Source: a virus (Duplodnaviria; Caudoviricetes). Taken from it: a DNA stretch of 60,375 nucleotides. How positions within the stretch are numbered: position 1 is the first letter of the stretch; each line of letters starts with the position of its first letter. This document shows positions 1 to 60,375 of this stretch, one piece after another. Below the pieces are notes generated by a model. The model was not told where the DNA came from, made no database searches, and worked only from the letters and a program-made list of their open reading frames with translations. The position numbers were made by a program, and so were the translations under genes. The DNA lies in the IMG/VR virus record IMGVR_UViG_3300018036_002016, positions 1 through 60,375 of that record; one strand, 5' to 3'.

Positions 1-19
1 CCAACTGAGCTAAGAGATC
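1..19 (-). tRNA. 5' end of a tRNA, truncated by the window edge (isotype unknown)
   Basis: Reverse complement GATCTCTTAGCTCAGTTGG reads as an acceptor 5' strand plus TAGCTCAGTTGG D-arm. Confidence 0.7.
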
Positions 20-55
20 AATTTACCTTCATTTCAAAGAACTACAACTACATAG

Positions 56-63
56 CTAATATA
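56..63 (-). promoter_or_regulatory. Class 1 (putative early, host-sigma) promoter box TATATTAG
   Basis: TATATT(A/T)(G/A) recurs in intergenic DNA at 56, 2951, 6245, 6591, 7937, 25243 and 53214, with a T-tract about 20 nt upstream; resembles the Bacteroidota -7 box TAnnTTTG. Confidence 0.6.
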
Positions 64-107
64 ATCAAAATTCTTTAATCTGAAAACTTTTAGCAATGTT
101 TTTTTCG

Positions 108-190
108 CGGAGAGACTGGGACTCGAACCCAGGGATCGAAGATCGATCACAGCTTAGCAGGCTGCTGCATTACCACTCTGCCACCTCTCC
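108..190 (-). tRNA. tRNA-Ser(GCT)
   Basis: GGAGAGG acceptor stem, anticodon arm GCAGC-CTGCTAA-GCTGT, long variable arm, T arm GGGTTCGAGTCCC; CCA not encoded. Confidence 0.92.
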
Positions 191-242
191 TAATAAATAA
201 AGAACATATTAAATAGTAAAAACTATCAAAAAGTTTCAATAT

Positions 243-1334
243 TTATCGTGCATTAATTTCATCTATTTGAGATGGCGTTAAATTCTTTAAAAATTCTACA
301 AATAATTTAATACAAGATTTAACGTCTTCTTTATGTGCCATCTCTACAGTGGTATGCATGTATTTAAGAGGGGTTGCTAAAATTGCAGTTGGCGTATTTT
401 CCATAAAAAATGCCATTGTGTCATTACCCATCGAACCAACTGTTAATTGAATTGGAATATTTTTAGATTTAGCAATAGATCTTAGCATTTGATTAATTTT
501 ACGATGGTTTTGTGCCGTATATTCTAGACAAGGACCTTCTCCTCCTTTATTGTCACCATCTTTGGCCTTATCAATTTTAGGGGTATTAGTATTATGGCAA
601 ACATCATGCACAAGCGCAAGATCAGCTTTTAAAAGCTTAGCAATCTTTTTAGCTCCATGAAGCCCAACTTCTTCCTGCACTGAATTTACGATGTAAAGGT
701 CATAAGGCAATTTAATACTATCTTCAGAGATCTTTCTAAGTGCCTCCGCTATAATGTAACCTCCAATCTTATTATCTAATGATCTTCCAACATAATAGTC
801 TCCAATCTCTTCCAATTGAGTATCGAATGTTATTAGGTTACCAACCTCAACACCAGCATTAACTACTGCATCTTTATCTTTAAGGCCAGTATCTACCCAT
901 AATTCATGCTGGTCATATCCCATTGATGTATATTTATCTCTTGTATGAATTGCCGGCCATCCAAAAAGACCTCTAACCTTTTTACCATCGTGTGTATGTA
1001 TCATTACAGTCTTCGAAGGTGCTATCATATTATCAGATCCACCGTGTCTTTTTACTCTAATCATTCCACTTTCTTCGATATGTGTAATAATCCATGCAAT
1101 CTCGTCACAGTGTGCCTCAATCACAACTCGTTTTGGATCTACCCTGCCGTCTGATTTATAGAGAATACCATATGCAGTTCCATATGCGTCTTGTTGAACC
1201 TCATCGCAATAAGGCATAATATAATTAGTCCATACAGATTGACCTTCGGCTTCTTGTGCTACGGGTGCATATGCATTTAAATAATCATAAAGGAATTTCT
1301 TGTTCTTTTTCATATTGTTTTTAATTTTATCCAT
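243..1334 (-). CDS. M42-family aminopeptidase (start may be 1313)
   Basis: AHCDEI, SLDNKIG, QEEVGLHGA, HDV and KYMHT metal-binding motifs. Confidence 0.85.
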   Translation of the reverse strand: MDKIKNNMKKNKKFLYDYLNAYAPVAQEAEGQSVWTNYIMPYCDEVQQDAYGTAYGILYKSDGRVDPKRVVIEAHCDEIAWIITHIEESGMIRVKRHGGSDNMIAPSKTVMIHTHDGKKVRGLFGWPAIHTRDKYTSMGYDQHELWVDTGLKDKDAVVNAGVEVGNLITFDTQLEEIGDYYVGRSLDNKIGGYIIAEALRKISEDSIKLPYDLYIVNSVQEEVGLHGAKKIAKLLKADLALVHDVCHNTNTPKIDKAKDGDNKGGEGPCLEYTAQNHRKINQMLRSIAKSKNIPIQLTVGSMGNDTMAFFMENTPTAILATPLKYMHTTVEMAHKEDVKSCIKLFVEFLKNLTPSQIDEINAR

Positions 1335-2311
1335 TCAATAGGGGTCATTTCTTTAGAATGTAGTGTTTCAAAACTCTCGTCAAAAACAACCACAGAATTT
1401 TCCATATTTTTATCTAGGTAACATGACCAGAATGAAAATGTAGAATTCGTGAGGATGTGATTTTTACACATCGTTGAGATTATTAGTTGAATATCAAAAT
1501 CTTCATCTATAAAATAAAAATCGTAATTTTTTAAGTCATTATTAGAATATATCATGTTTTTCGCAACTTCACAATTACTAGAAGTAACTATAAATCTATG
1601 ATTTCTTCCAAAAAACTTAACAGCATTCTGAATAAATTCCGATTGTTCCAAATGTTTACTTCTCTCAAACATTTCAGATTCTGAAGCTACGCTTTTATCG
1701 ATAATCCTAAGATTAAGAGAAACTGTTGGCTTCTCAGTTAAAACTTTAGAATATTTTGATTTTACATATTCTACTCTATGAGGATCAAATGCTAAAATAT
1801 CTAATATTTGATTCCTATTATGGTGCCAATATTTCTTATTAAAAAAATATCCATAGAATTGTTCACCTGGAAGAATATCAAGAGGTTTATAAATTCCTTC
1901 AGTTCCGGTGTCAAAATCAAAACCCCACTCAAATCTTTCCTTTATTGTAGAAAAATCACCATTCGCAGTACAGTCTAAATTATCAAACCATTCTATTTTT
2001 GGAAATAAATCCTTAAGGTTAAAATCATTTTTAGATTTCCAACCTGCCCATTTAGAAAAAAAAGGATTTGGCTTTCCTGCCCATTCTGAATTATGATTTT
2101 CTGGTAATTTAGAAATAGAATTATAAGAACTCCAATAACCAAAAATACAATTAAATCCTGAATCTATAGAATATGATATTGCGGTGGCCATTTGGAATAA
2201 ATTGTTTCCGAGGCCACCGCAAAATATAGGAGAAATGTAATTATTTAAATCCTTCCTATGTTGTGATCTAATAAGATCTGGAATATACTTTATAGAACTG
2301 TTATTTTCCAT
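1310..2311 (-). CDS. GT11 alpha-1,2-fucosyltransferase-like protein
   Basis: N-terminal GGLGNNLFQ and C-terminal HILTNSTFSFW; the HxRRxD motif is replaced by NLRIID. Confidence 0.75.
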   Translation of the reverse strand: MENNSSIKYIPDLIRSQHRKDLNNYISPIFCGGLGNNLFQMATAISYSIDSGFNCIFGYWSSYNSISKLPENHNSEWAGKPNPFFSKWAGWKSKNDFNLKDLFPKIEWFDNLDCTANGDFSTIKERFEWGFDFDTGTEGIYKPLDILPGEQFYGYFFNKKYWHHNRNQILDILAFDPHRVEYVKSKYSKVLTEKPTVSLNLRIIDKSVASESEMFERSKHLEQSEFIQNAVKFFGRNHRFIVTSSNCEVAKNMIYSNNDLKNYDFYFIDEDFDIQLIISTMCKNHILTNSTFSFWSCYLDKNMENSVVVFDESFETLHSKEMTPIEWIKLKTI

Positions 2312-2312
2312 T

Positions 2313-2924
2313 CTAGCTCAAGCCACCAGCAACTAGAGACTTTCCGCGACGAATTCGATTCTTAACTGTTTGAAGAGGTACATTATATTTTTCTGCGATA
2401 TCTTCGTACTTCATTTTTCCAATTAGTCGATCTTCAAGAATATCGCGGTACATTGGTTTGAGATTATTCATGAGTTGAAGAGCCATGTTATATCGATTCA
2501 TCAAGTCATTTTCTTCTTCCCAAAAATCTGATTCTGATTTTTGATCGGCTTCTTCAATCAGCATAGAAAGAGTCTCGTTTAAAGACTTATTTTGGCTAAC
2601 TTCAATTCCCAAATCTTTCATGCCATCTAGACTATATTTTTTATTACGCTCTCGAATATATCCAAGGCTTTCGTTAAAAGCAATACGGTACAGCCATGTA
2701 GTAATTTGATATTCTGGTTTGTACTGATCAATTTTAGTCCATAGTTTAAGAAGAGTATTAGCCAATACATCTTCTACTGCTTCTTCATCTTTAAGAATAT
2801 TCCAAATGTAACTTTTAAGTCCTGGTCGAACTCTTTGATAAAGTGCATTGTAAGATTTTTCAGAACGGGTGTTGAAGAATTCTTGACCCAATTGACGGTA
2901 GGATTTTTGATTGTTTTTGCTCAT
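2313..2924 (-). CDS. ECF-type sigma-70 factor
   Basis: Region 2 (EDVLANTLLKLW...TWLYRIAFN) and region 4 HTH (MKYEDIAEKYNVPLQTVKNRIRRGK). Confidence 0.9.
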   Translation of the reverse strand: MSKNNQKSYRQLGQEFFNTRSEKSYNALYQRVRPGLKSYIWNILKDEEAVEDVLANTLLKLWTKIDQYKPEYQITTWLYRIAFNESLGYIRERNKKYSLDGMKDLGIEVSQNKSLNETLSMLIEEADQKSESDFWEEENDLMNRYNMALQLMNNLKPMYRDILEDRLIGKMKYEDIAEKYNVPLQTVKNRIRRGKSLVAGGLS

Positions 2925-2950
2925 AAGATTATTTGTTTAAAAGAACTATA

Positions 2951-2958
2951 CAAATATA
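2951..2958 (-). promoter_or_regulatory. Class 1 promoter box TATATTTG upstream of the ECF sigma gene
   Basis: Exact match to TAnnTTTG, 26 nt upstream of the start codon. Confidence 0.65.
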
Positions 2959-3008
2959 ACCATTTTTTTTCAAATAAAAAAATCTGGCTTAAAAAATTTT
3001 AAAAAAAA

Positions 3009-3524
3009 TTACAAGTCTTGAAATATTCCAAGAATATGCTCTAAATCTTGGGGCTTGTAATTCCACAAATCAGCACTGACGTTAATGGTCATTTCTTTAG
3101 GATCTGATTTATATGCCCTATCCGGGTGGCCAACAAGAGACCAATATCCATCTCTTTTATTTGGCCATTCTTTAAGAGGCCAATATGAGATTGTTGTTTT
3201 CATTTTATGAAGAGGCATTATATGGGGCTTAATCGCAGCTCCATTAATTAACATTTGCTTGGTTGCAAGCTCAATAATTGGACTATCATGTTCTCCTGGA
3301 ATAAACCAAATAGTTCCATTAAGCTTGTCTATCGCAGTTGCTGCTGTTTTAGGATCCCATGCAAAATTACCTAAATGATAAACTAAGTCGTCAGGTCCAA
3401 CTACCTCATTCCATGTTTTAATTATATGACTATCCATTTGATCTACACTATCGAAAGGTCGATCATAATTATCTATTGCATTTGGTCTACCTAATTGTAG
3501 GTTAGAAATAACAAATCGTTTCAT
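3009..3524 (-). CDS. Calcineurin-like phosphoesterase fold with degenerate metal ligands
   Basis: ISNLQLG, WNEVV..DDLVYHLGNF and PGEHD in place of SDxHxG, LGD and GNHD. Confidence 0.7.
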   Translation of the reverse strand: MKRFVISNLQLGRPNAIDNYDRPFDSVDQMDSHIIKTWNEVVGPDDLVYHLGNFAWDPKTAATAIDKLNGTIWFIPGEHDSPIIELATKQMLINGAAIKPHIMPLHKMKTTISYWPLKEWPNKRDGYWSLVGHPDRAYKSDPKEMTINVSADLWNYKPQDLEHILGIFQDL

Positions 3525-3551
3525 GAGGTCTAATGATTTTAAATAAAAATA

Positions 3552-3581
3552 TCTACGAGCAGAAATTAATCCGCTCGTAGA
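3552..3581 (-). terminator. Intrinsic terminator-like hairpin
   Basis: TCTACGAGC...GCTCGTAGA followed by a T-rich run on the minus strand. Confidence 0.6.
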
Positions 3582-3599
3582 ATAGTAGTCTAAAGGATA

Positions 3600-4139
3600 T
3601 TATCCTTCCGTAGTTTCGGTTTCTTCTAGAACCGGTTCTACAACTTCAGTGTTATTAGCTTTTTCTAGCTCATCGATTCGAGAATCTAGTTCTGAAAGCT
3701 CAACATGAAGATCTTTAATTTCTTGATTCATTTCACCAAGAACCTTCATTGCGTTTGTAACTGTTTCTCCGACAAGGGTTAACATTCTAATGAACCTGCG
3801 TGCATTCTCAACTCCAGTTCCTTCAACTGAAAGGAGAGCTTGATAAAGTCCATTTAGTTCATGTGCTCGCAAAGAAACTACTGCCGTTTCTGTTTCTTTA
3901 GAATCAGAAGTTGCCAATTCTTTATACTGTTTTTTAAGGTTATCGTATAAAGTTACGATAACTGCAGCATTTTGAGTCTTCCACGTAAATCCTTTGTCTA
4001 GGTGATCCATCACCAATTTTACGGTTTTACGGTCTTCAAAGTCAACTTCAAAGAGGTGTTCGGCATGATGGACTTGAACCTCATCAACCTTTTTTTCTAG
4101 TTCAGCTCGTTGCTGTGTAAGTGTTTCGATGTTACTCAT
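3600..4139 (-). CDS. Hypothetical coiled-coil protein
   Basis: Intact ORF with a heptad pattern. Confidence 0.6.
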   Translation of the reverse strand: MSNIETLTQQRAELEKKVDEVQVHHAEHLFEVDFEDRKTVKLVMDHLDKGFTWKTQNAAVIVTLYDNLKKQYKELATSDSKETETAVVSLRAHELNGLYQALLSVEGTGVENARRFIRMLTLVGETVTNAMKVLGEMNQEIKDLHVELSELDSRIDELEKANNTEVVEPVLEETETTEG

Positions 4140-4177
4140 ATTATAAAAATTAAAATTCTAGTTTATTTATTTGTTTT

Positions 4178-4651
4178 TTAAAAATCACTATTTTTGATCC
4201 GGATTTCGAAATCGTTAAAATTTCTAAATTGATCTTCATCTGCCTGTAGTCTACGGGCCATTGTGTCGTTATTATCTTTTCGATGATTTAATCTTTCAAT
4301 TCTGGTAAGTCGATCAATATCTAAATAGATTACAATACATTGTTTTCTATATTCATCTGGTAAAAGATCTAATCCTTCTTTACTCATAATCATGACATCA
4401 GCTGCTGCAAAATCATCTTTGGTTTGACCATATAGTCCGCCATTAAAATCCATATATTCAACAAATTCATTGTTTTTTATCATTTGTCGAAACTCATCTT
4501 CTTTAATAAAATGGTAGTCTACCCCATCAACTTCTCCTTTTCTAGGTGGTCGGGTAGTATGACTTACTCCAGCAATAAACCCCTTATTACGAAGTTTAGT
4601 TTTTAAATGATCTTTTCCAGATGCTGCTTTTCCTACAAGTATTAATTTCAT
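4178..4651 (-). CDS. gmk: Guanylate kinase-like protein
   Basis: GKAASGKD P-loop and HTTRPPRKGEVDGVDYHF signature. Confidence 0.85.
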   Translation of the reverse strand: MKLILVGKAASGKDHLKTKLRNKGFIAGVSHTTRPPRKGEVDGVDYHFIKEDEFRQMIKNNEFVEYMDFNGGLYGQTKDDFAAADVMIMSKEGLDLLPDEYRKQCIVIYLDIDRLTRIERLNHRKDNNDTMARRLQADEDQFRNFNDFEIRIKNSDF

Positions 4652-5511
4652 ATGTTTTCGTATGCTTTAGGGTTTGGTAATCCTGAATAATGGTCCCATT
4701 CAGAGTTCATATCAATAGTGTCCCATTTAGGATGATACCAAAATCTTCTACCTGTTTTATCCACAATTTGCGACATTGTTTCATTTCCGTAGCATAAAAA
4801 GAAGTCGGAACGTGTTCGCATGTAGTCGGTCTCATTCTTAAATGGATTCTTCCAGTCCTTGATTTCTCCACCGCCCATAACATATGCTAGGTCTGGAACT
4901 GCTTTACATAGCATAAACAACTCATCACCGCGATTCTCAATCACATATCTAGTATCGGTGAATGGATATAGGTCTTCCATTCGATAGATAATTTCAGCGC
5001 GTAGATAATTGCCGATCCCATTAAAGTACTTTTGATTCATTAGTACCTCATTAAGTGGCTTATCAAATTCACGCTTGTGTAAGTTATCGTAAATGTTTTG
5101 TTTAAATGCTTCCTCTTCAGATGTCGGGTCTGGTCCTCGATTATCTGACCATTCAAAACCTGGCTTCCATTTACCAAAACGACGTACATCCACAAAACTC
5201 AAGGTATAACCATCGGTTGATGTAAACATCATATGTGCATGTTTATTCTCCTCTCCAGTTTTAGAAAGTCTGAAGTGACCAGCCATTCCCATTGTCCATC
5301 GAACTGGTAAAGTATTTTCAGTCAATATGTCATGGATGTAGAGAACCATCTCCTTTCCACGACTCTTTGCACTAATGCTAAATTCAGCATATGGTACCTC
5401 AAATAACTCACCCTTGTGCGCTGGGTTCTTTTTAATACCGTTATAAGTACGTCCCTTTGAGGATTTATTGATATAGTCGGCGGTTAGTTTAAGTTCTGCT
5501 AATTCAGGCAT
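4648..5511 (-). CDS. Fpg/Nei DNA glycosylase, NEIL1-like
   Basis: N-terminal PE catalytic motif, RGKE, FVDVRRFG and H2TH motif NQKYFNGIGNYLRAEIIYR; no C4 zinc finger. Confidence 0.9.
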   Translation of the reverse strand: MPELAELKLTADYINKSSKGRTYNGIKKNPAHKGELFEVPYAEFSISAKSRGKEMVLYIHDILTENTLPVRWTMGMAGHFRLSKTGEENKHAHMMFTSTDGYTLSFVDVRRFGKWKPGFEWSDNRGPDPTSEEEAFKQNIYDNLHKREFDKPLNEVLMNQKYFNGIGNYLRAEIIYRMEDLYPFTDTRYVIENRGDELFMLCKAVPDLAYVMGGGEIKDWKNPFKNETDYMRTRSDFFLCYGNETMSQIVDKTGRRFWYHPKWDTIDMNSEWDHYSGLPNPKAYENI

Positions 5512-5833
5512 TCTTTTTTGGACTAATTAAATTCTCAACATGGTCAATAAAATCATATGCTATAGAGTGACCACCTATATTCCAAGTGTCGAGTTCGTTT
5601 ATCGTATATTCAACATCATATGTTTTCCAATCATAGATGGTATAGGTATCTCCATTAAAATTTACTACCCATTCAAATTGTATCTTTCCATCTCCAGATT
5701 CTTCGACAAATGTCGGTTGTCCAATTGCTCGAATAAGTTCGGAATATTTAACTCCTCTAATATATCCTTTCAATGAAGTTCCGTAAGTCTTATCGAGTGC
5801 GATTTCTTTATCGCGAATAACTTCAAAATTCAT
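5504..5833 (-). CDS. Hypothetical phage protein
   Basis: Intact ORF, translationally coupled to neighbours. Confidence 0.6.
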   Translation of the reverse strand: MNFEVIRDKEIALDKTYGTSLKGYIRGVKYSELIRAIGQPTFVEESGDGKIQFEWVVNFNGDTYTIYDWKTYDVEYTINELDTWNIGGHSIAYDFIDHVENLISPKKNA

Positions 5834-6219
5834 TATACTTTAGAATTTACAAGATTAATAGGAAGCTTATATGTTTTACCATCTTCGGTACATTTAGCCA
5901 GGATAGGGTACTTGTGACTTCTGGCTTTATATCCTGTGATGGTGTATGTTTTACCATCAAGTTGAAAAGAATCACCCAGATTTGCTCGGATTCCTTTGTA
6001 TGACTTGTATCGGTTGAAGTCTAGTGCTTCCTTAGTCATTACTTCTCCAGATTGAGAAATTGTCATCAGCTCAAATTTAGAAGATGCATTACTACTTGAA
6101 AATCGAGTGTTTCCAATTTTTACTTCTAAACCATACTTTGCTGCAACTTCTTTCATTGCTTGTTCAATCTCTGAATTGATTTGACGAAGATTTGAACGGT
6201 CGAATTGATTAATTTTCAT
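5833..6219 (-). CDS. Hypothetical phage protein
   Basis: Intact ORF directly downstream of a class 1 promoter box at 6245. Confidence 0.6.
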   Translation of the reverse strand: MKINQFDRSNLRQINSEIEQAMKEVAAKYGLEVKIGNTRFSSSNASSKFELMTISQSGEVMTKEALDFNRYKSYKGIRANLGDSFQLDGKTYTITGYKARSHKYPILAKCTEDGKTYKLPINLVNSKV

Positions 6220-6298
6220 ATTGATTATAGCTTTAATTACAGTATAAATATAAACCTTTTTTCTTAAACGGAAAAACTTTTAGTGAATTATTTTCAAA

Positions 6299-6565
6299 TT
6301 ATTTTTCAGGTACCTCAATTTTAATGTTTTCTACCTTGCGTACGATAGCATAAATAGAAACAGGGTACCACATATCTCGGTTAGTATCTTTTCCTTTTGG
6401 AACAAAAAACTTAAACCAAGGCTCACCATAATGATCGGCTAATTTATCTTGAGTATCTACTAATTTTCCAATGCTTTTTCCACCAGCAAACCAGAATTCA
6501 TAGATTTCTCCAATTTTAGGACGTTTAACCGCAATTACCTTCTGTTCTGTTTTCTTCTTAGCCAT
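6299..6565 (-). CDS. Hypothetical protein
   Basis: Intact ORF downstream of a class 1 box at 6591. Confidence 0.6.
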   Translation of the reverse strand: MAKKKTEQKVIAVKRPKIGEIYEFWFAGGKSIGKLVDTQDKLADHYGEPWFKFFVPKGKDTNRDMWYPVSIYAIVRKVENIKIEVPEK

Positions 6566-6640
6566 GTTGATTTGTCTTTAACTTATATAGCTAATATAAT
6601 ACAAATATTTCAAATAAAAAAATCTGAAGTGAAAAAGTTA

Positions 6641-7246
6641 TTAACAATATTCAGATCTTAGTAGCGATATAACATCCATTGCATCTTCTACAGCATCGTG
6701 TGCAACCTCAGGAGGTAATCCACATCGCTCTTTGCATTTAGATAATCCAGGAAGACTTTCATCGTTATCCCAATCAGTGAATAAAATAGAAGGATCAATA
6801 ATACGCTGTCGAACTCTAATCCATTGCTTCCACCTTGGAAGTCTTTCTAAAAACTTTAGGTCAAATGTAGCAAAGTTTTTTCCGGCTGCTGTGATATGTA
6901 CCACATCTCCATCCGGTTCAATTCCATTTTCTAGTAAAAAATCGTAGAATGCCTTAACAATAGTATCCTTCTTATAAAACTTTACACCTTTTAGTTTTTC
7001 TAAATCAAAACGCTCACTATCATTCGAGGTTTGATAATAAACAATGTCTTCAATTAGATCCTTATTCATGTTAATTCCATAAGGCTGACCTGAAATATGT
7101 TCACTAACTATAACTCCGTGAAATATTGGTAATTCATTAAGTGGTTTAGTATTGCGAGTGTCTTCAATAACCGCCCCAATACTGAGGACTTGGCATGTTT
7201 CTAAATTAAGTCCTGTGGTTTCGATGTCTATACTTACATATTTCAT
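6641..7246 (-). CDS. DEDDh 3'-5' exonuclease
   Basis: SIDIETTG, GKNFATFD and HDAVED; the ATG at 7246 overlaps the upstream TGA. Confidence 0.85.
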   Translation of the reverse strand: MKYVSIDIETTGLNLETCQVLSIGAVIEDTRNTKPLNELPIFHGVIVSEHISGQPYGINMNKDLIEDIVYYQTSNDSERFDLEKLKGVKFYKKDTIVKAFYDFLLENGIEPDGDVVHITAAGKNFATFDLKFLERLPRWKQWIRVRQRIIDPSILFTDWDNDESLPGLSKCKERCGLPPEVAHDAVEDAMDVISLLRSEYC

Positions 7247-7932
7247 ATAAATTCTATTTGATTTGTTTTGGGATCCCAATCAACAGTGATTGGTTTATTT
7301 ACCATGTCATATTTTTCATTAAGAACAGATGCATTAATAAAGTGGGTACCATCGTGGAACTTATACCCATAGCTACCATGGATGTGGCCAAATACATGAA
7401 TCTTTGGTTTAATTTTATCTACTCTCACTCTTAAGATTTCACAACCTAAATGTGGAGTATTCCATGGTGGCCCACTAACATCTAAATGATCTTGAGGAGG
7501 GCCATGGGTGACTAAAATATCAGTGCCTTCTGGAATATCTTCCCAAACTTTAGCCAATTCTTCACCGCACCTAGGTAAATTAAACGCCCAGTGGTAAAAT
7601 TCAGGCTGCCAAGGGACACCATAGATCTTAACCATTTCATCTGGAAAAAGACCATATTCAAAACCACTATCCTGCATATAATCAACACCATAAGAATTGA
7701 CGATTTCAGCAGCCTTTTCAGGTTCATTCTCAAACATGCGATCGTGGTTACCGGCAATAAAGGCACACACATCATAGTCCTGAGACTCAAACCACTTACA
7801 GAAGTCTTGAATCTCATAGGCACTATAACCACTGTTCATGATGTCTCCAGCATGAATTAAGAGGTCTCCACCTGGCAAGTCTAATTGCCTATGTTTAGTG
7901 TGCGTGTCGCTGATAAATGTTATTCTTAGCAT
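7243..7932 (-). CDS. Metallophosphoesterase (MPPED-like)
   Basis: SDTH, HAGD, AGNHD, THGPP and FGHIH motifs all intact. Confidence 0.9.
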   Translation of the reverse strand: MLRITFISDTHTKHRQLDLPGGDLLIHAGDIMNSGYSAYEIQDFCKWFESQDYDVCAFIAGNHDRMFENEPEKAAEIVNSYGVDYMQDSGFEYGLFPDEMVKIYGVPWQPEFYHWAFNLPRCGEELAKVWEDIPEGTDILVTHGPPQDHLDVSGPPWNTPHLGCEILRVRVDKIKPKIHVFGHIHGSYGYKFHDGTHFINASVLNEKYDMVNKPITVDWDPKTNQIEFI

Positions 7933-7968
7933 ATAGCTAATATAATAAAAAAAAATGTAATTAAAAAA

Positions 7969-8091
7969 TTATTCTTCATCTTTTTTCGGATGTTCTTCAG
8001 TGGGAACATTCCATGAATCTTCCCAATAAACAAATTGAACTTCCGGCTTAGTATTCCGTACTGAAAAAGAATGTTTGAAAAAGTCTTCCAT
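7969..8091 (-). CDS. Possible 40-aa ORF (MEDFFKHS...KKDEE)
   Basis: Read by hand; fills the gap between two genes and overlaps the 3' end of 8048..8632. Confidence 0.3.
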   Translation of the reverse strand: MEDFFKHSFSVRNTKPEVQFVYWEDSWNVPTEEHPKKDEE

Positions 8092-8632
8092 CGTATTTAT
8101 CTTGTCCAAAATAATCAAGAGACATATGAAAGAGATCTCCTCGATATAAAATTAGACGGTTAAATTTATTTGCTATCCTATCTGTCATTTCCCACTTTGT
8201 CATATCCTGAGAATCTTTATTAATCTCATTAAGAAGTTCTTCATTGACAGTACCGTCAGGATTCTTAGGCGCCTTATCAAGGCCAGTTGCCTTATGTCTA
8301 AAATGACCAGTTCCAGCCGATAGCGGAGCATCAGGGGTAAGATATATTACTCCTGCCCAAGTTGTTCCGCTATCAGCATGGATCCAGCTTCGATCTCTAG
8401 CTGTGGTAAATTGAAACGATCCAGTATAACTATCGGGCCAATAAGTAATTTCGCCTGCTGCTGGCCGAATAGCTTCCTGGATTAGTTGCTTTGCTGATTC
8501 GGTATATGCGGGCTTTGTTCGGTTTCCTGGATAATTACCATTTACCTCAAATTCCATATTAAGAGCCATTTCACGAACAGACATTGCATCGTCGTAAAAA
8601 TTATCAATAATTATTGCGTTTAAATCTGCCAT
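8048..8632 (-). CDS. 2OG-Fe(II) oxygenase-like protein
   Basis: IIDNFY, YPGNRT, HAD (HxD), IYLTP, NRLILY..H and RLFQTFF. Confidence 0.75.
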   Translation of the reverse strand: MADLNAIIIDNFYDDAMSVREMALNMEFEVNGNYPGNRTKPAYTESAKQLIQEAIRPAAGEITYWPDSYTGSFQFTTARDRSWIHADSGTTWAGVIYLTPDAPLSAGTGHFRHKATGLDKAPKNPDGTVNEELLNEINKDSQDMTKWEMTDRIANKFNRLILYRGDLFHMSLDYFGQDKYDGRLFQTFFFSTEY

Positions 8633-8655
8633 ATTGAATACACGTCTGGGATTAG

Positions 8656-8729
8656 TACGCCGTACAGGATTCGAACCTGTGACCGTCTGCTTAGAAGGCA
8701 GATGCTCTATCCAGCTGAGCTAACGGCGC
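8656..8729 (-). tRNA. tRNA-Arg(TCT)
   Basis: GCGCCGT acceptor, TAGCTCAGCTGGATAGAGC D arm, anticodon arm TCTGC-CTTCTAA-GCAGA, T arm GGTTCGAATCC. Confidence 0.95.
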
Positions 8730-8739
8730 ATATTTATTA

Positions 8740-8767
8740 CTTATACAGCCTGCTCTTGCTTTGTTTC
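8740..8767 (-). promoter_or_regulatory. Class 2 promoter GAAAC-N17-TATAA upstream of tRNA-Arg
   Basis: One of eight near-identical copies with fixed spacing. Confidence 0.7.
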
Positions 8768-8983
8768 ATTAATCTTATTAAACTCGTATTTACCTTTAAT
8801 AAATTGATTCAAAGCTTTGCCTTGTGAATCTGCCATATTAAAAAGATTCCAGTCTGTTAGCTCAACACCTTCATAAACATATGTTGCGTGGCTAAAATGA
8901 ACTGTTAGCGTCTTATGTTCAACGTTGTAAGTTGCTGACTTGACCGTAGAAGAATTATAGTTTGAATGAGTGGTTGTAATCAT
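8741..8983 (-). CDS. KTSC-domain protein
   Basis: SSTVKSATY, LTVHF..TYVYEGV and ADSQGKALNQFIKGKY. Confidence 0.8.
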   Translation of the reverse strand: MITTTHSNYNSSTVKSATYNVEHKTLTVHFSHATYVYEGVELTDWNLFNMADSQGKALNQFIKGKYEFNKINETKQEQAV

Positions 8984-9000
8984 AATAACTTTATTTGATA

Positions 9001-9028
9001 CTTATATCACTAAAGTTACCTTAGTTTC
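9001..9028 (-). promoter_or_regulatory. Class 2 promoter GAAAC-N17-TATAAG
   Basis: Same motif, upstream of the KTSC gene. Confidence 0.7.
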
Positions 9029-9696
9029 ATTTTTGGAATATTGAATTTAGGCGTAGAAAGTTTAGGTATTTTTGGAGAAGGACCTGAAGAAGATTTAGGG
9101 TGGGTTGGTGTAGGTCTTGTAGGATTTATTTCAGGTGGAGAAGGTCTAGATTGATCTAATGCTGGAACTTTTCCAACGCCTGGTTTTTTACTCTTTTTTA
9201 TTGAAGTATCAGTATCTCTATTATCAGTTTCTTTATTATCACCAACTTTATCAGATGAATCAGACATTGAAGATGAAATCTTCTTCATTGCCTGTCTTTC
9301 TAACCAACCTTGCTCACTATCACTACTCTGTCTATCTTTTTTATTTTCAGAAGTATTTACCTTTGCCGTTATATTCTTACCTGAAACCTCACCACTTGTT
9401 TCTGCACTAGTTTCAACGTCATTTGTATTTGGTGAACTTGGTGGCTGTGCAGATTTTATGGTTCCTAATTCTTTGTTAGACGCAGTGGAAGGATCTTGGT
9501 ATTCAGATTGTTTGGTTGTTTGATATTCTTTATTAAAACTATTAGTTTTATCTTCAGTTGAAGATGTTTTTGAATTAGTTCCAGTTGTAGTATCTGTTCC
9601 CATTGTACCCGATACTGATGGGTTTGTTGACCCAGCTCCGTTTATTTGGCTTAGTACGCTACTTGGCGCATTAAAATGTGCTTCTTCTCCTGGCAT
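9016..9696 (-). CDS. Low-complexity Ser/Thr/Pro/Lys-rich hypothetical protein
   Basis: ORF coupled to the tape-measure-like gene. Confidence 0.6.
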   Translation of the reverse strand: MPGEEAHFNAPSSVLSQINGAGSTNPSVSGTMGTDTTTGTNSKTSSTEDKTNSFNKEYQTTKQSEYQDPSTASNKELGTIKSAQPPSSPNTNDVETSAETSGEVSGKNITAKVNTSENKKDRQSSDSEQGWLERQAMKKISSSMSDSSDKVGDNKETDNRDTDTSIKKSKKPGVGKVPALDQSRPSPPEINPTRPTPTHPKSSSGPSPKIPKLSTPKFNIPKMKLR

Positions 9697-12524
9697 TATC
9701 CAAATAATCCACCGGATTTTTGATTTTTAATAATTCTTTGTAGATCTTCAATTGCCGATACGATTTCGTCGCTGTCAAAATTACCTACTGGAGATTGTCC
9801 GCTTGATGAACTTCCACCAACACCAACTAAATTCTTTAGTTTACCTGCAACTCCTTCAAGAGCGCCTGCTGTTTTTTGACCTGATTCTGTTTGAGCATCT
9901 ACGCTTCCTCCAAAATTCTTTATCATCTCAGATAGCTCACCGACTGCCTTAACTAAAGATTCTCCAAGTTTTGCCATTGCATTATCACCTCCAACTTCAT
10001 TAAGATATGCTAGCGCTTTTACCATTTCGGTAGTTTTATCTAAAATTTCAACGTTCATTCCAGATTGAGCAATTTTAATAGCATCATATCCTTTAGCAAC
10101 ATCATGAAGGAATTTAGGATACGCTGTAAAATATTCACTTACAGAAAAACCATTTTTTAATTGCATTCCCATATCTGTAAGAATTACAGAATCTACAATC
10201 TTATTAATCTTTTCAATATTTCCTAATGTTGCATATCCTATAACTCTACCTAATGATCCCGCAAGTAAATCCATTCCTTCGGAAAGTGTAATTATTCGAG
10301 GTCCCATTCTTACAAGATCTTCTAGAATATCCATCGGCCCTTTTGATTTTTCAGCTCCAAAGAATCCTGCAACTCCATCAAAAAATGCTTTACCAACATT
10401 TGCAACTGAAGATAATAATCCTCCCGCTGCTACTCCTGCTGTTGCTCCAGCAAGAGCCATAAGTGAAACTGAGATTGCAATAATTCCTACTGCCAAAGGT
10501 ATTAGGGTTTCAACCCCTAATTCGTTTTTTATTCTAACAAGAACATCAACAATCCCATTCATAGGTGCTAGAATTGCTTCGGTTAATCCCTTAGCAACAG
10601 ATGCTAGCTTACCTGCAGGAATATATGAGAAAATCCATGCAATTGCTAATATACCAGCTGCTATTATAATCATTCCAATTACACCAAGAGCGACGGCTGC
10701 TAAACCAGTTCCACCAGTTGCCATAATTATTGCTCCTATTATTCCTACTGGAATTGCAAATAGGATAATTGAAACCATTGCGCTTAATGACCAACCTATA
10801 TCAGGTGCTAAGTAGGTGCTTGGTAATATACTAAATATCCATGCAGTTGCGAGAATCGCGATTGCAACTGCAGCTACACCAATAACTCCAAATAAAATAT
10901 CTTTTATTGGAAGCTTTCCAACAGTATATGCTAGTGCTACAAATGCCGCTCCAAATACAACAAGAGCCAATCCTGTTTTAAGAGTCCATTCCCATGGCGG
11001 TGCGTTAAATGCAGATGGTAAATAGGTAAATACCCATGCTGCTGCAACTAATCCAATAGCAATTAGAGCTACTCCGGCGGTTGTAAACAATAAATTTTTA
11101 ATGTTAGTTCCTCTTAGTGATTTTGAAAGAATACCGAAAGCAAATGCCGCTGGGATCATTATGACTGCGATTGCAAGAGCTGTTAATAGTTGGACTGGTT
11201 GAACTGGCATAATTAACTGCATTATCATAGAACTTAATGTTAATGCAGCAGCAATACCTACCATTGATAATAATGTTACACCCATTGCTTGCCATATATT
11301 ACCTGGTCCGATTCCAGTTTTACCTCCTTTTAGATTTTTAAGAGCTTTAGATATTTTTACATATGCATATGCTGCAGGTATAAAAATTACAGATATTGCA
11401 AGTGCCGTTAATAATTGTATAGGATGTACTGGCATAATTAACTGCATTACCCATGAACTTATAGCAACCGCGGCTGTAAATCCAACAAGTGCTAATATTC
11501 CAGTACCCACTGTTTGCATTATTGAAGAAATTCCACCTCCTATGTTAATTGGATTTTTACTTTTAATCCTATTAATAGCAACCGCAACTTTTGCATATGC
11601 GTATGATAATCCAATAAATGCAAGAGATATACCTATTGCTGTCATTAATTGAGCTCCTGAAACTGGTAATATTAGTCTAAACAACCAAGATGAAGCTGTA
11701 ATTGCCGCTGACATTCCGATCATTGACATTAATACTCCACCTGCAAGTTGGAATATTCCACTTCCGTCTGTTTTCTGGAAAGGCATTCCCTGAATACCTG
11801 CTTTTGTAACTCCCTTCATTTTTAACAGAACTTTACTAATCTTACCAAATGCCATTGCCATTGGAACAAATGCAATCGCAATAGCAATTGCAGTCACTAA
11901 CTGAGCACCTGAAACTGGTAATATTAGTTTCATTAACCATGAAGTGGCAACTATTGCAGCGGACACGCCAAGCATCGAAATTAATGTACCTGCTGCAAGT
12001 TGGAATATTCCACTTCCGTCTGTTTTTTGAAGAGGTATACCTTCAATATTTGCCTTTGTCGTTCCTTTCATTCCTTGCAGAATACTTGCTATTTTAACAA
12101 AAGCGATGGCCATTGGAATAAATGCAACAGATATTGCAATTGCTGTCACAATCTGCATAGGACTTAGTGCAGGTATTAAAGAAAACATAAATGCAGTTGC
12201 AACAATCGCAGCACCTATACTTAACATTGCAAGCGCGGCTATACCGATTGTTCCTTTATCTAACTTTTTAAGACCATCAAAAGATCCCATTTTTTGATCA
12301 CCGTCTTTAGAGTCTTTAGATTTCTTTTCTCCATTCTTAAGAATTGCTCTAATGTCTTTAAGAATAACAGTCTGCTGCGAAAGTTCACTAACTTGTACTT
12401 CTGCATTTTTAAGATTTTGAACATTTAGTTCATACATAAGTTCTACCTTTTCTTCCACCTTTTCAGCTACCTTAGATAGCTTATTCATTGGAGATAGTAG
12501 TGTTAATAATTCTTTTCCGCCCAC
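9696..12524 (-). CDS. Tape-measure-like protein with repeated hydrophobic segments
   Basis: Lies after tube and chaperone genes; Ala/Ile-rich internal repeats (KTDGSGIFQLA twice). Confidence 0.6.
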   Translation of the reverse strand: MGGKELLTLLSPMNKLSKVAEKVEEKVELMYELNVQNLKNAEVQVSELSQQTVILKDIRAILKNGEKKSKDSKDGDQKMGSFDGLKKLDKGTIGIAALAMLSIGAAIVATAFMFSLIPALSPMQIVTAIAISVAFIPMAIAFVKIASILQGMKGTTKANIEGIPLQKTDGSGIFQLAAGTLISMLGVSAAIVATSWLMKLILPVSGAQLVTAIAIAIAFVPMAMAFGKISKVLLKMKGVTKAGIQGMPFQKTDGSGIFQLAGGVLMSMIGMSAAITASSWLFRLILPVSGAQLMTAIGISLAFIGLSYAYAKVAVAINRIKSKNPINIGGGISSIMQTVGTGILALVGFTAAVAISSWVMQLIMPVHPIQLLTALAISVIFIPAAYAYVKISKALKNLKGGKTGIGPGNIWQAMGVTLLSMVGIAAALTLSSMIMQLIMPVQPVQLLTALAIAVIMIPAAFAFGILSKSLRGTNIKNLLFTTAGVALIAIGLVAAAWVFTYLPSAFNAPPWEWTLKTGLALVVFGAAFVALAYTVGKLPIKDILFGVIGVAAVAIAILATAWIFSILPSTYLAPDIGWSLSAMVSIILFAIPVGIIGAIIMATGGTGLAAVALGVIGMIIIAAGILAIAWIFSYIPAGKLASVAKGLTEAILAPMNGIVDVLVRIKNELGVETLIPLAVGIIAISVSLMALAGATAGVAAGGLLSSVANVGKAFFDGVAGFFGAEKSKGPMDILEDLVRMGPRIITLSEGMDLLAGSLGRVIGYATLGNIEKINKIVDSVILTDMGMQLKNGFSVSEYFTAYPKFLHDVAKGYDAIKIAQSGMNVEILDKTTEMVKALAYLNEVGGDNAMAKLGESLVKAVGELSEMIKNFGGSVDAQTESGQKTAGALEGVAGKLKNLVGVGGSSSSGQSPVGNFDSDEIVSAIEDLQRIIKNQKSGGLFG

Positions 12525-12559
12525 TGGTAAAATTTATATTTGCAGATATACTCTAGTAT

Positions 12560-12567
12560 TATATATC
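12560..12567 (-). promoter_or_regulatory. Class 3 (putative late) promoter GATATATA
   Basis: RATATATA recurs shortly upstream of genes at 12560, 14674, 17601, 22714, 27970, 30312, 32287, 34311, 37087, 39298, 50388 and 58044. Confidence 0.6.
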
Positions 12568-12571
12568 AAGA

Positions 12572-12593
12572 AAAGGGAGATTACTCTCCCCTT
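12572..12593 (-). terminator. Intrinsic terminator
   Basis: AAAGGGAGA-GTAA-TCTCCCTTT followed by further T. Confidence 0.7.
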
Positions 12594-12595
12594 TC

Positions 12596-12844
12596 TTACA
12601 TTTTTGGCATGTTCATCTTAGGTACCTTTATATTAGGTACTTTCATATTACCCATTGCACTGTTTGTTTGTTCTTGTTGACCCTTCTGGGCTTCATTTTC
12701 CTTCTTAATAAATTCTGCAAGATCTTTAATGATATAATGGTATTCATAGTAATCCATTCTATCCAATTCACTTGGCTGAATATGTAGGTGTTTATAGATA
12801 TAAAACCTAATTTTAAAGAAGTTCTCCAGAGAGATCTTGAACAA
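12596..12844 (-). CDS. gp51-like / tail chaperone C-terminal extension (TTG start at 12844, or reached by +1 frameshift)
   Basis: SLENFFKIRFYIYKHLHIQPSELDRMDYYE pattern; overlaps the upstream gene in its +1 frame. Confidence 0.6.
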   Translation of the reverse strand: MFKISLENFFKIRFYIYKHLHIQPSELDRMDYYEYHYIIKDLAEFIKKENEAQKGQQEQTNSAMGNMKVPNIKVPKMNMPKM

Positions 12845-13796
12845 TGAAAAGAGATTTGATGCCGTCGCGAAAGTTAATAGGAATTGAGGCCTCCTCATCC
12901 TCAATAACAACATTCATTTCTGGTTTAATCCCTACTTTAATTTTTTCTGCAAGCTTGTATAACAATAAATATTTTTTGTTATCCCATCCATTCATTTCAA
13001 CTTCAAGTTCAAATAATCTCTTTTGATTAAATCTTCTCCAATCCGAAGCAACATATGGTGCTATTTGAATTAAAGATTGATCTATATTTTGATCGTTATC
13101 TCTTCTTTCTTTAATATACTTAGTAACCTCTTGCATTACACCAATTGATGGAGGTCTCATGAATATTTCTCCATAAGTTTTAGTTTTAACTAAATATCCT
13201 CTAAGTACTGGGTCGTAGTATTTTTCAACTTCTGCAGGAACTCTGAAGTAATCGAAGTAATCTCTCTTAATTTCAACCTCATACTTCTTACCACTTTTTC
13301 CACTGTAATCTACCTTTAAAGAATTTTCAGGCTCTGGGAATGTTAAATCTCTAATTGAAAGAATTAAAATAAATCTATCCTCTTCACAAAGATCTTTATA
13401 TGACATTCTAGTTGTTTTTGAAGAAATTTGAATACATGATTCAACAATTGCATTTAGTTTATCATCAACATCGAGTAAGTTTGTCTCATCGATTGTTGAA
13501 AAATGTCTAATTTCAGCAACTTTAGCCGCTCTAATTTTGATAGTAGCATCTTGTGGGTAAAATTTACCTTCAGATGGTAAACTTGCCGTTGGGAATTCAT
13601 GCCATCCTAAAACTAAATCAGGAGCGGCAGCACTATCTGGCTTAAATTTGTCCATGTTTACTTTACCGAGTCCCTGACGATCAATGACATCTTCCATTGC
13701 TTCAGTTTGATCGGTTGGTGTTGAAAATGCTTTCATTTCTCTAGCATCTAATTCTCTAGCGATTTCCTCGCTATTCTTGTTTACTTCTTCGCTCAT
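12813..13796 (-). CDS. gp26-like baseplate hub / tail assembly chaperone
   Basis: LPSEGKFY, IRAAKVAE, EDRFILILSIR and MRPPSIG; lies between tube and tape-measure-like genes. Confidence 0.6.
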   Translation of the reverse strand: MSEEVNKNSEEIARELDAREMKAFSTPTDQTEAMEDVIDRQGLGKVNMDKFKPDSAAAPDLVLGWHEFPTASLPSEGKFYPQDATIKIRAAKVAEIRHFSTIDETNLLDVDDKLNAIVESCIQISSKTTRMSYKDLCEEDRFILILSIRDLTFPEPENSLKVDYSGKSGKKYEVEIKRDYFDYFRVPAEVEKYYDPVLRGYLVKTKTYGEIFMRPPSIGVMQEVTKYIKERRDNDQNIDQSLIQIAPYVASDWRRFNQKRLFELEVEMNGWDNKKYLLLYKLAEKIKVGIKPEMNVVIEDEEASIPINFRDGIKSLFIVQDLSGELL

Positions 13797-14020
13797 TTTT
13801 TGCTAATTTTTCTAATTTGATCTTTAGTTATTGATTTCTGTTCTATTACATTAGAACTTAATTCCTTTTGTATAAGACTTCTTATAAAAGCACTCACCGA
13901 AACAGGTCTAGATTCAGTTTCTACAGCTTCCATTAATATTAATCTATTAACCTGATTGACTTCATCTTCTGTTAAAAGAACCTGAAGTTTTTTAGTTAAC
14001 TTATGATTTTTTATAGACAT
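13793..14020 (-). CDS. Small ribbon-helix-helix-like protein
   Basis: KKLQVLLTEDE...SVSAFIRSLI pattern. Confidence 0.45.
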   Translation of the reverse strand: MSIKNHKLTKKLQVLLTEDEVNQVNRLILMEAVETESRPVSVSAFIRSLIQKELSSNVIEQKSITKDQIRKISKK

Positions 14021-14058
14021 AATATATTGATATTTTAATATGTTTTCTGTGCAAAAAG

Positions 14059-14085
14059 AAGGGAAGGACCTGGGATCCTTCCCTT
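14059..14085 (-). terminator. Intrinsic terminator after the tail tube gene
   Basis: AAGGGAAGGA...TCCTTCCCTT followed by CTTTTT. Confidence 0.75.
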
Positions 14086-14096
14086 TTTTATTGTAA

Positions 14097-14654
14097 TTAA
14101 TTTAATTCTTCAGCATAAGTATCACATCTCCATGTGATTTCTAATGCTTCTGGTTCAGCGTTACTATAATCTAGTGTACCTGTAAACCCAACTGCCGAAG
14201 TAATAAAACAATCTTCAAGAGTTACTTTTCTAAAAATATCTCCAGATCTGTTAAATTGCACAACAACAATAGTTCCAACATAATCCTTTTTTAGACCCAT
14301 TTCACCGGTTTCTGGATTGTATTGTTTTCTATACCATTCTCTTAAAGTCTTATAAACGTATGCTTGATTAGAATCATTTAAGTTAAGTGAAAAGTTAACT
14401 GTAATGTCGTGAGCTGTTCCATCTGGCATACCAGCATAAGAACGTGTTGCAAACTTGTACTTTTGTTCAACTGCAGCAACTTCACGGTTTAGAGATTCTA
14501 AACCTCCAATTGAATTGATATGTTGTAGAAGTAAATCAGAACCTGCAACTCCGTCTGGTGGAAGTATACTTACTTCGAATAGATTCGCCTGTACTGGCTC
14601 AAAGTGTTTATTCTTTTTACTTGTTTGATCTTCTCTATAATGTGGTAAAGCCAT
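14097..14654 (-). CDS. Tail tube protein (gp19-like)
   Basis: NLFEV, REWY..QYNPETGE..KKDYVG, LDYS and ITWRCD; follows the sheath gene. Confidence 0.8.
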   Translation of the reverse strand: MALPHYREDQTSKKNKHFEPVQANLFEVSILPPDGVAGSDLLLQHINSIGGLESLNREVAAVEQKYKFATRSYAGMPDGTAHDITVNFSLNLNDSNQAYVYKTLREWYRKQYNPETGEMGLKKDYVGTIVVVQFNRSGDIFRKVTLEDCFITSAVGFTGTLDYSNAEPEALEITWRCDTYAEELN

Positions 14655-14687
14655 ATTCTTTGTTTCTTTATTTTATATATCCTTTGA

Positions 14688-17570
14688 TTATGCGAAATTA
14701 CCAGTTTGAATTTCTCCAGTGTTTAGTACTGTTACTCTAGAAACTAGAATTTCAAGACCTTTAACCGGTTCAACATATGTATCTAAAACTCCCATGTTAT
14801 TATCAATAACGTCATTGGTATTATTTGTAGAATCCATGATGTTTCTATAGTCATATACACCCTGATCTTTCTTAACTGATTCCATGAATGAGTCCGCAAG
14901 AGTTTTAATTTCTAATCTAGTCTGTGCAGTGTTGAACTCAAATAAGTAATTTCTTAAGATTTCAGCAAGACCGTCTTCGATATAAATTAGAACTTCTCTT
15001 ACGTGTGCTGAAGAAAGGGCAGATTGAATAGTTTGTTGCGATGTTTTGTTACCTTTAACAACAATACCAGCTCCTCTTTCGAATACCACTGGGTTAATTC
15101 CGAATGGCTCTAGGTTATCTCTATCATTTTTATCAAATGCATATTCAATTCCTTGAACTCCACTTCCAGAAACAACGCCGCGTCTTGGACCAGCAACAAT
15201 TGACCATGGAAGAGAATCAGAATACTTATCGATATAATTATTTGATACGTATGCTGCTGGTGGAATTACTCTTGTTCTTCCGTTTTCAACAACATTTAAT
15301 CCAGGTCCATAGAAAAATCCATAACTTGCACCATCGTTAATTGAAGGTAATGTATATAATGACTGTGGATTTAGGTTTAAGTTACCTCCAGTAGGAATAT
15401 AACTTGTTTTAAATTCTCCAGTATTCTCATCGATAAATGATGGATCGGTAGAAGCTTTAAACTCTTTTACCATAGGTGCATTTAGAATTGCAGATATGTT
15501 TTGTCTTTCTTTGGCAAGCATAGTAAATTGTCTCTTATTTAAAAGACCATTTGCTGGCTCGTAAGATCCAAAGGTATCTACTAAATATCTAAATGTTATT
15601 GCATCTTTATCCGCAAGCGTATTAGATACTCCATTTCCAGGAATTAGCATATTTAATAATTCACCAATAGTTTTTTCACTATTTTCAGAACCTTCAAGTA
15701 CGAATGCTCTGTACGCGTCTGATGCTGCATTAAAAGATCCTAATGCATATTCAGGCTGTGCAGGTACGTCTCTGTGGCAAATAAATGTATATGTGTATCT
15801 GTCATCAGATCCTCCATTTATTCCTAGTTCTGCCTTTCTTCTAATTTCTAGAACTCTTGCAAGTTTATCACTTCCTTGAATTGGAAGATACATTCCAACT
15901 TTAATATTATCTTTAATTGAAGTATCTTCTTGTGCTCCTGCTGCTACTGTGTAAGTGTACTTAAATTCTCCAGCAGTTGCTGCATTTTCAAAAGTCCATC
16001 CGTACCCAGTGTTAACTGTAGATGGGAAGAAGAATGTTCTTTCATTTACTCCAATTTGGAATACATCAAATAATAGTTGGTCTGCTTGATCGTAGCAAGT
16101 TAAAGTACCTGCTTGTGAATCTGCTAAATCTGCAGAAAATTGGCCATTTCCAACAGGAACAATAGTAACCAATCCATTACCATCATCAGTTACTGATAAG
16201 ATTTCGGTAAATTCACCATCATTTGAACTTTCTAAATATTTACCAGCTGCTAAATCTCCAGCTGCAAATGCTCCAGTATATGTTAGATTTAAGTTTACTC
16301 CAGCAAAACCAGCCTGTGAGTAAGATGCATCGTTTGCCTCAGCATCAAATTTTTCATATTTTGATTTGCTAATATTCTCTTCGCAAATAACAGTAGCAAG
16401 TCCTGCTCCATCATGTGTTGCTGATAAGATTTGAGAATATTCTCCGGCAACGTCAGAATATAAGAAATTACCAGCTACTAATCCATTTTGCTGTATTGTT
16501 GCAAAATCACCAGAGCCTACTTGAATAGACATTGTATCTCCAGCAACTTCAATAATATTTTCAAATGCACCGTCTCTTGGGTCATTTAATTGTTGAGGCT
16601 GTTGCTGTACTAGGTAGTGTGAAAGTAGTTCGTAATCTTGGTAAATATCGAATGCTTCACCTACAAAATCAATTCTATCAAGAGCATCTTCATTAACTGC
16701 TGCAAAAAGACCAGTTCTTCTTGATTCAGAATTAATAAGTGTTTCAATATAGTACTGTCTTCCTTCATTATCTTGGAAATCAGGAATTAAAGAACCAGTG
16801 TATTTAGCAAGTAAAGAAACTTCTCTTAGGTTTGCAAATGCTCCGAATTGAGAAGGAATAATACCATTTGAATTAAAGTAGTTTCCAAACGTTGGATCGT
16901 TGTTTAATTCATCAGTTACAAATCTACCTTTAAATACATAAACATCTACCATGTAGTCTGAGATGTAGTCTAGGTCGTCAACTCCTTCTGGAGAATTTCC
17001 TTCGCCATACCATTCTCTTGCAGTTACATCAAATCCTCTGGTATCTCCAGCTTGAGTAACTACTACTGTAATAGGTTCTTGTTTAATATTTGTAAATGTG
17101 ATTGCGTTATTAGATTGAGAAGATGTGTTTCCTGCAATATTTAGCAATTTTTCATCTTCTGGAATCCAAAACTTATCTCTGTTAAAAATATCTTTGTATA
17201 GAGTATCTCCATCAATTGCTCCGTTTCCTTGTTCGGAACCGTTTGTTGTTGGAGAAACCCAGTAAGATTTATCAGTATCGTTAGCAGAAGTTAGGTTTAG
17301 TGCTATAATTGGACCTCTAGATAGAGTTTCAATTGCAGATCTGTGAAAATACATTCCCTTTCTTTCCAAATTCTTATCAATTGATCCGAAAATTTGGATA
17401 AAAGTCTCAGTATCTTCAACAAATACTGGCGTGTTGTATGGTCCTTTCTTAGAGTGACCTACTACAAGCCTAATAGTCTCTGCTGGGATATTGACAGTTT
17501 GTGATTTGTCAAATTCAAGACGGTAGACACCTGAACTCTTGAATTGTTGTAGTTGAGGACTTAATGCCAT
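14688..17570 (-). CDS. Tail sheath protein (gp18-like) with a large central insertion
   Basis: SSGVYRLEFD, GHSKKGP, WSIVAGPRRG, RDNLEPFGINP, GNKT and FEFNTAQTR. Confidence 0.92.
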   Translation of the reverse strand: MALSPQLQQFKSSGVYRLEFDKSQTVNIPAETIRLVVGHSKKGPYNTPVFVEDTETFIQIFGSIDKNLERKGMYFHRSAIETLSRGPIIALNLTSANDTDKSYWVSPTTNGSEQGNGAIDGDTLYKDIFNRDKFWIPEDEKLLNIAGNTSSQSNNAITFTNIKQEPITVVVTQAGDTRGFDVTAREWYGEGNSPEGVDDLDYISDYMVDVYVFKGRFVTDELNNDPTFGNYFNSNGIIPSQFGAFANLREVSLLAKYTGSLIPDFQDNEGRQYYIETLINSESRRTGLFAAVNEDALDRIDFVGEAFDIYQDYELLSHYLVQQQPQQLNDPRDGAFENIIEVAGDTMSIQVGSGDFATIQQNGLVAGNFLYSDVAGEYSQILSATHDGAGLATVICEENISKSKYEKFDAEANDASYSQAGFAGVNLNLTYTGAFAAGDLAAGKYLESSNDGEFTEILSVTDDGNGLVTIVPVGNGQFSADLADSQAGTLTCYDQADQLLFDVFQIGVNERTFFFPSTVNTGYGWTFENAATAGEFKYTYTVAAGAQEDTSIKDNIKVGMYLPIQGSDKLARVLEIRRKAELGINGGSDDRYTYTFICHRDVPAQPEYALGSFNAASDAYRAFVLEGSENSEKTIGELLNMLIPGNGVSNTLADKDAITFRYLVDTFGSYEPANGLLNKRQFTMLAKERQNISAILNAPMVKEFKASTDPSFIDENTGEFKTSYIPTGGNLNLNPQSLYTLPSINDGASYGFFYGPGLNVVENGRTRVIPPAAYVSNNYIDKYSDSLPWSIVAGPRRGVVSGSGVQGIEYAFDKNDRDNLEPFGINPVVFERGAGIVVKGNKTSQQTIQSALSSAHVREVLIYIEDGLAEILRNYLFEFNTAQTRLEIKTLADSFMESVKKDQGVYDYRNIMDSTNNTNDVIDNNMGVLDTYVEPVKGLEILVSRVTVLNTGEIQTGNFA

Positions 17571-17622
17571 AGTTTTTCTTTTTTATTTTTTTTTCTATAG
17601 TATATATCTTAAAAATCTGATT

Positions 17623-19452
17623 TTATTTCAATAAATCATAAATATCATATTGAAGATCTCCTTCATCTTGAGAATCTTTATAAAGCACTTCTTCCATTTT
17701 AGCATGTATACTTTGGTCTATTACGTCTAAAAGCTCTTCGATGTAGTCAGCATAGTCAGTCGTATTGAAGAATTCAGTGGCAGTTATACAACTCATTATT
17801 AAGTCGTCATTTCCCATTTGAGCACCATAACTTCCATTTGGAAGAGTTCCAAATAAGCTTGCCTCTCCTACTGTAAACTCATCCGTTATTTCCATTCTAT
17901 TATTTTTATACAACTTAGAGAAGTTTTGACAGAATATTGCTTTATTATCTGACTTTATTTTAATTCCAGGTTTTAAAGTTCTGCTATCATGTCTATGTTT
18001 AAATCGTACTAGCATTTCTTCATCAAAATCATTTCTTTGTGGAAAGACAGTTCTTAAATATTGAAATAGTACAGATCCATATGTATTATATTCTATGACT
18101 AGTTTTACATTTTCACTATAGAAAATATCTATTGCTAAAATATACAAAACTTTTGCAAAATCTTCTATTACTAATTCATTACTTCTAAATCTGGCAACTT
18201 GTTTAAACTTAAAAAAATCATACATTGCCCCTGGAGAATGAACACTTTCTATTTCTTTAAAGTCCATTGGAGAAACTTGAAACATATTTATGACTGAATA
18301 GTCTCCTCCATTTCCTTCTGCAATATCTACTGTAAATAGCCAATAATTATTACTATATCTAGCATCTTCTAGATCAAAATCAGGATGCCATTCTAAAAAT
18401 CCTTCAATATCAATACCAACGTCTTCAAACTCTTCTAAGTCGTGGTGTATGTACTTTTTCATCCTCTTTCTCATCCTTTTCATGTCTACAGGATCCATTA
18501 GTAGATTTGAAGAACTTACAAATTCGTTACCATATTGCTTATTGAATGCTTCAATTGAACCAAGGTTTCCAAGTTCTCTTTGGTACCATGCATCATCGCG
18601 CTCTGGATGTTCCCACCAATCAATTCGCATTGACTTATACTCATTATCACCGCGTTCCGCAGCAGCATAAATCTGATAGAACTTATTAAAACCATTTGGA
18701 GTTGAGGTAATCGTTAGCCTTGATACATTAGAAGCTGAAAGTGTAGGATAAACATTTTCATAAAACGAATCAGCAATAGAAGGATGTATGTGTGCAAACT
18801 CGTCAATGTACAGATTATGAATAGTAAAACCAATACCGGCTTTTGCTGTAGTAGATTGACCAATTAAACGACATCCATTATCACAACGAACATTCATTAC
18901 GTCGTATTTAATAATGCCCGGCTTCATAAAGAATGGAAGGTTTTCAATTACAACTTTTGCCTTATCGATGATTTCTTTTGTTGTATCGCTTTTATTTGCG
19001 AGTAAGAGAGTATTCTTATCAGTATTGAATGTGACATACCATGCATTATAAATAGATGCTGTTACTGTTTTACCCATCTGCCTTGATGCAAGTACAATAT
19101 TGAATCTTTCACTTTGAAAATTACGTAGCATTCTCTTTTGATATTCTCGTAATTTTACACGCTTAATACCATCATCTGTCATTACAACTGCATATTTCTC
19201 AGCAAAATATACAATATCAGTTGCACATCTTGCAAGTTCTGCAATTTCATCATCAGTATATTCAAAGACGATATTACCTTTTCTAAGAAATTGCTTACCC
19301 TCATAAAATGGCATCTTAACCTTAGGTCGATAACCCTGGTCAAGTGCTAGCAGTAGATCATTGATTTGTTTAGTTGACCAAACAATGCGATCAGATTGCA
19401 CGTCTCCTTCTTCTTTAGGAATCCATCTATTATCTCCTACATAATCACTCAT
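17623..19452 (-). CDS. Terminase large subunit (gp17-like)
   Basis: SRQMGKT Walker A, YIDEFAH Walker B, TSTPNG; nuclease motifs DIAEG.GGDYS and NDDL. Confidence 0.95.
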   Translation of the reverse strand: MSDYVGDNRWIPKEEGDVQSDRIVWSTKQINDLLLALDQGYRPKVKMPFYEGKQFLRKGNIVFEYTDDEIAELARCATDIVYFAEKYAVVMTDDGIKRVKLREYQKRMLRNFQSERFNIVLASRQMGKTVTASIYNAWYVTFNTDKNTLLLANKSDTTKEIIDKAKVVIENLPFFMKPGIIKYDVMNVRCDNGCRLIGQSTTAKAGIGFTIHNLYIDEFAHIHPSIADSFYENVYPTLSASNVSRLTITSTPNGFNKFYQIYAAAERGDNEYKSMRIDWWEHPERDDAWYQRELGNLGSIEAFNKQYGNEFVSSSNLLMDPVDMKRMRKRMKKYIHHDLEEFEDVGIDIEGFLEWHPDFDLEDARYSNNYWLFTVDIAEGNGGDYSVINMFQVSPMDFKEIESVHSPGAMYDFFKFKQVARFRSNELVIEDFAKVLYILAIDIFYSENVKLVIEYNTYGSVLFQYLRTVFPQRNDFDEEMLVRFKHRHDSRTLKPGIKIKSDNKAIFCQNFSKLYKNNRMEITDEFTVGEASLFGTLPNGSYGAQMGNDDLIMSCITATEFFNTTDYADYIEELLDVIDQSIHAKMEEVLYKDSQDEGDLQYDIYDLLK

Positions 19453-19619
19453 TCTTCGGTAGTTTGTTCAAATTCATCAACGATTTCAATTTCATCTTCT
19501 TTTTTTAATGCACATTCTGCACAGCACATAGATTCGCCGTGTTGTATATTTTGCATTGGTGAAAACATAGCCATTAACCCAGCCATAATTAAACCTATAA
19601 ATTGAAATGTTGCCTTCAT
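19449..19619 (-). CDS. 56-aa ORF with a hydrophobic N-terminus (MKATFQFIGLIMAGLMAMF...)
   Basis: Read by hand; fills the gp16-gp17 gap exactly, with an ATGA overlap at the gp17 start. Confidence 0.55.
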   Translation of the reverse strand: MKATFQFIGLIMAGLMAMFSPMQNIQHGESMCCAECALKKEDEIEIVDEFEQTTEE

Positions 19620-19620
19620 A

Positions 19621-20283
19621 TTATTCTTCAGTATCGTCTATTTCAATATCTGTTATATCATCTTCATTGTTTCCATTCTTAATACCTGCCTGTATTGCTG
19701 CCATTAAATCTTTTGTTCCTCTTTGGATATTTCTACTTCCAGAATCTCCTCCACTCTCTTCAATTTCTCTAATATCATCTCTCTTTTTATAGATTTCAAT
19801 ATCGCGAGCAATTCGCTTTGCTGATTCTTCAGCAGCCATTAAATACATTGTCTGTGACTTAATTATATCAAGCATTGATTTTTGGAGTGTTGCTAGCACC
19901 TCAAACATTCGAGGTGCAAGTTCTCCTGCTTCAATAGTTTCTAACAGTGTTGTCAGTGCTCTTTCACCAGCTTGAAGCTGATAGATTAAAGAAGACATAG
20001 TCATCTCATCCATCTTTTTCTTAGCTTGAATATATTCATCTTTCTCAATTATATCTGAATCAAGATAGAACTTCATTAGACTTGTGATTGTTTTCTTAGC
20101 CTTATCTGTTGATCTTGATTTAATATCTGCATAATTTACTGAAGGAAGAGATGTCGGCTGTCGCACGATTGCACTATCAGTAGGATCCGTCTCTATATCA
20201 AGAGACTCATCATCCCCAATTAAATCATCCAATTCTCGGCGGATTTCATCAGCCTGATCTTTTATACTTCGGTTCTCACTCAT
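19621..20283 (-). CDS. Terminase small subunit (gp16-like)
   Basis: APRMFEVLATL motif and GTKDLM tail; upstream of the large subunit. Confidence 0.7.
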   Translation of the reverse strand: MSENRSIKDQADEIRRELDDLIGDDESLDIETDPTDSAIVRQPTSLPSVNYADIKSRSTDKAKKTITSLMKFYLDSDIIEKDEYIQAKKKMDEMTMSSLIYQLQAGERALTTLLETIEAGELAPRMFEVLATLQKSMLDIIKSQTMYLMAAEESAKRIARDIEIYKKRDDIREIEESGGDSGSRNIQRGTKDLMAAIQAGIKNGNNEDDITDIEIDDTEE

Positions 20284-20314
20284 AAATCTTAAGTTAGTAA
20301 GATATGTATCAATA

Positions 20315-22306
20315 TTATCTTGGGTTACTGTATTGTCTTAATCTAATCGATGGGATTGCATTATCTGTTATAATTGATAAATCAGAATCTCTGACAACAT
20401 ATTGCTGCAACACATTCATATGCTGCTCATCTTCTATTACTTTTTTAAATACTCTAATGTTTGTCATATTTATTGGAGATGCCGAAAGGCTCCATCCTTT
20501 TCCGGCATCCCAGCTTACAGGTGATAATAGATTTATTAATTCGGTTGTAAAATTACTAAATGTACCTGTTTTTTGGTGTGGCAAAGTTTTGTTAGAATCA
20601 GGATCTAATCTATATAAATGTATTCCAACTTGATTAGATGTATTATTTATATTTAAGACATATCCATACCACACATTAAATTCTAGCTGATTTGGAAGTG
20701 TAAATGTGTTTATTTGCCCATTTATAGAAACTTCAATTTCTGTTTGGCTTATTGCAAGAGAAAGACCATTAGATAAATCTAGTTCAGATCTACCATCAAA
20801 AAATACATATTTTTCAGTGTCTGCTGTTTTAAATTGTGGTCTAATCCAACCTGTTAATGCTAAATTATTTGATTCAGCGAGTTGTGATTTTGCGTTATAT
20901 GTTAATGCAAACCTTTCACCAGATTCAACTTGATTTAGTTGATAATTATTTTTAGATATTAGAGTCCATCTATTTCTAATTTCAGCATCTTGTATTTGCA
21001 GTGTAGGATGTTTACTAAATCTTATAGAATCATCCAATTCTTGATATACTGTCTTAAATTGCTGCGGTTTGGTTACTTTCTGAACTTCTTGTTCAATTTC
21101 TTCGCCAAATACCTCTTCAATTCCAGTTACTAAATCGTCAACATGCTGCTCGATTACAGTATCGGTGTGAATTGAACTTGTTCTTTCTTCATATTTTCTA
21201 AGCTGAACTCTCCAGTATGTCATTGTTAGATTAAATTCATCAGCCAATGCTACACTGCTAACTTCGTACATTCGATTTATTATAGGAAAATATAGATAAT
21301 CTCTACTATTAGGTGTCTTATTTAACCCAAACACAGATGTAAATGCTTCTCCTAAAACATGAATCTCAAATTCTTCAAAGTCCATTCCAAATATGTCGAA
21401 ATTAAACTCTCTTGTTGGGAATGCATTATCTGGGACTAAAACTTTTATATTCGCCTCATCTACAACATTGTATAGAGAATATTCCATTAGTATTACATCT
21501 CTACTCCTATTATCTGGCTCAACCCTAAAGTATTGCACTTCATGTCCCCACATATTATTAGCAAGTGAGCTTAATTGTCTATAAACAGATGTTGGTTTCT
21601 TTAAATTGTATGGATTCCAGATAGGATCGCTACAATCAATCACAATATTTGCACAACCGTCCATTGCATATGGATCTGTACATTCTTCACACCAGTTAGG
21701 ACATGAAATAATTTGCCCGTCTGTTGTTTGTAGTTCAAATGTTATGCTAAGTAGAGAGATTGAAGATCCACTTGAAAGTCTTTCAACTTCAGCCCTAACG
21801 TCTATCCAAAGTGGCTTTGTATCGTCGAACGTTTTTGCTAGAAGATCTCCAGCATTTGTATTTTTATTTAATTCAGAAAATTCACTAAACTGACCACCAT
21901 CTATAGATTCACTCTGTGACCATCTATATTGGAATGTAAAATAATTATTTAAATCTTCCGGTAAGTAAAAAATAAAATCTCCAGTAATTGGAGAAGTAGT
22001 GTCTATTTCAACACCGGTAGCGTCTAATACCTGGTCGACTGTAAAGTTATTAGAATCTATTATTTGATTGACTCTAAATGTTAAGTTTCCTATAATAAAT
22101 TTATCACCTGTTTGAAAATTTAGATTTGTACTAATTCCTGTAACATTTTGAGAACCTGTAAGAAACCGTAATTTTCCAACAGTTGTTGGATTACTTACAC
22201 CCGCAATTATAGTCCAATCAGATACTTGAACTATATTTGAATAGGATTCTCTTAATTTAGCAATAAATGAGTCTCCAATCTGATTTGATGTAAAACTATT
22301 AACCAT
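20315..22306 (-). CDS. gp14-like neck protein fused to extra beta-rich domains
   Basis: Central GHEVQYF, DVILMEY and PNSRDYLYFPIINRMYEV; LamG-like C-terminus. Confidence 0.6.
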   Translation of the reverse strand: MVNSFTSNQIGDSFIAKLRESYSNIVQVSDWTIIAGVSNPTTVGKLRFLTGSQNVTGISTNLNFQTGDKFIIGNLTFRVNQIIDSNNFTVDQVLDATGVEIDTTSPITGDFIFYLPEDLNNYFTFQYRWSQSESIDGGQFSEFSELNKNTNAGDLLAKTFDDTKPLWIDVRAEVERLSSGSSISLLSITFELQTTDGQIISCPNWCEECTDPYAMDGCANIVIDCSDPIWNPYNLKKPTSVYRQLSSLANNMWGHEVQYFRVEPDNRSRDVILMEYSLYNVVDEANIKVLVPDNAFPTREFNFDIFGMDFEEFEIHVLGEAFTSVFGLNKTPNSRDYLYFPIINRMYEVSSVALADEFNLTMTYWRVQLRKYEERTSSIHTDTVIEQHVDDLVTGIEEVFGEEIEQEVQKVTKPQQFKTVYQELDDSIRFSKHPTLQIQDAEIRNRWTLISKNNYQLNQVESGERFALTYNAKSQLAESNNLALTGWIRPQFKTADTEKYVFFDGRSELDLSNGLSLAISQTEIEVSINGQINTFTLPNQLEFNVWYGYVLNINNTSNQVGIHLYRLDPDSNKTLPHQKTGTFSNFTTELINLLSPVSWDAGKGWSLSASPINMTNIRVFKKVIEDEQHMNVLQQYVVRDSDLSIITDNAIPSIRLRQYSNPR

Positions 22307-22701
22307 TACTTTTTAATCTTATCTTGTGGAGTAAATACTTCGCCAGCAATCCAGCTAGCAACAAAACCAGTTAAAGAAACAAAATACACTGCTAGATCAT
22401 TAAGATCCGACTTAAACCATATTGCTGCTGCTCCGGCAATTGCCCATAAGCTAACAACAACATAAATCATCATCTCTCTACGAGAACTTGGCCCTTTTTC
22501 TAAAATTCCACTTTTTTCAGAGGGTCTCTTTGATTCTCCCCATATATATGTTGCAACATACGCTGTTAATGAACCAAAATAAACTGCAAGATCTTTTAAA
22601 TCAGATTCTCTAAAGGCTCCTAATATTCCCATTAGAACCCATAGCCCAACTGTTAGATATACTAACCCTTCTCTTTTTCCGATTTTTGACATAAGATTCA
22701 A
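22306..22701 (-). CDS. Four-TM membrane protein with internal duplication (holin candidate)
   Basis: DLKDLAVYFGSLTAYVATYIWGE and DLNDLAVYFVSLTGFVASWIAGE. Confidence 0.55.
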   Translation of the reverse strand: MNLMSKIGKREGLVYLTVGLWVLMGILGAFRESDLKDLAVYFGSLTAYVATYIWGESKRPSEKSGILEKGPSSRREMMIYVVVSLWAIAGAAAIWFKSDLNDLAVYFVSLTGFVASWIAGEVFTPQDKIKK

Positions 22702-22712
22702 GATATTTTTCT

Positions 22713-23363
22713 TTATATATCTGAATCATAATCTGTAATAATGAGAACTTCTGGATTATCTAATTCATAAGGCTCTAGAGCCTCTGCAAAAACACCCATT
22801 GCCTGTGCAACTTCACTAGTATTTACAGAAGTTAAATATACATCTAATTTAGAAATAAAATCTGATAGCCTTAATTTTTTGTAATGTTCATCTTTTAGTA
22901 AGATTTTTGAATTTACTAAAATTGAATTTACTAAGTGTAAATCATGCTTATTAAAATGATCGAATGTTCTAAATGTGCCTCTAACCGTTTTTATAGAAAA
23001 CTTAATTGTTTTAATTTCATCTACTTCAACTATTCTGGAGTAATTAGCATTTTTAATTAAATTGATCTTAATCCACCTGAGAGCAGCCATTTCTATTAAA
23101 AGCTTCCATATAAAATATACAGATGTAGCTTCCTTGTATGCAAGTGCTCCTTCTACAGCATTAAACGCATTAATTTCATTTTTAAAATTATCTATGATAA
23201 TCTTTTTAAAATCATCAACTCCTATTAAAACAGAGTTTTCATTAATTTTTCGGTGATTATCATTTCTTTTAACCAAGCCCCAGAGCTTGGAGTCTACACT
23301 ATTATATTTATGTAATACAATATCGACAATTTCTGTGAATATATCTTTATCTTGAGTAGACAT
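22713..23363 (-). CDS. Hypothetical protein
   Basis: Intact ORF in the operon. Confidence 0.6.
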   Translation of the reverse strand: MSTQDKDIFTEIVDIVLHKYNSVDSKLWGLVKRNDNHRKINENSVLIGVDDFKKIIIDNFKNEINAFNAVEGALAYKEATSVYFIWKLLIEMAALRWIKINLIKNANYSRIVEVDEIKTIKFSIKTVRGTFRTFDHFNKHDLHLVNSILVNSKILLKDEHYKKLRLSDFISKLDVYLTSVNTSEVAQAMGVFAEALEPYELDNPEVLIITDYDSDI

Positions 23364-23775
23364 CTATTTGCTTCTCTATTTTTTGAAGATCTGAAAAAAG
23401 CTCATCTTTTGCAAATGTTTTTAGTTCTTGAAATTCTCTAGAACCAATTTCATTTTTTTCCATAAAAAGCTTTACCGCAATATCGCTTGGAATATATTTA
23501 TCTTTTTCATTCTTTACTGACCTTTTTGTTTTAGTGTAAATCCAACCAGGTACACTTTTAAATCGAGAAGCAACCATAGACCAGCTTTCAACTACATTAG
23601 CACCATTAATGCCATTAATATTAAATAATTCGGCATTAGCCGGATACTTAATTGCAAAAAAACGATTAATCATGAAGTGATGTCGTTTTTTATTTAATTG
23701 CTTAATTTTTTTATATTCATTTGGCTTTGTAAATAGAATTTTTACAAAGTCAAATAGTTTCGTTTCGTCTAGCAT
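23347..23775 (-). CDS. Possible clamp loader small subunit (gp62-like)
   Basis: LFDFVK...FMINRFFA...AELFN...WIYTK pattern; close to gp44. Confidence 0.5.
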   Translation of the reverse strand: MLDETKLFDFVKILFTKPNEYKKIKQLNKKRHHFMINRFFAIKYPANAELFNINGINGANVVESWSMVASRFKSVPGWIYTKTKRSVKNEKDKYIPSDIAVKLFMEKNEIGSREFQELKTFAKDELFSDLQKIEKQIDVYSR

Positions 23776-23958
23776 TTATTTAATCCATTCGCTAAATGCC
23801 TGTGAGTAGGCATCTACCAGTTTATAATACTCATCATCTTTATTCTCATCATAAAGAAACATTGCTGTTTTTTGAACTTCAAAACGTAAAGAATATGCCT
23901 CGGCCTCAGTGAGTATTTCATCAATAGTAAACATATCCTGTAATGTTAGTTCTTTCAT
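23776..23958 (-). CDS. Small hypothetical protein
   Basis: Translationally coupled ORF. Confidence 0.55.
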   Translation of the reverse strand: MKELTLQDMFTIDEILTEAEAYSLRFEVQKTAMFLYDENKDDEYYKLVDAYSQAFSEWIK

Positions 23959-25223
23959 TAGAATAAGTTATTTAAGTTTTTAGTCTTTGGCTTCACTTCT
24001 GTTTCAGTTTTTTTACCAACTTTTTTAAGAGGTTTTTTATTTTCTTGAGGAATATCAAAGTCTTCAAAAACATCAGTTCCCTTTGGAGCAGAAGATCCAG
24101 TTAACCAATGGGTTCCTTCTAAAATCTTATCTTTATCTAAAAGCCTACTAAAATGTTCTACTGCACCTTCCCATTCAGCATCAATTTCTTTAAAAATAGC
24201 TTTTTGAATTGCTTCTGGGATAATTCGGTTATGCAATAACATGAGGGATATGTTATTATTGAGAGAAGATTTAATTAAACCGACAGTGCTCTTAGCAACT
24301 ACTCGATAAATAATCTCAGTCAATCTTGATTTTTGTTCATTGGAAAACAGATAATCAATTTCAAAGCTATCAAATTCTTTAACATATTGATCCCATATTT
24401 TATCTGCCATCTTTTCAGTAATGGAGTAGTTTCGCAATTTACCATTTTTCATTTCTTTCTGCCAAGTCACTACAGAAGGAATATTATCGCTGCTATCTCC
24501 CATTAAAATCTTTTTAAAGATAAATTCGTCACAATCAACATCAATGACTTCAATTTTATTTTTTTGAATCCAATTTAAGATTTGAAGTTGATAATCATCG
24601 CGTGACATGTGAGATCCTCCCATATTAAAGAGCATTTCATCATCTGTTAATTTTTCAGAAGCCAATTTTTCCATATCGGATTTAAATCCAGGATATGCAT
24701 ATAGGGTTTTCTTAGAATTATAGAACCAAATAGTGTGAGCATCGTTTGCAACTGAATGATTGACTAGTTGAATTAGATCTCTATCACCAGTCCATACAAT
24801 ACATGATTTTCCACGATCGTTTAGAGCAACTGACCATCCAAAAATTACATCATCTGCTTCAGCGCCTTGTGTCTGTTGTATTGTTACGCCATGATTTTTA
24901 AGAATTTTTTGAAATTCTTCATATACTTCAAATACAGCTGTCCAATCAACAGAGTCGTCTTGTGTTCGAGTTCCTTTATAATTAGCTTCAGGATACAAAT
25001 CTTTTCGCCATGATTTAGAATCAACCGCAACTACAACATCATCTACAAATCCTTGTAGTTTACGCATTTCAGATGCAAAATCAATAGCAAGCTTACGCAT
25101 AAATTGCGATCTTGAATTTGTATCTCCTAAAAGCTTAGAGCCTTTAGGTCTAGGCAATACAAATAATCTACTAAATAGAAAATAGTTGCCATCAATAAGT
25201 AGTGTGTGTTTTCCCACTTTCAT
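23958..25223 (-). CDS. rnh: RNase H / 5'-3' flap exonuclease (T4 Rnh-like)
   Basis: LLIDGN, WRKDLYP..YKGTR, EADD, TGDRDLIQL and GDSSDNIP. Confidence 0.9.
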   Translation of the reverse strand: MKVGKHTLLIDGNYFLFSRLFVLPRPKGSKLLGDTNSRSQFMRKLAIDFASEMRKLQGFVDDVVVAVDSKSWRKDLYPEANYKGTRTQDDSVDWTAVFEVYEEFQKILKNHGVTIQQTQGAEADDVIFGWSVALNDRGKSCIVWTGDRDLIQLVNHSVANDAHTIWFYNSKKTLYAYPGFKSDMEKLASEKLTDDEMLFNMGGSHMSRDDYQLQILNWIQKNKIEVIDVDCDEFIFKKILMGDSSDNIPSVVTWQKEMKNGKLRNYSITEKMADKIWDQYVKEFDSFEIDYLFSNEQKSRLTEIIYRVVAKSTVGLIKSSLNNNISLMLLHNRIIPEAIQKAIFKEIDAEWEGAVEHFSRLLDKDKILEGTHWLTGSSAPKGTDVFEDFDIPQENKKPLKKVGKKTETEVKPKTKNLNNLF

Positions 25224-25289
25224 ATTCTATGTTTTTACAGATCTAATATAATCATTTTTCATGACATAAAAAAATCCGTGTGATATTTT

Positions 25290-26246
25290 TTATGATTTTA
25301 TTATCGTCTGTAGAGAATATACGCAGCTCAACATTGTAATTACTGGATCAATTACATGAATTCGCTGTGCTTGGTGTTGTGCAACATTTACAATAATCTG
25401 TGGAATGTGTTTAACACTTTGCTGTTTCTCTTGTTGTATGTATTCAATAAATTCGGCGCCTAATGCTGCTAGAACATCATCTACTCTGTTAGAATAGTTA
25501 CTAACCAGCATTTGATAGTTTTTAGTAGGATCTGTTTCATTAAACACTAGTTCAAACACATCTTTATATACTGAATTAAATCTCTTTACATCATTAATAG
25601 AAATAGTGTTTGTTCCTTGTGTTTTAAATCCTTGTAATTTATTAAGAGTACTTCTCAGATCTGGAAAATTACGGCGAACAAATTCAACAAGTGCTGGTTT
25701 TTCAATACTCATATCTTCATTGCCACAGATTTGATACACACGCTTAATGTATTTTTTGGTCAATTCCGACTCCTCTTCTTTATCAAAGTCAAAGTTAATG
25801 ACTTCAAATCGCGATAGAATCGGATCTGGTAGTTTATTAATATAGTTACAAGTTGCAATAAAACGAGAGTTAGATGCAAACTGTTCCATCGTAGCACGCA
25901 ATGCCTTAAAGAATTGGTCTGATACTCCGTCAACCTCATCCAAAATCACTACCTTAAAGCTACCAGCTTTATCTATAATAGAGACTGTTGAACAAAAATC
26001 AATAATGCGGGTTCTAATCACATCTACTGAAGTGTCTGTTGATGCGTTAATGTAAAGATATGGTAGTTCAAATTGATTTACAATTGCCTTTGCTGTAGAT
26101 GTCTTTCCAGTACCTGGACTTCCTGCAAATAACATATTTTGAACTAAACCATCTTTAAATTTAGACATTACCCTATCCGGTAGAATTAGCTCTTCTAAAT
26201 TCTTTGGTCGGTACTTTTCAGTAAATAACTGATTTATTGATTGCAT
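25290..26246 (-). CDS. Clamp loader large subunit (gp44-like)
   Basis: EKYRP, GSPGTGKT, ILDEVD, SRF and PDLR; start placed at the ATG downstream of the class 2 promoter. Confidence 0.93.
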   Translation of the reverse strand: MQSINQLFTEKYRPKNLEELILPDRVMSKFKDGLVQNMLFAGSPGTGKTSTAKAIVNQFELPYLYINASTDTSVDVIRTRIIDFCSTVSIIDKAGSFKVVILDEVDGVSDQFFKALRATMEQFASNSRFIATCNYINKLPDPILSRFEVINFDFDKEEESELTKKYIKRVYQICGNEDMSIEKPALVEFVRRNFPDLRSTLNKLQGFKTQGTNTISINDVKRFNSVYKDVFELVFNETDPTKNYQMLVSNYSNRVDDVLAALGAEFIEYIQQEKQQSVKHIPQIIVNVAQHQAQRIHVIDPVITMLSCVYSLQTIIKS

Positions 26247-26262
26247 ACTATTATCTTTAGTA

Positions 26263-26291
26263 ATTATATTCACCTAGTGATGATTTGTTTC
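26263..26291 (-). promoter_or_regulatory. Class 2 promoter GAAAC-N18-TATAAT upstream of gp44
   Basis: Motif copy with a spacer one base longer. Confidence 0.65.
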
Positions 26292-26308
26292 CTAAATAAA
26301 TAGATTAT

Positions 26309-26818
26309 ATGGCCATAAATTACTCAAAGATTAATATTGTTAGGAATAGTTCTGGAAAAGGAGCTAGGTTTGGAATTGTCCTAAAATATTTACCTAAGTC
26401 CTTTAGACAATTTCTAATTAGACATAAAAATATGTATAGATGGGCTGAATCTGATCAATTTGTCGAATGTGCACTAAAACTACAGAGGCCTAAAATTAAA
26501 AACTCATCTGCTATTAAAATATATTGGGACCGTTCTGAAATGACAGCGGTTGATAAGGAAACACTCGTAAATAACTATAACCAAATCGATTGGAAATGCG
26601 CTATATCGGGAAAACCTATTAAATCAAAGTTTATGAATTTTGATTTACAAAATTTTATACACCCAGAATACTATGATATTTTAAGCGCACCTATGGTAGA
26701 TAGTAGAATATTAAAAAGTTCAATTGAATTTCGTAAAAAATGTAAAGAACTCTTGCTTAGTGAAAGACAAGAGTTCCTTAATATGGCTCGTAAAAACGCT
26801 CGTAAAAAATTAGATTAG
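26309..26818 (+). CDS. Basic hypothetical protein; the only convincing plus-strand gene
   Basis: 169-aa ORF occupying a gap with no minus-strand gene. Confidence 0.7.
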   Translation: MAINYSKINIVRNSSGKGARFGIVLKYLPKSFRQFLIRHKNMYRWAESDQFVECALKLQRPKIKNSSAIKIYWDRSEMTAVDKETLVNNYNQIDWKCAISGKPIKSKFMNFDLQNFIHPEYYDILSAPMVDSRILKSSIEFRKKCKELLLSERQEFLNMARKNARKKLD

Positions 26819-27945
26819 AGCATTTCGAATTCTCTTTCTAGACTAATTAATTCAGCTTCTAGAAGAGATCCATGTTTAGTGTATTTTAAGAATAAGGATT
26901 CTTTAGCCTCGATTTTTGCTTTAAGGTCTTTTGCTTTTTGTAACTTTGCCTCGTCACCAGATTCTTCTGCTTTTTTAATTAGAGCATCAATTCTTTTAAG
27001 TTGACCTTCTTTTGAATTATCTGTTTTATCTACTTTTTCTTCAGAATCTGTTTTATCTACTTTTTCTTCAGAATCTGTTTTGGCAGGAGTTTCTCCTTTT
27101 AATTCGGAAATTCTTTTATTAGCCATATCAATTGCTGATTGAATTTGCTCCTTTTCAGCCTCGTCTTCAGATGACTCTAATTTTTTCTTAAGATTTTCTT
27201 TTTCTTCTTCTAATTTTGCAATTTGTTCATCTTCTGGTCCTAGTTTAGCCTCTGCTTCTTCGGCAGCAGCTTTCTCAGCGTTAACTTTATTTTCTAGGCT
27301 CTCTTCTGCATTTTTTAGTTGCTCTTCAAATCTTTCTTTCTGTGAAGGTGATAAATCTCCCTTTAACATTATTTCAGCAACATTGATTTGAGTTTGGGAT
27401 CTAAGACTTGCAAGAAAGTCTTTGTATTTTTCCCATTTAGAATCAAGTGTTTTATCAAGGTCATCTGCCTTTTGAGACATTATGTTTGCTTTGGTCTTTA
27501 ACGCTTCTGCCTTTTTTTGCTGCTTTTCATCTCCTCCTTTTAATTTACTTAAACCTACTTCAATTTCAGCAACTTTCATTTTAACAGAATCAACCTTAGC
27601 ATAATCCTTTCTAAGCTTTTTCTTCTGGGTTATATTTTTTATCAATGCAAATATTCCAAGACCTACTCCTGCTCCGGCAGCAGCAGCACCGCCTGCTAAG
27701 ATAATTGGTATCATATATAATTCAGAAGACATTAAAGATCCTACTAAATCTCCTTCGTTTACTAACTCTGATTCAGTTACATGTTCTTTATCTAGATTTG
27801 CAGCAAGGGCCTCTAAATCTCTAATTATAGTATCGACATCACTTACTATCTCTGTTCTAATGGAATCTTGCTTTACGTCAATTGCCACGTCTGGCTTAAT
27901 ATCGGCAAATTCTTCTAATAGCATTAATTTTTTTGATAACTTCAT
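26815..27945 (-). CDS. Coiled-coil protein with one hydrophobic segment; putative virion protein
   Basis: Class 3 promoter at 27970, tag-like N-terminus (LLEEF), Gly/Ala-rich TM-like stretch. Confidence 0.6.
   Translation of the reverse strand: MKLSKKLMLLEEFADIKPDVAIDVKQDSIRTEIVSDVDTIIRDLEALAANLDKEHVTESELVNEGDLVGSLMSSELYMIPIILAGGAAAAGAGVGLGIFALIKNITQKKKLRKDYAKVDSVKMKVAEIEVGLSKLKGGDEKQQKKAEALKTKANIMSQKADDLDKTLDSKWEKYKDFLASLRSQTQINVAEIMLKGDLSPSQKERFEEQLKNAEESLENKVNAEKAAAEEAEAKLGPEDEQIAKLEEEKENLKKKLESSEDEAEKEQIQSAIDMANKRISELKGETPAKTDSEEKVDKTDSEEKVDKTDNSKEGQLKRIDALIKKAEESGDEAKLQKAKDLKAKIEAKESLFLKYTKHGSLLEAELISLEREFEML
27019..27081. repeat. 27-bp tandem repeat, about 2.3 copies (encodes KTDSEEKVD)
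   Basis: atctgttttatctactttttcttcaga repeated. Confidence 0.9.
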
Positions 27946-27977
27946 TTCTATAGTTTTCTATTTATAATCTATATATC

Positions 27978-28676
27978 TTAGACATCAAATTTAAATATAG
28001 GGTGATGACATATAACATATCCGCCGACATGTCTTCTTTTTTCAGATGGTTTTATTTTGTACTTTTTATAAATCTCATTTGCAAATACATAATCTTCTCC
28101 TCTTCCTCCCTCGCTTTTCCAAGTAACTCCGATGTCTTTTTTATGAATAAGTTGGTATGTTCCTCCAGTCCAATTAACTCTAAGCTTAATGAATTCTATT
28201 TCAAATTGATTAAATTTAGACAACATTTCACCCTTTCCCTCTTTAACAACTCGTGCAACTGCTTGTTGAACATTTGGCATATTGTATATCTCATCAATTA
28301 TGATAATTTCTTTAGAATTAGCAATTGATGTGTATGCATCTTTTAATCTACTTGGCAAAATAAAATCATCACTATCTAGATATGTTATGTATTCATACTT
28401 TGAATTATCTATGCCTATTTGTCTATAGCCACCTGGATATTCTGAATTCTTTTCTTTAGGCATTTTTATAAGACTGATATTTGAAACCCTTTGATAGTGT
28501 TCTTCAAATAACCTATTTGTTATCTCACATCCATCACTAACTATCACTAGTTCGCAATTCTGTTGCCCAATTGTTTGATTAATAAATGAATTAACAGCCC
28601 TAATAAACTTTTGTTCTGGGTTTCTTCTAGCACCTGGATAATCTCCAAGATAGGATGTCATTATTACACTAATCAT
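27978..28676 (-). CDS. GT2-family glycosyltransferase
   Basis: ISVIM, RAVNSFINQ, ELVIVSDG, YLDSDD (DxD) and GED. Confidence 0.85.
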   Translation of the reverse strand: MISVIMTSYLGDYPGARRNPEQKFIRAVNSFINQTIGQQNCELVIVSDGCEITNRLFEEHYQRVSNISLIKMPKEKNSEYPGGYRQIGIDNSKYEYITYLDSDDFILPSRLKDAYTSIANSKEIIIIDEIYNMPNVQQAVARVVKEGKGEMLSKFNQFEIEFIKLRVNWTGGTYQLIHKKDIGVTWKSEGGRGEDYVFANEIYKKYKIKPSEKRRHVGGYVICHHPIFKFDV

Positions 28677-28697
28677 ATAAATATTTATTTAAATAAG

Positions 28698-28721
28698 AAA
28701 GGGTCCCTCTCGGGACCCTTT
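28698..28721 (-). terminator. Intrinsic terminator after the capsid gene
   Basis: AAAGGGTCCC-GAGA-GGGACCCTTT. Confidence 0.8.
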
Positions 28722-28749
28722 CAAGTATATTGCTATATTCTATTTAGAA

Positions 28750-30231
28750 TTATAGAGCAAGGTTTAGTACGCTAAACTTCTGGTACTGAGTCTCTGGGTG
28801 GAAACCTGCTTTTACTAGAGCGAATCTAGATTTAACAGCAACCTTAGGAGCCATTGTACCTTCAGCGATAGTCTGTACGCTTTCTGCCATTAGGTAAGGC
28901 ATGAAAACAAGACCTGCACCATTACCATCACCTTTTCTACCAACTAGAATCTCGTGAGATTCTGCTCCAGAAGCATCAACAGCTCCTTCGAATGGAAGAC
29001 GTGGATCAGTGTAAACATTGATACCAGCAACCGAACCGATTGGGTAGATAGCGCCAGCAACTTGGCTAAATGTGTTAGCCATTGGGTTTGGAATGAATCC
29101 AGCAACACCTTGTAGTGCAGAAGCAACTTTTGCATCAACAACAGCAAAGTTACCAGCTCCTCTACGACCTCTGTTAGCGATTAAGTTCGCTGCAGCTAGG
29201 ATGTGAGTTAGGACTCTTCTGTTGATATCGCCGTAAGTATTACCGCTAACACCATTGTAGGTTAGAGATAGATCAGCAATTCCAGATTCAGCCATTTCTC
29301 TCATAGTTGAAAGAATGTAACCGTTGATAGACTGAGTTAGTTCGTTAGTTAGAACTGCCTCAACTTGAGCAACTGCGTCAACACCAAATTGCTTTAGATC
29401 TTGAACTTGCTCACGAGTTACTGCAGCTGCAACTTGGAAAGTTTCAGCCTCAACAGCTTTGCTGAATAGAGAAAGACCCATGATCTTGTCTGGAGTTCTT
29501 TCACCAACTGATCTTGAGAATGGTTTTGCGTCTAGTAAGTTACCATCAGCGTTCTCAACACCAGAGAATCCTGGGATGTGATCGTTTAGGGCAGCAACTA
29601 GATCAACAACTACAGAACCTTGAGATGCTGTAAATAGACCAGCAACAGTTCCTGGAGTTCCAGAAGATACTGCAGCTTCACCAGCTTCAGTGATTTTGTA
29701 GATACCGATTCCATCTAGACGTGAGGTACCTACTAATGTAGCAGCATCAGCAGCTGGTGAACCGTATTGGTTCACGCTGATTGTTCCTGCAGCATCATCA
29801 GAAGAAACTTTTACGTAAGTTGGAGTTACATCGTTATCAGTTCTACCACCTTCGTATACAAAGTCTAGGTAAGATAGAAGACCCATTGGACCTGCCATTG
29901 GGATTACCGGTACTAGATCTAGACCGATAGTTTGTGCAGCAACTTGCATTGCTAGTGGAAGTAGTGTTGGAGCTTTGTCACCAGAACCTCTTTGATTTGC
30001 AAATGATGCAGTGGTATCTGGTAGAGTTACAGCACCCATACCTCCGATGTTCATGCTATTGAAGCCAGCTTCAGAACCTAGGCTCATAAAGTTTGCGTCT
30101 TCGTATAGCTTGTGGTTGTGGCAGTAAGTTGACATCCATGCCAGCTTGCTTGATTCAGTAATACCAGTAGCTTCTTCAATGATTGGAGCCCAAGTACCTC
30201 TGATTTCTGCCTCGTTTAATAAATTAGCCAT
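28750..30231 (-). CDS. Major capsid protein (gp23-like)
   Basis: WAPIIE, LVPVIPMAGP, EQVQDLK, RRGAGNF, FMPY and PKVAVKSRFAL. Confidence 0.93.
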   Translation of the reverse strand: MANLLNEAEIRGTWAPIIEEATGITESSKLAWMSTYCHNHKLYEDANFMSLGSEAGFNSMNIGGMGAVTLPDTTASFANQRGSGDKAPTLLPLAMQVAAQTIGLDLVPVIPMAGPMGLLSYLDFVYEGGRTDNDVTPTYVKVSSDDAAGTISVNQYGSPAADAATLVGTSRLDGIGIYKITEAGEAAVSSGTPGTVAGLFTASQGSVVVDLVAALNDHIPGFSGVENADGNLLDAKPFSRSVGERTPDKIMGLSLFSKAVEAETFQVAAAVTREQVQDLKQFGVDAVAQVEAVLTNELTQSINGYILSTMREMAESGIADLSLTYNGVSGNTYGDINRRVLTHILAAANLIANRGRRGAGNFAVVDAKVASALQGVAGFIPNPMANTFSQVAGAIYPIGSVAGINVYTDPRLPFEGAVDASGAESHEILVGRKGDGNGAGLVFMPYLMAESVQTIAEGTMAPKVAVKSRFALVKAGFHPETQYQKFSVLNLAL

Positions 30232-30320
30232 TTTTCAGATTTATTTTTTTGTTTTTGTTTATATTCGACATTCTTGGGCTTTCTGCTTCTTTCGCCCTAT
30301 CGTCGATGTTTTATATATTC

Positions 30321-32264
30321 TTATTTATTGAATCTCTTTTTGAATTGCTCAGCATATCCTGAAACATCATAACCAAGTCCTTTAGTTTCTTCTTTCTTAG
30401 ATTCATTAACCATTTCTATTTTTTCCATTACTGGAGCAGTTTCTCTAAGATCTCTAGTTTGCCAGAAGTTTTTAACTTGATATTCAGTTTCTAATTTGTG
30501 GTATTTAGCTTGAGCTGAAATTTGATTCTTTTTGCTTTCAGAAAGAGAAGACCATGTTTCAGCGTATTCTGCTGGCATTGCAGTAATAAAGAATGGTTCT
30601 GCGTTTCTGTTTTCAACGATTAACGTAGAGTTTTCAATAATTGCTTCAATTTGAGATTCTGTCATGAATCCTCTCTTAGAAACATTATATCTTACTTCTT
30701 TTTTAGCTTCTTCGTTTAGCGCGTTGTATTTTTCTTGTACTTTAGAAGAAACTACTTTGAAGAATGAAGGATTTTCATTTTCTTTTTTAGTTGCAGCTTC
30801 AACAAGAGTATTTAGCTTGCTTGCAATTTCTCTCTTATATGCTTCTGCAGCACTAACAACATCCTTTGTTCCTTCTTCACCACCGTCTTCTAGGTCGTCT
30901 TCAAGTTCATCAGAAGTATCTGTTGTTTTCTTATCATCTTCAGTATTTACTTTAGTATCTTCAGCTTCTGTTTCTTCAGCTGGAAGAGCCGCATCTTCTG
31001 CGTCGTCGCTAACATCACCTTCTTCAGAGTTATCTCCAACTTCAGTTTCTTTATCTTCGATTTCTTCCATATCTTTTGCAGCTCCTTCATCTTCTCCACC
31101 CTTGTCTAGATCTTCCTCTTCAACAACTAGGTTTTCATTAATTGATTCTGCAATATATTCTGCGTATTCAGTAACAGATTGTAGATTTTCTCTTAGGTAC
31201 TCGATGTATTCCATAAGCTTTTCAGAAGATTCAGTGTTTTCATTATGTGATTCTGCTAAGTAATTAGCGTAATCTTTTACTTTTGATAAACCTTCTGCAA
31301 GGTGTTCAGAATACTGAATACTATTATCTACCTTCTCAGCAACGTGTTCAGTGTATTGAATAGATTGATCTAGTTTTTCAGCAACATCTTCAGAGTATTG
31401 AATACCTTGGTCTGCTTTTTCAGCAACATGCTCAGAATATTGAATTGATTGATCTAATTTTTCAGCTAGGTACTCAACATAGCTTGATAGATTATTAACG
31501 CTCTCTACGATGTGGTCATTGTGAGCTTTAACTTCAGTTAGATCTTTTTCAGATACTTCACTAGTCGCTGGCACTTCTGTTTTTTCAATTGATTCTTTTA
31601 GCGACTTAATTTCATTAGCAAGATACTCAGTATACTTGTTAAAGTCGTCAGATTTTACAAATTCTGCCATGTCTTTGTTTTCTATAATTTGTGTTTGATT
31701 ATTATCTTGTTTTTTATTTATCTCATAAATATAAAGTCCGTTTTCTGCAGAATATCCATATGATTCGTTTACTCTTTTTAATTCTGCATTTTCAAATCCA
31801 GGATCAGCAACTAAATCATATGTAAAAAGCTGCTTAATTTTAACTTTTCCATTTGACTCAACCGCACCGGCTGCTCTAGATGAGATTTGTAGAGGTACTC
31901 CAGCATCAACTAATGCTTTTGCCTGTCTACCCGCATCAGTATCTAAAAGTCTAATGCGTCCTTTAACTTGTTTGTTGTCGCTGTCATAGTATAGGTCCTC
32001 TATGATATGAGACACATTCTTTAAAGATACGTCAAATTGTGAAGGATGATCTAGCTCACCTAATAATTTGCCCGATTTAATCTTTTGTTGAAGTGATTCA
32101 ATCTGTGGAACATACTCATCCTCGGTATAAATTCTTTGGTTTTTGTTTTTTACATCAATTTCACCAAAAATACCTTCTAGGACATACTCTTTAGAATCGC
32201 CTTCCGTCACCGAAAGAGTTTTCGACGACATTTCGACAATTAAAAGGTCTTTTATGTTTTCCAT
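30321..32264 (-). CDS. Prohead protease (gp21-like) fused to an acidic coiled-coil scaffold
   Basis: LEGIF, NKNQRIY, LGELDHP, ISSRAAG and YDLVADP, followed by 14-aa repeats and an acidic linker. Confidence 0.9.
   Translation of the reverse strand: MENIKDLLIVEMSSKTLSVTEGDSKEYVLEGIFGEIDVKNKNQRIYTEDEYVPQIESLQQKIKSGKLLGELDHPSQFDVSLKNVSHIIEDLYYDSDNKQVKGRIRLLDTDAGRQAKALVDAGVPLQISSRAAGAVESNGKVKIKQLFTYDLVADPGFENAELKRVNESYGYSAENGLYIYEINKKQDNNQTQIIENKDMAEFVKSDDFNKYTEYLANEIKSLKESIEKTEVPATSEVSEKDLTEVKAHNDHIVESVNNLSSYVEYLAEKLDQSIQYSEHVAEKADQGIQYSEDVAEKLDQSIQYTEHVAEKVDNSIQYSEHLAEGLSKVKDYANYLAESHNENTESSEKLMEYIEYLRENLQSVTEYAEYIAESINENLVVEEEDLDKGGEDEGAAKDMEEIEDKETEVGDNSEEGDVSDDAEDAALPAEETEAEDTKVNTEDDKKTTDTSDELEDDLEDGGEEGTKDVVSAAEAYKREIASKLNTLVEAATKKENENPSFFKVVSSKVQEKYNALNEEAKKEVRYNVSKRGFMTESQIEAIIENSTLIVENRNAEPFFITAMPAEYAETWSSLSESKKNQISAQAKYHKLETEYQVKNFWQTRDLRETAPVMEKIEMVNESKKEETKGLGYDVSGYAEQFKKRFNK
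31300..31480 (-). repeat. Imperfect 42-bp (14-aa) tandem repeat AEKLDQSIQYSEHV; limits approximate
   Basis: About four clear copies in the translation. Confidence 0.8.
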
Positions 32265-32314
32265 ATTTTATGTTTTATTGTTTTTTTATATATCCCTTTT
32301 GATTCTGAAACTTT

Positions 32315-32671
32315 TTATACTTCAGCTTCTAAGTCTGCTAGTTCATCTCCGGTGTCTTCGCCACCTGATCCAGCATCTTCTTCTCCCTCTTCTTCAGCTT
32401 CCTTTTCCTTTTCTTCGGCGTAATACTCATTCCATAGCTGCTTTATCTGGGCAAGCTCTCCAGCTTTAAATGCATTTTGACCATATTTATCGTAAAAAAA
32501 GTCTTCGAGTTCTTTTTCTGTTTCAGAATTTACAATAGCTCCTACAATTTCAGCAGAAGAAATTACCCTTCCATCTTCTAAGGTAATATCATCAGCTGCA
32601 ACATCTGAATCAGGGTTCGGTTTTGCCGCATCCTCCTTAATAAATTCTTCAAATAGTTTAACTCGTTTCAT
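32315..32671 (-). CDS. Acidic prohead core-like protein carrying the shared N-terminal tag
   Basis: MKRVKLFEEFIKE start; lies between portal and protease, where T4 has gp67/gp68. Confidence 0.6.
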   Translation of the reverse strand: MKRVKLFEEFIKEDAAKPNPDSDVAADDITLEDGRVISSAEIVGAIVNSETEKELEDFFYDKYGQNAFKAGELAQIKQLWNEYYAEEKEKEAEEEGEEDAGSGGEDTGDELADLEAEV

Positions 32672-32691
32672 GCTTTATTTATCTTTATTTT

Positions 32692-34284
32692 TTACATGCC
32701 CATCATATCATCTTCGGGCTCATCTCCGGCAGATTCTGCTTCTTTTTTAGCCTTGGCTGCCGCATTAGCTGCCAAATCATCATCTGAAATTTTAAGATAT
32801 TTTTTAACAAGGAAGTCCATGTCAAAGAAGTATTCTTGCTCCATTGTTTCTGGATTTTCTTCATATAGGCTTTCTCTCATTTGTCCAATAAAATCAAGCC
32901 TTCTTTCCATTATCTCGTAATTCTTTAGTTCAGCAAACACATTCTCTTCATTAAATCTAAGAGCAATCTGTGTTTTAAATTGTGGATCTCCTTCAAACTC
33001 AGGATATTTTAAACACATTTGAATATACAATGGTTTAACTAATACTTCCTGGAATACAGATCTCAATCTCTTTACAAATTTAGAGAATTTAATTTCATCT
33101 CTAATCATACCATCTGCTGCAAGGTTAAAATCTCCACCACCGTCTTCATACAGAAAACGTGAATATGGAATTTTAGAAACATGCTTTAATTTATCTGAGA
33201 AGTATTTAAGTGCTTCTGTATCTGATAAATCTGGGCCATCTCCTCCTAGTGTTTCAATTTCTGGAGATTCTCCTTCTTTAGAAGGCAACCAATATTCCTT
33301 ATTGAACTGAAGCATTGGCTTTCCATCAGTCTGTAGAGTAGCGCTATCCCAATCGAATTCTACACTTTCTTTATAAGAATGCATCAATTGCGCCAACGAC
33401 TGTTTTGCCCTGGTCTTAGATTTTCCACCAACTGGAATAATGAATTTCATTCTAAAGCTTGAGTTGGTAGTTGCCCAAATCACTCGAGTGTGTTCCATAA
33501 TTCGCAAGAGGTTGAATGCTCTTACTAATCTCTCAATATATGATACCCTAGATGCTGTGGTAATTGAAGAATAAGAAATATAGACAATTTGTGAGTCGTA
33601 TAATTTTCTTTGTTTATTTGGGTCATCTTTATATTGAACCCATACCTTTTTTCCATCTTCGTGATTATAACCTGGTATCAATGTTACTGGATCTAATTCT
33701 TTAAATCCAATAACTGTTTTCTGATCTGGAGAATAAATAATTTCAAAGGCAAGGTACCCATCTATTAGAAATTTTCTAAAATAGTACCACGCAGATTGAT
33801 CTTGTGTAAATCCAAAGTATTGATAAATCTGTTTAAAGTACTTATTAAGATCTTTTTCAACATCTTCAGAAACATCCATTCCTATTATTTCAGGCTGACA
33901 AAAGAAATTCTTTTCATCGTATACTACAGTCTCATCACATAGTATATCTAGAATATCTTCGATTTCATCATTTAATGAAAACTTTCTAAGCTCTTGTCTT
34001 TTACCCTCATAATCCTTATCAAAGAATGGAATATTCTTTTTGAGGTTAATGTCTGTCATTGATAGAGCAGCAAACGCTCCATAAATATCTTCATTGTCCC
34101 ATCCAAGAGGGTTCATTTGCCCGTAACCAATTTGGTCCTCCATTGGACCAATTGCTTGAGATTGTCTAAGCACAAGATCATCGTATCTCATACCAAACGA
34201 TGAAAGTGATTTTAGACTATCTGATAATCTAAAAGGTCTTTTACCTGTGCTTAACGGGCCATTTCTATCTTTAAATCCTGCCAT
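32692..34284 (-). CDS. Portal protein (gp20-like)
   Basis: FRKFLIDG, NLLRIMEH, EYWLPSKEG..EIETLGG, KIPYSR and RDEIKFSKFVKRLR. Confidence 0.93.
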   Translation of the reverse strand: MAGFKDRNGPLSTGKRPFRLSDSLKSLSSFGMRYDDLVLRQSQAIGPMEDQIGYGQMNPLGWDNEDIYGAFAALSMTDINLKKNIPFFDKDYEGKRQELRKFSLNDEIEDILDILCDETVVYDEKNFFCQPEIIGMDVSEDVEKDLNKYFKQIYQYFGFTQDQSAWYYFRKFLIDGYLAFEIIYSPDQKTVIGFKELDPVTLIPGYNHEDGKKVWVQYKDDPNKQRKLYDSQIVYISYSSITTASRVSYIERLVRAFNLLRIMEHTRVIWATTNSSFRMKFIIPVGGKSKTRAKQSLAQLMHSYKESVEFDWDSATLQTDGKPMLQFNKEYWLPSKEGESPEIETLGGDGPDLSDTEALKYFSDKLKHVSKIPYSRFLYEDGGGDFNLAADGMIRDEIKFSKFVKRLRSVFQEVLVKPLYIQMCLKYPEFEGDPQFKTQIALRFNEENVFAELKNYEIMERRLDFIGQMRESLYEENPETMEQEYFFDMDFLVKKYLKISDDDLAANAAAKAKKEAESAGDEPEDDMMGM

Positions 34285-34322
34285 GGTAGGTTATTATTAT
34301 ATTCTCTTGTTATATATTCTTA

Positions 34323-34922
34323 TTATCTAGCGTGTTTTCTGAAAGCAAATCTAATTTTTGCCGGAGTGCTTCCATTCAAATCTATGAAATCACAAAGTGC
34401 TATTTTTGACCAACTTTCATATGCAACTACTGCTTGGTTTCTTTTTAAATTTGGGATATATTGTCTAATTGCAAAATCATATCCGTATCTCTCTAAGAAT
34501 GATTTTGCACCTTGGTATGAAAATCCTATTTGACCCTGTGCTATTGCATTCTCACTCTTGACTCCAATTGTTTGTGACTTTATCTGACCTGACATTCTAT
34601 CATATACAAAATCAAGAAGCTCTTCTTTTACTTTTATTGGTAGTAAATTTAAATTTATACCTACATCATTTTTTTCATATGGGTCTAATGCAAGAACTAC
34701 TGGATTTTCATCCCACCATTCTAATCTTTCTTGTGTTTTTGGGGTTTTATACTCAAATACATAAATTTTTCCAGGTCTAAATCTTTGGCCAGTTGATGTT
34801 ACTGTTTTATCCATTCTCTTAGATTTACCGAGAGTGTACCAAGCCTCTGCTTTAGCCCTCGCTAAGCGCTTTCCACCAGCATCTTTAGTTAGTTTTTTAA
34901 TTTGTTTTTTTATTTCTCCCAT
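34323..34922 (-). CDS. DNA end protector (gp2-like)
   Basis: PGKIYVFEY, WWDENP, GINLNLLP and AIRQY. Confidence 0.75.
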   Translation of the reverse strand: MGEIKKQIKKLTKDAGGKRLARAKAEAWYTLGKSKRMDKTVTSTGQRFRPGKIYVFEYKTPKTQERLEWWDENPVVLALDPYEKNDVGINLNLLPIKVKEELLDFVYDRMSGQIKSQTIGVKSENAIAQGQIGFSYQGAKSFLERYGYDFAIRQYIPNLKRNQAVVAYESWSKIALCDFIDLNGSTPAKIRFAFRKHAR

Positions 34923-35395
34923 TATTTAAGTGACTTTTCTGTCAGGATAATAAATCTCCAACCTCGATCTTCTGCCCATTTTTTAGCATATTTATATTTA
35001 TCGCGATTTATAACATACTGTTCAGCTAAAAATTTATAAGATTTTAGAGCTTTTTTAGAGTTTTTTGTGGGCTGTTTTGGCTTTTTAATTTGATCTGATG
35101 GTTTAATTTCAATTAAAAACTCTTCATATGTTTCTCCTTTTTGAACTTTCATATAAAAGTCAGGATAATATTTTCTTTCTTTAGAATCTAACGTAGACCA
35201 ATATTTTATTTCAACAGGTTCTGAAGACCATGCGATTACATCATCTCTATTATCGCATAAAATCATAAACTTTCTCTCCCATGAAGATCTGTAAATTATA
35301 GGAGATTTGCCTAAATACTTTTTAGGATATTTTGGATTATAGTATCCTTGTATGAACCCTGAATTATTTGTAGGTCTTACGTTTTTTATTGACAT
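34922..35395 (-). CDS. Head completion nuclease (gp4-like, TnsA-type)
   Basis: PKKYLG..IIYRSSWE, WSSE, YYPDF, IEIKP and FIILTE. Confidence 0.9.
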   Translation of the reverse strand: MSIKNVRPTNNSGFIQGYYNPKYPKKYLGKSPIIYRSSWERKFMILCDNRDDVIAWSSEPVEIKYWSTLDSKERKYYPDFYMKVQKGETYEEFLIEIKPSDQIKKPKQPTKNSKKALKSYKFLAEQYVINRDKYKYAKKWAEDRGWRFIILTEKSLK

Positions 35396-35769
35396 TAGAT
35401 GTTAAATAAACCACCTTCTCCATCTGTAGTTCCTCCGGAACGATCAAGGCTTAGTGTTGATTTATATTTTTTAGGGTGAATTTTATTCCATCCTTTAGCA
35501 TATCCTCGCTTTGCAATTTCTGTAAAATATGCAAACGCGTTTTTATATTCTGGGTTAAAGTTTCTCCAATATTTTAGTAGATCTAAAAGTGCAAATTGTA
35601 AACAATCTTGTCTATCTTCCTCATTTACATAAGTAAGTTTTCTAATTGCTCTTTCGGCTAACATTACTAACATTTTTTCAGCAGTTGGTGTTAACTTGTC
35701 TTTTTCTTTTGATTCTACTATTGCGTCATAGAGATCTTTATTGTTAAGGTAATTCTTTTTTCTTGCCAC
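35395..35769 (-). CDS. Late sigma factor (gp55-like); GTG start at 35769
   Basis: NYLNNKDL, NFNPE and NAFAYFTEIAKR. Confidence 0.85.
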   Translation of the reverse strand: MARKKNYLNNKDLYDAIVESKEKDKLTPTAEKMLVMLAERAIRKLTYVNEEDRQDCLQFALLDLLKYWRNFNPEYKNAFAYFTEIAKRGYAKGWNKIHPKKYKSTLSLDRSGGTTDGEGGLFNI

Positions 35770-35790
35770 GACTAAAATAGTATTTATTAG

Positions 35791-35818
35791 ATTATATGAA
35801 AAAAGGGCCAATTGTTTC
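35791..35818 (-). promoter_or_regulatory. Class 2 promoter GAAAC-N17-TATAAT upstream of gp55
   Basis: Motif copy 21 nt before the GTG. Confidence 0.75.
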
Positions 35819-35831
35819 CAATTAGCCCTTT
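35802..35831 (-). terminator. Intrinsic terminator overlapping the class 2 promoter
   Basis: AAAGGGCTAATTG-GAAA-CAATTGGCCCTTT followed by TTT. Confidence 0.75.
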
Positions 35832-35857
35832 AATAGATTTATAAACTTCTAGATATA

Positions 35858-37066
35858 CTAAACAGTTTCAGAAGCTTCAATATTTACGTGTCTTTTCATT
35901 ACCTTTACTGGCTTATCATCAATTACAACAGTAATCATGTCGTCTTTTCCAGCAGTTGTATAATCCAATGCATCTACCTTAACATCAGTGCCTTTAGCGT
36001 GGCCGTCATATTCCATTGCTAAGGATGCGTTAGTAAATCCATCGTTTCTGGTTAATTCATCTTCTTTTAGAATAGAAATAACTTGCTCAAAATTAGATAT
36101 TTCTGTTCTAATTAAGTTATCAGCTTCTTTAATTTCCGGAATATTTTTATTAGCATCTGCTAGAATATTTCTTTGGTCTTTTAAGAATGAAATTAATTCT
36201 CTAGTCTCTTCTATTTTAGAATCAATTTTTTCTTGCAATTTTGATTTTGCCTCTAAAATATCATTAAACATAAAAGATACGTCTTCACCTGTTTTTTCTT
36301 CTAAATATTCAATGGTTTTAAGAGCTGAAAAGCTGTTAAATTCAGTAATTTTATTTGCAGTATTATTTTTAAATACAATTGCATTTGAGTTATGTCTAAT
36401 TACTGATGTTGTCGTTGTGCCATCTACGATTTCTACTAGACTTTCAGCAACTGCAAACTTATTAAAGTGTTTTACAACGTTTTCAAAAATATTTAAAATT
36501 GTTTTATCCGAATAATTAATTAGACCTGATGCAAACATATTTTCAGCTAGAGAATCTGGAGATACCTTTCTATTATTTACATATACTTGGTTTTCTTTAG
36601 CATTGTATGAATATACAATTGTTCTTGCCGATTCTTTTAATGTCGCAATGTTTGACTTAATATCAGAAACTAGTACCATTGCTTCGTTTACAGCAACTTC
36701 GTTACCTGCTAATTTATGACTTTTTCTTAGTGTTTCTAATTCACCAAGTTTTTCATTTAAATCTTCGATTTTATTAAAAGCATCTACCGACTTATTAATT
36801 TGTTCAATTTGAAATTCTTTAGTAGTCACTCCTTCAACTACTCTTTTAATTGACTTTGAATTTAAGTCATAATAAAAGGACATGCCATTTTCACTAACAT
36901 TAAAGTTTTTAAGTGCGTATTCTAACTCTTCAAGTATCCCAGTAGTTGGAATTATCTTTACATTGGATTCGTTAATCTCAAAGTATTTACCAGCAGAATA
37001 GACAACTTTTGACTCTTCACTAACGTTAAAGCATGCTGTCAATATATTTTTTTTAACTGTTGCCAT
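35858..37066 (-). CDS. Hypothetical late (structural?) protein; start likely 37066
   Basis: Class 3 promoter at 37087; coiled-coil segments. Confidence 0.6.
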   Translation of the reverse strand: MATVKKNILTACFNVSEESKVVYSAGKYFEINESNVKIIPTTGILEELEYALKNFNVSENGMSFYYDLNSKSIKRVVEGVTTKEFQIEQINKSVDAFNKIEDLNEKLGELETLRKSHKLAGNEVAVNEAMVLVSDIKSNIATLKESARTIVYSYNAKENQVYVNNRKVSPDSLAENMFASGLINYSDKTILNIFENVVKHFNKFAVAESLVEIVDGTTTTSVIRHNSNAIVFKNNTANKITEFNSFSALKTIEYLEEKTGEDVSFMFNDILEAKSKLQEKIDSKIEETRELISFLKDQRNILADANKNIPEIKEADNLIRTEISNFEQVISILKEDELTRNDGFTNASLAMEYDGHAKGTDVKVDALDYTTAGKDDMITVVIDDKPVKVMKRHVNIEASETV

Positions 37067-37100
37067 CTTTTTATTTTGATTTTCTTTATATATCATTTAT

Positions 37101-37907
37101 TTATTCACTAAAAGGTAGCTCTCTTCCTATCACCTTATAGTTATCTCCAAGTATCGGTGATGTTGATTCTTTGGTAGGGTCGTTTGTAAAGCTTCCTATT
37201 TCAACCATTCTATTTCCAGCATGTCTTGCCGTTGAAAAATCAAACGATGGAATAAATGAATTAATTTCAAGAGAAAAAGTTACCTTAAAGTCTTCTTTTT
37301 CTCCAAATCCAAATTCAACTGGCCTTTCCATTGAATAATCATCAGGAACTGCATATTCTGAGGATATTCTATATACTCCTTCTTCTAAATGTCCGACTTC
37401 TACATTATAATAGTTTGCTCGATACATTTTTTTAATGATTGCTTCCGTAACTTTAAATAAATCTAGTTGGCTAGATAGTGTAATAGCAACATCAATTCCG
37501 ATAGTAATTGGAACCATACTGAATTCTGCTACATAGCTTTGCATTATACCATCTTTATCTAAAACTGCGTATTGTCCAAGATTTCTTTTATTTACCAACC
37601 TAGAAGGATCTACGTTAAGTGATGTTATATTTACAACACCTCTTGGAACTTGGTCATAATTACCATCTGCCTTTTCTCCATCAGGTACGCAATTTACACC
37701 AAGTGCTGTAGAAAAAAGAAAGTTATCTCTTAAGAAATTTTCATCTCCAGTTACTGAATAGTAAAACGGAACGTCAACCTCAACTCTCTGATCATTAGAA
37801 ACTTGTCGATAAAAACTTAGCTTATTATTTAAATCAGCTAAAAGGCCAACGACTAAATGTCTAACAACACTGTCATCTTTGTTAAATTTAAGGTTGTATG
37901 ATGCCAT
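37101..37907 (-). CDS. Tail sheath stabilizer / tail terminator (gp15-like)
   Basis: VDVPFYY, VPRGVVNITSLNVDPSR and VPITI. Confidence 0.7.
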   Translation of the reverse strand: MASYNLKFNKDDSVVRHLVVGLLADLNNKLSFYRQVSNDQRVEVDVPFYYSVTGDENFLRDNFLFSTALGVNCVPDGEKADGNYDQVPRGVVNITSLNVDPSRLVNKRNLGQYAVLDKDGIMQSYVAEFSMVPITIGIDVAITLSSQLDLFKVTEAIIKKMYRANYYNVEVGHLEEGVYRISSEYAVPDDYSMERPVEFGFGEKEDFKVTFSLEINSFIPSFDFSTARHAGNRMVEIGSFTNDPTKESTSPILGDNYKVIGRELPFSE

Positions 37908-37910
37908 TTA

Positions 37911-39275
37911 TTATAGGTATCTTTTTGCCATTCTTTCCCAGTTTGCAAGACCTGCTCTTTTAAATCCAGCCGCTTTAATGAATGTTCTCATTGAAACATC
38001 ATTTGCCTTTTTCATAAATTCATAGATCTCTTCCTTTTCATTTAAAGGCATATCAGTTGGCTCTAAATACGGTAGAAGTTTTTTCATTCTTTCCATAAGA
38101 GTTGCATCATCTGGACTAATGTCAAGTAGAATAGATCTTGATTGAATTGCTCCATCAGGATCGGCTTTATCTTTTTCTAAGTTAGAAATAAATATGACTC
38201 TTCCGGCAAATTCAAATTGGTTTGGGACTAATCCGGCTTCAAGTGCATTGAATTCTCCTTCAGGATCGTTTTCAAAATCTTTAGGGTCAAATACAGTTGA
38301 TGACTTTTTTAGCCAGCTAATTTTTCTAACTGGTTTTGTATCAAGGGCAGCTTTTAACATATTTCTACCATTTTCATCTCTAAATACAGCATCACAATCA
38401 TCAAACACAAGAACTTTTGTTCTATATTGATAGAATTTTTTAAACATTATAATAGGAGAAGCAGCTCCTGAAACTAAAATGTAATCTTCATCTTCAATAA
38501 GACCTTCATCTTTTAATGCTCTTTCTACATTATATGTTTTACCAGTACCTGCTCTTCCAGATATAAATAGTGATTGCATGTTAGGGGCTCCTGCTCCAAT
38601 AACTCTAGTAATATCATAAATATCCTGCATCGTTTCTTCAAGATACTTAACTTTATCATCAAGAGTTTTTTCATTAGCTTCTTCCATTGGAGATTTTACC
38701 TCTGGAACCGTAACTCCTTTTTTAATCTTTAAAATAGATCTATATGGAATATCTAATTCTTCTGAAATATCACCGGCTGACATTCCGCTGTCAAGCATTT
38801 TTGTAATTTCAGCTATTTCCTTTTTATTAAAGATATATGCTGGTTTTCTACCTTCTTCTATACCGTCGTATGATTCTGCTACAGCTTTAGCATATTCAGC
38901 ATCGGTTAATCTAACAAATTCTCCTAGAAGTTTAACAATTGGGAATTTATCTGAAGTTATAATAAAGTCGGCAGTCTCACTATAGTGTTTTGAAAAATAA
39001 GAAAGAGAACTTACTATCCCAGGGATTCCAGAGTTTCCAGCAATTCTAACTGCAGAATCTGAGTTATTAGAATAAAGCATAACGCTAGATTCTTCTCTTC
39101 CTTCAACGCTGTGTGTTAGTACATAAGGTAGTTTCTTATAATCAGCTCCTGTTTTCTTATTTAAGAACCTTAAAATTACATCGGCCGCCTTATTTAGCTT
39201 AGGATCAAATAATTCGGTAGATTTTACAATCTTTGATTCATTCAAAAATCCATCTAGATTTAATAGTTTCTTCAT
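37911..39275 (-). CDS. AAA-type ATPase with a preceding HTH-like segment
   Basis: GRAGTGKT, VFDDCD, IFISN and SRS; GMSAGDISEELDIPYRSI HTH. Confidence 0.75.
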   Translation of the reverse strand: MKKLLNLDGFLNESKIVKSTELFDPKLNKAADVILRFLNKKTGADYKKLPYVLTHSVEGREESSVMLYSNNSDSAVRIAGNSGIPGIVSSLSYFSKHYSETADFIITSDKFPIVKLLGEFVRLTDAEYAKAVAESYDGIEEGRKPAYIFNKKEIAEITKMLDSGMSAGDISEELDIPYRSILKIKKGVTVPEVKSPMEEANEKTLDDKVKYLEETMQDIYDITRVIGAGAPNMQSLFISGRAGTGKTYNVERALKDEGLIEDEDYILVSGAASPIIMFKKFYQYRTKVLVFDDCDAVFRDENGRNMLKAALDTKPVRKISWLKKSSTVFDPKDFENDPEGEFNALEAGLVPNQFEFAGRVIFISNLEKDKADPDGAIQSRSILLDISPDDATLMERMKKLLPYLEPTDMPLNEKEEIYEFMKKANDVSMRTFIKAAGFKRAGLANWERMAKRYL

Positions 39276-39305
39276 TAGATATTATTTTTTTCTATTTTAT
39301 ATATC

Positions 39306-40976
39306 TTATTCTATTCTTTCTATTTCGAACTTAGAAAATCCATTTTCTCTAAATATCTGTATTTTCTTATCGAAGATTTCATGTGGTAATACAGTATGGT
39401 TAATTACAAACGTATTGATTTTATTTTCTTTGATTACTTGATTTAATATTTTAAGAATGTTGTACACTCCATCATTATCAACCGAGCTTAGTAGCTCATC
39501 TAAAAATAATAAGTTTAGTTGTGGAAATCTTAGTTTTAAAATCTTAATTATTGCAATAATAACTATAAAGTCTGCTTTTTTGCGTTCACCCGTAGAAAGA
39601 GTCATTGGGTTAATTTCTTCTCCTAAATGGTTAATTATACAGTTAAACTTCTCATCAAACTTAATATGAAAGGGCAGGTGCATTGTTTGGGTCATCGCCG
39701 CAATATTAGTATTTAATCCCGGGAGTATTGTTTTTACTGCTAAGTTTTTAACACCATCTTCTCCTAGAATATTTTCTACCATTTCCATGAATTGATAATC
39801 ATTAGATAGCTTACCAGATTCTAAAGACTTTTTATTTTCTTTTTCTTCAAAATCTTTAATTAGATTTTTTAAGTGTTCAAATTGAGTATCGTCTGAAGTG
39901 TCTTTTATTTTTATAAACTCTTCTTTAAGCTTTTGCATACTATATTTTATGTCCGATGATCTTGATTCAATATCTTTCTTTCTTTCTGTTAGGTTATCAA
40001 TTCTACTCTTAGAATCATCTATTTTGCCCTTTTGTTCTTTTATTTGATCTGCATTGCTTTTAAGCATATCGTTAAATTCGTCTAATTTTTGATGGTGCCA
40101 TTCGCTATCGAGCTTAGTTTCACATGTTGGACAATTTCCACCTTCATATAAATCTATTTTTTTCTTTAGATATTCTATCTCATGCTTTAGTTTCGATGCT
40201 TCTGTTCTTGCATCTTCATATTCATCTTTAACGCTACCTATTAAAGATGTAATATCATCTTTTTCTATTTTTAGACCTTTTGCTTTTTCATTTAGTTCTG
40301 TTAACTCTTCTTTTAGCTCTGTAATTCTTTCTTTATTTTTTTGAGAAGATTCTTCTAGAAGAGTATTTAGCTGGTGTCTTACTGATTGAATTGATTCCAT
40401 TATTTGATTTAACTCAGAATCATATGCTGTAATTTCTGTTTTAATAGATCTTCTTTCTTCTTTAATTCTTTGTTGCATATCATTTAGAACAGAGAATCCA
40501 AACATTTTATCAATAATTTGTTTTTTATCACTATTACTCATTGTTAGAAATGATTTAAAATCATTAATTGATAAAATTATAATGTTTTTAAATACATGGT
40601 AAGGTATACCAAACACTTCTTCTTCAAGATATTCTTGTACGCTCTTTTTTCCAGCCTTATCAAACTCTACTCCATTTAGCTTAACGACAAACATCCCAGG
40701 GTTGAGCCCTCTTTCAATATCAACTTCAATAGTTCCACATTTTAATTTGATCTGTACCCACAGCTCTCCATTAATTCTATTTGGAAGGTCTCCTAATTTA
40801 ACACCTTCAACCTTACCATATAATGCAAATATTATTGCATTCGCAATAGTTGTTTTACCATCTCCATTTTTTCCAAGGGTAAGAAACAACTCAGAAAACT
40901 CATTCTCAAATTCTATTTTTTGAATTTTGTTTCCATAGCTTGCAAAATTTTTAAATGCTATTGAATCTATTCTCAT
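39306..40976 (-). CDS. Recombination ATPase (gp46 / SbcC-like)
   Basis: FKNFASYG, GKNGDGKT, CPTC hook, LSTGE and FLDE. Confidence 0.93.
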   Translation of the reverse strand: MRIDSIAFKNFASYGNKIQKIEFENEFSELFLTLGKNGDGKTTIANAIIFALYGKVEGVKLGDLPNRINGELWVQIKLKCGTIEVDIERGLNPGMFVVKLNGVEFDKAGKKSVQEYLEEEVFGIPYHVFKNIIILSINDFKSFLTMSNSDKKQIIDKMFGFSVLNDMQQRIKEERRSIKTEITAYDSELNQIMESIQSVRHQLNTLLEESSQKNKERITELKEELTELNEKAKGLKIEKDDITSLIGSVKDEYEDARTEASKLKHEIEYLKKKIDLYEGGNCPTCETKLDSEWHHQKLDEFNDMLKSNADQIKEQKGKIDDSKSRIDNLTERKKDIESRSSDIKYSMQKLKEEFIKIKDTSDDTQFEHLKNLIKDFEEKENKKSLESGKLSNDYQFMEMVENILGEDGVKNLAVKTILPGLNTNIAAMTQTMHLPFHIKFDEKFNCIINHLGEEINPMTLSTGERKKADFIVIIAIIKILKLRFPQLNLLFLDELLSSVDNDGVYNILKILNQVIKENKINTFVINHTVLPHEIFDKKIQIFRENGFSKFEIERIE

Positions 40977-42082
40977 CTATCAATGTCGTGATTGTATGCA
41001 CATAAGTCATGCAATTGTTTTAGTTTATTTTTTAGCTTTTGTTTCGTCTCTTCATCATATGTTAAATTATCAACATACGCGCTACATAAGTTTAGGATGT
41101 TGTAATTTTTATAAATTTCATCATCTAAGTCATGAAAGTCTTTATCGATAATATCTGTTTCTTGGTAGATATTAGGTTCTAGTCTCCTACTTATATTTTG
41201 AATTTTATTAATTAATTCACTCAGAGAACTTGTAGTTGCTATTTTGCTAGGAACATATAAGTCTACAAAATTATTCTTAATTTCTTTTTTAAATTCACCC
41301 AGTGTCATTTCGAACAACTTGGTGATATTATACTTTAAGAACTTTGGTGATATGTCATTTGGAAAAAAGGTTTCTTCCATGTTTTCTAAATCAACTAGGT
41401 CGAATCCCTTTTGGTTTCCACTATCAGACCTTGTTAATTCATATGGAGTACCTACTAAAAGTAGTTTTCCTTTCTCTTGTCTATAATGAATATGCCCACT
41501 ATATACTCTAGTATATTTTGTGTATGCATTTGGTTTAGTTCCATGTTCATTTTTTACTTTAGAATTTAGATAAATTCCACTTACTTCAGAATGACAAAAT
41601 ACAATATCTGCTTGGGGAAATTCAGCAAGCGTTTCAGCCTCATGGTCAGAATCTCTTCTCCAAGGCATCATTAATATGTTTTTGTCATGCCACTTCATTA
41701 ATTTAGGCTCTTTATAAATCTGAACATTTGGAATCCATTTAAGACTATCAATTGAAGTAATTTCATTAGTCTTTTTAGCCCAAATGTCATGATTTCCACA
41801 AATTATATGTACTGGAAGAATTTCACCAAGCCTTTCAAATAAATTAACTGCATAATTAAGAACCTTAATGTTAATAGATTGTCTATTATCAAAGGTGTCG
41901 CCAACCTGTACCAGAACGTCTCCGGGTTGAACATGCTTTTTAAGAGTTGGTATAAACAACTCTTCGAAAAAATCTTTTTGGATATTTAGCCATTCTTGTG
42001 AATTTGCCCTAACTCCAAAATGAAGATCTCCTAGGACCCAAACTCTATTGGCCCCTTTTTTGAGGTTATTAGAGTCAATCAT
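40973..42082 (-). CDS. Recombination nuclease (gp47 / SbcD-like)
   Basis: GDLHFG, GDTFD, GNHD and SGHIH. Confidence 0.93.
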   Translation of the reverse strand: MIDSNNLKKGANRVWVLGDLHFGVRANSQEWLNIQKDFFEELFIPTLKKHVQPGDVLVQVGDTFDNRQSINIKVLNYAVNLFERLGEILPVHIICGNHDIWAKKTNEITSIDSLKWIPNVQIYKEPKLMKWHDKNILMMPWRRDSDHEAETLAEFPQADIVFCHSEVSGIYLNSKVKNEHGTKPNAYTKYTRVYSGHIHYRQEKGKLLLVGTPYELTRSDSGNQKGFDLVDLENMEETFFPNDISPKFLKYNITKLFEMTLGEFKKEIKNNFVDLYVPSKIATTSSLSELINKIQNISRRLEPNIYQETDIIDKDFHDLDDEIYKNYNILNLCSAYVDNLTYDEETKQKLKNKLKQLHDLCAYNHDIDR

Positions 42083-42083
42083 A

Positions 42084-42521
42084 TTAAAATAATTTATTTA
42101 TGTTCTTTCTTCCAAGGATCCCTGTTTTCAAATCTAATTCTTGTATTAAATCTTCTTTGTAAACATTAGAAAGAGAATTGTAAAACTTTGTTGGGTTAAT
42201 GTCAAAGTAAATGCATAGTTCACTAAACAAATCTATTCTAGAGTATCTCTTAACCATTTCGTCTACTATGTATCCGTAAACATCATTGATTTCTAGCTTT
42301 TTTAGTTTTGCATTTCTGCCGTGTTCATCAATTTCATTAAAAACTTTAAATCTAGAAACCATAATTAATTCATGAATTTCATTTGCTATAAGCTCGTAAT
42401 GAATTTTATCTTCTTCTGGTCTATTATCCTTCCACGAAGGATCCAGATCAAAGGAAAAGTTAGAAAGAATCTCAAAATCTGGAGATTCAAAGTTGTTATC
42501 AAATATTTTATCTCTTTCCAT
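42084..42521 (-). CDS. Possible late transcription coactivator (gp33-like C-terminal half)
   Basis: IDLFSELCIYFDINPTKFYNSLSNVYKEDLIQEL resembles the gp33 helical pattern; hydrophobic LF tail. Confidence 0.4.
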   Translation of the reverse strand: MERDKIFDNNFESPDFEILSNFSFDLDPSWKDNRPEEDKIHYELIANEIHELIMVSRFKVFNEIDEHGRNAKLKKLEINDVYGYIVDEMVKRYSRIDLFSELCIYFDINPTKFYNSLSNVYKEDLIQELDLKTGILGRKNINKLF

Positions 42522-43837
42522 TATATTCCGTGTAAATTGCTATTTGTGATGTCTTCAGTTTCAATTAATCTCATGTAGCCCCAATTAATACCTAGCCTAC
42601 ACTTCGTTCCTTTTCCTTCGCCATCTCGCATTTTTAAAATTTTAAGCCAATATTCATCACTTGCTCTCATTAAATCATCTTGTATAATTCCCATCATTAC
42701 ATCTGCTGTATGAGAAAGTCCTGCAGATTCAGCAATATCACTCATTGTTATATCGCTAGAATTATATCCGCTTCTAGTGATTTGTGTAGCTGTTACAATT
42801 AACCAATCATGCCTCTGTCCCATTGCTCTTAAATCTTCAGCGATCTGCTTAATTTTTAAATACGTATTTTCAGAATTTGGGTTTCTATAATTAGATAAAA
42901 TATTAATGTAGTCAATAATGACTGCTCCAATTTTAATTTGTTGCTCTTCTTCAAGTTGCGTTAGATATGCATCAATGTCAAGTACTGTTGCTTGTGATGT
43001 TGGCATTTGCTTAATGAAAAGCTGGCCAGGAGGATTAAATCCATCGCCAACTGTTTCTAGTCTTCTTTTTATGTATTCGTTATTTTTAGCCTTTTCTGCA
43101 TATTCATTAATATCTATGGATAGCAGATTTGATCCAATTCTTTTAACGAACTTGTGTGCAGCCATTTCTGCAGTAATTACGACAGTATTTACTCCCATTT
43201 TTACAAAATTGGCAGCATCATTCGCCAAGTAAATTGACTTACCAATATTCTGTTCTCCTGCGTAAACTACTAAGTTTCCTCCTTTATCATAGCCGCCACC
43301 TAATACTCTATCAATAAAATTATATCCTGAGCTTATTTTTTCAGATTCTTTCTGGTTATGATCGTCCGGGTCAAAGAAATTAAGACCCAAATCAGAATTG
43401 AAAGTGATATTATTTCTCTCATTAATTAATCCTTTTACTTTTTGGATAATGCTATCTGCATTATCTGGAGTTACTTGCGTTGTTTTAATATACTCTATAG
43501 TATCAATTAGAGAAGTATCGAACGTTCTCCATTTAATCCAAGATTCTGCGGTGGAAGTTAACCACTCTTCATCGTATTGTGCTAAGTCAACATCAAAAAT
43601 AACGTCAAGAATTCCATCTGTAATCTTTTCTTTAGCTTTTTTATAGTTTTGTATTAAAAGCTTAAGTTGATCTTTTCCAGGAGTTTCTTTAAACTTAATA
43701 TAAAATTTATTCGCAAGATAACTTAACACATCTATTTCTTCAGACGTGTAGTATCCGTTTTTTATACTTTGTAGATATTTAGGCTTTTCAAGAGAAAGTC
43801 TAAAAAATATTTTTTCAAAATCTTGACCGAATTGCAT
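42521..43837 (-). CDS. Replicative helicase (gp41 / DnaB-like)
   Basis: GEQNIGKS, ITAEM, IIDYINI, TATQITR and AESAG. Confidence 0.93.
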   Translation of the reverse strand: MQFGQDFEKIFFRLSLEKPKYLQSIKNGYYTSEEIDVLSYLANKFYIKFKETPGKDQLKLLIQNYKKAKEKITDGILDVIFDVDLAQYDEEWLTSTAESWIKWRTFDTSLIDTIEYIKTTQVTPDNADSIIQKVKGLINERNNITFNSDLGLNFFDPDDHNQKESEKISSGYNFIDRVLGGGYDKGGNLVVYAGEQNIGKSIYLANDAANFVKMGVNTVVITAEMAAHKFVKRIGSNLLSIDINEYAEKAKNNEYIKRRLETVGDGFNPPGQLFIKQMPTSQATVLDIDAYLTQLEEEQQIKIGAVIIDYINILSNYRNPNSENTYLKIKQIAEDLRAMGQRHDWLIVTATQITRSGYNSSDITMSDIAESAGLSHTADVMMGIIQDDLMRASDEYWLKILKMRDGEGKGTKCRLGINWGYMRLIETEDITNSNLHGI

Positions 43838-43853
43838 ATGACTATTATTTAAG

Positions 43854-43881
43854 CTTATAGAAGAAATTAGTCTTCAGTTTC
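43854..43881 (-). promoter_or_regulatory. Class 2 promoter GAAAC-N17-TATAAG upstream of the helicase
   Basis: Motif copy. Confidence 0.7.
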
Positions 43882-44988
43882 CTCTATTAACTCATCAAAA
43901 TCAAATTCAACCTCAGTGTTATAGTTAAATAGTGGATGAATCTTACTCTCGATCTTTTCTAGAACCTCTTGCGTAAATACTTTTTCAGTAAAGAATTCAT
44001 TATTTGGTACCGTTTCATCAAGGTGCTTACAAATCCAATTGCGAGCCGTCTTTTTAGGTATCTTTTCTCCTTTTTCAATTACACCCTTTGCAATACCAAT
44101 CTCTTCCCAATCGATATATTGTTCTAATCCAACAAAACGATTCATCCCTTCACTGAAATGCAAGTGAAATTTGATTGGATGTGGTTTAGCAAATCTATTT
44201 TTATTTGGCTTTGCGGTAACTATAATACCAGCCTTTTCTCCACTAGAATCTTTAAGCTGTGCTTTTCCTAAGAATAGCACAATAGAAGCTGCATATTCTG
44301 GTCCTGTTCCACCACCTGCAACCTGACGAGAGATAAAGTCTTGTGTCTGGTATGTGTGGTTTGTGAATAGGAATGGGATCTTAAGGTCTGCCATTGGTGT
44401 CATAATGATGCGGAAGATTGACTTTAAAATCTTCGAACGCGTCATATCTGATTTCTCTGAACCACTAACCGCATCATCTATTTCTTTTTGAGTTGCGAGG
44501 TTACCTGCAGAATCAAGAATAATCATCATCTTGGGTAGTTCAGCACCAGCACGCTTAGCCTCTTGCATTCTCTTCGTAATTGTAGTTACTGAAGACCTAA
44601 ACTCTTGTACTGTATTGATCGGTTGGTAGTTTACTTTGTCTGTATCAATACCGAACTTTTTCATAAGAGTTTTATCAACTGCTGCTTCTGAATCATAGAA
44701 GATGATGCTGTAACCCATATCAATTGCTCTACGAATAGAGTTTAGAATCAAGTAGGTTTTACCAGTACCAGAAGGTCCTGCAATCGAACATGACCTGTTG
44801 TTTGGCCATCCACCAAACAAACTACCTGAAACACATGCATTGAGATGATAATTGCCAGTGTCAATCCACTCGGTCACATCACTAAAGCTTGAATTTGACA
44901 TTACCGATCCAAGTGGATTTAGGGTTGCCAATTCTGCGTTAATGTCTTCGAAACTAAATTTATTATTTTTCTTTGCCATAACTTTCAA
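43867..44988 (-). CDS. uvsX: RecA-like recombinase UvsX
   Basis: DTGNY.LN, GPSGTGKT, YDSE, LDSAGNL, TNHTY and GGGTG. Confidence 0.93.
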   Translation of the reverse strand: MKVMAKKNNKFSFEDINAELATLNPLGSVMSNSSFSDVTEWIDTGNYHLNACVSGSLFGGWPNNRSCSIAGPSGTGKTYLILNSIRRAIDMGYSIIFYDSEAAVDKTLMKKFGIDTDKVNYQPINTVQEFRSSVTTITKRMQEAKRAGAELPKMMIILDSAGNLATQKEIDDAVSGSEKSDMTRSKILKSIFRIIMTPMADLKIPFLFTNHTYQTQDFISRQVAGGGTGPEYAASIVLFLGKAQLKDSSGEKAGIIVTAKPNKNRFAKPHPIKFHLHFSEGMNRFVGLEQYIDWEEIGIAKGVIEKGEKIPKKTARNWICKHLDETVPNNEFFTEKVFTQEVLEKIESKIHPLFNYNTEVEFDFDELIEETED

Positions 44989-45157
44989 ATATTTTTTTGT
45001 CTTTTTGTCGAACTATGTTTAATTGTTCTATTAATTTGGATGCTTCAGCGCTTAATGTTTTTATTTGATCTTCAAGCACTGAAATTCTATTGTAAATTGT
45101 TTGGTATTCTTTAACAATTTCTTTTTGGTCATCCGTTAGATTTTGTAAATCAATCAT
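44963..45157 (-). CDS. Small coiled-coil hypothetical protein
   Basis: Translationally coupled ORF. Confidence 0.55.
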   Translation of the reverse strand: MIDLQNLTDDQKEIVKEYQTIYNRISVLEDQIKTLSAEASKLIEQLNIVRQKDKKIFESYGKEK

Positions 45158-45312
45158 TATTCTGGAAATTGAATTTTTAATTGATTTGGATCTGACTGTG
45201 AATCTAAAGATTCTTTAATTTCCCAGTAAAATTGTCTTACTTTTCTACCTAGATCTAGATTATTTGGATATTGCTCCACTAGGTCCATGATTTGTTTAGT
45301 TGTATTTTCCAT
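45157..45312 (-). CDS. 51-aa ORF (MENTTKQIMDLVEQYPNNLDLGRKVRQFYW...)
   Basis: Read by hand; fills the gap, and its stop overlaps the next start. Confidence 0.55.
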   Translation of the reverse strand: MENTTKQIMDLVEQYPNNLDLGRKVRQFYWEIKESLDSQSDPNQLKIQFPE

Positions 45313-45314
45313 GA

Positions 45315-46517
45315 TTAAAATAGCGCAGACGCATAAATTAGATTAGTGTCTAGTGTTTGTAGACCAATTGCTTTTAAGACTCGATTAAGAGGATCGATCA
45401 TTGACTTTTCAAATTGAGTGTCGTAATCAACAGTTGGTGCAAATTCATATGGATGTTCACCTGGCATATACGCAAAAGTATCACTTAATGAATCTTTTAC
45501 ATGGTATATTTTTAGCTTTTCTCCATTACCAATTAACTTATACTTATTTTTATATTTAGTATTATTATTTAGTAGATAGTTATAGTATCCGGCTGCCTTT
45601 ACATTAGGTGGACACTTTAGCCCGAACTGAAGTTCTATTTGGTCATCTACGATATATTTTTCAATATTATTTGTCCTTTTATTAAAAGAAATATCGTCAA
45701 GATCTGCAAGCTTAAACTCTTTTTTAGATTGCTTCATGAACGTAACAAGCTCTTGTAAATCTTCGGCAGTTGGCTGTTGATGCTTTTTAAATAAAATTTT
45801 AAGAGCATCTACTAGTTTTTCACGTGCAAATTTAGGTGTAGAAGATTGAATTGTATCGAAGCCAATGGTTTTTACTTTTTTCAAAGATGGATGTCGATCT
45901 GTTATTTCTAATTTATCGTCCCATGCAATATTTTGAATGTATTTTTTCTTACTCATCCAAATACCGTTGTATGCTATTGTTTCTAATTCAAAAACCAAGA
46001 AATTATCAGTATTTCTTTTTTCAGCGTACTTTTCCATAGCTTTAACAATATAGCTTTTAAGTCTATAATTATAAAGCTCTATGATAAACGTGTCTATTGA
46101 TTTTTCTTCACCTAGCCATTCTACCGCATTATACATTTCTTCAAATTGAACATAGCAAGAGTCAGTATCAATGTATATTACTGAAGGTTTTTCTAGCCTA
46201 TGCTTAACTCTAATATTAAACTTTTCATGGACTGCTGAATCTATATGAAAGAATTCTTGAAAATACTTGTTTATAATACTTTCTGAGTATAGGATAGCAT
46301 CTTGTCCTTGTAAAGTAATTGATTCTGCAATGTCAATATTGAAAAAGTGAAACCACTTATTACCAAATGCACCATAGATAGAGTTCAAAGTTACTTTAAC
46401 TGCCTGCTCATAAGCTGTATATTTAGCAGAGAGCTCCTCATAGTATTGTATAAGGAGCCCTGCTTCATCTTTGCTTAACTGATCGGTTGGTTTATTCTTT
46501 AACTCTTCTATATTCAT
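45315..46517 (-). CDS. Family-B DNA polymerase, C-terminal subunit (gp43B-like)
   Basis: Motif B KVTLNSIYG, ITLQGQ, motif C YIDTDS, KKKY and SSTP. Confidence 0.92.
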   Translation of the reverse strand: MNIEELKNKPTDQLSKDEAGLLIQYYEELSAKYTAYEQAVKVTLNSIYGAFGNKWFHFFNIDIAESITLQGQDAILYSESIINKYFQEFFHIDSAVHEKFNIRVKHRLEKPSVIYIDTDSCYVQFEEMYNAVEWLGEEKSIDTFIIELYNYRLKSYIVKAMEKYAEKRNTDNFLVFELETIAYNGIWMSKKKYIQNIAWDDKLEITDRHPSLKKVKTIGFDTIQSSTPKFAREKLVDALKILFKKHQQPTAEDLQELVTFMKQSKKEFKLADLDDISFNKRTNNIEKYIVDDQIELQFGLKCPPNVKAAGYYNYLLNNNTKYKNKYKLIGNGEKLKIYHVKDSLSDTFAYMPGEHPYEFAPTVDYDTQFEKSMIDPLNRVLKAIGLQTLDTNLIYASALF

Positions 46518-46518
46518 A

Positions 46519-47262
46519 TTAAGCCGTTTGGCAAGTTGATACGGTCAAGAGAGTTTCACTATCTTTTGATGCAAAAACTACTTTAGATTGTGAAATGTAT
46601 ACAGTCTGTTCTTCTTTATCAAGAAGATTTAGATATTTTTTATAAACTGTAACTTCGCCATCACCATTACTTTCAGGATTAATTACTACATTAAATGATT
46701 TACCCTTTACATTAACTCCAGTCCCATTAGCCTTAATTGCAAAGGTTTCATCTTTATCTAATGTAAATAGATTTTTAACTTTTCCAATTGAGTATGTGTC
46801 TAATTCAAAATTGAATTCGCTACCTTCTCTTGAGAAAATGCCTTCAATTTGGTCAAGAGATAGATCTTTAAATCCAAGAGAAGGTTCAGAACATGATAGC
46901 GTAATTTCTAGCTCATCATTAAAAAGTTTAATAGTAGATGCTACTAGGTCTTCATCATTTTCAATGAATTCAATTTCACCTTTAATCGCGTCACTATCAA
47001 AATGTTTAATAGCATCAATAACTTTTGCTCCGTCAAAAAATGCTAGCTTCATTTCTTTATCAGTTTCTGGAGTTGATGCTAATTTAAAGATAGCATCAGT
47101 GTTGACTGCGTGATACTTTACCGCATCTCTTTGTGGAAGATACACTGCTGATGTGATTCGATTGGCATCCATTTTCATATAAATGAATGAATCAATGAGT
47201 CTTACTCGATTAATAAAGTTCGTTAACGCATGTTGGTCAACTCGATCAATTACTAGTTTCAT
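46519..47262 (-). CDS. Sliding clamp (gp45-like)
   Basis: Size, alternating alpha/beta two-domain pattern and replication context; weak sequence signature. Confidence 0.6.
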   Translation of the reverse strand: MKLVIDRVDQHALTNFINRVRLIDSFIYMKMDANRITSAVYLPQRDAVKYHAVNTDAIFKLASTPETDKEMKLAFFDGAKVIDAIKHFDSDAIKGEIEFIENDEDLVASTIKLFNDELEITLSCSEPSLGFKDLSLDQIEGIFSREGSEFNFELDTYSIGKVKNLFTLDKDETFAIKANGTGVNVKGKSFNVVINPESNGDGEVTVYKKYLNLLDKEEQTVYISQSKVVFASKDSETLLTVSTCQTA

Positions 47263-47291
47263 ATTTTTTTATTTGTTTAAAGAATTTAAAG

Positions 47292-47319
47292 ATTATATGT
47301 GTATAGTTCAAACTGTTTC
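47292..47319 (-). promoter_or_regulatory. Class 2 promoter GAAAC-N17-TATAAT upstream of clamp, PolB-C and UvsX
   Basis: Motif copy. Confidence 0.75.
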
Positions 47320-47324
47320 ATAAA

Positions 47325-47403
47325 AGTGAGGCCAGGAAGTAGCGAACCCCTGGCCTCTTCCGTGAACTACCACGGCCCTAAGACGAGGTCTTCAAACCTC
47401 ACC
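47325..47403 (-). ncRNA. Candidate structured RNA of three hairpins; the last may also terminate nrdA
   Basis: GC-rich island; the stems extend through G-U pairs only on the minus strand. Confidence 0.55.
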
Positions 47404-47418
47404 ATTTTTACTATTACA

Positions 47419-49287
47419 TTAACCGTCACAGCTTAAGCAGTCGGGATCAGTTGCTCTAGTTGCAATATCTCCTCGCAGAACGCTTTCCGTTCTCATGTAA
47501 TAGAGTGTTTTTATACCTTGATCGTATGCTTCAAGGTGAACCTGATTAATAAATTTAGGATCTGCTGTATTTGGAAATGCTAAGTTTAATGAAACTGACT
47601 GGTCAACATATTGCTGTCTAACTCCAGCCTGTCGTACTAGTTCCATTTGATTAATTTCCTTAAATGTTCTAAACACATCTTTTATTGGAATAAAATTAGA
47701 TCTTGCAGCCTCTGGTGCCTTTTCAAGATCTTTTTTGTGAATTGGTTTTCCCCATCCTTCTTTATTAGTGTTTAATTCACCATGATGTACATAATAGTCA
47801 TCCATCCAATCAATCCCTTGAACACTTCCTCCATCTTCTAGTATCTTATCCCAAGTATCCTTCGTGTTTTTACCGATTGATTCTAGTGCTAATTCTAATG
47901 TACTATTTTTGCGAATAAATGTTCCTTTTGCTGTTTGTTCTGTGAATACATTTGCTGCCCATGGTTCAATACCTGGAGAAACGTTTCCGCTCAATTTGCT
48001 ATTAGAAACAGTAGGTGCTACTGCTCTAAGGTGTGTATTGCGCATTCCTGTACCAACGCACCACAAAGGCTCTCCATATTCTTTTGCCATATCTCGGCTA
48101 GCCTTTTCACTTTCAGTCTTTAATTCACTAAAAATTTTGCGAGTTTCAAATTGAGCAGATAATCCCTCAAATGGAATATTTCTATCTTGTAAATAAGTGT
48201 GCCATCCTAGAACTCCAAGTCCTAATGCTCTTCCTTTTTCTGCTGAACGAATAGAGTTCTCAAACCCTCGCATGTATTTTGCCTTTTGAATAAACTCTTC
48301 GAGAACACCATCCAAGAACCAAGTTGCTGTGTAAATAAGATCAGTATCTTTCCACTCATCATATTTTGCTAGGTTTAATGAGCTTAAACAACACACAAAC
48401 GAATGATTCTCATCAGTGTGTAATGCAATTTCAGAACAAATATTGGTCATGTAAACCTTTAATCCATTGTTCTTATATGCATCTGGATTTGCGTTATTTA
48501 CATTACCTTTAAACATAATATATGGTTCTCCAGTAGCTCTACGTTTTCTTAGTAGAGCTGCCCATCTTTTACGAGCCTCTTTATCTCCTTCTTTAATCTT
48601 TTGCATAAATGCATCTGGAACAATAACGCATTGGTGTAGATTTAAAGATTGCCTATTTACATCTCCTTTTGGCTCTCTAATCTCCAACCATTCCCAGAAA
48701 TCTTTATGTTCAATGTCAATATTTACCGAAGCAGCGCCTCTACGAACTGAACCTTGGTTAGTAGCTAGAATTGTTGAATCGTAAATCTTGCAGAATGGAA
48801 CTACACCATCACTTGTACCGTTACCTCGAATAGTAGCACCTGCAGGTCTGATTTGATTGATTCCAATTCCAACACCACCTCCATGTTTTGCTAAAAGCAT
48901 CATTTCTAGGTTTTTTGCACCAATGTCGTGAATTGAATCAGCAACGTCTAGTCCAAAACAAGAAATTGGTAGACCTCTTTCAGTTCCAGTGTTAGATAGA
49001 ACCGGCGATGCTAAGTTTAACCAACCTTTCCAGATATAATCAAAAAACTTACTAGCCATTTCTGGTTTTTGTAATCTCTTTGCTACAGTGGTTGCAACTC
49101 TCCAATATGCATCTTTTGGGGTTTCTCCTTCTAGAAGGTATCCATTACTAATAGTTTTTACATATATTTCTGTATTTGCCCATGTTGGAAAATCTACACC
49201 AAGTTCCCATCCAAGGGTTTCACCATAATTGATCGCACATGCGTCTTTATCCATTTTATCTTCTTTGTTTTTAAAAAAATTAATCAT
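47419..49287 (-). CDS. nrdA: Ribonucleotide reductase class I alpha subunit (no ATP cone)
   Basis: ASPVLSN, PISCF, TNICSEI, CCLSS, APT, KTLYY and C-terminal CLSC. Confidence 0.95.
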   Translation of the reverse strand: MINFFKNKEDKMDKDACAINYGETLGWELGVDFPTWANTEIYVKTISNGYLLEGETPKDAYWRVATTVAKRLQKPEMASKFFDYIWKGWLNLASPVLSNTGTERGLPISCFGLDVADSIHDIGAKNLEMMLLAKHGGGVGIGINQIRPAGATIRGNGTSDGVVPFCKIYDSTILATNQGSVRRGAASVNIDIEHKDFWEWLEIREPKGDVNRQSLNLHQCVIVPDAFMQKIKEGDKEARKRWAALLRKRRATGEPYIMFKGNVNNANPDAYKNNGLKVYMTNICSEIALHTDENHSFVCCLSSLNLAKYDEWKDTDLIYTATWFLDGVLEEFIQKAKYMRGFENSIRSAEKGRALGLGVLGWHTYLQDRNIPFEGLSAQFETRKIFSELKTESEKASRDMAKEYGEPLWCVGTGMRNTHLRAVAPTVSNSKLSGNVSPGIEPWAANVFTEQTAKGTFIRKNSTLELALESIGKNTKDTWDKILEDGGSVQGIDWMDDYYVHHGELNTNKEGWGKPIHKKDLEKAPEAARSNFIPIKDVFRTFKEINQMELVRQAGVRQQYVDQSVSLNLAFPNTADPKFINQVHLEAYDQGIKTLYYMRTESVLRGDIATRATDPDCLSCDG

Positions 49288-49295
49288 ATACTTAT

Positions 49296-50300
49296 TTAAA
49301 AGATGTCATCTTCATCCCAGTTTTCATCCTCGCCTGCTTTTGAATAGTCAGTAGGTCTAATTGCAAAAAAGTCAGTGTGTGTTGTTCCTCCTGTTAAATG
49401 ATAGAACCAATCTAATTCAGATGCCTTTGATTCATCAAATTCCATAAATGGACCTTCAACATATCCTAATTCTGCAATTTTTTCATTTGCTCTTTTTACA
49501 ATAAAATGCTTTAGATCTTCTGCTTTTAGGTTTTCAAGATCTCCCATTTCAAACATTTTATCAATAAACTTATGCTCCATTTCTACCATTAACTCTGCTG
49601 CTCTAATAACATCGTCTTTTACTTCTTGTTTTAGTTCAGGATATTCTTCGCACATATGACGGAATAATTGACATCCCATTCTACTGTGAAGTGATTCGTC
49701 ACGAACAGACCATTTCATTTGCTGACCAATCCCCTTAAGAAGGTTACGCATCTGGAATGAATATAAAACTGCAAATGATGAATATAGTGAAACTCCTTCG
49801 GCAAAAGCAGAGAAGATTGCCAGTGATCTGGCTACCTGCTTTCTAGCTTCTGAACTTGATGCTAAATCTTCATGAGACCAATCAGCTTCAACTGAAGTTA
49901 AGTGTTCAAATTTATCAGCAGTTGCTGGTTCGTGTAGAAATGCTGTAAAGTCTTCTAGTCCTAGTGTTTCATTTAAGTATGAATATGCTGTTGCGTGAAT
50001 AGTTTCTTGTGAACCAAACATCATTGCCATTTGCTTAATTTCATGCTTTGGAAACCAGTTGGTAACCATACCAGTCCAGTAATCTGAAACTGCACATTCT
50101 GTTTGAGCAAATCCTAATAGTATATTTCCTACTAGATTTTTTTCATGTGATTCCATTTTTTCATTCCAATCTTTTACATCGCCTTGCATTGAAATTTCAG
50201 TGTGAAGCCAAAATGCTTGGGCTTGTTTTAACCAACCTTCAGTGTAGTAGATTGGATATTCAAATGGTTTAAATTCTATTCTTTCTTTAAATATTGACAT
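49296..50300 (-). CDS. nrdB: Ribonucleotide reductase class I beta subunit
   Basis: AFWL..E, ETIH...Y, EGVSLYSSF, RDESLH and DFF. Confidence 0.95.
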   Translation of the reverse strand: MSIFKERIEFKPFEYPIYYTEGWLKQAQAFWLHTEISMQGDVKDWNEKMESHEKNLVGNILLGFAQTECAVSDYWTGMVTNWFPKHEIKQMAMMFGSQETIHATAYSYLNETLGLEDFTAFLHEPATADKFEHLTSVEADWSHEDLASSSEARKQVARSLAIFSAFAEGVSLYSSFAVLYSFQMRNLLKGIGQQMKWSVRDESLHSRMGCQLFRHMCEEYPELKQEVKDDVIRAAELMVEMEHKFIDKMFEMGDLENLKAEDLKHFIVKRANEKIAELGYVEGPFMEFDESKASELDWFYHLTGGTTHTDFFAIRPTDYSKAGEDENWDEDDIF

Positions 50301-50334
50301 ATTCTTATATTACCTTATTTTTTAGACTAAAAAA

Positions 50335-50361
50335 GGTCTAAATACAAAATATTTTTAGACC
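50335..50361 (-). terminator. Terminator-like hairpin upstream of nrdB
   Basis: GGTCTAAA...TTTAGACC followed by TTTTTT. Confidence 0.55.
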
Positions 50362-50423
50362 CTATGCTTGTTGATTTCTATGTTTTTTATATATTCAGAA
50401 ACCTTCAAGCGAAGTGCACAGTA

Positions 50424-51824
50424 TTACCTAAATTTTTTTTTAAGTTCATGTGCTTTTTCATAAAATTCATATGACGTTGCTTTGTATTCTTTACGTTGAG
50501 AATAAAGATCGCTAAGAATCTTTTTTAGAATTGAGTCTTCCTTTTTATATACTACTCCATTTTCACAAACAATCTCCTCAGTATTTTTGCGACGTTCTTT
50601 GATTTCATTTGTTGGAATAATATCAACATATGCATCTGGTGAAATATTAAATTGTCTCATTACCGAAGGATATAGTGACGCAAAGTCAAATGCACTTACA
50701 CCGGAATAGTAACCAACAATAGGCTGCTTTACAAAAGCACCTGCATATTTACCATCTTTTTTATTATCTTCTTGACTATAATCTACTCCAATTTTTCGAT
50801 TTAGTTCTGCCATTTTTCGAGCCATTAGAGCTTCGGTTACAGCAACTGGTGAAGCTGCTTTATACAAAGGCATTTTTGTGATTGTTGCAAGGGTCATAAT
50901 AACTTCCATTGATTTTAACTTTTGATCGATATAATAAACCAAAATTGAATCGACTACGTTATAATAAACATATTTTTGAAAATCATTCTGATAAAGATCT
51001 TGCAATCCTCCAGTATATTTAATTTTTGCAACATCGAGAACTTGGCCAGAAACAAAATCAAGTTTATTTGATTCTTTGACTTTAACAGATCTGTCATATT
51101 TATCGTAAAGTTGCATATAATCAAGAATACCCATATGTAAAGGCCTACTATCATTTTTATCAAGAGCACCGGTGACCGCTATTTCAGTTAGGTCAAGTTG
51201 TAACCTTTTACATCGATTTACAATATATTGCCAGTCATAGTTAATAAAGTTCCAGCCCGTCATCATAGGAAACTTAGGCAAAAACTTATGCAAGAATGTA
51301 TATAGCATATTATATTCATCCTTGAATTTATAATAAGAGAACTCCCAGTCTTGATCGTACTTCTCGAAGTGTTTATTAGTGTTCTCTTCAATCTTTTTAA
51401 TTTGCTCGCTAGATAAATCATCTAAGCCAAGAACTATTGCCTTGCGATCAGGTGTGATTATTGAAAAGGTAAGAATTCTACTCTTTGCCTCTTCTGCTTT
51501 TGGAAAGCCATCAACAATCTCAGTCTCAATATCAACAAAATATGTTTTTGGCATATTAAATGCAAATATTTCTTCTTGATCGCTTTCAGGAAGAGAATCC
51601 ATAAAATAGACAAGCGAGAACTTATTAAAAGATCTCGCCCTTTGTCTTTTAATTGGGCGACCGTCCCAATTTACAAAATTCTGGTCGCGCCATTTATCTG
51701 TTTCTTCTGTTACTACCCAATTTTCAAATTGACTTACCGGGTATCTTTTAAATGCTACTTTTCCTTCTTTATTATAATACGATACAATTATTTCTTGGTC
51801 CTTTTGCTCGATGTCTAATAGCAT
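50424..51824 (-). CDS. Family-B DNA polymerase, N-terminal subunit (exonuclease plus motif A; gp43A-like)
   Basis: DIET, GWN...YD, LDY, YNVVD, GAFVK and DFASLYPS; ends in the fingers helix (QRKEYK). Confidence 0.92.
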   Translation of the reverse strand: MLLDIEQKDQEIIVSYYNKEGKVAFKRYPVSQFENWVVTEETDKWRDQNFVNWDGRPIKRQRARSFNKFSLVYFMDSLPESDQEEIFAFNMPKTYFVDIETEIVDGFPKAEEAKSRILTFSIITPDRKAIVLGLDDLSSEQIKKIEENTNKHFEKYDQDWEFSYYKFKDEYNMLYTFLHKFLPKFPMMTGWNFINYDWQYIVNRCKRLQLDLTEIAVTGALDKNDSRPLHMGILDYMQLYDKYDRSVKVKESNKLDFVSGQVLDVAKIKYTGGLQDLYQNDFQKYVYYNVVDSILVYYIDQKLKSMEVIMTLATITKMPLYKAASPVAVTEALMARKMAELNRKIGVDYSQEDNKKDGKYAGAFVKQPIVGYYSGVSAFDFASLYPSVMRQFNISPDAYVDIIPTNEIKERRKNTEEIVCENGVVYKKEDSILKKILSDLYSQRKEYKATSYEFYEKAHELKKKFR

Positions 51825-51852
51825 TTGATTTTTTTTCTAAGTTAATGTTTAA

Positions 51853-51880
51853 GTTATATTAATAGATGTAAGACTGTTTC
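51853..51880 (-). promoter_or_regulatory. Class 2 promoter GAAAC-N17-TATAAC upstream of PolB-N
   Basis: Motif copy. Confidence 0.75.
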
Positions 51881-51899
51881 TAAACCGATTGTAAAATAT

Positions 51900-52475
51900 T
51901 TATCCCCATCTTCCTAATTCATTAAATACTCTAAATTTAGAAACATATCTTCCCTGTTTTGTTCCTAACATTAAGTTGACCCATCTTCCAGCGATTTTTT
52001 TAGTCCAACTGTATCTAAAGTGCTTGTGTCCTCTGATATAAAATGTTGCAAATTGCAGACCTGTAACTGTTTTATCTCTCCATATCATGCCACCTTCTTC
52101 ACCTATGACATTATGTACTCTAATCTCAATAATGTCTCCATTTGTTTTTTTTGCCAAAGCTAACTTTAGCTGCCATGCTGGATTTCGCATAGCTACCCAT
52201 TCAAATGACTGGGAAAAACGCTCCCACTTCGTCATTCTATTGTATTCATATAGAATGTCTGCAACTTCAGGTCTTAATTCATAAAAACCATACCAGTTTT
52301 CAAGGTGGCTTGGCTCATCTTGATTTGTTAAATACCAGAGACCTAACACCTTAAATAGCCTTGGATTATTATCAATTTGGCGTCTTAATAAGTATACCAA
52401 AGGAAAGAGAAGAATACCTAAAAGTGCTCCAATTGCTTCTAAAAACTTTACAATAAAAAATCTAAGATACATCAT
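51900..52475 (-). CDS. Hypothetical protein with an N-terminal TM segment
   Basis: Hydrophobic N-terminus; W..MRNPA motif. Confidence 0.6.
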   Translation of the reverse strand: MMYLRFFIVKFLEAIGALLGILLFPLVYLLRRQIDNNPRLFKVLGLWYLTNQDEPSHLENWYGFYELRPEVADILYEYNRMTKWERFSQSFEWVAMRNPAWQLKLALAKKTNGDIIEIRVHNVIGEEGGMIWRDKTVTGLQFATFYIRGHKHFRYSWTKKIAGRWVNLMLGTKQGRYVSKFRVFNELGRWG

Positions 52476-52845
52476 TTTTACTAAGATATAAAATTATTAT
52501 ATGTGCTGCTTTATAATTAGTTGCTAATGGGACATTATGTACGTCACAAAGTCTCATCAACATTGAAATGTCAACATCATGCGGGTGTTTGTCGAGAGGA
52601 TCTCTAAAAAACACAACTGCATCCATTTCACCACGAGCAACCATTGCTCCTATTTCTGCATCACCACCAAGAGGACCACTATTTACCCGCTCTACTTTTT
52701 CCACGCCAGCATGCAAGATGCTTGCTCCCGTAGTTCCAGTTGCTACAAGTTTTACGTCTTCCCGGTTGAAGAAGTCTAGTCTCTTCATTACAAAAGCAAC
52801 CATATCTGCCTTTTTTCCATCATGGGCTACTAGTGCTATTTTCAT
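52462..52845 (-). CDS. mgsA: Methylglyoxal synthase
   Basis: IALVAHDGKK, ATGTTG, SGPLGGD, FFRDP..HPHDVD and PLATN. Confidence 0.93.
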   Translation of the reverse strand: MKIALVAHDGKKADMVAFVMKRLDFFNREDVKLVATGTTGASILHAGVEKVERVNSGPLGGDAEIGAMVARGEMDAVVFFRDPLDKHPHDVDISMLMRLCDVHNVPLATNYKAAHIIILYLSKNDVS

Positions 52846-53150
52846 TCATTTACTATTTTACGTAGTTCATATTCACTATTTCTAGTTTTAAACCTAATTA
52901 AGTCATCAGTGGCCTCAATTAATTCAGTAATTGTAGTAGTTTGCCATGTGAAAAATTGGTTAAATGGAGACATGATCAGAGACCTCTCTATTTCAGGAGT
53001 ATTATGTTTATCTTTAAAGGTACCGTCCTCATTCCATTCAATCCAAAGGATTTTACTTGAACGCTTAGTTAATCCATCATGCGAGCGAACAAGTTCCCAA
53101 TTCATCTCTTCGTGTTCTAGCAATATTTTTGGTTGTACTCCTGTTATCAT
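52842..53150 (-). CDS. Hypothetical phage protein
   Basis: Intact ORF with WQTT..TE...FKTRNSEY. Confidence 0.65.
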   Translation of the reverse strand: MITGVQPKILLEHEEMNWELVRSHDGLTKRSSKILWIEWNEDGTFKDKHNTPEIERSLIMSPFNQFFTWQTTTITELIEATDDLIRFKTRNSEYELRKIVNE

Positions 53151-53180
53151 ATCAATGTTCTATAGCTATAGAATTCTATA

Positions 53181-53208
53181 GTTATAGAAGAAGGTTCACA
53201 CTTGTTTC
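53181..53208 (-). promoter_or_regulatory. Class 2 promoter GAAAC-N17-TATAAC, in tandem with a class 1 box at 53214
   Basis: Motif copy. Confidence 0.7.
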
Positions 53209-53230
53209 CTAAGCTAATATAAACAAAAAA

Positions 53231-53252
53231 GCCGAGACTAAAAAATCTCGGC
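53231..53252 (-). terminator. Intrinsic terminator ending the tagged-gene cluster
   Basis: GCCGAGA...TCTCGGC followed by TTTTTT. Confidence 0.75.
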
Positions 53253-53277
53253 TTAAATATTTTAAAACTATTTTAAA

Positions 53278-53595
53278 TTAGTACTCAAATGGAGGAGTGC
53301 TATAATCAGATTGTTCTATTCCATACCACGTGTTTCCAATTTGAAAATACCACCATCCATATTCAGAATCATCTACTACTTTAAACTTTTTCGGTAATTT
53401 TACAGACTTTTTAGATGCTCTAGCAATATATTTTAGAACTGGAACTCCATCGTCCCATGTTTTAGTAGTCGACCTTGCATTTACTGTACTTTCATCAGAA
53501 AGTGCGTCATATACTTCAGCGTTTTTAATCTCGCTAGCAAGTGCATCAATTGCTGATTCATTTACAAATGCTTCAAATAGTTTTATATGTTTCAT
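53278..53595 (-). CDS. Putative internal head protein (tagged)
   Basis: Starts MKHIKLFEAFVNE. Confidence 0.7.
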   Translation of the reverse strand: MKHIKLFEAFVNESAIDALASEIKNAEVYDALSDESTVNARSTTKTWDDGVPVLKYIARASKKSVKLPKKFKVVDDSEYGWWYFQIGNTWYGIEQSDYSTPPFEY

Positions 53596-53849
53596 GATTA
53601 TTTAGGGGCCTTAACGGACTTTAATTTAACAACTCTATCTCCTGATTTATTATAATGAGATGATACTTCATACCATTTTCCATTGTCAGCTTGTGCAACT
53701 TCTGGTTGAGTATCTCTATCATATTGACGCTTTAGAGTGTCATAGTTTATATCTGAGAAATATTGTCTAAACTCAGAAGGATAAAGAGTAGTTGGTATTC
53801 TACCACTAGACTCATTTACAAATGCTTCAAATAGTTTTATATGTTTCAT
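53558..53849. repeat. 38-bp exact direct repeat at 53558-53595 and 53812-53849, encoding the tag
   Basis: tcatttacaaatgcttcaaatagttttatatgtttcat occurs twice. Confidence 0.95.
53598..53849 (-). CDS. Putative internal head protein (tagged)
   Basis: Starts MKHIKLFEAFVNE. Confidence 0.7.
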   Translation of the reverse strand: MKHIKLFEAFVNESSGRIPTTLYPSEFRQYFSDINYDTLKRQYDRDTQPEVAQADNGKWYEVSSHYNKSGDRVVKLKSVKAPK

Positions 53850-53860
53850 TTATATAGTTT

Positions 53861-54295
53861 TTATTTAAAGTCTGCCTTTACTCGATACTTTCTATCGGTA
53901 ATCACCTTATTCATTTCATTTGAAAGATATGCTAAGATTTCCATCTGTGCATTTTTTGCAGCTTCATCAACCGAATCTTCGGCCATATTTTTTGAAAAAT
54001 CTTCCCAATTATTTGCAGTTTCTTTATACCAATCTTTAAACTCTTCAATTAGCCTTTCTGTAAATGTATCAAATCCAGCAAGCTCTACATACTCTTCTGA
54101 AATAAATGATTCAAAAGTCTGAATATTTTTCATTTTTTTCTTTTTTCTTTTTTTCTTAAATTCTTCTTTAGCATCTCCTTGACCTGCTGGAACATCTCCG
54201 GTACCTGTGTACTCAGTAGAAGTTGGAAGTTTTACAGCTCCCATACCACCAACACTTGCTAGTGTTATGTTCATTTCTTCTACATTATCTTCCAT
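53861..54295 (-). CDS. Putative head protein: capsid N-arm-like segment, poly-Lys tract and internal tag
   Basis: GGMGAVKLP..GTGD, KKKRKKKK and MKNIQTFESFISEE. Confidence 0.65.
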   Translation of the reverse strand: MEDNVEEMNITLASVGGMGAVKLPTSTEYTGTGDVPAGQGDAKEEFKKKRKKKKMKNIQTFESFISEEYVELAGFDTFTERLIEEFKDWYKETANNWEDFSKNMAEDSVDEAAKNAQMEILAYLSNEMNKVITDRKYRVKADFK

Positions 54296-54334
54296 TGATT
54301 GCTAAATTTATTTTTAAATCGTATTTTTTACAAT

Positions 54335-54625
54335 TTATTCCCACTCGTCTTTAGTGTCCTCTGGATACTCGATTATATCTAGGAATTTATCATAACTATG
54401 ATCGTTTCCAGTATATCTTTCATCATCGCTGTAAATACCTTCTTCGTCCCAAACCATTGTTACCTTTCCATCCCAATCCGGATTTGGTGCATCTACACCG
54501 TCAACCATAATACCATCACCCCATTCTGAAGCATCGTATCCCATTTTTTTAAGTCTCTTAACTTCTTTCTTAACGTTGATTTTTTCTTCGTTAATGAATT
54601 GTTCAAATAATTTTACGTGTTTCAT
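54335..54625 (-). CDS. Putative internal head protein (tagged)
   Basis: Starts MKHVKLFEQFINE. Confidence 0.7.
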   Translation of the reverse strand: MKHVKLFEQFINEEKINVKKEVKRLKKMGYDASEWGDGIMVDGVDAPNPDWDGKVTMVWDEEGIYSDDERYTGNDHSYDKFLDIIEYPEDTKDEWE

Positions 54626-55278
54626 ATTTCAAAATTTTCTATTTCAGGAATTATTGTTTTACCCAATTCAATAAACACAGGAGCTACGGCTTTTGTAATA
54701 TAACCATATACCCATGCAAAGTCTTCTTCGCTCATAACTACCATTGGATCCTTATGATCACCTTCTGAAGGCCACGTGTATTCTCCTTGACCATAGTCAT
54801 GTTTAATCCACTCATCACCTTTAAGAGAAACTCCTAATTTTTTAGCTTGATGACGAGCTAATACTTTTTTAGCTAGGTGAAAACACTCATGCGGTAAAAC
54901 ATCCATCATTGCAGCGAATAAGCTACCGCTTGCTTCAGCCTCGCCTTTTAAACGATCCATAGTTATCCACAAAAACATATCAGCGCCGCCGTTCATTACG
55001 TTAGACATACCATAAAGAAATGCATCAGTAGGTTTAGTATCATATGCCTCAGCCTCGGCCTTTTTTAAGCCTGTCCACTTTTCAATATCTTCCGCGATTG
55101 AGAACATACCGACTGCATCTGGGCCCAAGGCTAATAGAACCTCATCGTCTATTTTAATCTCATCGCTAATATCAAATTGCAACTTAACTACTTTAGTAAC
55201 TACACCTGCATCAAGTGCTTCTGTTAGTTTAGTGGTATTCTCACTAATAAATTGTTCGAATAATTCTACGTGTTTCAT
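54622..55278 (-). CDS. Tagged protein with an HExxH motif (putative zinc peptidase)
   Basis: Starts MKHVELFEQFISE; contains HECFH and a downstream EEDFA. Confidence 0.65.
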   Translation of the reverse strand: MKHVELFEQFISENTTKLTEALDAGVVTKVVKLQFDISDEIKIDDEVLLALGPDAVGMFSIAEDIEKWTGLKKAEAEAYDTKPTDAFLYGMSNVMNGGADMFLWITMDRLKGEAEASGSLFAAMMDVLPHECFHLAKKVLARHQAKKLGVSLKGDEWIKHDYGQGEYTWPSEGDHKDPMVVMSEEDFAWVYGYITKAVAPVFIELGKTIIPEIENFEI

Positions 55279-55345
55279 AATATAATGTTTTGATTACAAT
55301 GAGTGCCATGGTTTAATCCAATACTCAAAAAAAACTTTTTTAAGT

Positions 55346-58021
55346 TTACCAGACATAGTCCATATTTTGAATCTTTTTAATTCTATCTTTAATAGACTTT
55401 GCATAGTTCTTAACTTCTCTTTCGTAATAACTACCTTCATATCCAGCATTCTTTTCTTGTTCTGCGTTATTTGTATAGTCTACGTATCTTCTAAAGTCAT
55501 CTAATAGATTTGACATTGCGTTCGAAGCATCTCTTAAAGAAACACTTCTTCCTTTAGGATCTGTTCCAATAATCGGTTCACCGTATTTAGATGTTTCTTT
55601 ATTAGCAATTCCATTTTTAATTTGCTCAGCAACAACATCAATGGCCTTTAAAACTTCAGCGTCTATTGGCATTTGTGCTGCTCGATTTGCAAGAATTGTG
55701 TGGTATCTGTCCTTATTTTCTTTTCTAAAATCTTTATCAGACTTGAAGGCAATTGCTCCTTTTTTAGATTGCTCTCTTTCAGTTCTTTTTGCAGATGATG
55801 AGTATCTTGCATCTAGTACGTCAAGATCTAATACATACGCTCTGTCGGCTAATTCTGCAACTTTTGTTAGACTTGATATTCCTGAACCCCATTCATCCTG
55901 TGTACTTGATTTTGAGAATCCTATACTATCATCTCTTTTTGAAGTTGTTACTGTTGATTCACCTCGCATCCATCCCGTAGATAACCATTGATTCTTGCCA
56001 TCTGTCATTGCAAGTAGTGTGTTTCCAGGAATACTTTTTACACCATATGAATATGACTTTGCATATGGGTTTTCTTTTTCGTTTGTTGTAAAGTAAAAAT
56101 ATACAGCTCTATTTCTTTTTTCTTTTTTAGCAGAAATTGGATCCATTTCAATAATATCAATATCTTCAATTTTATCTAGTTGAAGTTTTGACATTGAATA
56201 AAATGACTTTGCTAGATTCTTTGGCATTGATTTTGCACCTGCTAGAATAGACTGTAGCTTTGAAGACTTAAATGCTTCATTAACTGTGTTATTACTTAAA
56301 GATTGTACATATGATTTAAAAGACTCATATATGAATTTGTCCTCTTTTTTGTTTCTCTTTGATTCAAATTCTCCATTTTGAGCCATTGATAATAATGCAG
56401 TTGCTATTTTTTCAGCCTTAGCACCCTTATGTCCATAAGTTGCAACTGTTTCTCTAGCATCATCAGGTAACATGTCAGCTAATTCCCATGGATCATATTC
56501 TCCTAAAAGATCTAGTAAAATATTTTTAGCTTCTTTTTCTTCTTTACCTTCACTTACTGCTCTATCCTCTTTAATTGTTACTGGATATTTTTTACCGTCA
56601 AATTCAAATTCTTTATCTCCAGCATCTTTTGCTTTTTTAGCAGCCGCAACAAATGCTCTACCTTCTTTAATTGTTACTGGATATTTTTTACCATCAAATT
56701 CAAATTCTTTGTCTCCATCGTCTTTTGCTTTTTTAGCAGCCGCAACAAATGCTCTACCCTCTGTAGTTACTGATTCAAACTGTAAAGAATCAAGCTTAAT
56801 ATTCATTGAAACCATGTCCATTGGTCCTTTACCATCTTCATAGTCTACTGTAGCCATTGATCCAGTCGGTGAAAATTCTATAATCTTAAATCTACCAGGG
56901 AATCTGATATTCTCACCATAAACGGTTTCACCTTTCTCAACAGCCTTGATAGCTTTCTTAATTTTAGGATGAATACCTTCGTTAATTGCTGATTCTTCAA
57001 TATACTCAGCTAATCCATCATCACACCATCCATAGTCACAATCACTTAGTACCTTTTCAAGGTCTTTTCTTTTACCTTGCATTGTAATTACCGGGTGACC
57101 TCCACCTGGACCATCCATCATTTTATCAGTGATCTTAACTCTATTTTTCTTTAAGAATTTTAAGAAGTCTTTATCATCTGGATCTACTGCATCCATTTCT
57201 ACACGAGCCTCACAAATCTTAGATTCGTCATAACCATCATAGTCATCATAATAGTCTTCATCACCTCCAGTATACCATGACTGGTTTGGATCCGATGCTG
57301 CTTCTTTGGTAAAATCATGTCTTTTCCAGTTATATTTAGCAGTTGTTACGAGCGCTGGAAAAAGAGGTTTTTTACCTTTATCTCTTGTTTCTAGACTTCC
57401 AAATGCAATAGCAATACCGAAATCTCTTAAAGATTTAGAAACCATTTTGATTTTTTTCGTAAGACTTTTATCTTCTAAGTCTTCTTCAGAATATCCATTC
57501 ATTCTAGCAAGCAATTCATAATAGTCCATTCCTCCGAATTCTCCATAGCCTTCGTATTTACCTTCAAACCAAGAATTTCCTCTATTATCATACATCCAAA
57601 CGTCAATTGTATTCTCTTTGTCAGAACCGATTTGCTCTTCAGTATCTTGTGTCATCCATGAGAATTGACCCTCTGCGATCATAAAAGATTCAGTAATTTC
57701 TTCTTCAGATTCTTCTTCATTAATATTTAATACCGACAGCGCTCTAGACCCTATTTTTGATAGTGATACTCCATCTTCAGAAACATTAAAATATCTAGAA
57801 TTCCTAGAGATCCATTTTGGGGCACTTTTTGAAAATTCAGAAACTAATTTTTCAAAATCTTCGCTTGTAATTGTTGTTGTTCCAACAGTTGACAATATTT
57901 TATTTCTTACCTTTGCTGCAAATCCAATTGTAATTGCTGGGTGATTTTCAGTATATTGTCTTTTTACAACGATTTTCTTTGACTCGCTTAGATTGCGAGA
58001 AAATTCATTAAAATCAATCAT
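55346..58021 (-). CDS. 891-aa modular protein; putative internal polyprotein
   Basis: Segments separated by (I/V/L)xE sites; tag-like start; class 3 promoter at 58044. Confidence 0.65.
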   Translation of the reverse strand: MIDFNEFSRNLSESKKIVVKRQYTENHPAITIGFAAKVRNKILSTVGTTTITSEDFEKLVSEFSKSAPKWISRNSRYFNVSEDGVSLSKIGSRALSVLNINEEESEEEITESFMIAEGQFSWMTQDTEEQIGSDKENTIDVWMYDNRGNSWFEGKYEGYGEFGGMDYYELLARMNGYSEEDLEDKSLTKKIKMVSKSLRDFGIAIAFGSLETRDKGKKPLFPALVTTAKYNWKRHDFTKEAASDPNQSWYTGGDEDYYDDYDGYDESKICEARVEMDAVDPDDKDFLKFLKKNRVKITDKMMDGPGGGHPVITMQGKRKDLEKVLSDCDYGWCDDGLAEYIEESAINEGIHPKIKKAIKAVEKGETVYGENIRFPGRFKIIEFSPTGSMATVDYEDGKGPMDMVSMNIKLDSLQFESVTTEGRAFVAAAKKAKDDGDKEFEFDGKKYPVTIKEGRAFVAAAKKAKDAGDKEFEFDGKKYPVTIKEDRAVSEGKEEKEAKNILLDLLGEYDPWELADMLPDDARETVATYGHKGAKAEKIATALLSMAQNGEFESKRNKKEDKFIYESFKSYVQSLSNNTVNEAFKSSKLQSILAGAKSMPKNLAKSFYSMSKLQLDKIEDIDIIEMDPISAKKEKRNRAVYFYFTTNEKENPYAKSYSYGVKSIPGNTLLAMTDGKNQWLSTGWMRGESTVTTSKRDDSIGFSKSSTQDEWGSGISSLTKVAELADRAYVLDLDVLDARYSSSAKRTEREQSKKGAIAFKSDKDFRKENKDRYHTILANRAAQMPIDAEVLKAIDVVAEQIKNGIANKETSKYGEPIIGTDPKGRSVSLRDASNAMSNLLDDFRRYVDYTNNAEQEKNAGYEGSYYEREVKNYAKSIKDRIKKIQNMDYVW
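56568..56759. repeat. 96-bp tandem duplication (EGRAFVAAAKKAKDxGDKEFEFDGKKYPVTIK twice)
   Basis: Near-identical copies at 56568-56663 and 56664-56759. Confidence 0.95.
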
Positions 58022-58042
58022 TTTATTGCTTGTTTTATTTTT

Positions 58043-59884
58043 TTATATATTCTTTATAAATTTTTCAAATGTTAAAAACTCCGATTCATTAGTAGACACG
58101 CTGTCTTCTAATTTTGTTTTTAGCTCATTGTACATTCCATGAATTTGCTTAGGAGTTAATTTTTTAAATAGCTTTTCATCGTTGTCAAGCATTGCATTTC
58201 TTACTTGAGTTGCTGAAATATTTTTACCAGTTCTTGGAATCTCGAATAGACCAAAATCATCTCTGACTCCGAGATCTTCTCTATATTCTGGTTTATCTAC
58301 TTGGTATGAATAAGTTTTAAGCCTATCAGTTCCAGTACCCCAAAGTACAGGTTCATAGCCGTCTGCCCTCATTGCATTAAACATGTGGTCTATGCCAGCA
58401 GTTGGAAGAACATAAACTTTTTCAATAGGATACTTTGACTTTAATTGATTAAGCATTGCAATTTGAGTTTCCTCGTCATAAGGTCTCTTAAATGCATCCT
58501 CTGGTTTTTTAGTCTTTGATTTAATTAAAAATATAACTACTGGATAACCATTTTGTTTGTTAATAGTTTCTATTACCTTAGCATGTCCCAATGTAAATGG
58601 CTGAAAGCGACCAACAAACATATTTACTGGCTTTTTACCTTGTTTAGGGTAACTAACAGTCAGTGCTTCAGTAATAGGACTTACTTGATGTTTTAGGTTT
58701 TCGTGATTTAAAAATGTTTTAAAGCTCATGAGATTTGATTCATTGTTTTGAAGCATTACAACTGACTCTATTTTATCAACGATCTCGTTAATTTGAGACA
58801 TTAAGTCATTGTTAATAATTTCAGTTTCTTTAAGTCTTCTTTTTCTAAAAGAACCTAGCGCAATTTTATATAATTCTTCTAGCACCTGGTTAGCTACTAA
58901 CTCTATTGTTTTTTCATTAGTGATAAACTTAGTGTTTAGTGAAAAACTTGGTGAGTCAGAAAATTCAGCAGACTCAAATTTAACTCCAATATATTTGGTT
59001 GCGTTTTTATCAACATATGCATTAAATAATTGAGAGATTAGTTCAATATATCTTTTGTCAGAATCATTTTCGTTTAATTCTAGGTTTTCAATATCATATG
59101 TTGTAAAATATTCAACTAAATCTAGTAGTGCTATCTGGTATATGTCAGATGGTTTTCTGTTTTCTTTTATAAGATCTTCTCCTTGACATATCTTAAAACT
59201 CTTTACACTTTTACCTTCGAAAAAATTAATAATAATTGAATCAATCTCACCATCTAAATCTTCATTAAGAGCAGTTGAATTTAATCCTCTATTAAATATA
59301 GAATACATTTTTCTAGAAAAGCTTAGAGACTCAAACTGTGCATCGAAATCAGTATCGCTTAAATTTAGTAATTTTGTAATCTCATCCTTTTGATAATCAG
59401 AAAGTTTTCCTTGGTGTAAAATTTGAGGTCTTTGTACTTCTAGGATGTCAGCCCACTTTTCTAAGATTTTAGGATCTCTGATTACTTTCTTTATTAAAGT
59501 AGGGTCATTAGGACTCATTACTTGTATATGTGAAAGCATCAAATTATTTTTAGGTATTCTGTCGTACTTTATATTGACTGTTTTTGAATCGGTCATATAA
59601 TCAAATCCAAATCTCCAGTCTAAAGGCATTTGCTCTTTAATATGATCGGGCTGTGATTCAAAATAGGTCACTGCATTTTCATAGTACTTTACAATTGTTC
59701 TATCAACCTTATCCATTGGTGATTTATTTCCACTCTTATGATAATTATATCCTTTATCAGTTTTTTGAACATGGAAAGAAGACGCTTGTATCTTTTCTGC
59801 AACAACGCAGGTTAGATTTAGCATTTTTTGAAAATCATTAATATTGCTTTCGCTATAATATGTTCTTAAATTTTGTAGTGCCAT
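58043..59884 (-). CDS. Fusion of a degenerate ligase-like N-terminal domain and a HIGH-family nucleotidyltransferase
   Basis: VAEKIQAS resembles ligase motif I; GRFQPFTLGH and ISATQVR in the C-terminal third. Confidence 0.65.
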   Translation of the reverse strand: MALQNLRTYYSESNINDFQKMLNLTCVVAEKIQASSFHVQKTDKGYNYHKSGNKSPMDKVDRTIVKYYENAVTYFESQPDHIKEQMPLDWRFGFDYMTDSKTVNIKYDRIPKNNLMLSHIQVMSPNDPTLIKKVIRDPKILEKWADILEVQRPQILHQGKLSDYQKDEITKLLNLSDTDFDAQFESLSFSRKMYSIFNRGLNSTALNEDLDGEIDSIIINFFEGKSVKSFKICQGEDLIKENRKPSDIYQIALLDLVEYFTTYDIENLELNENDSDKRYIELISQLFNAYVDKNATKYIGVKFESAEFSDSPSFSLNTKFITNEKTIELVANQVLEELYKIALGSFRKRRLKETEIINNDLMSQINEIVDKIESVVMLQNNESNLMSFKTFLNHENLKHQVSPITEALTVSYPKQGKKPVNMFVGRFQPFTLGHAKVIETINKQNGYPVVIFLIKSKTKKPEDAFKRPYDEETQIAMLNQLKSKYPIEKVYVLPTAGIDHMFNAMRADGYEPVLWGTGTDRLKTYSYQVDKPEYREDLGVRDDFGLFEIPRTGKNISATQVRNAMLDNDEKLFKKLTPKQIHGMYNELKTKLEDSVSTNESEFLTFEKFIKNI

Positions 59885-59892
59885 AGTTTCTT

Positions 59893-60207
59893 TTAATTAG
59901 GCCAAATCATTACAGTTCCTGCATCATGCCATTCACTATACCAACCTCTTTTATTAAGTTCTTTTTCCCACCTTTTGTCTACCCCAAATATTCTATTTTT
60001 GTGGTCCATTGAATAGTAGTCATAAATTCTTTTACCTTTGTACTCGTCTCCATTTTCTCCAGAAATCCATATTCCACCAGGAGAGCCATTGAATTCTTCA
60101 GATTGACTTACAAAATCAAGATATTGTTCTAACCATACCATCATTTCATCCCTATCTATAGATTTAGCTTCATTTACAAATTGTTCGAATATCATTATGT
60201 GTTTCAT
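59893..60207 (-). CDS. Putative internal head protein (tagged); start likely 60207
   Basis: Starts MKHIMIFEQFVNE right after the upstream stop. Confidence 0.7.
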   Translation of the reverse strand: MKHIMIFEQFVNEAKSIDRDEMMVWLEQYLDFVSQSEEFNGSPGGIWISGENGDEYKGKRIYDYYSMDHKNRIFGVDKRWEKELNKRGWYSEWHDAGTVMIWPN

Positions 60208-60208
60208 T

Positions 60209-60375
60209 TTACCTACCATATTTTATTATTCCTAAAAGTTGATTAAATGGAGCAAAAGTTCCAGTTAGCTTATAGGTTTTTCCTTTGTATATAAATACTA
60301 GTCCTTCGGAAGGAACTACTGATTCGATTCCTCCAATTCTTTCTAGTCTTGTGAGTTCAGTTTCTACTCTTTTAA
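60209..60375 (-). CDS. 3' end of a gene running off the window (ligase-like motifs IV/V)
   Basis: Read by hand: ...VPSEGLVFIYKGKTYKLTGTFAPFNQLLGIIKYGR*. Confidence 0.6.
   Translation of the reverse strand, partial: KRVETELTRLERIGGIESVVPSEGLVFIYKGKTYKLTGTFAPFNQLLGIIKYGR

Follow-up and report, generated by a model that had tools for sequence, protein, structure and literature searches.

How does a phage that carries both a T4-type late sigma gene and an ECF-type sigma gene of its own divide transcription between host and phage factors? T4 itself relies on sigma appropriation by MotA and AsiA at its middle promoters and on gp55, gp33 and gp45 for its late genes; to our knowledge, the timing of replication genes without MotA/AsiA in T4-like phages outside the T-even group is poorly understood. 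The stretch of DNA analysed here (60,375 nucleotides, called the window throughout) makes up about one fifth of an uncultured jumbo phage that is T4-like at a distance only: this label, given to it in a preliminary description, stands for remote kinship and not for closeness, the nearest named relatives being PAU (a Sphingomonas phage), PTm1 (a Tenacibaculum phage), Lak and huge uncultured phages. The phage probably infects a Flavobacteriia-like member of the Bacteroidota. The clade holds at least 550 portal-bearing IMG/VR contigs, and it and LR756500 are each other's nearest relatives (portal 57% identical). The records compared are all incomplete, 87% at most, so an additional phage regulator may be missed, and the RNA data were short metatranscriptome contigs. 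The likely answer, in our judgement, is a three-step relay from host to phage sigma factors, in which the phage ECF sigma would read a bipartite promoter, GAAAC-N17-TATAA, here called class 2.

The gene of this sigma and the box behind which it stands are the following:

2313-2924, minus strand: gene of an ECF-type (group 4) sigma factor of 203 aa, identified with Pfam, TIGR02937, PDB, AF2 and Foldseek
2951-2959, minus strand: TTATATTTG, a class 1 box (host-type) that stands upstream of the sigma gene and fits the Bacteroidota sigma-A -7 box TAnnTTTG

The product is a two-domain ECF-type sigma factor, as had been proposed, and domain models, PDB sequence matches and structure comparison agree on it. 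Pfam finds Sigma70_r2 (6.7e-12, residues 28-94), Sigma70_r4_2 (4.4e-9, residues 148-195) and nothing else, the protein consisting of the sigma2 and sigma4 domains with neither region 1.1 nor region 3. It reaches 71 bits with TIGR02937 (sigma70-ECF; cut-off 42.9) and falls short of the cut-offs of all specific subfamily models, with Sig70_bacteroi1 the highest-scoring (79.6 vs 126.4). Its top PDB sequence matches are SigW, AlgU and sigmaE; the AF2 model shows two helical domains (9-104 and 131-202) and a disordered, low-confidence linker (105-129), and its best 15 Foldseek matches are all ECF sigmas. More than 1000 relatives of this sigma exist. Two habits typical of ECFs are missing from its surroundings: no anti-sigma gene stands beside it, the neighbours being a glycosyltransferase and a phosphoesterase, and there is no sign of autoregulation, with the class 2 motif in 0 of 63 distinct sigma-upstream sequences. 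Those sequences carry TAnnTT[TA]G in 41 cases and TATATTTA-type variants in the remainder, which bears out the earlier placement of the sigma gene behind a class 1 box; the -7 box of the Bacteroidota primary sigma, TAnnTTTG, lies at -12 to -5 in the account of PMC9723704. Sigma-like genes number exactly two in each of the five clade records (completeness up to 87%), which matches the two phage-specific promoter classes, and no third phage-specific motif class was seen.

What, then, does the class 2 motif look like, and where does it stand? The window contains the following sites, together with the late sigma gene that one of them precedes:

211-237, minus strand: weak class-2-like copy, GAAAC-N17-TATTT, about 20 nt before tRNA-Ser (107-190)
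8741-8767, minus strand: class 2 promoter, 11 nt before tRNA-Arg (8655-8729), overlapping the last codons of the KTSC gene
9002-9028, minus strand: class 2 promoter, followed after 18 nt by the gene with the KTSC domain (8741-8983)
26264-26291, minus strand: class 2 promoter, its spacer N18, followed after 20 nt by the gene of the clamp loader (ATG 26243)
35395-35763, minus strand: gp55-like late sigma gene, its GTG start taken 28 nt past TATAA
35792-35818, minus strand: class 2 promoter of the gp55-like gene, its -35 inside a terminator hairpin loop
43855-43881, minus strand: class 2 promoter, followed after 17 nt by the helicase gene 42521-43837 (DnaB-like, gp41-type)
47293-47319, minus strand: class 2 promoter, 30 nt before the clamp-position gene 46519-47262, followed by the PolB C-part and UvsX
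51854-51880, minus strand: class 2 promoter, followed after 29 nt by the gene of the PolB N-part (50424-51824)
53182-53208, minus strand: class 2 promoter, followed after 31 nt by 52842-53150 and the genes of MGS-domain and DUF7338 proteins

The exact motif occurs seven times in the window, always on the minus (coding) strand, against a chance expectation of 0.37, and none of 100 shuffles reached seven. The preliminary description had listed seven coding-strand sites and suggested a genome-wide scan; the scan, run on the window, recovered all seven, with positions one base away from those it had listed and with the downstream genes that it had named. Among spacers from N13 to N21 on both strands, only N17 on the minus strand stands out (seven copies, against 0-1 at all others). 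The N18 copy that had also been noted exists at 26264-26291; by itself it does not exceed chance (at least one such copy in 36 of 100 shuffles), and the G002 ortholog of this clamp loader promoter has N17. Of the weak copy near 210-237, the GAAAC-N17 half stood, but its second box is TATTT (3/5) and the copy has no statistical support; no further copy with one mismatch was found in the non-coding stretches of the window. Once two ORF starts that a mechanical list had set inside promoters are corrected (gp55, GTG 35763; clamp loader, ATG 26243), the distance from the end of each of the eight copies to the next start codon is 17-31 nt, except for the one that ends 11 nt before tRNA-Arg.

The same picture extends beyond the window. 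In G000, G001 and G002 together, 29 of 30 copies are non-coding, although this DNA is 91-95% coding, and a logo of the 30 sites confines conservation to the two boxes, with an extended consensus (T/G)GAAAC(A/T)-N17-(A)TATAA and a purine at the sixth base past TATAA in 28 of them. Orthologous class 2 promoters keep boxes and spacing while their spacer sequences have diverged. Those of the helicase and of the clamp-position gene are retained in G001, G002 and G018, that of the PolB N-part in G001 and G002, and the gp55 gene, described earlier as class 2-driven, has the motif upstream in 41 of 44 distinct relatives; in one relative class 2 also precedes the genes of an ssDNA-binding protein and SbcC. 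The site at 53182-53208 directly adjoins a class 1 box (53214-53222), forming tandem promoters. As for the parts of a T4-type late system, the clamp loader is present, and the clamp candidate 46519-47262 is so called by its position only, with no family match in Pfam or PHROG.

The gp55-like protein matches phrog_234 ("late sigma transcription factor", 3.6e-12) and, weakly, Sigma70_r2. The boxes attributed to it, class 3, are of the ATATATAA type (RATATATAM):

12559-12567, minus strand: class 3 box
14673-14681, minus strand: class 3 box GATATATAA (late, gp55-type), tail tube
17600-17608, minus strand: class 3 box, sheath
22713-22721, minus strand: class 3 box
30311-30319, minus strand: class 3 box, major capsid
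32286-32294, minus strand: class 3 box, prohead protease
34310-34318, minus strand: class 3 box, portal
37086-37094, minus strand: class 3 box
39297-39305, minus strand: class 3 box
50387-50395, minus strand: class 3 box
58043-58051, minus strand: class 3 box

All 11 lie on the coding strand, eight at a distance of 11-34 nt from the start codon that follows, those of tail tube, sheath, prohead protease and portal among them, and the structural genes (tail tube, sheath, major capsid, prohead protease and portal) do stand behind ATATATAA boxes, as first described. It is strand and position that set class 1 and class 3 apart and not plain counts, neither being above shuffles in the window (8 vs 4.4 expected for class 1, 11 vs 7.2 for class 3).

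Which protein reads class 2? The best solved homolog of the window sigma is SigW of B. subtilis (E 5.3e-11), whose structure 5WUQ has the same two-domain fold. SigW has a -35 consensus, GAAAC(C), in which the five bases of the phage motif recur, and, in the crystal structure of its sigma4 domain on the -35 element, T168, K170, T171, R172 and R175 contact G-35, A-34 and G'-31 of GAAAC (both PMC6713349). The aligned residues of the window sigma are T186, K188, N189, R190 and R193, identical in four cases out of five; all five positions are invariant across 15 family members, and the recognition helices are much alike (TVKTRIHRGR in SigW, TVKNRIRRGK in the window sigma). The sigma of LR756500, where the motif is present, keeps all five contact residues, while in the five more distant homologs without the motif the equivalents of R172 and/or R175 are replaced. 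There are also differences: SigW serves the cell as a stress sigma and is held by RsiW, its anti-sigma, whereas the window sigma has no anti-sigma nearby, shows no autoregulation (0/63), has TATAA as its candidate -10 and is only about 20% identical to SigW over the aligned model. The -10 element of SigW is of the CGTA type, and ECF -10 elements in general usually contain CGT or GTC, TATAA being unusual among them; the TATAA box could not be derived from region 2 of the window sigma. The GAAAC-N17-TATAA candidates do fit the AAC-containing -35 at a fixed distance from the -10 that is typical of ECFs, and most likely it is the window sigma that reads them, to judge from the recognition helix and the motif.

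The distribution of motif and sigma points the same way. A co-occurrence check, suggested in the preliminary description, found the motif in every one of the 18 related records with a sigma identity of 55-100% (5-22 one-strand copies vs 0-2 for the reversed control). LR756500, with a sigma 32% identical, still has 17+6 copies vs 1+2 in the control, and no enrichment appeared in PTm1 (which has no sigma match), Lak-A1, LR745206, LR756502, cr50_1, LR756504 or G003. This co-variation may amount to a single evolutionary event, because the motif-bearing lineages, the window clade and LR756500, are mutually nearest. PAU (NC_019521.1), a cultured jumbo relative (portal 32% identical), carries GAAAC-N17-TATAA 23 times on one strand, and the eight copies that were checked all stand 17-80 nt before gene starts; its motif differs in a longer consensus, GAAACTTTCGAGGGTTTCGTAGTATAA. 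No homolog of the window sigma was found in PAU, so the motif can occur without a sigma of the window type. PAU does encode a sigma-family protein, gp1, its only full sigma-like one, but this protein of 362 aa, annotated as a virion protein, has another recognition helix, no significant similarity to the window sigma and no detectable relation to it beyond the HTH.

PAU, with the same bipartite motif in promoter-like positions and no ortholog of the window sigma, speaks for a host alternative sigma, for example a Bacteroidota ECF, as the reader of class 2, the phage sigma then having other, unseen targets or acting on host genes. PAU relatives infect Bacteroidota, and AAC-type -35 elements are common to many ECF sigmas according to PMC6713349. 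We nevertheless regard a host reader as unlikely: in 40 genomes from the family to which a MAG titled Flavobacteriaceae belongs, the motif matched 755 times vs 1055 for the reversed control (a small regulon being invisible in such a count), the sole ECF-type motif of F. psychrophilum described in PMC9723704 has CGT and not TATAA at -10, PTm1 infects a flavobacterium, has no sigma match and shows no enrichment, and the helix of the phage sigma fits GAAAC, with no third motif class seen for it to read. Could the host primary sigma act on TATAA instead, with a phage activator replacing its -35 contact at GAAAC? T4 middle promoters work in this way, TATAA resembles the classical sigma-70 -10 hexamer, and several early-region genes have no assigned function. 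This is improbable in our view, given that AsiA (PF09010) was found in 0 of 5 records and MotA (PF09114) exceeded the cut-off in 0 of 5, all at most 87% complete and searched without a T4 positive control; moreover, class 2 sites lack the Bacteroidota primary-sigma box TAnnTTTG at -12 to -5, their 17-nt gap is the classical spacing for direct sigma4/sigma2 contact, and a phage-encoded sigma with a GAAAC-fitting helix is at hand.

Two further explanations can be given for the motif. Class 2 might belong to the late promoters as a gp55-read subclass, GAAAC being an enhancer or the site of another factor: TATAA forms part of the late ATATATAA box, and a late-box-like T two bases before TATAA (14/30) and an A directly before it (23/30) recall that box. 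In 41 of 44 relatives, however, the gp55 gene itself has class 2 upstream, and gp55 would then lack a starter; the class 2 regulon consists of replication genes and tRNAs and not of structural genes, and late boxes have no GAAAC at -35, all of which makes a gp55-read class 2 very improbable. That the sites are no promoters at all, but terminator loops or replication or packaging sites, is suggested by the GAAAC in the terminator hairpin loop at gp55, where the stem covaries. We give this almost no credence, since the overlap occurs at that site only, G018 has hairpin and GAAAC apart there and keeps an N18 motif, and on the coding strand the sites keep a fixed distance of 17-31 nt to the start codon downstream.

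Under the ECF relay, host polymerase with the host primary sigma would start at class 1 promoters (T-run ... TTATATT[A/T]G, with a -7 box of the TAnnTTTG type), and the early products would include the 203-aa sigma encoded at 2313-2924. This sigma would then bind the host core polymerase and direct it to class 2, region 4 reading GAAAC at -35 as SigW does and region 2 reading TATAA at -10, with transcription starting some 6-7 nt past TATAA; its predicted targets are the helicase, the split DNA polymerase, the clamp loader, UvsX, the clamp-position gene, the tRNAs and the gp55-like gene. Finally, gp55 would lead the polymerase to the -10-only ATATATAA boxes before the structural genes. Every link of this relay that sequence can address came out as predicted; the assignment of factors to promoter classes and the "middle" timing we infer.

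Phage sigma cascades are already known, as is the ECF sigma of phiEco32, and the proposed window system would be a variant of them. Like the window phage, the lytic coliphage phiEco32 (gp36) and phage 7-11 encode an ECF-type sigma; theirs binds host polymerase and has its own phage-specific, well-conserved, low-copy promoters (PMC7881722, PMC4331800), as is proposed for the window sigma, and the phage ECF sigmas treated in PMC7881722 have, as here, no annotated anti-sigma. Those phages are small enterobacterial podoviruses without a gp55 late system, and gp36 is not a close homolog of the window sigma, because no Kuravirus is among the 47 phage records that match the latter at E<=1e-5 (Lak, crAss-like and uncultured phages). 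In SPO1, the host sigma serves early genes, followed by the phage sigmas gp28 and gp33/34 for middle and late genes (PMC13401047), a succession of phage sigmas after the host sigma like the one proposed from sequence for the window; there, however, the late step would use a T4-type gp55 homolog and not gp33/34, and lineage and host phylum are different. With T4 the window shares a gp55-like late sigma, -10-only A/T-rich late boxes before structural genes, T4-type core genes and a putative middle class serving replication genes and tRNAs. It departs from T4 in that MotA/AsiA were not found in its clade (5 records), its putative middle class has a true -35/-10 pair at N17, and its late box is ATATATAA, whereas the T4 late promoter consensus is TATAAATA.

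A bolder proposal, which we hold only tentatively and consider rather doubtful, is that class 2 promoters are older than the sigma that reads them and common to the PAU lineage, LR756500 and the abundant aquatic window clade, the reader having been displaced non-orthologously (a virion-associated 362-aa sigma in PAU, a SigW-like, anti-sigma-free ECF in the window clade); in the window clade the ECF would take the place that MotA/AsiA have in T4. If so, it would provide a compact orthogonal sigma/promoter pair for Bacteroidota, bacteria with unusual promoters and few genetic parts. The relay itself is a testable proposal for an abundant clade, with one small sigma, one 27-nt promoter type and predicted reading residues, and PAU is a cultured relative with the same motif. 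If true, it would be a third design of phage middle transcription, after the two already documented (sigma appropriation and the SPO1 cascade), here joined to a T4 late system, and it would offer an orthogonal expression switch for Flavobacteria-type bacteria.

GAAAC-N17-TATAA, the motif proposed as the middle (class 2) promoter, occurs seven times in the window, always on the coding (minus) strand, against an expectation of 0.37 copies and a total of seven that none of 100 shuffles reached, in agreement with the sites that the preliminary description had listed. When spacers from N13 to N21 were scanned on both strands, seven copies appeared at N17 on the coding strand and 0-1 elsewhere, and the N18 copy claimed at the clamp loader is indeed present upstream of that gene. 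Once two mechanically listed ORF starts that fell inside promoters had been corrected, each of the eight copies (N17 and N18) was found to stop 17-31 nt short of a start codon or, in one case, 11 nt short of tRNA-Arg, and no copy with one mismatch was found in the non-coding DNA of the window. When all pairs of 5-mers in the intergenic DNA were counted without prior selection, GAAAC/TATAA came out among the top pairs, beside those of class 1, i.e., the host-type TAnnTTTG-like box. At 53182-53222, a class 1 box, TTATATTAG (53214-53222), directly adjoins a class 2 promoter; the same arrangement exists in the comparison records G001 and G002, so that a single operon would have an early and a middle promoter in tandem.

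The co-occurrence of motif and ECF gene in relatives, previously suggested as a check, was found in both groups of records with a sigma at least 55% identical. Four records with a sigma ~80% identical carry 12, 11, 6 and 5 copies on one strand (0-1 for the reversed pattern), and in all 13 long records with a sigma 55-76% identical the main strand bears 8-22 copies, compared with 0-2 for the opposite strand or the control. One of the more distant records, G018 (sigma 57% identical), has 21 coding-strand copies, located upstream of, among others, the genes for the ssDNA-binding protein, the helicase, the SbcC-type nuclease, the clamp loader and the homolog of 46519-47262 (the clamp-position gene, so labelled from its gene position). 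Across G000, G001 and G002, 29 of 30 copies are non-coding, although 91-95% of the DNA is coding. The 30-site logo confines the information to (T/G)GAAAC(A/T) and (A)TATAA, and a purine occupies the sixth base after TATAA in 28 of the 30 sites, as expected near a start site. At orthologous genes (polymerase N-part, clamp-position gene, helicase, gp55, clamp loader and tRNA-Arg), boxes and spacing are kept while the spacers have diverged. Given the counts, the non-coding placement and the conserved boxes and spacing, the sites are genuine elements under selection upstream of genes, with the -35/-10 geometry of promoters.

Two genes of the window are central to what follows:
2313-2924, minus strand: ECF-type sigma, 203 aa, with Pfam regions 2 and 4 only
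35395-35763, minus strand: gp55-like late sigma

The product of 2313-2924 passes the ECF superfamily model, and its matches among sequences of solved structures are ECF sigmas only (SigW, AlgU, sigmaE). In its predicted fold (mean pLDDT 76.5), a disordered linker joins two helical domains, and all of the best structural matches to this model are ECF sigmas. There is no anti-sigma neighbour beside the gene. A genome scan found no cellular homolog more than 27% identical over the full length, except for a 58% match on a probable phage contig of G019, a MAG titled Flavobacteriaceae.

Four lines of evidence suggest that GAAAC-N17-TATAA is read by this sigma. Each of five records of the clade encodes exactly two sigma-like genes (the ECF-type sigma and gp55), and the DNA contains two phage-specific motif classes besides the host-type class. 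The recognition helix of the phage protein (...QTVKNRIRRGK) aligns in HMMER with that of SigW (...GTVKTRIHRGR), in whose sigma4/-35 crystal structure, with the consensus G-A-A-A-C-C-T, residues T168, K170, T171, R172 and R175 contact G-35, A-34 and the base paired with C-31 (PMC6713349). At the equivalent positions the phage protein has T186, K188, N189, R190 and R193, of which all but N189 are identical to SigW; none of the five varies among 15 family members, whose overall identity goes as low as 61%. The phage -35 box has the same five bases as the GAAAC of SigW, whose consensus was compared from text descriptions; this argument covers the -35 GAAAC, as the protein offers no explanation for the -10 TATAA. 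The sigma and the motif also co-vary. The 462-kb uncultured phage LR756500 (sigma 32% identical) retains T, K, N, R and R, and holds 17+6 copies vs 1+2 for the control, while five homologs that have lost one or both arginines come from records with no enrichment.

Recognition helices of the five homologs lacking one or both arginines, with the state of the motif
Lak-A1: STVKNYLYKGK; motif not enriched
LR745206: STIKSQIRNGR; motif not enriched
LR756502: STVKSQIRNGR; motif not enriched
cr50_1: GTVKSDLNKAK; motif not enriched
G003: SSAKKAVNKAK; motif not enriched

Tenacibaculum phage PTm1 has neither a match to the sigma nor an enrichment of the motif. Since LR756500 is the nearest relative of the clade, this co-variation may amount to a single evolutionary event. 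The 120 nt upstream of the gp55-like gene of LR756500 contain no copy of the motif. This phage holds five sigma region-2 matches in all, and its homolog of the sigma (LR756500.1, 145464-146186) bears an insertion of ~40 residues inside the region-4 helix-turn-helix, with the recognition helix kept.

Host factors, as alternative readers, would fit the class 2 sites poorly, judging from the sequences. TATAA lacks the TTTG that makes up the second half of the host-type box, and the ECF-type motif reported for F. psychrophilum, as described in the text of its source, has CGT at -10 (PMC9723704). Moreover, 40 genomes of the family of G019 show no excess of the motif (755 matches vs 1055 for the reversed control), with a density of ~5 per Mb vs ~116 per Mb in the window. 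The assignment is complicated by Sphingomonas phage PAU (NC_019521.1), in which GAAAC-N17-TATAA occurs 23 times, always on the plus strand (e.g., 11493-11519, 25484-25510 and 35783-35809), as part of a longer consensus, GAAACTTTCGAGGGTTTCGTAGTATAA; the eight copies checked all sit 17-80 nt before annotated genes. PAU has no homolog of the ECF-type sigma of the window. Its only full sigma-like protein, gp1 (94-1182), annotated as both sigma factor and internal capsid vertex protein, was rejected as a homolog (BLASTP E 0.095, hhalign probability 1.5%), the two being unrelated beyond the HTH. Either a similar promoter is read in PAU by another sigma, or the motif is read in both lineages by a factor other than this ECF-type sigma.

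If the ECF-type sigma is the reader, the arrangement of the promoters would correspond to a relay from the host sigma to the ECF sigma and from this to gp55, and the placements described for it in the preliminary description were all recovered. In 63 distinct sequences upstream of the sigma gene, from 80 relatives, AAAC-N16-18-TATAA is never present; instead, TAnnTT[TA]G is found in 41, and sequences closely resembling it, e.g., TATATTTA, in the rest. These class 1-type boxes lie ~25-45 nt before the start, and on this evidence the sigma gene would be an early one, with no autoregulation. Some form of the class 2 motif precedes gp55 in 41 of 44 distinct upstream sequences (34 exact, one N18 and six xAAAC-N17/18-TATAA); in the remaining three a small ORF is inserted before gp55, and in G002 the motif precedes that ORF. 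Within 35790-35840, a terminator hairpin (GGGCTAATTG-GAAA-CAATTGGCCC and a T-run) overlaps the gp55 promoter, with the -35 box in its loop. The same location is found in most relatives, where the stem shows compensatory changes, but G018 has GAAAC apart from the hairpin and retains the motif with N18, which shows that GAAAC is more than loop sequence. The putative late (class 3) box (G/A)ATATATA(A/C), a -10-only element of the gp55 type, has 11 copies, all on the coding strand and eight of them 11-34 nt before start codons, the genes concerned including those for tube, sheath, protease and portal. By number alone, neither the short class 1 boxes nor those of class 3 exceed what shuffles give. 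Within 50300-50400, a late-type box, AATATATAA (50387-50395), and then a hairpin and T-run stand ahead of the gene for the ribonucleotide reductase small subunit, an arrangement that may yield a short transcript or act as an attenuator. No homologs of AsiA or MotA were detected in five records, in a search run without a positive control.

Several clues point to a host among the Bacteroidota. Tenacibaculum, Prevotella and Chryseobacterium are the hosts of those relatives for which a host is named, and the best NCBIfam model for the sigma is a Bacteroidetes ECF subfamily, with a score below the cut-off. None of 63 window genes has a GGAG/GAGG core at -22 to -5 before the start codon, and therefore the window makes no use of Shine-Dalgarno sequences; the leaders are A-rich, and this lack is described as a known habit of Bacteroidota (PMC6847099). 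TTATATT(A/T)G, the end of the most frequent intergenic motif, fits the -7 box TAnnTTTG of sigma-A, located at -12 to -5 in Flavobacterium (PMC9723704). Besides the contig with the 58% sigma match, short contigs of G019 (C10, C12, C33 and C35) contain clusters of the phage motif, including a copy resembling the gp55 promoter; they are probably phage DNA binned with the bacterium, and give a weak hint at the host.

The window (G+C 33.5%, nearly all genes on the minus strand of its 60,375 nt) encodes a T4-type core, made up of structural and packaging functions (portal, prohead protease, major capsid, tail sheath, tail tube, large terminase, head-closure and DNA-end-protector proteins), replication and recombination functions (DnaB-like helicase, UvsX, a two-gene family-B DNA polymerase, clamp loader, SbcC/D-type nuclease, ribonucleotide reductase) and the gp55-like late sigma. 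The C-part (45315-46517) and N-part (50424-51824) of the polymerase lie ~4 kb apart, separated by the ribonucleotide reductase genes and the clamp-position gene, with a class 2 promoter upstream of each part. The only sizeable plus-strand ORF (26309-26818, 169 aa), flanked by the clamp loader promoter on one side and the neighbouring minus-strand gene on the other, has no match in Pfam or NCBIfam. CheckV estimates completeness at 21% for the window and 77-87% for relatives of up to 234-236 kb, which makes this a jumbo phage. In G015, a 236-kb contig, the same 27-mer stands at 2071-2097 (2 kb from one end) and at 236045-236071 (the other end), which may reflect terminal redundancy, i.e., a complete genome of ~234 kb.

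In the phage collection searched, which yielded no cultured close relative, the nearest record is LR756500 (portal 57% identical), followed at 31-38% by other huge uncultured phages, PAU, Lak phages and PTm1. The clade is abundant: a related portal is encoded on at least 550 IMG/VR stretches, and the sigma has over 1000 protein matches at E<=1e-10. In searches aimed at close relatives lacking the sigma, the best 80 matches to a portal profile including PAU, PTm1 and LR756500 are all at least 77% identical, and those listed in a protein search at least 71%. Five salt-marsh metatranscriptome runs were found, available as assembled contigs; in four of them, each from a different study, many contigs of 150-430 nt are identical to the window (35000-54000). 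The phage or a near-identical one is thus present in these libraries, whose contigs cannot separate RNA from DNA, which may be in the libraries, and carry no start, strand or timing information.

Phage-encoded sigmas are well known, T4 gp55 and the SPO1 cascade (PMC13401047) being examples. Phages phiEco32 and 7-11 are described as having an ECF-family sigma with its own conserved low-copy promoters (PMC7881722, PMC4331800), and according to a review, in passages that name no promoters, sigma factors are encoded by gp23-type jumbo phages (PMC7824862). In searches of the openly accessible literature, neither the motif, nor the clade, nor an ECF-to-gp55 relay was found described.

Follow-up and report, generated by a model that had tools for sequence, protein, structure and literature searches.

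The selection and placement of head proteins are known in detail for few model phages only. According to the excerpts of the T4 literature on which we draw, the T4 prohead protease cuts after L/I-X-E, and the first 10 residues of the T4 internal proteins constitute the capsid-targeting sequence (CTS), in which residues 4 and 7 are used for targeting and residues 8 and 10 for processing (PMC9026906). [quoted passage not shown] The N-fist consists of gp23 residues 66–91, the initial ~25 residues of the mature protein (PMC7136217, PMC9958956), touches four subunits (PMC9958956), and is without order where its neighbor is the portal and not a capsomer (PMC7136217). [quoted passage not shown] Since this region is found inside the T4 head before expansion and outside after it, a detached copy could act at either stage. 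In phages phiKZ and SPN3US, head-protein paralogs carry propeptides of >100 residues that are removed by a T4-related protease at x-x-E and that are thought to be CTS-like (PMC5694885). The excerpts of the literature that we consulted contain no description of an N-fist copy that is detached from the capsid protein, and searches of the literature for DUF3008, a domain that figures prominently below, or for the motif strings reported here returned nothing.

The stretch of DNA analyzed here (60,375 nucleotides; hereafter the window) belongs to a T4-like jumbo phage, the genome of which is probably near 290 kb given that related IMG/VR records of 119–176 kb are rated 44–59% complete. The window encodes an MCP of the gp23 family (493 aa; positions 28750–30231, minus strand; Pfam PF07068 (Gp23), E 1.8e-42), a prohead protease (S77) that is fused to a scaffold-like region (30321–32264, minus strand; PF03420, E 6.9e-14, and PHROG 207), and a portal gene (32692–34284), as well as a T4-type terminase and tail sheath. 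In tblastn comparisons with phages, the MCP is 49% identical to that of LR756500.1, the closest public genome, and 34–36% identical to those of Lak phages. Its predicted maturation cleavage site is L42-Y43-E44 (30100–30108, minus strand); L-Y-E-D-A is invariant across an alignment of 46 MCPs (A6), and L-x-E is retained in the MCPs of LR756500.1 and Lak-A2. The protease-scaffold protein contains 34 [LIV]-x-E sites (5.26 per 100 aa vs. 1.94 overall), which in the scaffold-like region recur every 14 residues (252, 266, ... 364), and this spacing would suit a scaffold core that is broken down to small peptides.

The protein of interest is encoded by an open reading frame (ORF) of 144 aa (53861–54295, minus strand; ATG start, TAA stop), and a protein identical to it is present on 14 contigs in the protein collection. 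It reads MEDNVEE-MNITLASVGGMGAVKLPTSTEYTGTGD..KKKRKKKK-MKNIQTFESFISEE and is composed, in this order, of a leader, an MCP-like segment, an acidic stretch with a lysine run, a tag that is common to other genes of the window, and a helical C-domain. The leader is the seven residues MEDNVEE (54275–54295, minus strand), and its V-E-E end is a candidate [LIV]-x-E protease site. The MCP-like (N-fist-like) segment, recognized by sequence and profile comparison, covers residues 9–36 (NITLASVGGMGAVKLPTSTEYTGTGDVP; 54188–54271, minus strand), and the acidic stretch and K/R run (..GDAKEEF KKKRKKKK) cover residues 37–54 (54134–54187, minus strand). The tag, MKNIQTFESFISE, occupies residues 55–67 (54095–54133, minus strand), ends in I-S-E, and begins with Met55, the codon of which, at 54133, is a possible internal start. 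The remaining residues, 68–144, form the C-domain (53861–54094, minus strand), which is conserved (33 positions are invariant over 24 homologs) and is predicted to form two long helices, at residues 76–104 and 109–141, in a low-confidence AlphaFold2 model (mean pLDDT 53). Residues 1–40 are probably disordered on their own because their pLDDT in AlphaFold2 is <50. The C-domain matches no Pfam or PHROG family above threshold, and a look-up in the Atlas gave a best score of 0.81 with no named family or cluster and no structural match. Searching 50,697 phage records with the ORF by tblastn gave no match at E up to 1. In holding G[MI]G..[LF]P ... G[ST]GD, a K/R run, and an amphipathic F..F stretch, the ORF shows the pattern of what we call the DUF3008-associated tail module (hereafter the tail), a name given here that does not denote a curated family.

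The earlier note on this DNA had proposed that the N-terminus of the ORF copies an N-arm segment of the MCP downstream of a candidate LYE cleavage site. We confirmed that the capsid likeness of the motif is real, specific, and extends well beyond the window. The MCP counterpart of the copy is the segment M60–D85 (MNIGGMGAVTLPDTTASFANQRGSGD; 29977–30054, minus strand), and it does start downstream of the candidate site, 16 residues past L42-Y43-E44; the motif common to the two proteins is GGMGAV.LP ... G[ST]GD and lies just after the predicted maturation cut of the MCP. The pairwise likeness is marginal alone (BLASTP, 12/25 identities, E 9e-4 for one comparison). An HMM of 21 distinct homologous segments, from which the window's own was excluded, was searched against 784 six-frame frames (53,906 aa) and matched the ORF with an E of 1e-24 and the MCP with an E of 9.6e-5, the next frame having an E of 2. 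A profile–profile comparison of 8 tail segments with 6 MCP segments yielded a probability of 96.2% and an E of 2.5e-9 over 23 columns. Among the window's stop-to-stop frames of ≥60 aa, both GGMG and [GSNH]G[MI]G..[LF]P occur in the ORF and the MCP only. Run on 10 related records representing two clades, the tail profile matched a single small or modular gene besides the MCP in every one.

The motif is also well conserved within each of the two families, as the same note would lead one to expect. It is kept in the 21 distinct homologous segments and in 101 of the best 149 cluster representatives of the small-protein family described below, and it is present in 120/120 of the closest MCPs, with the strict pattern in 116 and the remaining four off by one residue or an offset. 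The spacer between the motif anchors is variable in MCPs (8–17 residues), and the same Gly and Pro positions are invariant in the small-protein and MCP families. The MCP of LR756500.1 retains the motif, and the pairing of MCP and small protein is also seen in that genome; the MCP of Lak-A2 retains the second anchor only. Across 16 records, which are not independent and represent approximately four lineages in all, the motif is common to the MCP and a small protein in 12/12 jumbo-phage records and missing from both in 4/4 cyanophage records. Covariation of the tail with the MCP of the same genome is weak, the own MCP being ranked first in 3 of 11 genomes (permutation p 0.006, resting on non-independent genomes), and tails of the second clade show no preference for the MCP of their own genome.

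What required correction in the earlier note is the label N-arm. Judged by its position, the copied MCP piece is the counterpart of the T4 N-fist and not of the N-arm that comes next (PMC7136217, PMC9958956). Like the T4 N-fist, the segment of the window's MCP lies between the maturation cut and the conserved arm, is Gly-rich, and has invariant Gly and Pro positions; unlike the T4 N-fist, it also exists detached from the body of the capsid protein, on a small protein. That small protein does not have the features of a gp23-family or gp24-type paralog: it has no PF07068 match, its likeness to the MCP is local and extends over 25 residues, and its model is helical.

Most full-length homologs of the ORF are composed of DUF3008 (PF11450), an [LIV]-x-E site, the MCP-like segment, the acidic stretch, the K/R run, the tag, and a variable cargo. 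The ORF has MEDNVEE where these homologs have DUF3008 and has no PF11450 match, whereas two homologs exceed the cut-off of 24 bits (P0002, 38.9; P0010, 39); a search of the window with the DUF3008 domain profile found nothing (best E 0.49). A profile of DUF3008 together with the tail recovers 3,185 cluster representatives at E ≤ 0.001. Among the 101 motif-bearing members of the best 149 representatives, an [LIVM]-x-E is located ≤16 residues upstream of the motif in 82 (at one fixed spacing in 60) and is absent in 19, and a K-run and helix are found ≤70 residues away in 60 with a simple pattern. The short leaders of relatives that stand directly before the motif end in L/V/I-x-E, V-D-D replaces V-x-E before the motif in 3 of the 22 distinct segments (homologs and window), and the K/R run is kept in all 22. 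An alignment of the family (A1) was too diverse for the locus search, and a narrower one (A2) was used.

A second jumbo-phage clade, the MCPs of which are 56–57% identical, encodes small stand-alone proteins that consist of DUF3008, the motif, a K-run, and an F..F helix. In this clade, 17–21 of 32 positions are identical between the tail segment and that of the MCP, and between the E of the upstream [LIV]-x-E and VNGMG there are always nine residues (5/5 MCPs and 5/5 tails). Relatives encode the core peptide alone, behind DUF3008, or before varied cargo, and what every version shares is the MCP-like segment, K-run, and helix, with DUF3008 and cargo being optional. We also considered whether DUF3008 is itself homologous to the MCP propeptide, given that ..H..L.E is in register in the two; however, the confidence is near zero outside the motif and a global alignment gives a probability of 7%, so we rejected this homology as unproven.

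A described protein with DUF3008 is ORF93 of Synechococcus phage S-SCSM1, a 69-aa protein that is annotated as "virion protein," an annotation that the preceding large protein and an NMNAT-like protein also have. For this phage, 45 virion proteins were reported by mass spectrometry, and the excerpted text of that report does not name the DUF3008 ORF (PMC9602691). The S-SCSM1 protein has a lysine run and an F..F helix in common with the DUF3008 homologs of our ORF and is without the MCP-like segment, whereas the window's ORF is without DUF3008. That an annotated virion protein is without the segment implies that the segment is unneeded for virion association in S-SCSM1. A 613-aa neighbor of the ORF in the window is homologous to the NMNAT-like protein (E 2e-9); the 891-aa protein of the window has no detectable relation to the large S-SCSM1 protein.

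The tag following the lysine run, MK[HRN][IV]..FE.F..E, is present in seven copies in the window, one beginning at Met55 of the ORF and six forming the N-termini of other genes. Two of these genes are downstream of the ORF (105 and 83 aa; 53278–53849, minus strand), two are upstream (96 and 218 aa; 54335–55278, minus strand), one is at 59893–60207, and one of 118 aa is located between the portal and protease genes (32315–32671, minus strand). The tag is an amphipathic stretch of 13 residues with I/V at residue 4, F at residue 7, and [VI]-x-E at residues 11–13 in 7/7 copies; accepting V at P3 of this site is an extension of the T4 L/I-X-E rule. The DNA of the tag is identical between copies at 23–38 of 39 bases. 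A junction-type motif corresponding to the second half of the tag occurs 10 times in the window, compared with 0.7 expected from shuffles, and in certain relatives with a polyprotein architecture, every module junction bears a repeat of this half, ..FESV[VI][NT]E. Loci of relatives carry from 2 to 12 tagged genes per 20 kb, with modules shuffled at the tag. No Pfam or PHROG family was found for the tagged neighbors.

The array is headed by the 891-aa protein (55346–58021, minus strand), which has a tag-like N-terminus and junction-like motifs at residues 56 and 415; in relative P0113, a DUF3008 module is inserted in the counterpart of this protein. A promoter-like word, ATATATAAAA, precedes the 891-aa gene (58041–58050, minus strand). 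This putative promoter has 6 matches in the window, compared with 1.26 expected, all on the gene strand and including positions before the MCP and protease genes; 6 matches were reached in 1 of 100 shuffles. By consensus match, a terminator-like hairpin with an 11-pair stem and a T run follows the last gene of the array (53229–53254, minus strand). Two observations connect the tagged genes with the head: the placement of one of them between portal and protease genes, and the promoter-like word that the array has in common with the MCP and protease genes.

The arrangement resembles that of the T4 internal proteins IPI–III and Alt, in which likewise a short N-terminal tag is found on otherwise unrelated small proteins at a variable locus, the tag terminates in a motif for the prohead protease, and such a protease of the gp21 family (S77) is encoded. 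As in the T4 CTS, residues 4 and 7 of the window's tag are hydrophobic or aromatic (PMC9026906), although the tag has 13 residues and the CTS has 10. In contrast to the T4 proteins, the tag is internal in the ORF and its DUF3008 relatives, where it follows the MCP-like segment and the lysine run, and some relatives of the ORF are multi-module polyproteins with a half-tag at each junction. Pfam and PHROG comparisons detect no homology of the ORF or its tagged neighbors to IPI, IPII, IPIII, or Alt, and we therefore propose that these proteins work like the T4 internal proteins and not that they are members of the same families. An analogous idea is found in bacterial compartments. The cargo-loading peptides of encapsulins are short, Gly-rich linear peptides, usually C-terminal, that dock on a shell with the HK97 fold. 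The propeptides of phiKZ and SPN3US have no sequence relationship to the proteins described here, and the excerpts of the paper on those propeptides do not report a resemblance to the MCP (PMC5694885).

Based on these sequence features, the head context, and the virion annotations in S-SCSM1, which bear on packaging indirectly, we hypothesize, with a probability of roughly one-half, that the ORF encodes a head-loaded, protease-processed modular protein, the core peptide of which imitates the N-terminus of the MCP and shares its partner. The product would enter the prohead and be a substrate of the T4-type protease inside it. Cleavage following E7 and E67 would release a basic peptide of ~60 residues, composed of the MCP-like segment, lysine run, and helix that make up the common core of the family, and a C-domain of 77 residues; the predicted cut pattern is uncertain because the C-domain has additional [LIV]-x-E sites. 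Also weighing against the hypothesis are the three segments with V-D-D, the 19 representatives with no [LIVM]-x-E upstream, the S-SCSM1 virion protein that is without the segment, the weak covariation with the MCP, and the result, given below, that no vertex paralog was found in 5 records. The copied segment would then bind whatever the MCP's own N-terminal segment binds, for which the candidates are the scaffold core in the prohead or an inter-capsomer socket after expansion, and a peptide with a putative DNA-binding lysine run would thereby be placed at the shell.

This hypothesis presupposes that the N-terminal extension is translated, and the rival in this respect is that only a 90-aa product is made from the start at 54133, the upstream 54 codons being a translation leader or a relic of DUF3008. 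The tag is N-terminal in six other genes of the window, DUF3008 has been lost from the window's copy, and homologs of 90–95 aa begin exactly at the equivalent of Met55. Moreover, no Shine–Dalgarno sites were found in this phage, and the 20 bases before the ATG at 54133 have an A-fraction of 0.90, the highest among the 54 starts listed. Against this rival, the 54 codons upstream of Met55 are open from an ATG seven codons ahead of the motif and bear the marks of coding sequence. Differences between the window and its relatives number 5–11, 4–9, and 16–28 at codon positions 1, 2, and 3 (7/6/28 in the comparison with L001), and all 13 sites that differ between L001 and L002 are third positions. 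In the upstream segment, pS is 0.5–0.88 with synonymous sites near saturation, compared with a pN of 0.11–0.22, and dN/dS is 0.07–0.31 where it can be computed with unsaturated synonymous sites. Ahead of the downstream part, the reading frame is uninterrupted by stops or frameshifts in all 22 distinct segments. The layout also recurs: at least 13 cluster representatives begin like the ORF with a short Met leader right before the motif, a 78-aa gene of one relative encodes leader, motif, K-run, and helix and nothing else, and the full protein is found in identical form on the 14 contigs noted above. Because of this purifying selection and recurring architecture, we regard the extension as coding and not as a mere leader for the ATG at 54133, and a start solely at that position is unlikely, the complete rival reading being very improbable. 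The two outcomes by which the earlier note was to be refuted, a motif that is not conserved and a start at 54133 only, are respectively not what we observed and unlikely. As for the internal tag and possible second start of that note, the A-rich leader and the 90–95-aa homologs speak for this start, and the tag is one that six other genes have in common with the ORF. The short product may also be made, and it may even be the main one because the A-rich region is ideal for the ATG at 54133 and homologs of that length are present.

The remaining rivals concern the meaning of the capsid likeness. That it is a chance similarity of two Gly-rich low-complexity stretches might be argued from the shortness of the pairwise match (12/25) and its E of 9e-4 in a single comparison, yet we consider this exceedingly improbable: the profile places the MCP at 9.6e-5 window-wide with the next best frame at an E of only 2, the profile–profile E is 2.5e-9, the MCP is the sole second match in 10/10 other records, and 17–21 of 32 positions are identical in the second clade. 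Alternatively, the tagged genes may be host-takeover or accessory genes for which the tag is the N-terminus of a recombination cassette, and the MCP likeness may be a functionless remnant of an old partial duplication. The hyperplasticity of the array (2–12 tagged genes in 20-kb loci of relatives), the shuffling of modules at the tag, and the identity of tag DNA at 23–38 of 39 bases between copies would all be in keeping with such a cassette, and the functions of the cargo are not given by any family. We nevertheless view this explanation as distinctly unlikely, since a passenger would not stay Gly/Pro-invariant in two families when MCP identity is 49–57%. In addition, the tag ends in a protease motif in 7/7 copies and this motif recurs at the module junctions of polyproteins, and relatives of the neighboring genes are annotated as virion proteins of S-SCSM1.

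A last alternative, a specific form of the suggestion in the earlier note that the protein may occupy the N-arm site on the shell and tether DNA or cargo, accepts a role in the head and differs from our hypothesis in that the copied segment acts as an N-fist in trans, its end, freed by cleavage, plugging inter-capsomer sockets of the expanded shell that the MCP leaves empty, for instance at the portal or the vertices, with the lysine run tying the genome or cargo to the shell. The contacts of the T4 N-fist with four subunits (PMC9958956) and its disorder at the portal, by which special sites do exist (PMC7136217), favor this possibility, as do the identical invariant Gly and Pro positions in both families, the equal spacing from predicted cut to motif in the MCPs and tails of the second clade, and the finding of the core peptide as a separate gene. 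Furthermore, the dispensability of the segment for virion association in the cyanophage relative hints at a role beyond loading. Conversely, the T4 N-fist ends up outside, so an internal peptide would have to pass through the shell with its lysine run remaining in the interior, and the covariation with the MCP of the same genome is weak. No second gp23-family gene (gp24-type vertex paralog) was found, there being one gp23-family gene per record in 5 records, one of which is 91% complete; with no vertex paralog that is without the segment, no class of empty sockets is identified. A co-fold of two MCP bodies (residues 88–493) with ORF residues 8–67 (score 0.02, mark 0.32) does not bear on binding either way; the T4 socket needs four subunits. 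We are cautious in speculating about such a role and regard it as a tentative and rather unlikely alternative to the hypothesis of a head-loaded protein whose core peptide shares the partner of the MCP N-terminus.

Our analyses bring to light a large, previously undescribed module in which a targeting-like tag is paired with a copy of the N-terminal segment of the shell protein. If the copy binds the partner of the MCP N-terminus, cargo would be loaded or anchored by imitation of the shell protein, and the copy would mark the site on that partner at which the MCP N-terminus is bound. Should the copied segment instead act as an N-fist in trans, it would represent a new class of capsid "rivet" that is widespread in uncultured jumbo phages and in many cases has DUF3008 or variable cargo joined to it. 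DUF3008 proteins gain a testable role from these findings, and the core peptide becomes a candidate for loading foreign proteins into the heads of jumbo phages.

The module of MCP-like segment, lysine run and F..F helix that follows a DUF3008 (PF11450) domain in relatives of the small protein also occurs on its own. Its minimal form is found in a related jumbo phage (L035), where the product of a 78-aa gene (3510-3746, plus strand) comprises nothing more than a 6-residue leader with I-K-E at its end, followed by the MCP-like segment, the lysine run and the F..F helix. At the head of the tagged array, the 891-aa protein (55346-58021, minus strand) contains two tandem repeats of approximately 33 residues each (EGRAFVAAAKKAKD.GDKEFEFDGKKYPVTIKE), and motifs resembling the module junctions occur at its residues 56 and 415. 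Its homolog in one relative (P0113) is interrupted by an inserted DUF3008+tail module.

The tagged 218-aa protein (54622-55278, minus) matches no family in Pfam or PHROG; it includes an HExxH motif (HECFH), which is typical of zinc metalloproteases. Adjoining the array is a gene for a methylglyoxal synthase-like domain protein (52462-52845, minus), whose position is kept in relatives. Also beside the array, a 613-aa protein (58043-59884, minus) ends in a nucleotidyltransferase domain that shares 26% identity over 167 aa (E = 2e-9) with a homologous NMNAT-like protein from cyanophage S-SCSM1, which is annotated as a virion protein.

Directly downstream of the MCP gene lies a glycosyltransferase-like gene (27978-28676, minus; PHROG GtrB-like, E = 5.6e-8). 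The MCP N-terminal segment and its copy in the small protein both contain a variable spacer (residues 72-81 in the MCP) rich in Ser, Thr and Asn. Glycosylation of the capsid is conceivable. Just upstream of the portal gene, amid head and tail genes, a protein with a TnsA-like endonuclease domain (34922-35395, minus; Pfam E = 1.1e-19) is encoded, which may be a homing-type endonuclease.

Where the protease fusion protein (30321-32264, minus) resembles a scaffold, [LIV]-x-E sites recur at 14-residue intervals from residue 252 to 364, inside sequence repeats of 14 residues, a design that looks suited to cutting into short peptides. The word ATATATAAAA occurs six times in the window (14671, 30309, 32284, 39295, 50385 and 58041, all minus), as compared with 1.26 expected, a count reached in 1 of 100 shuffles. 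It is always on the gene strand and 5' of genes, among them the MCP and protease genes and the one for the 891-aa protein, and is a candidate late-promoter word.
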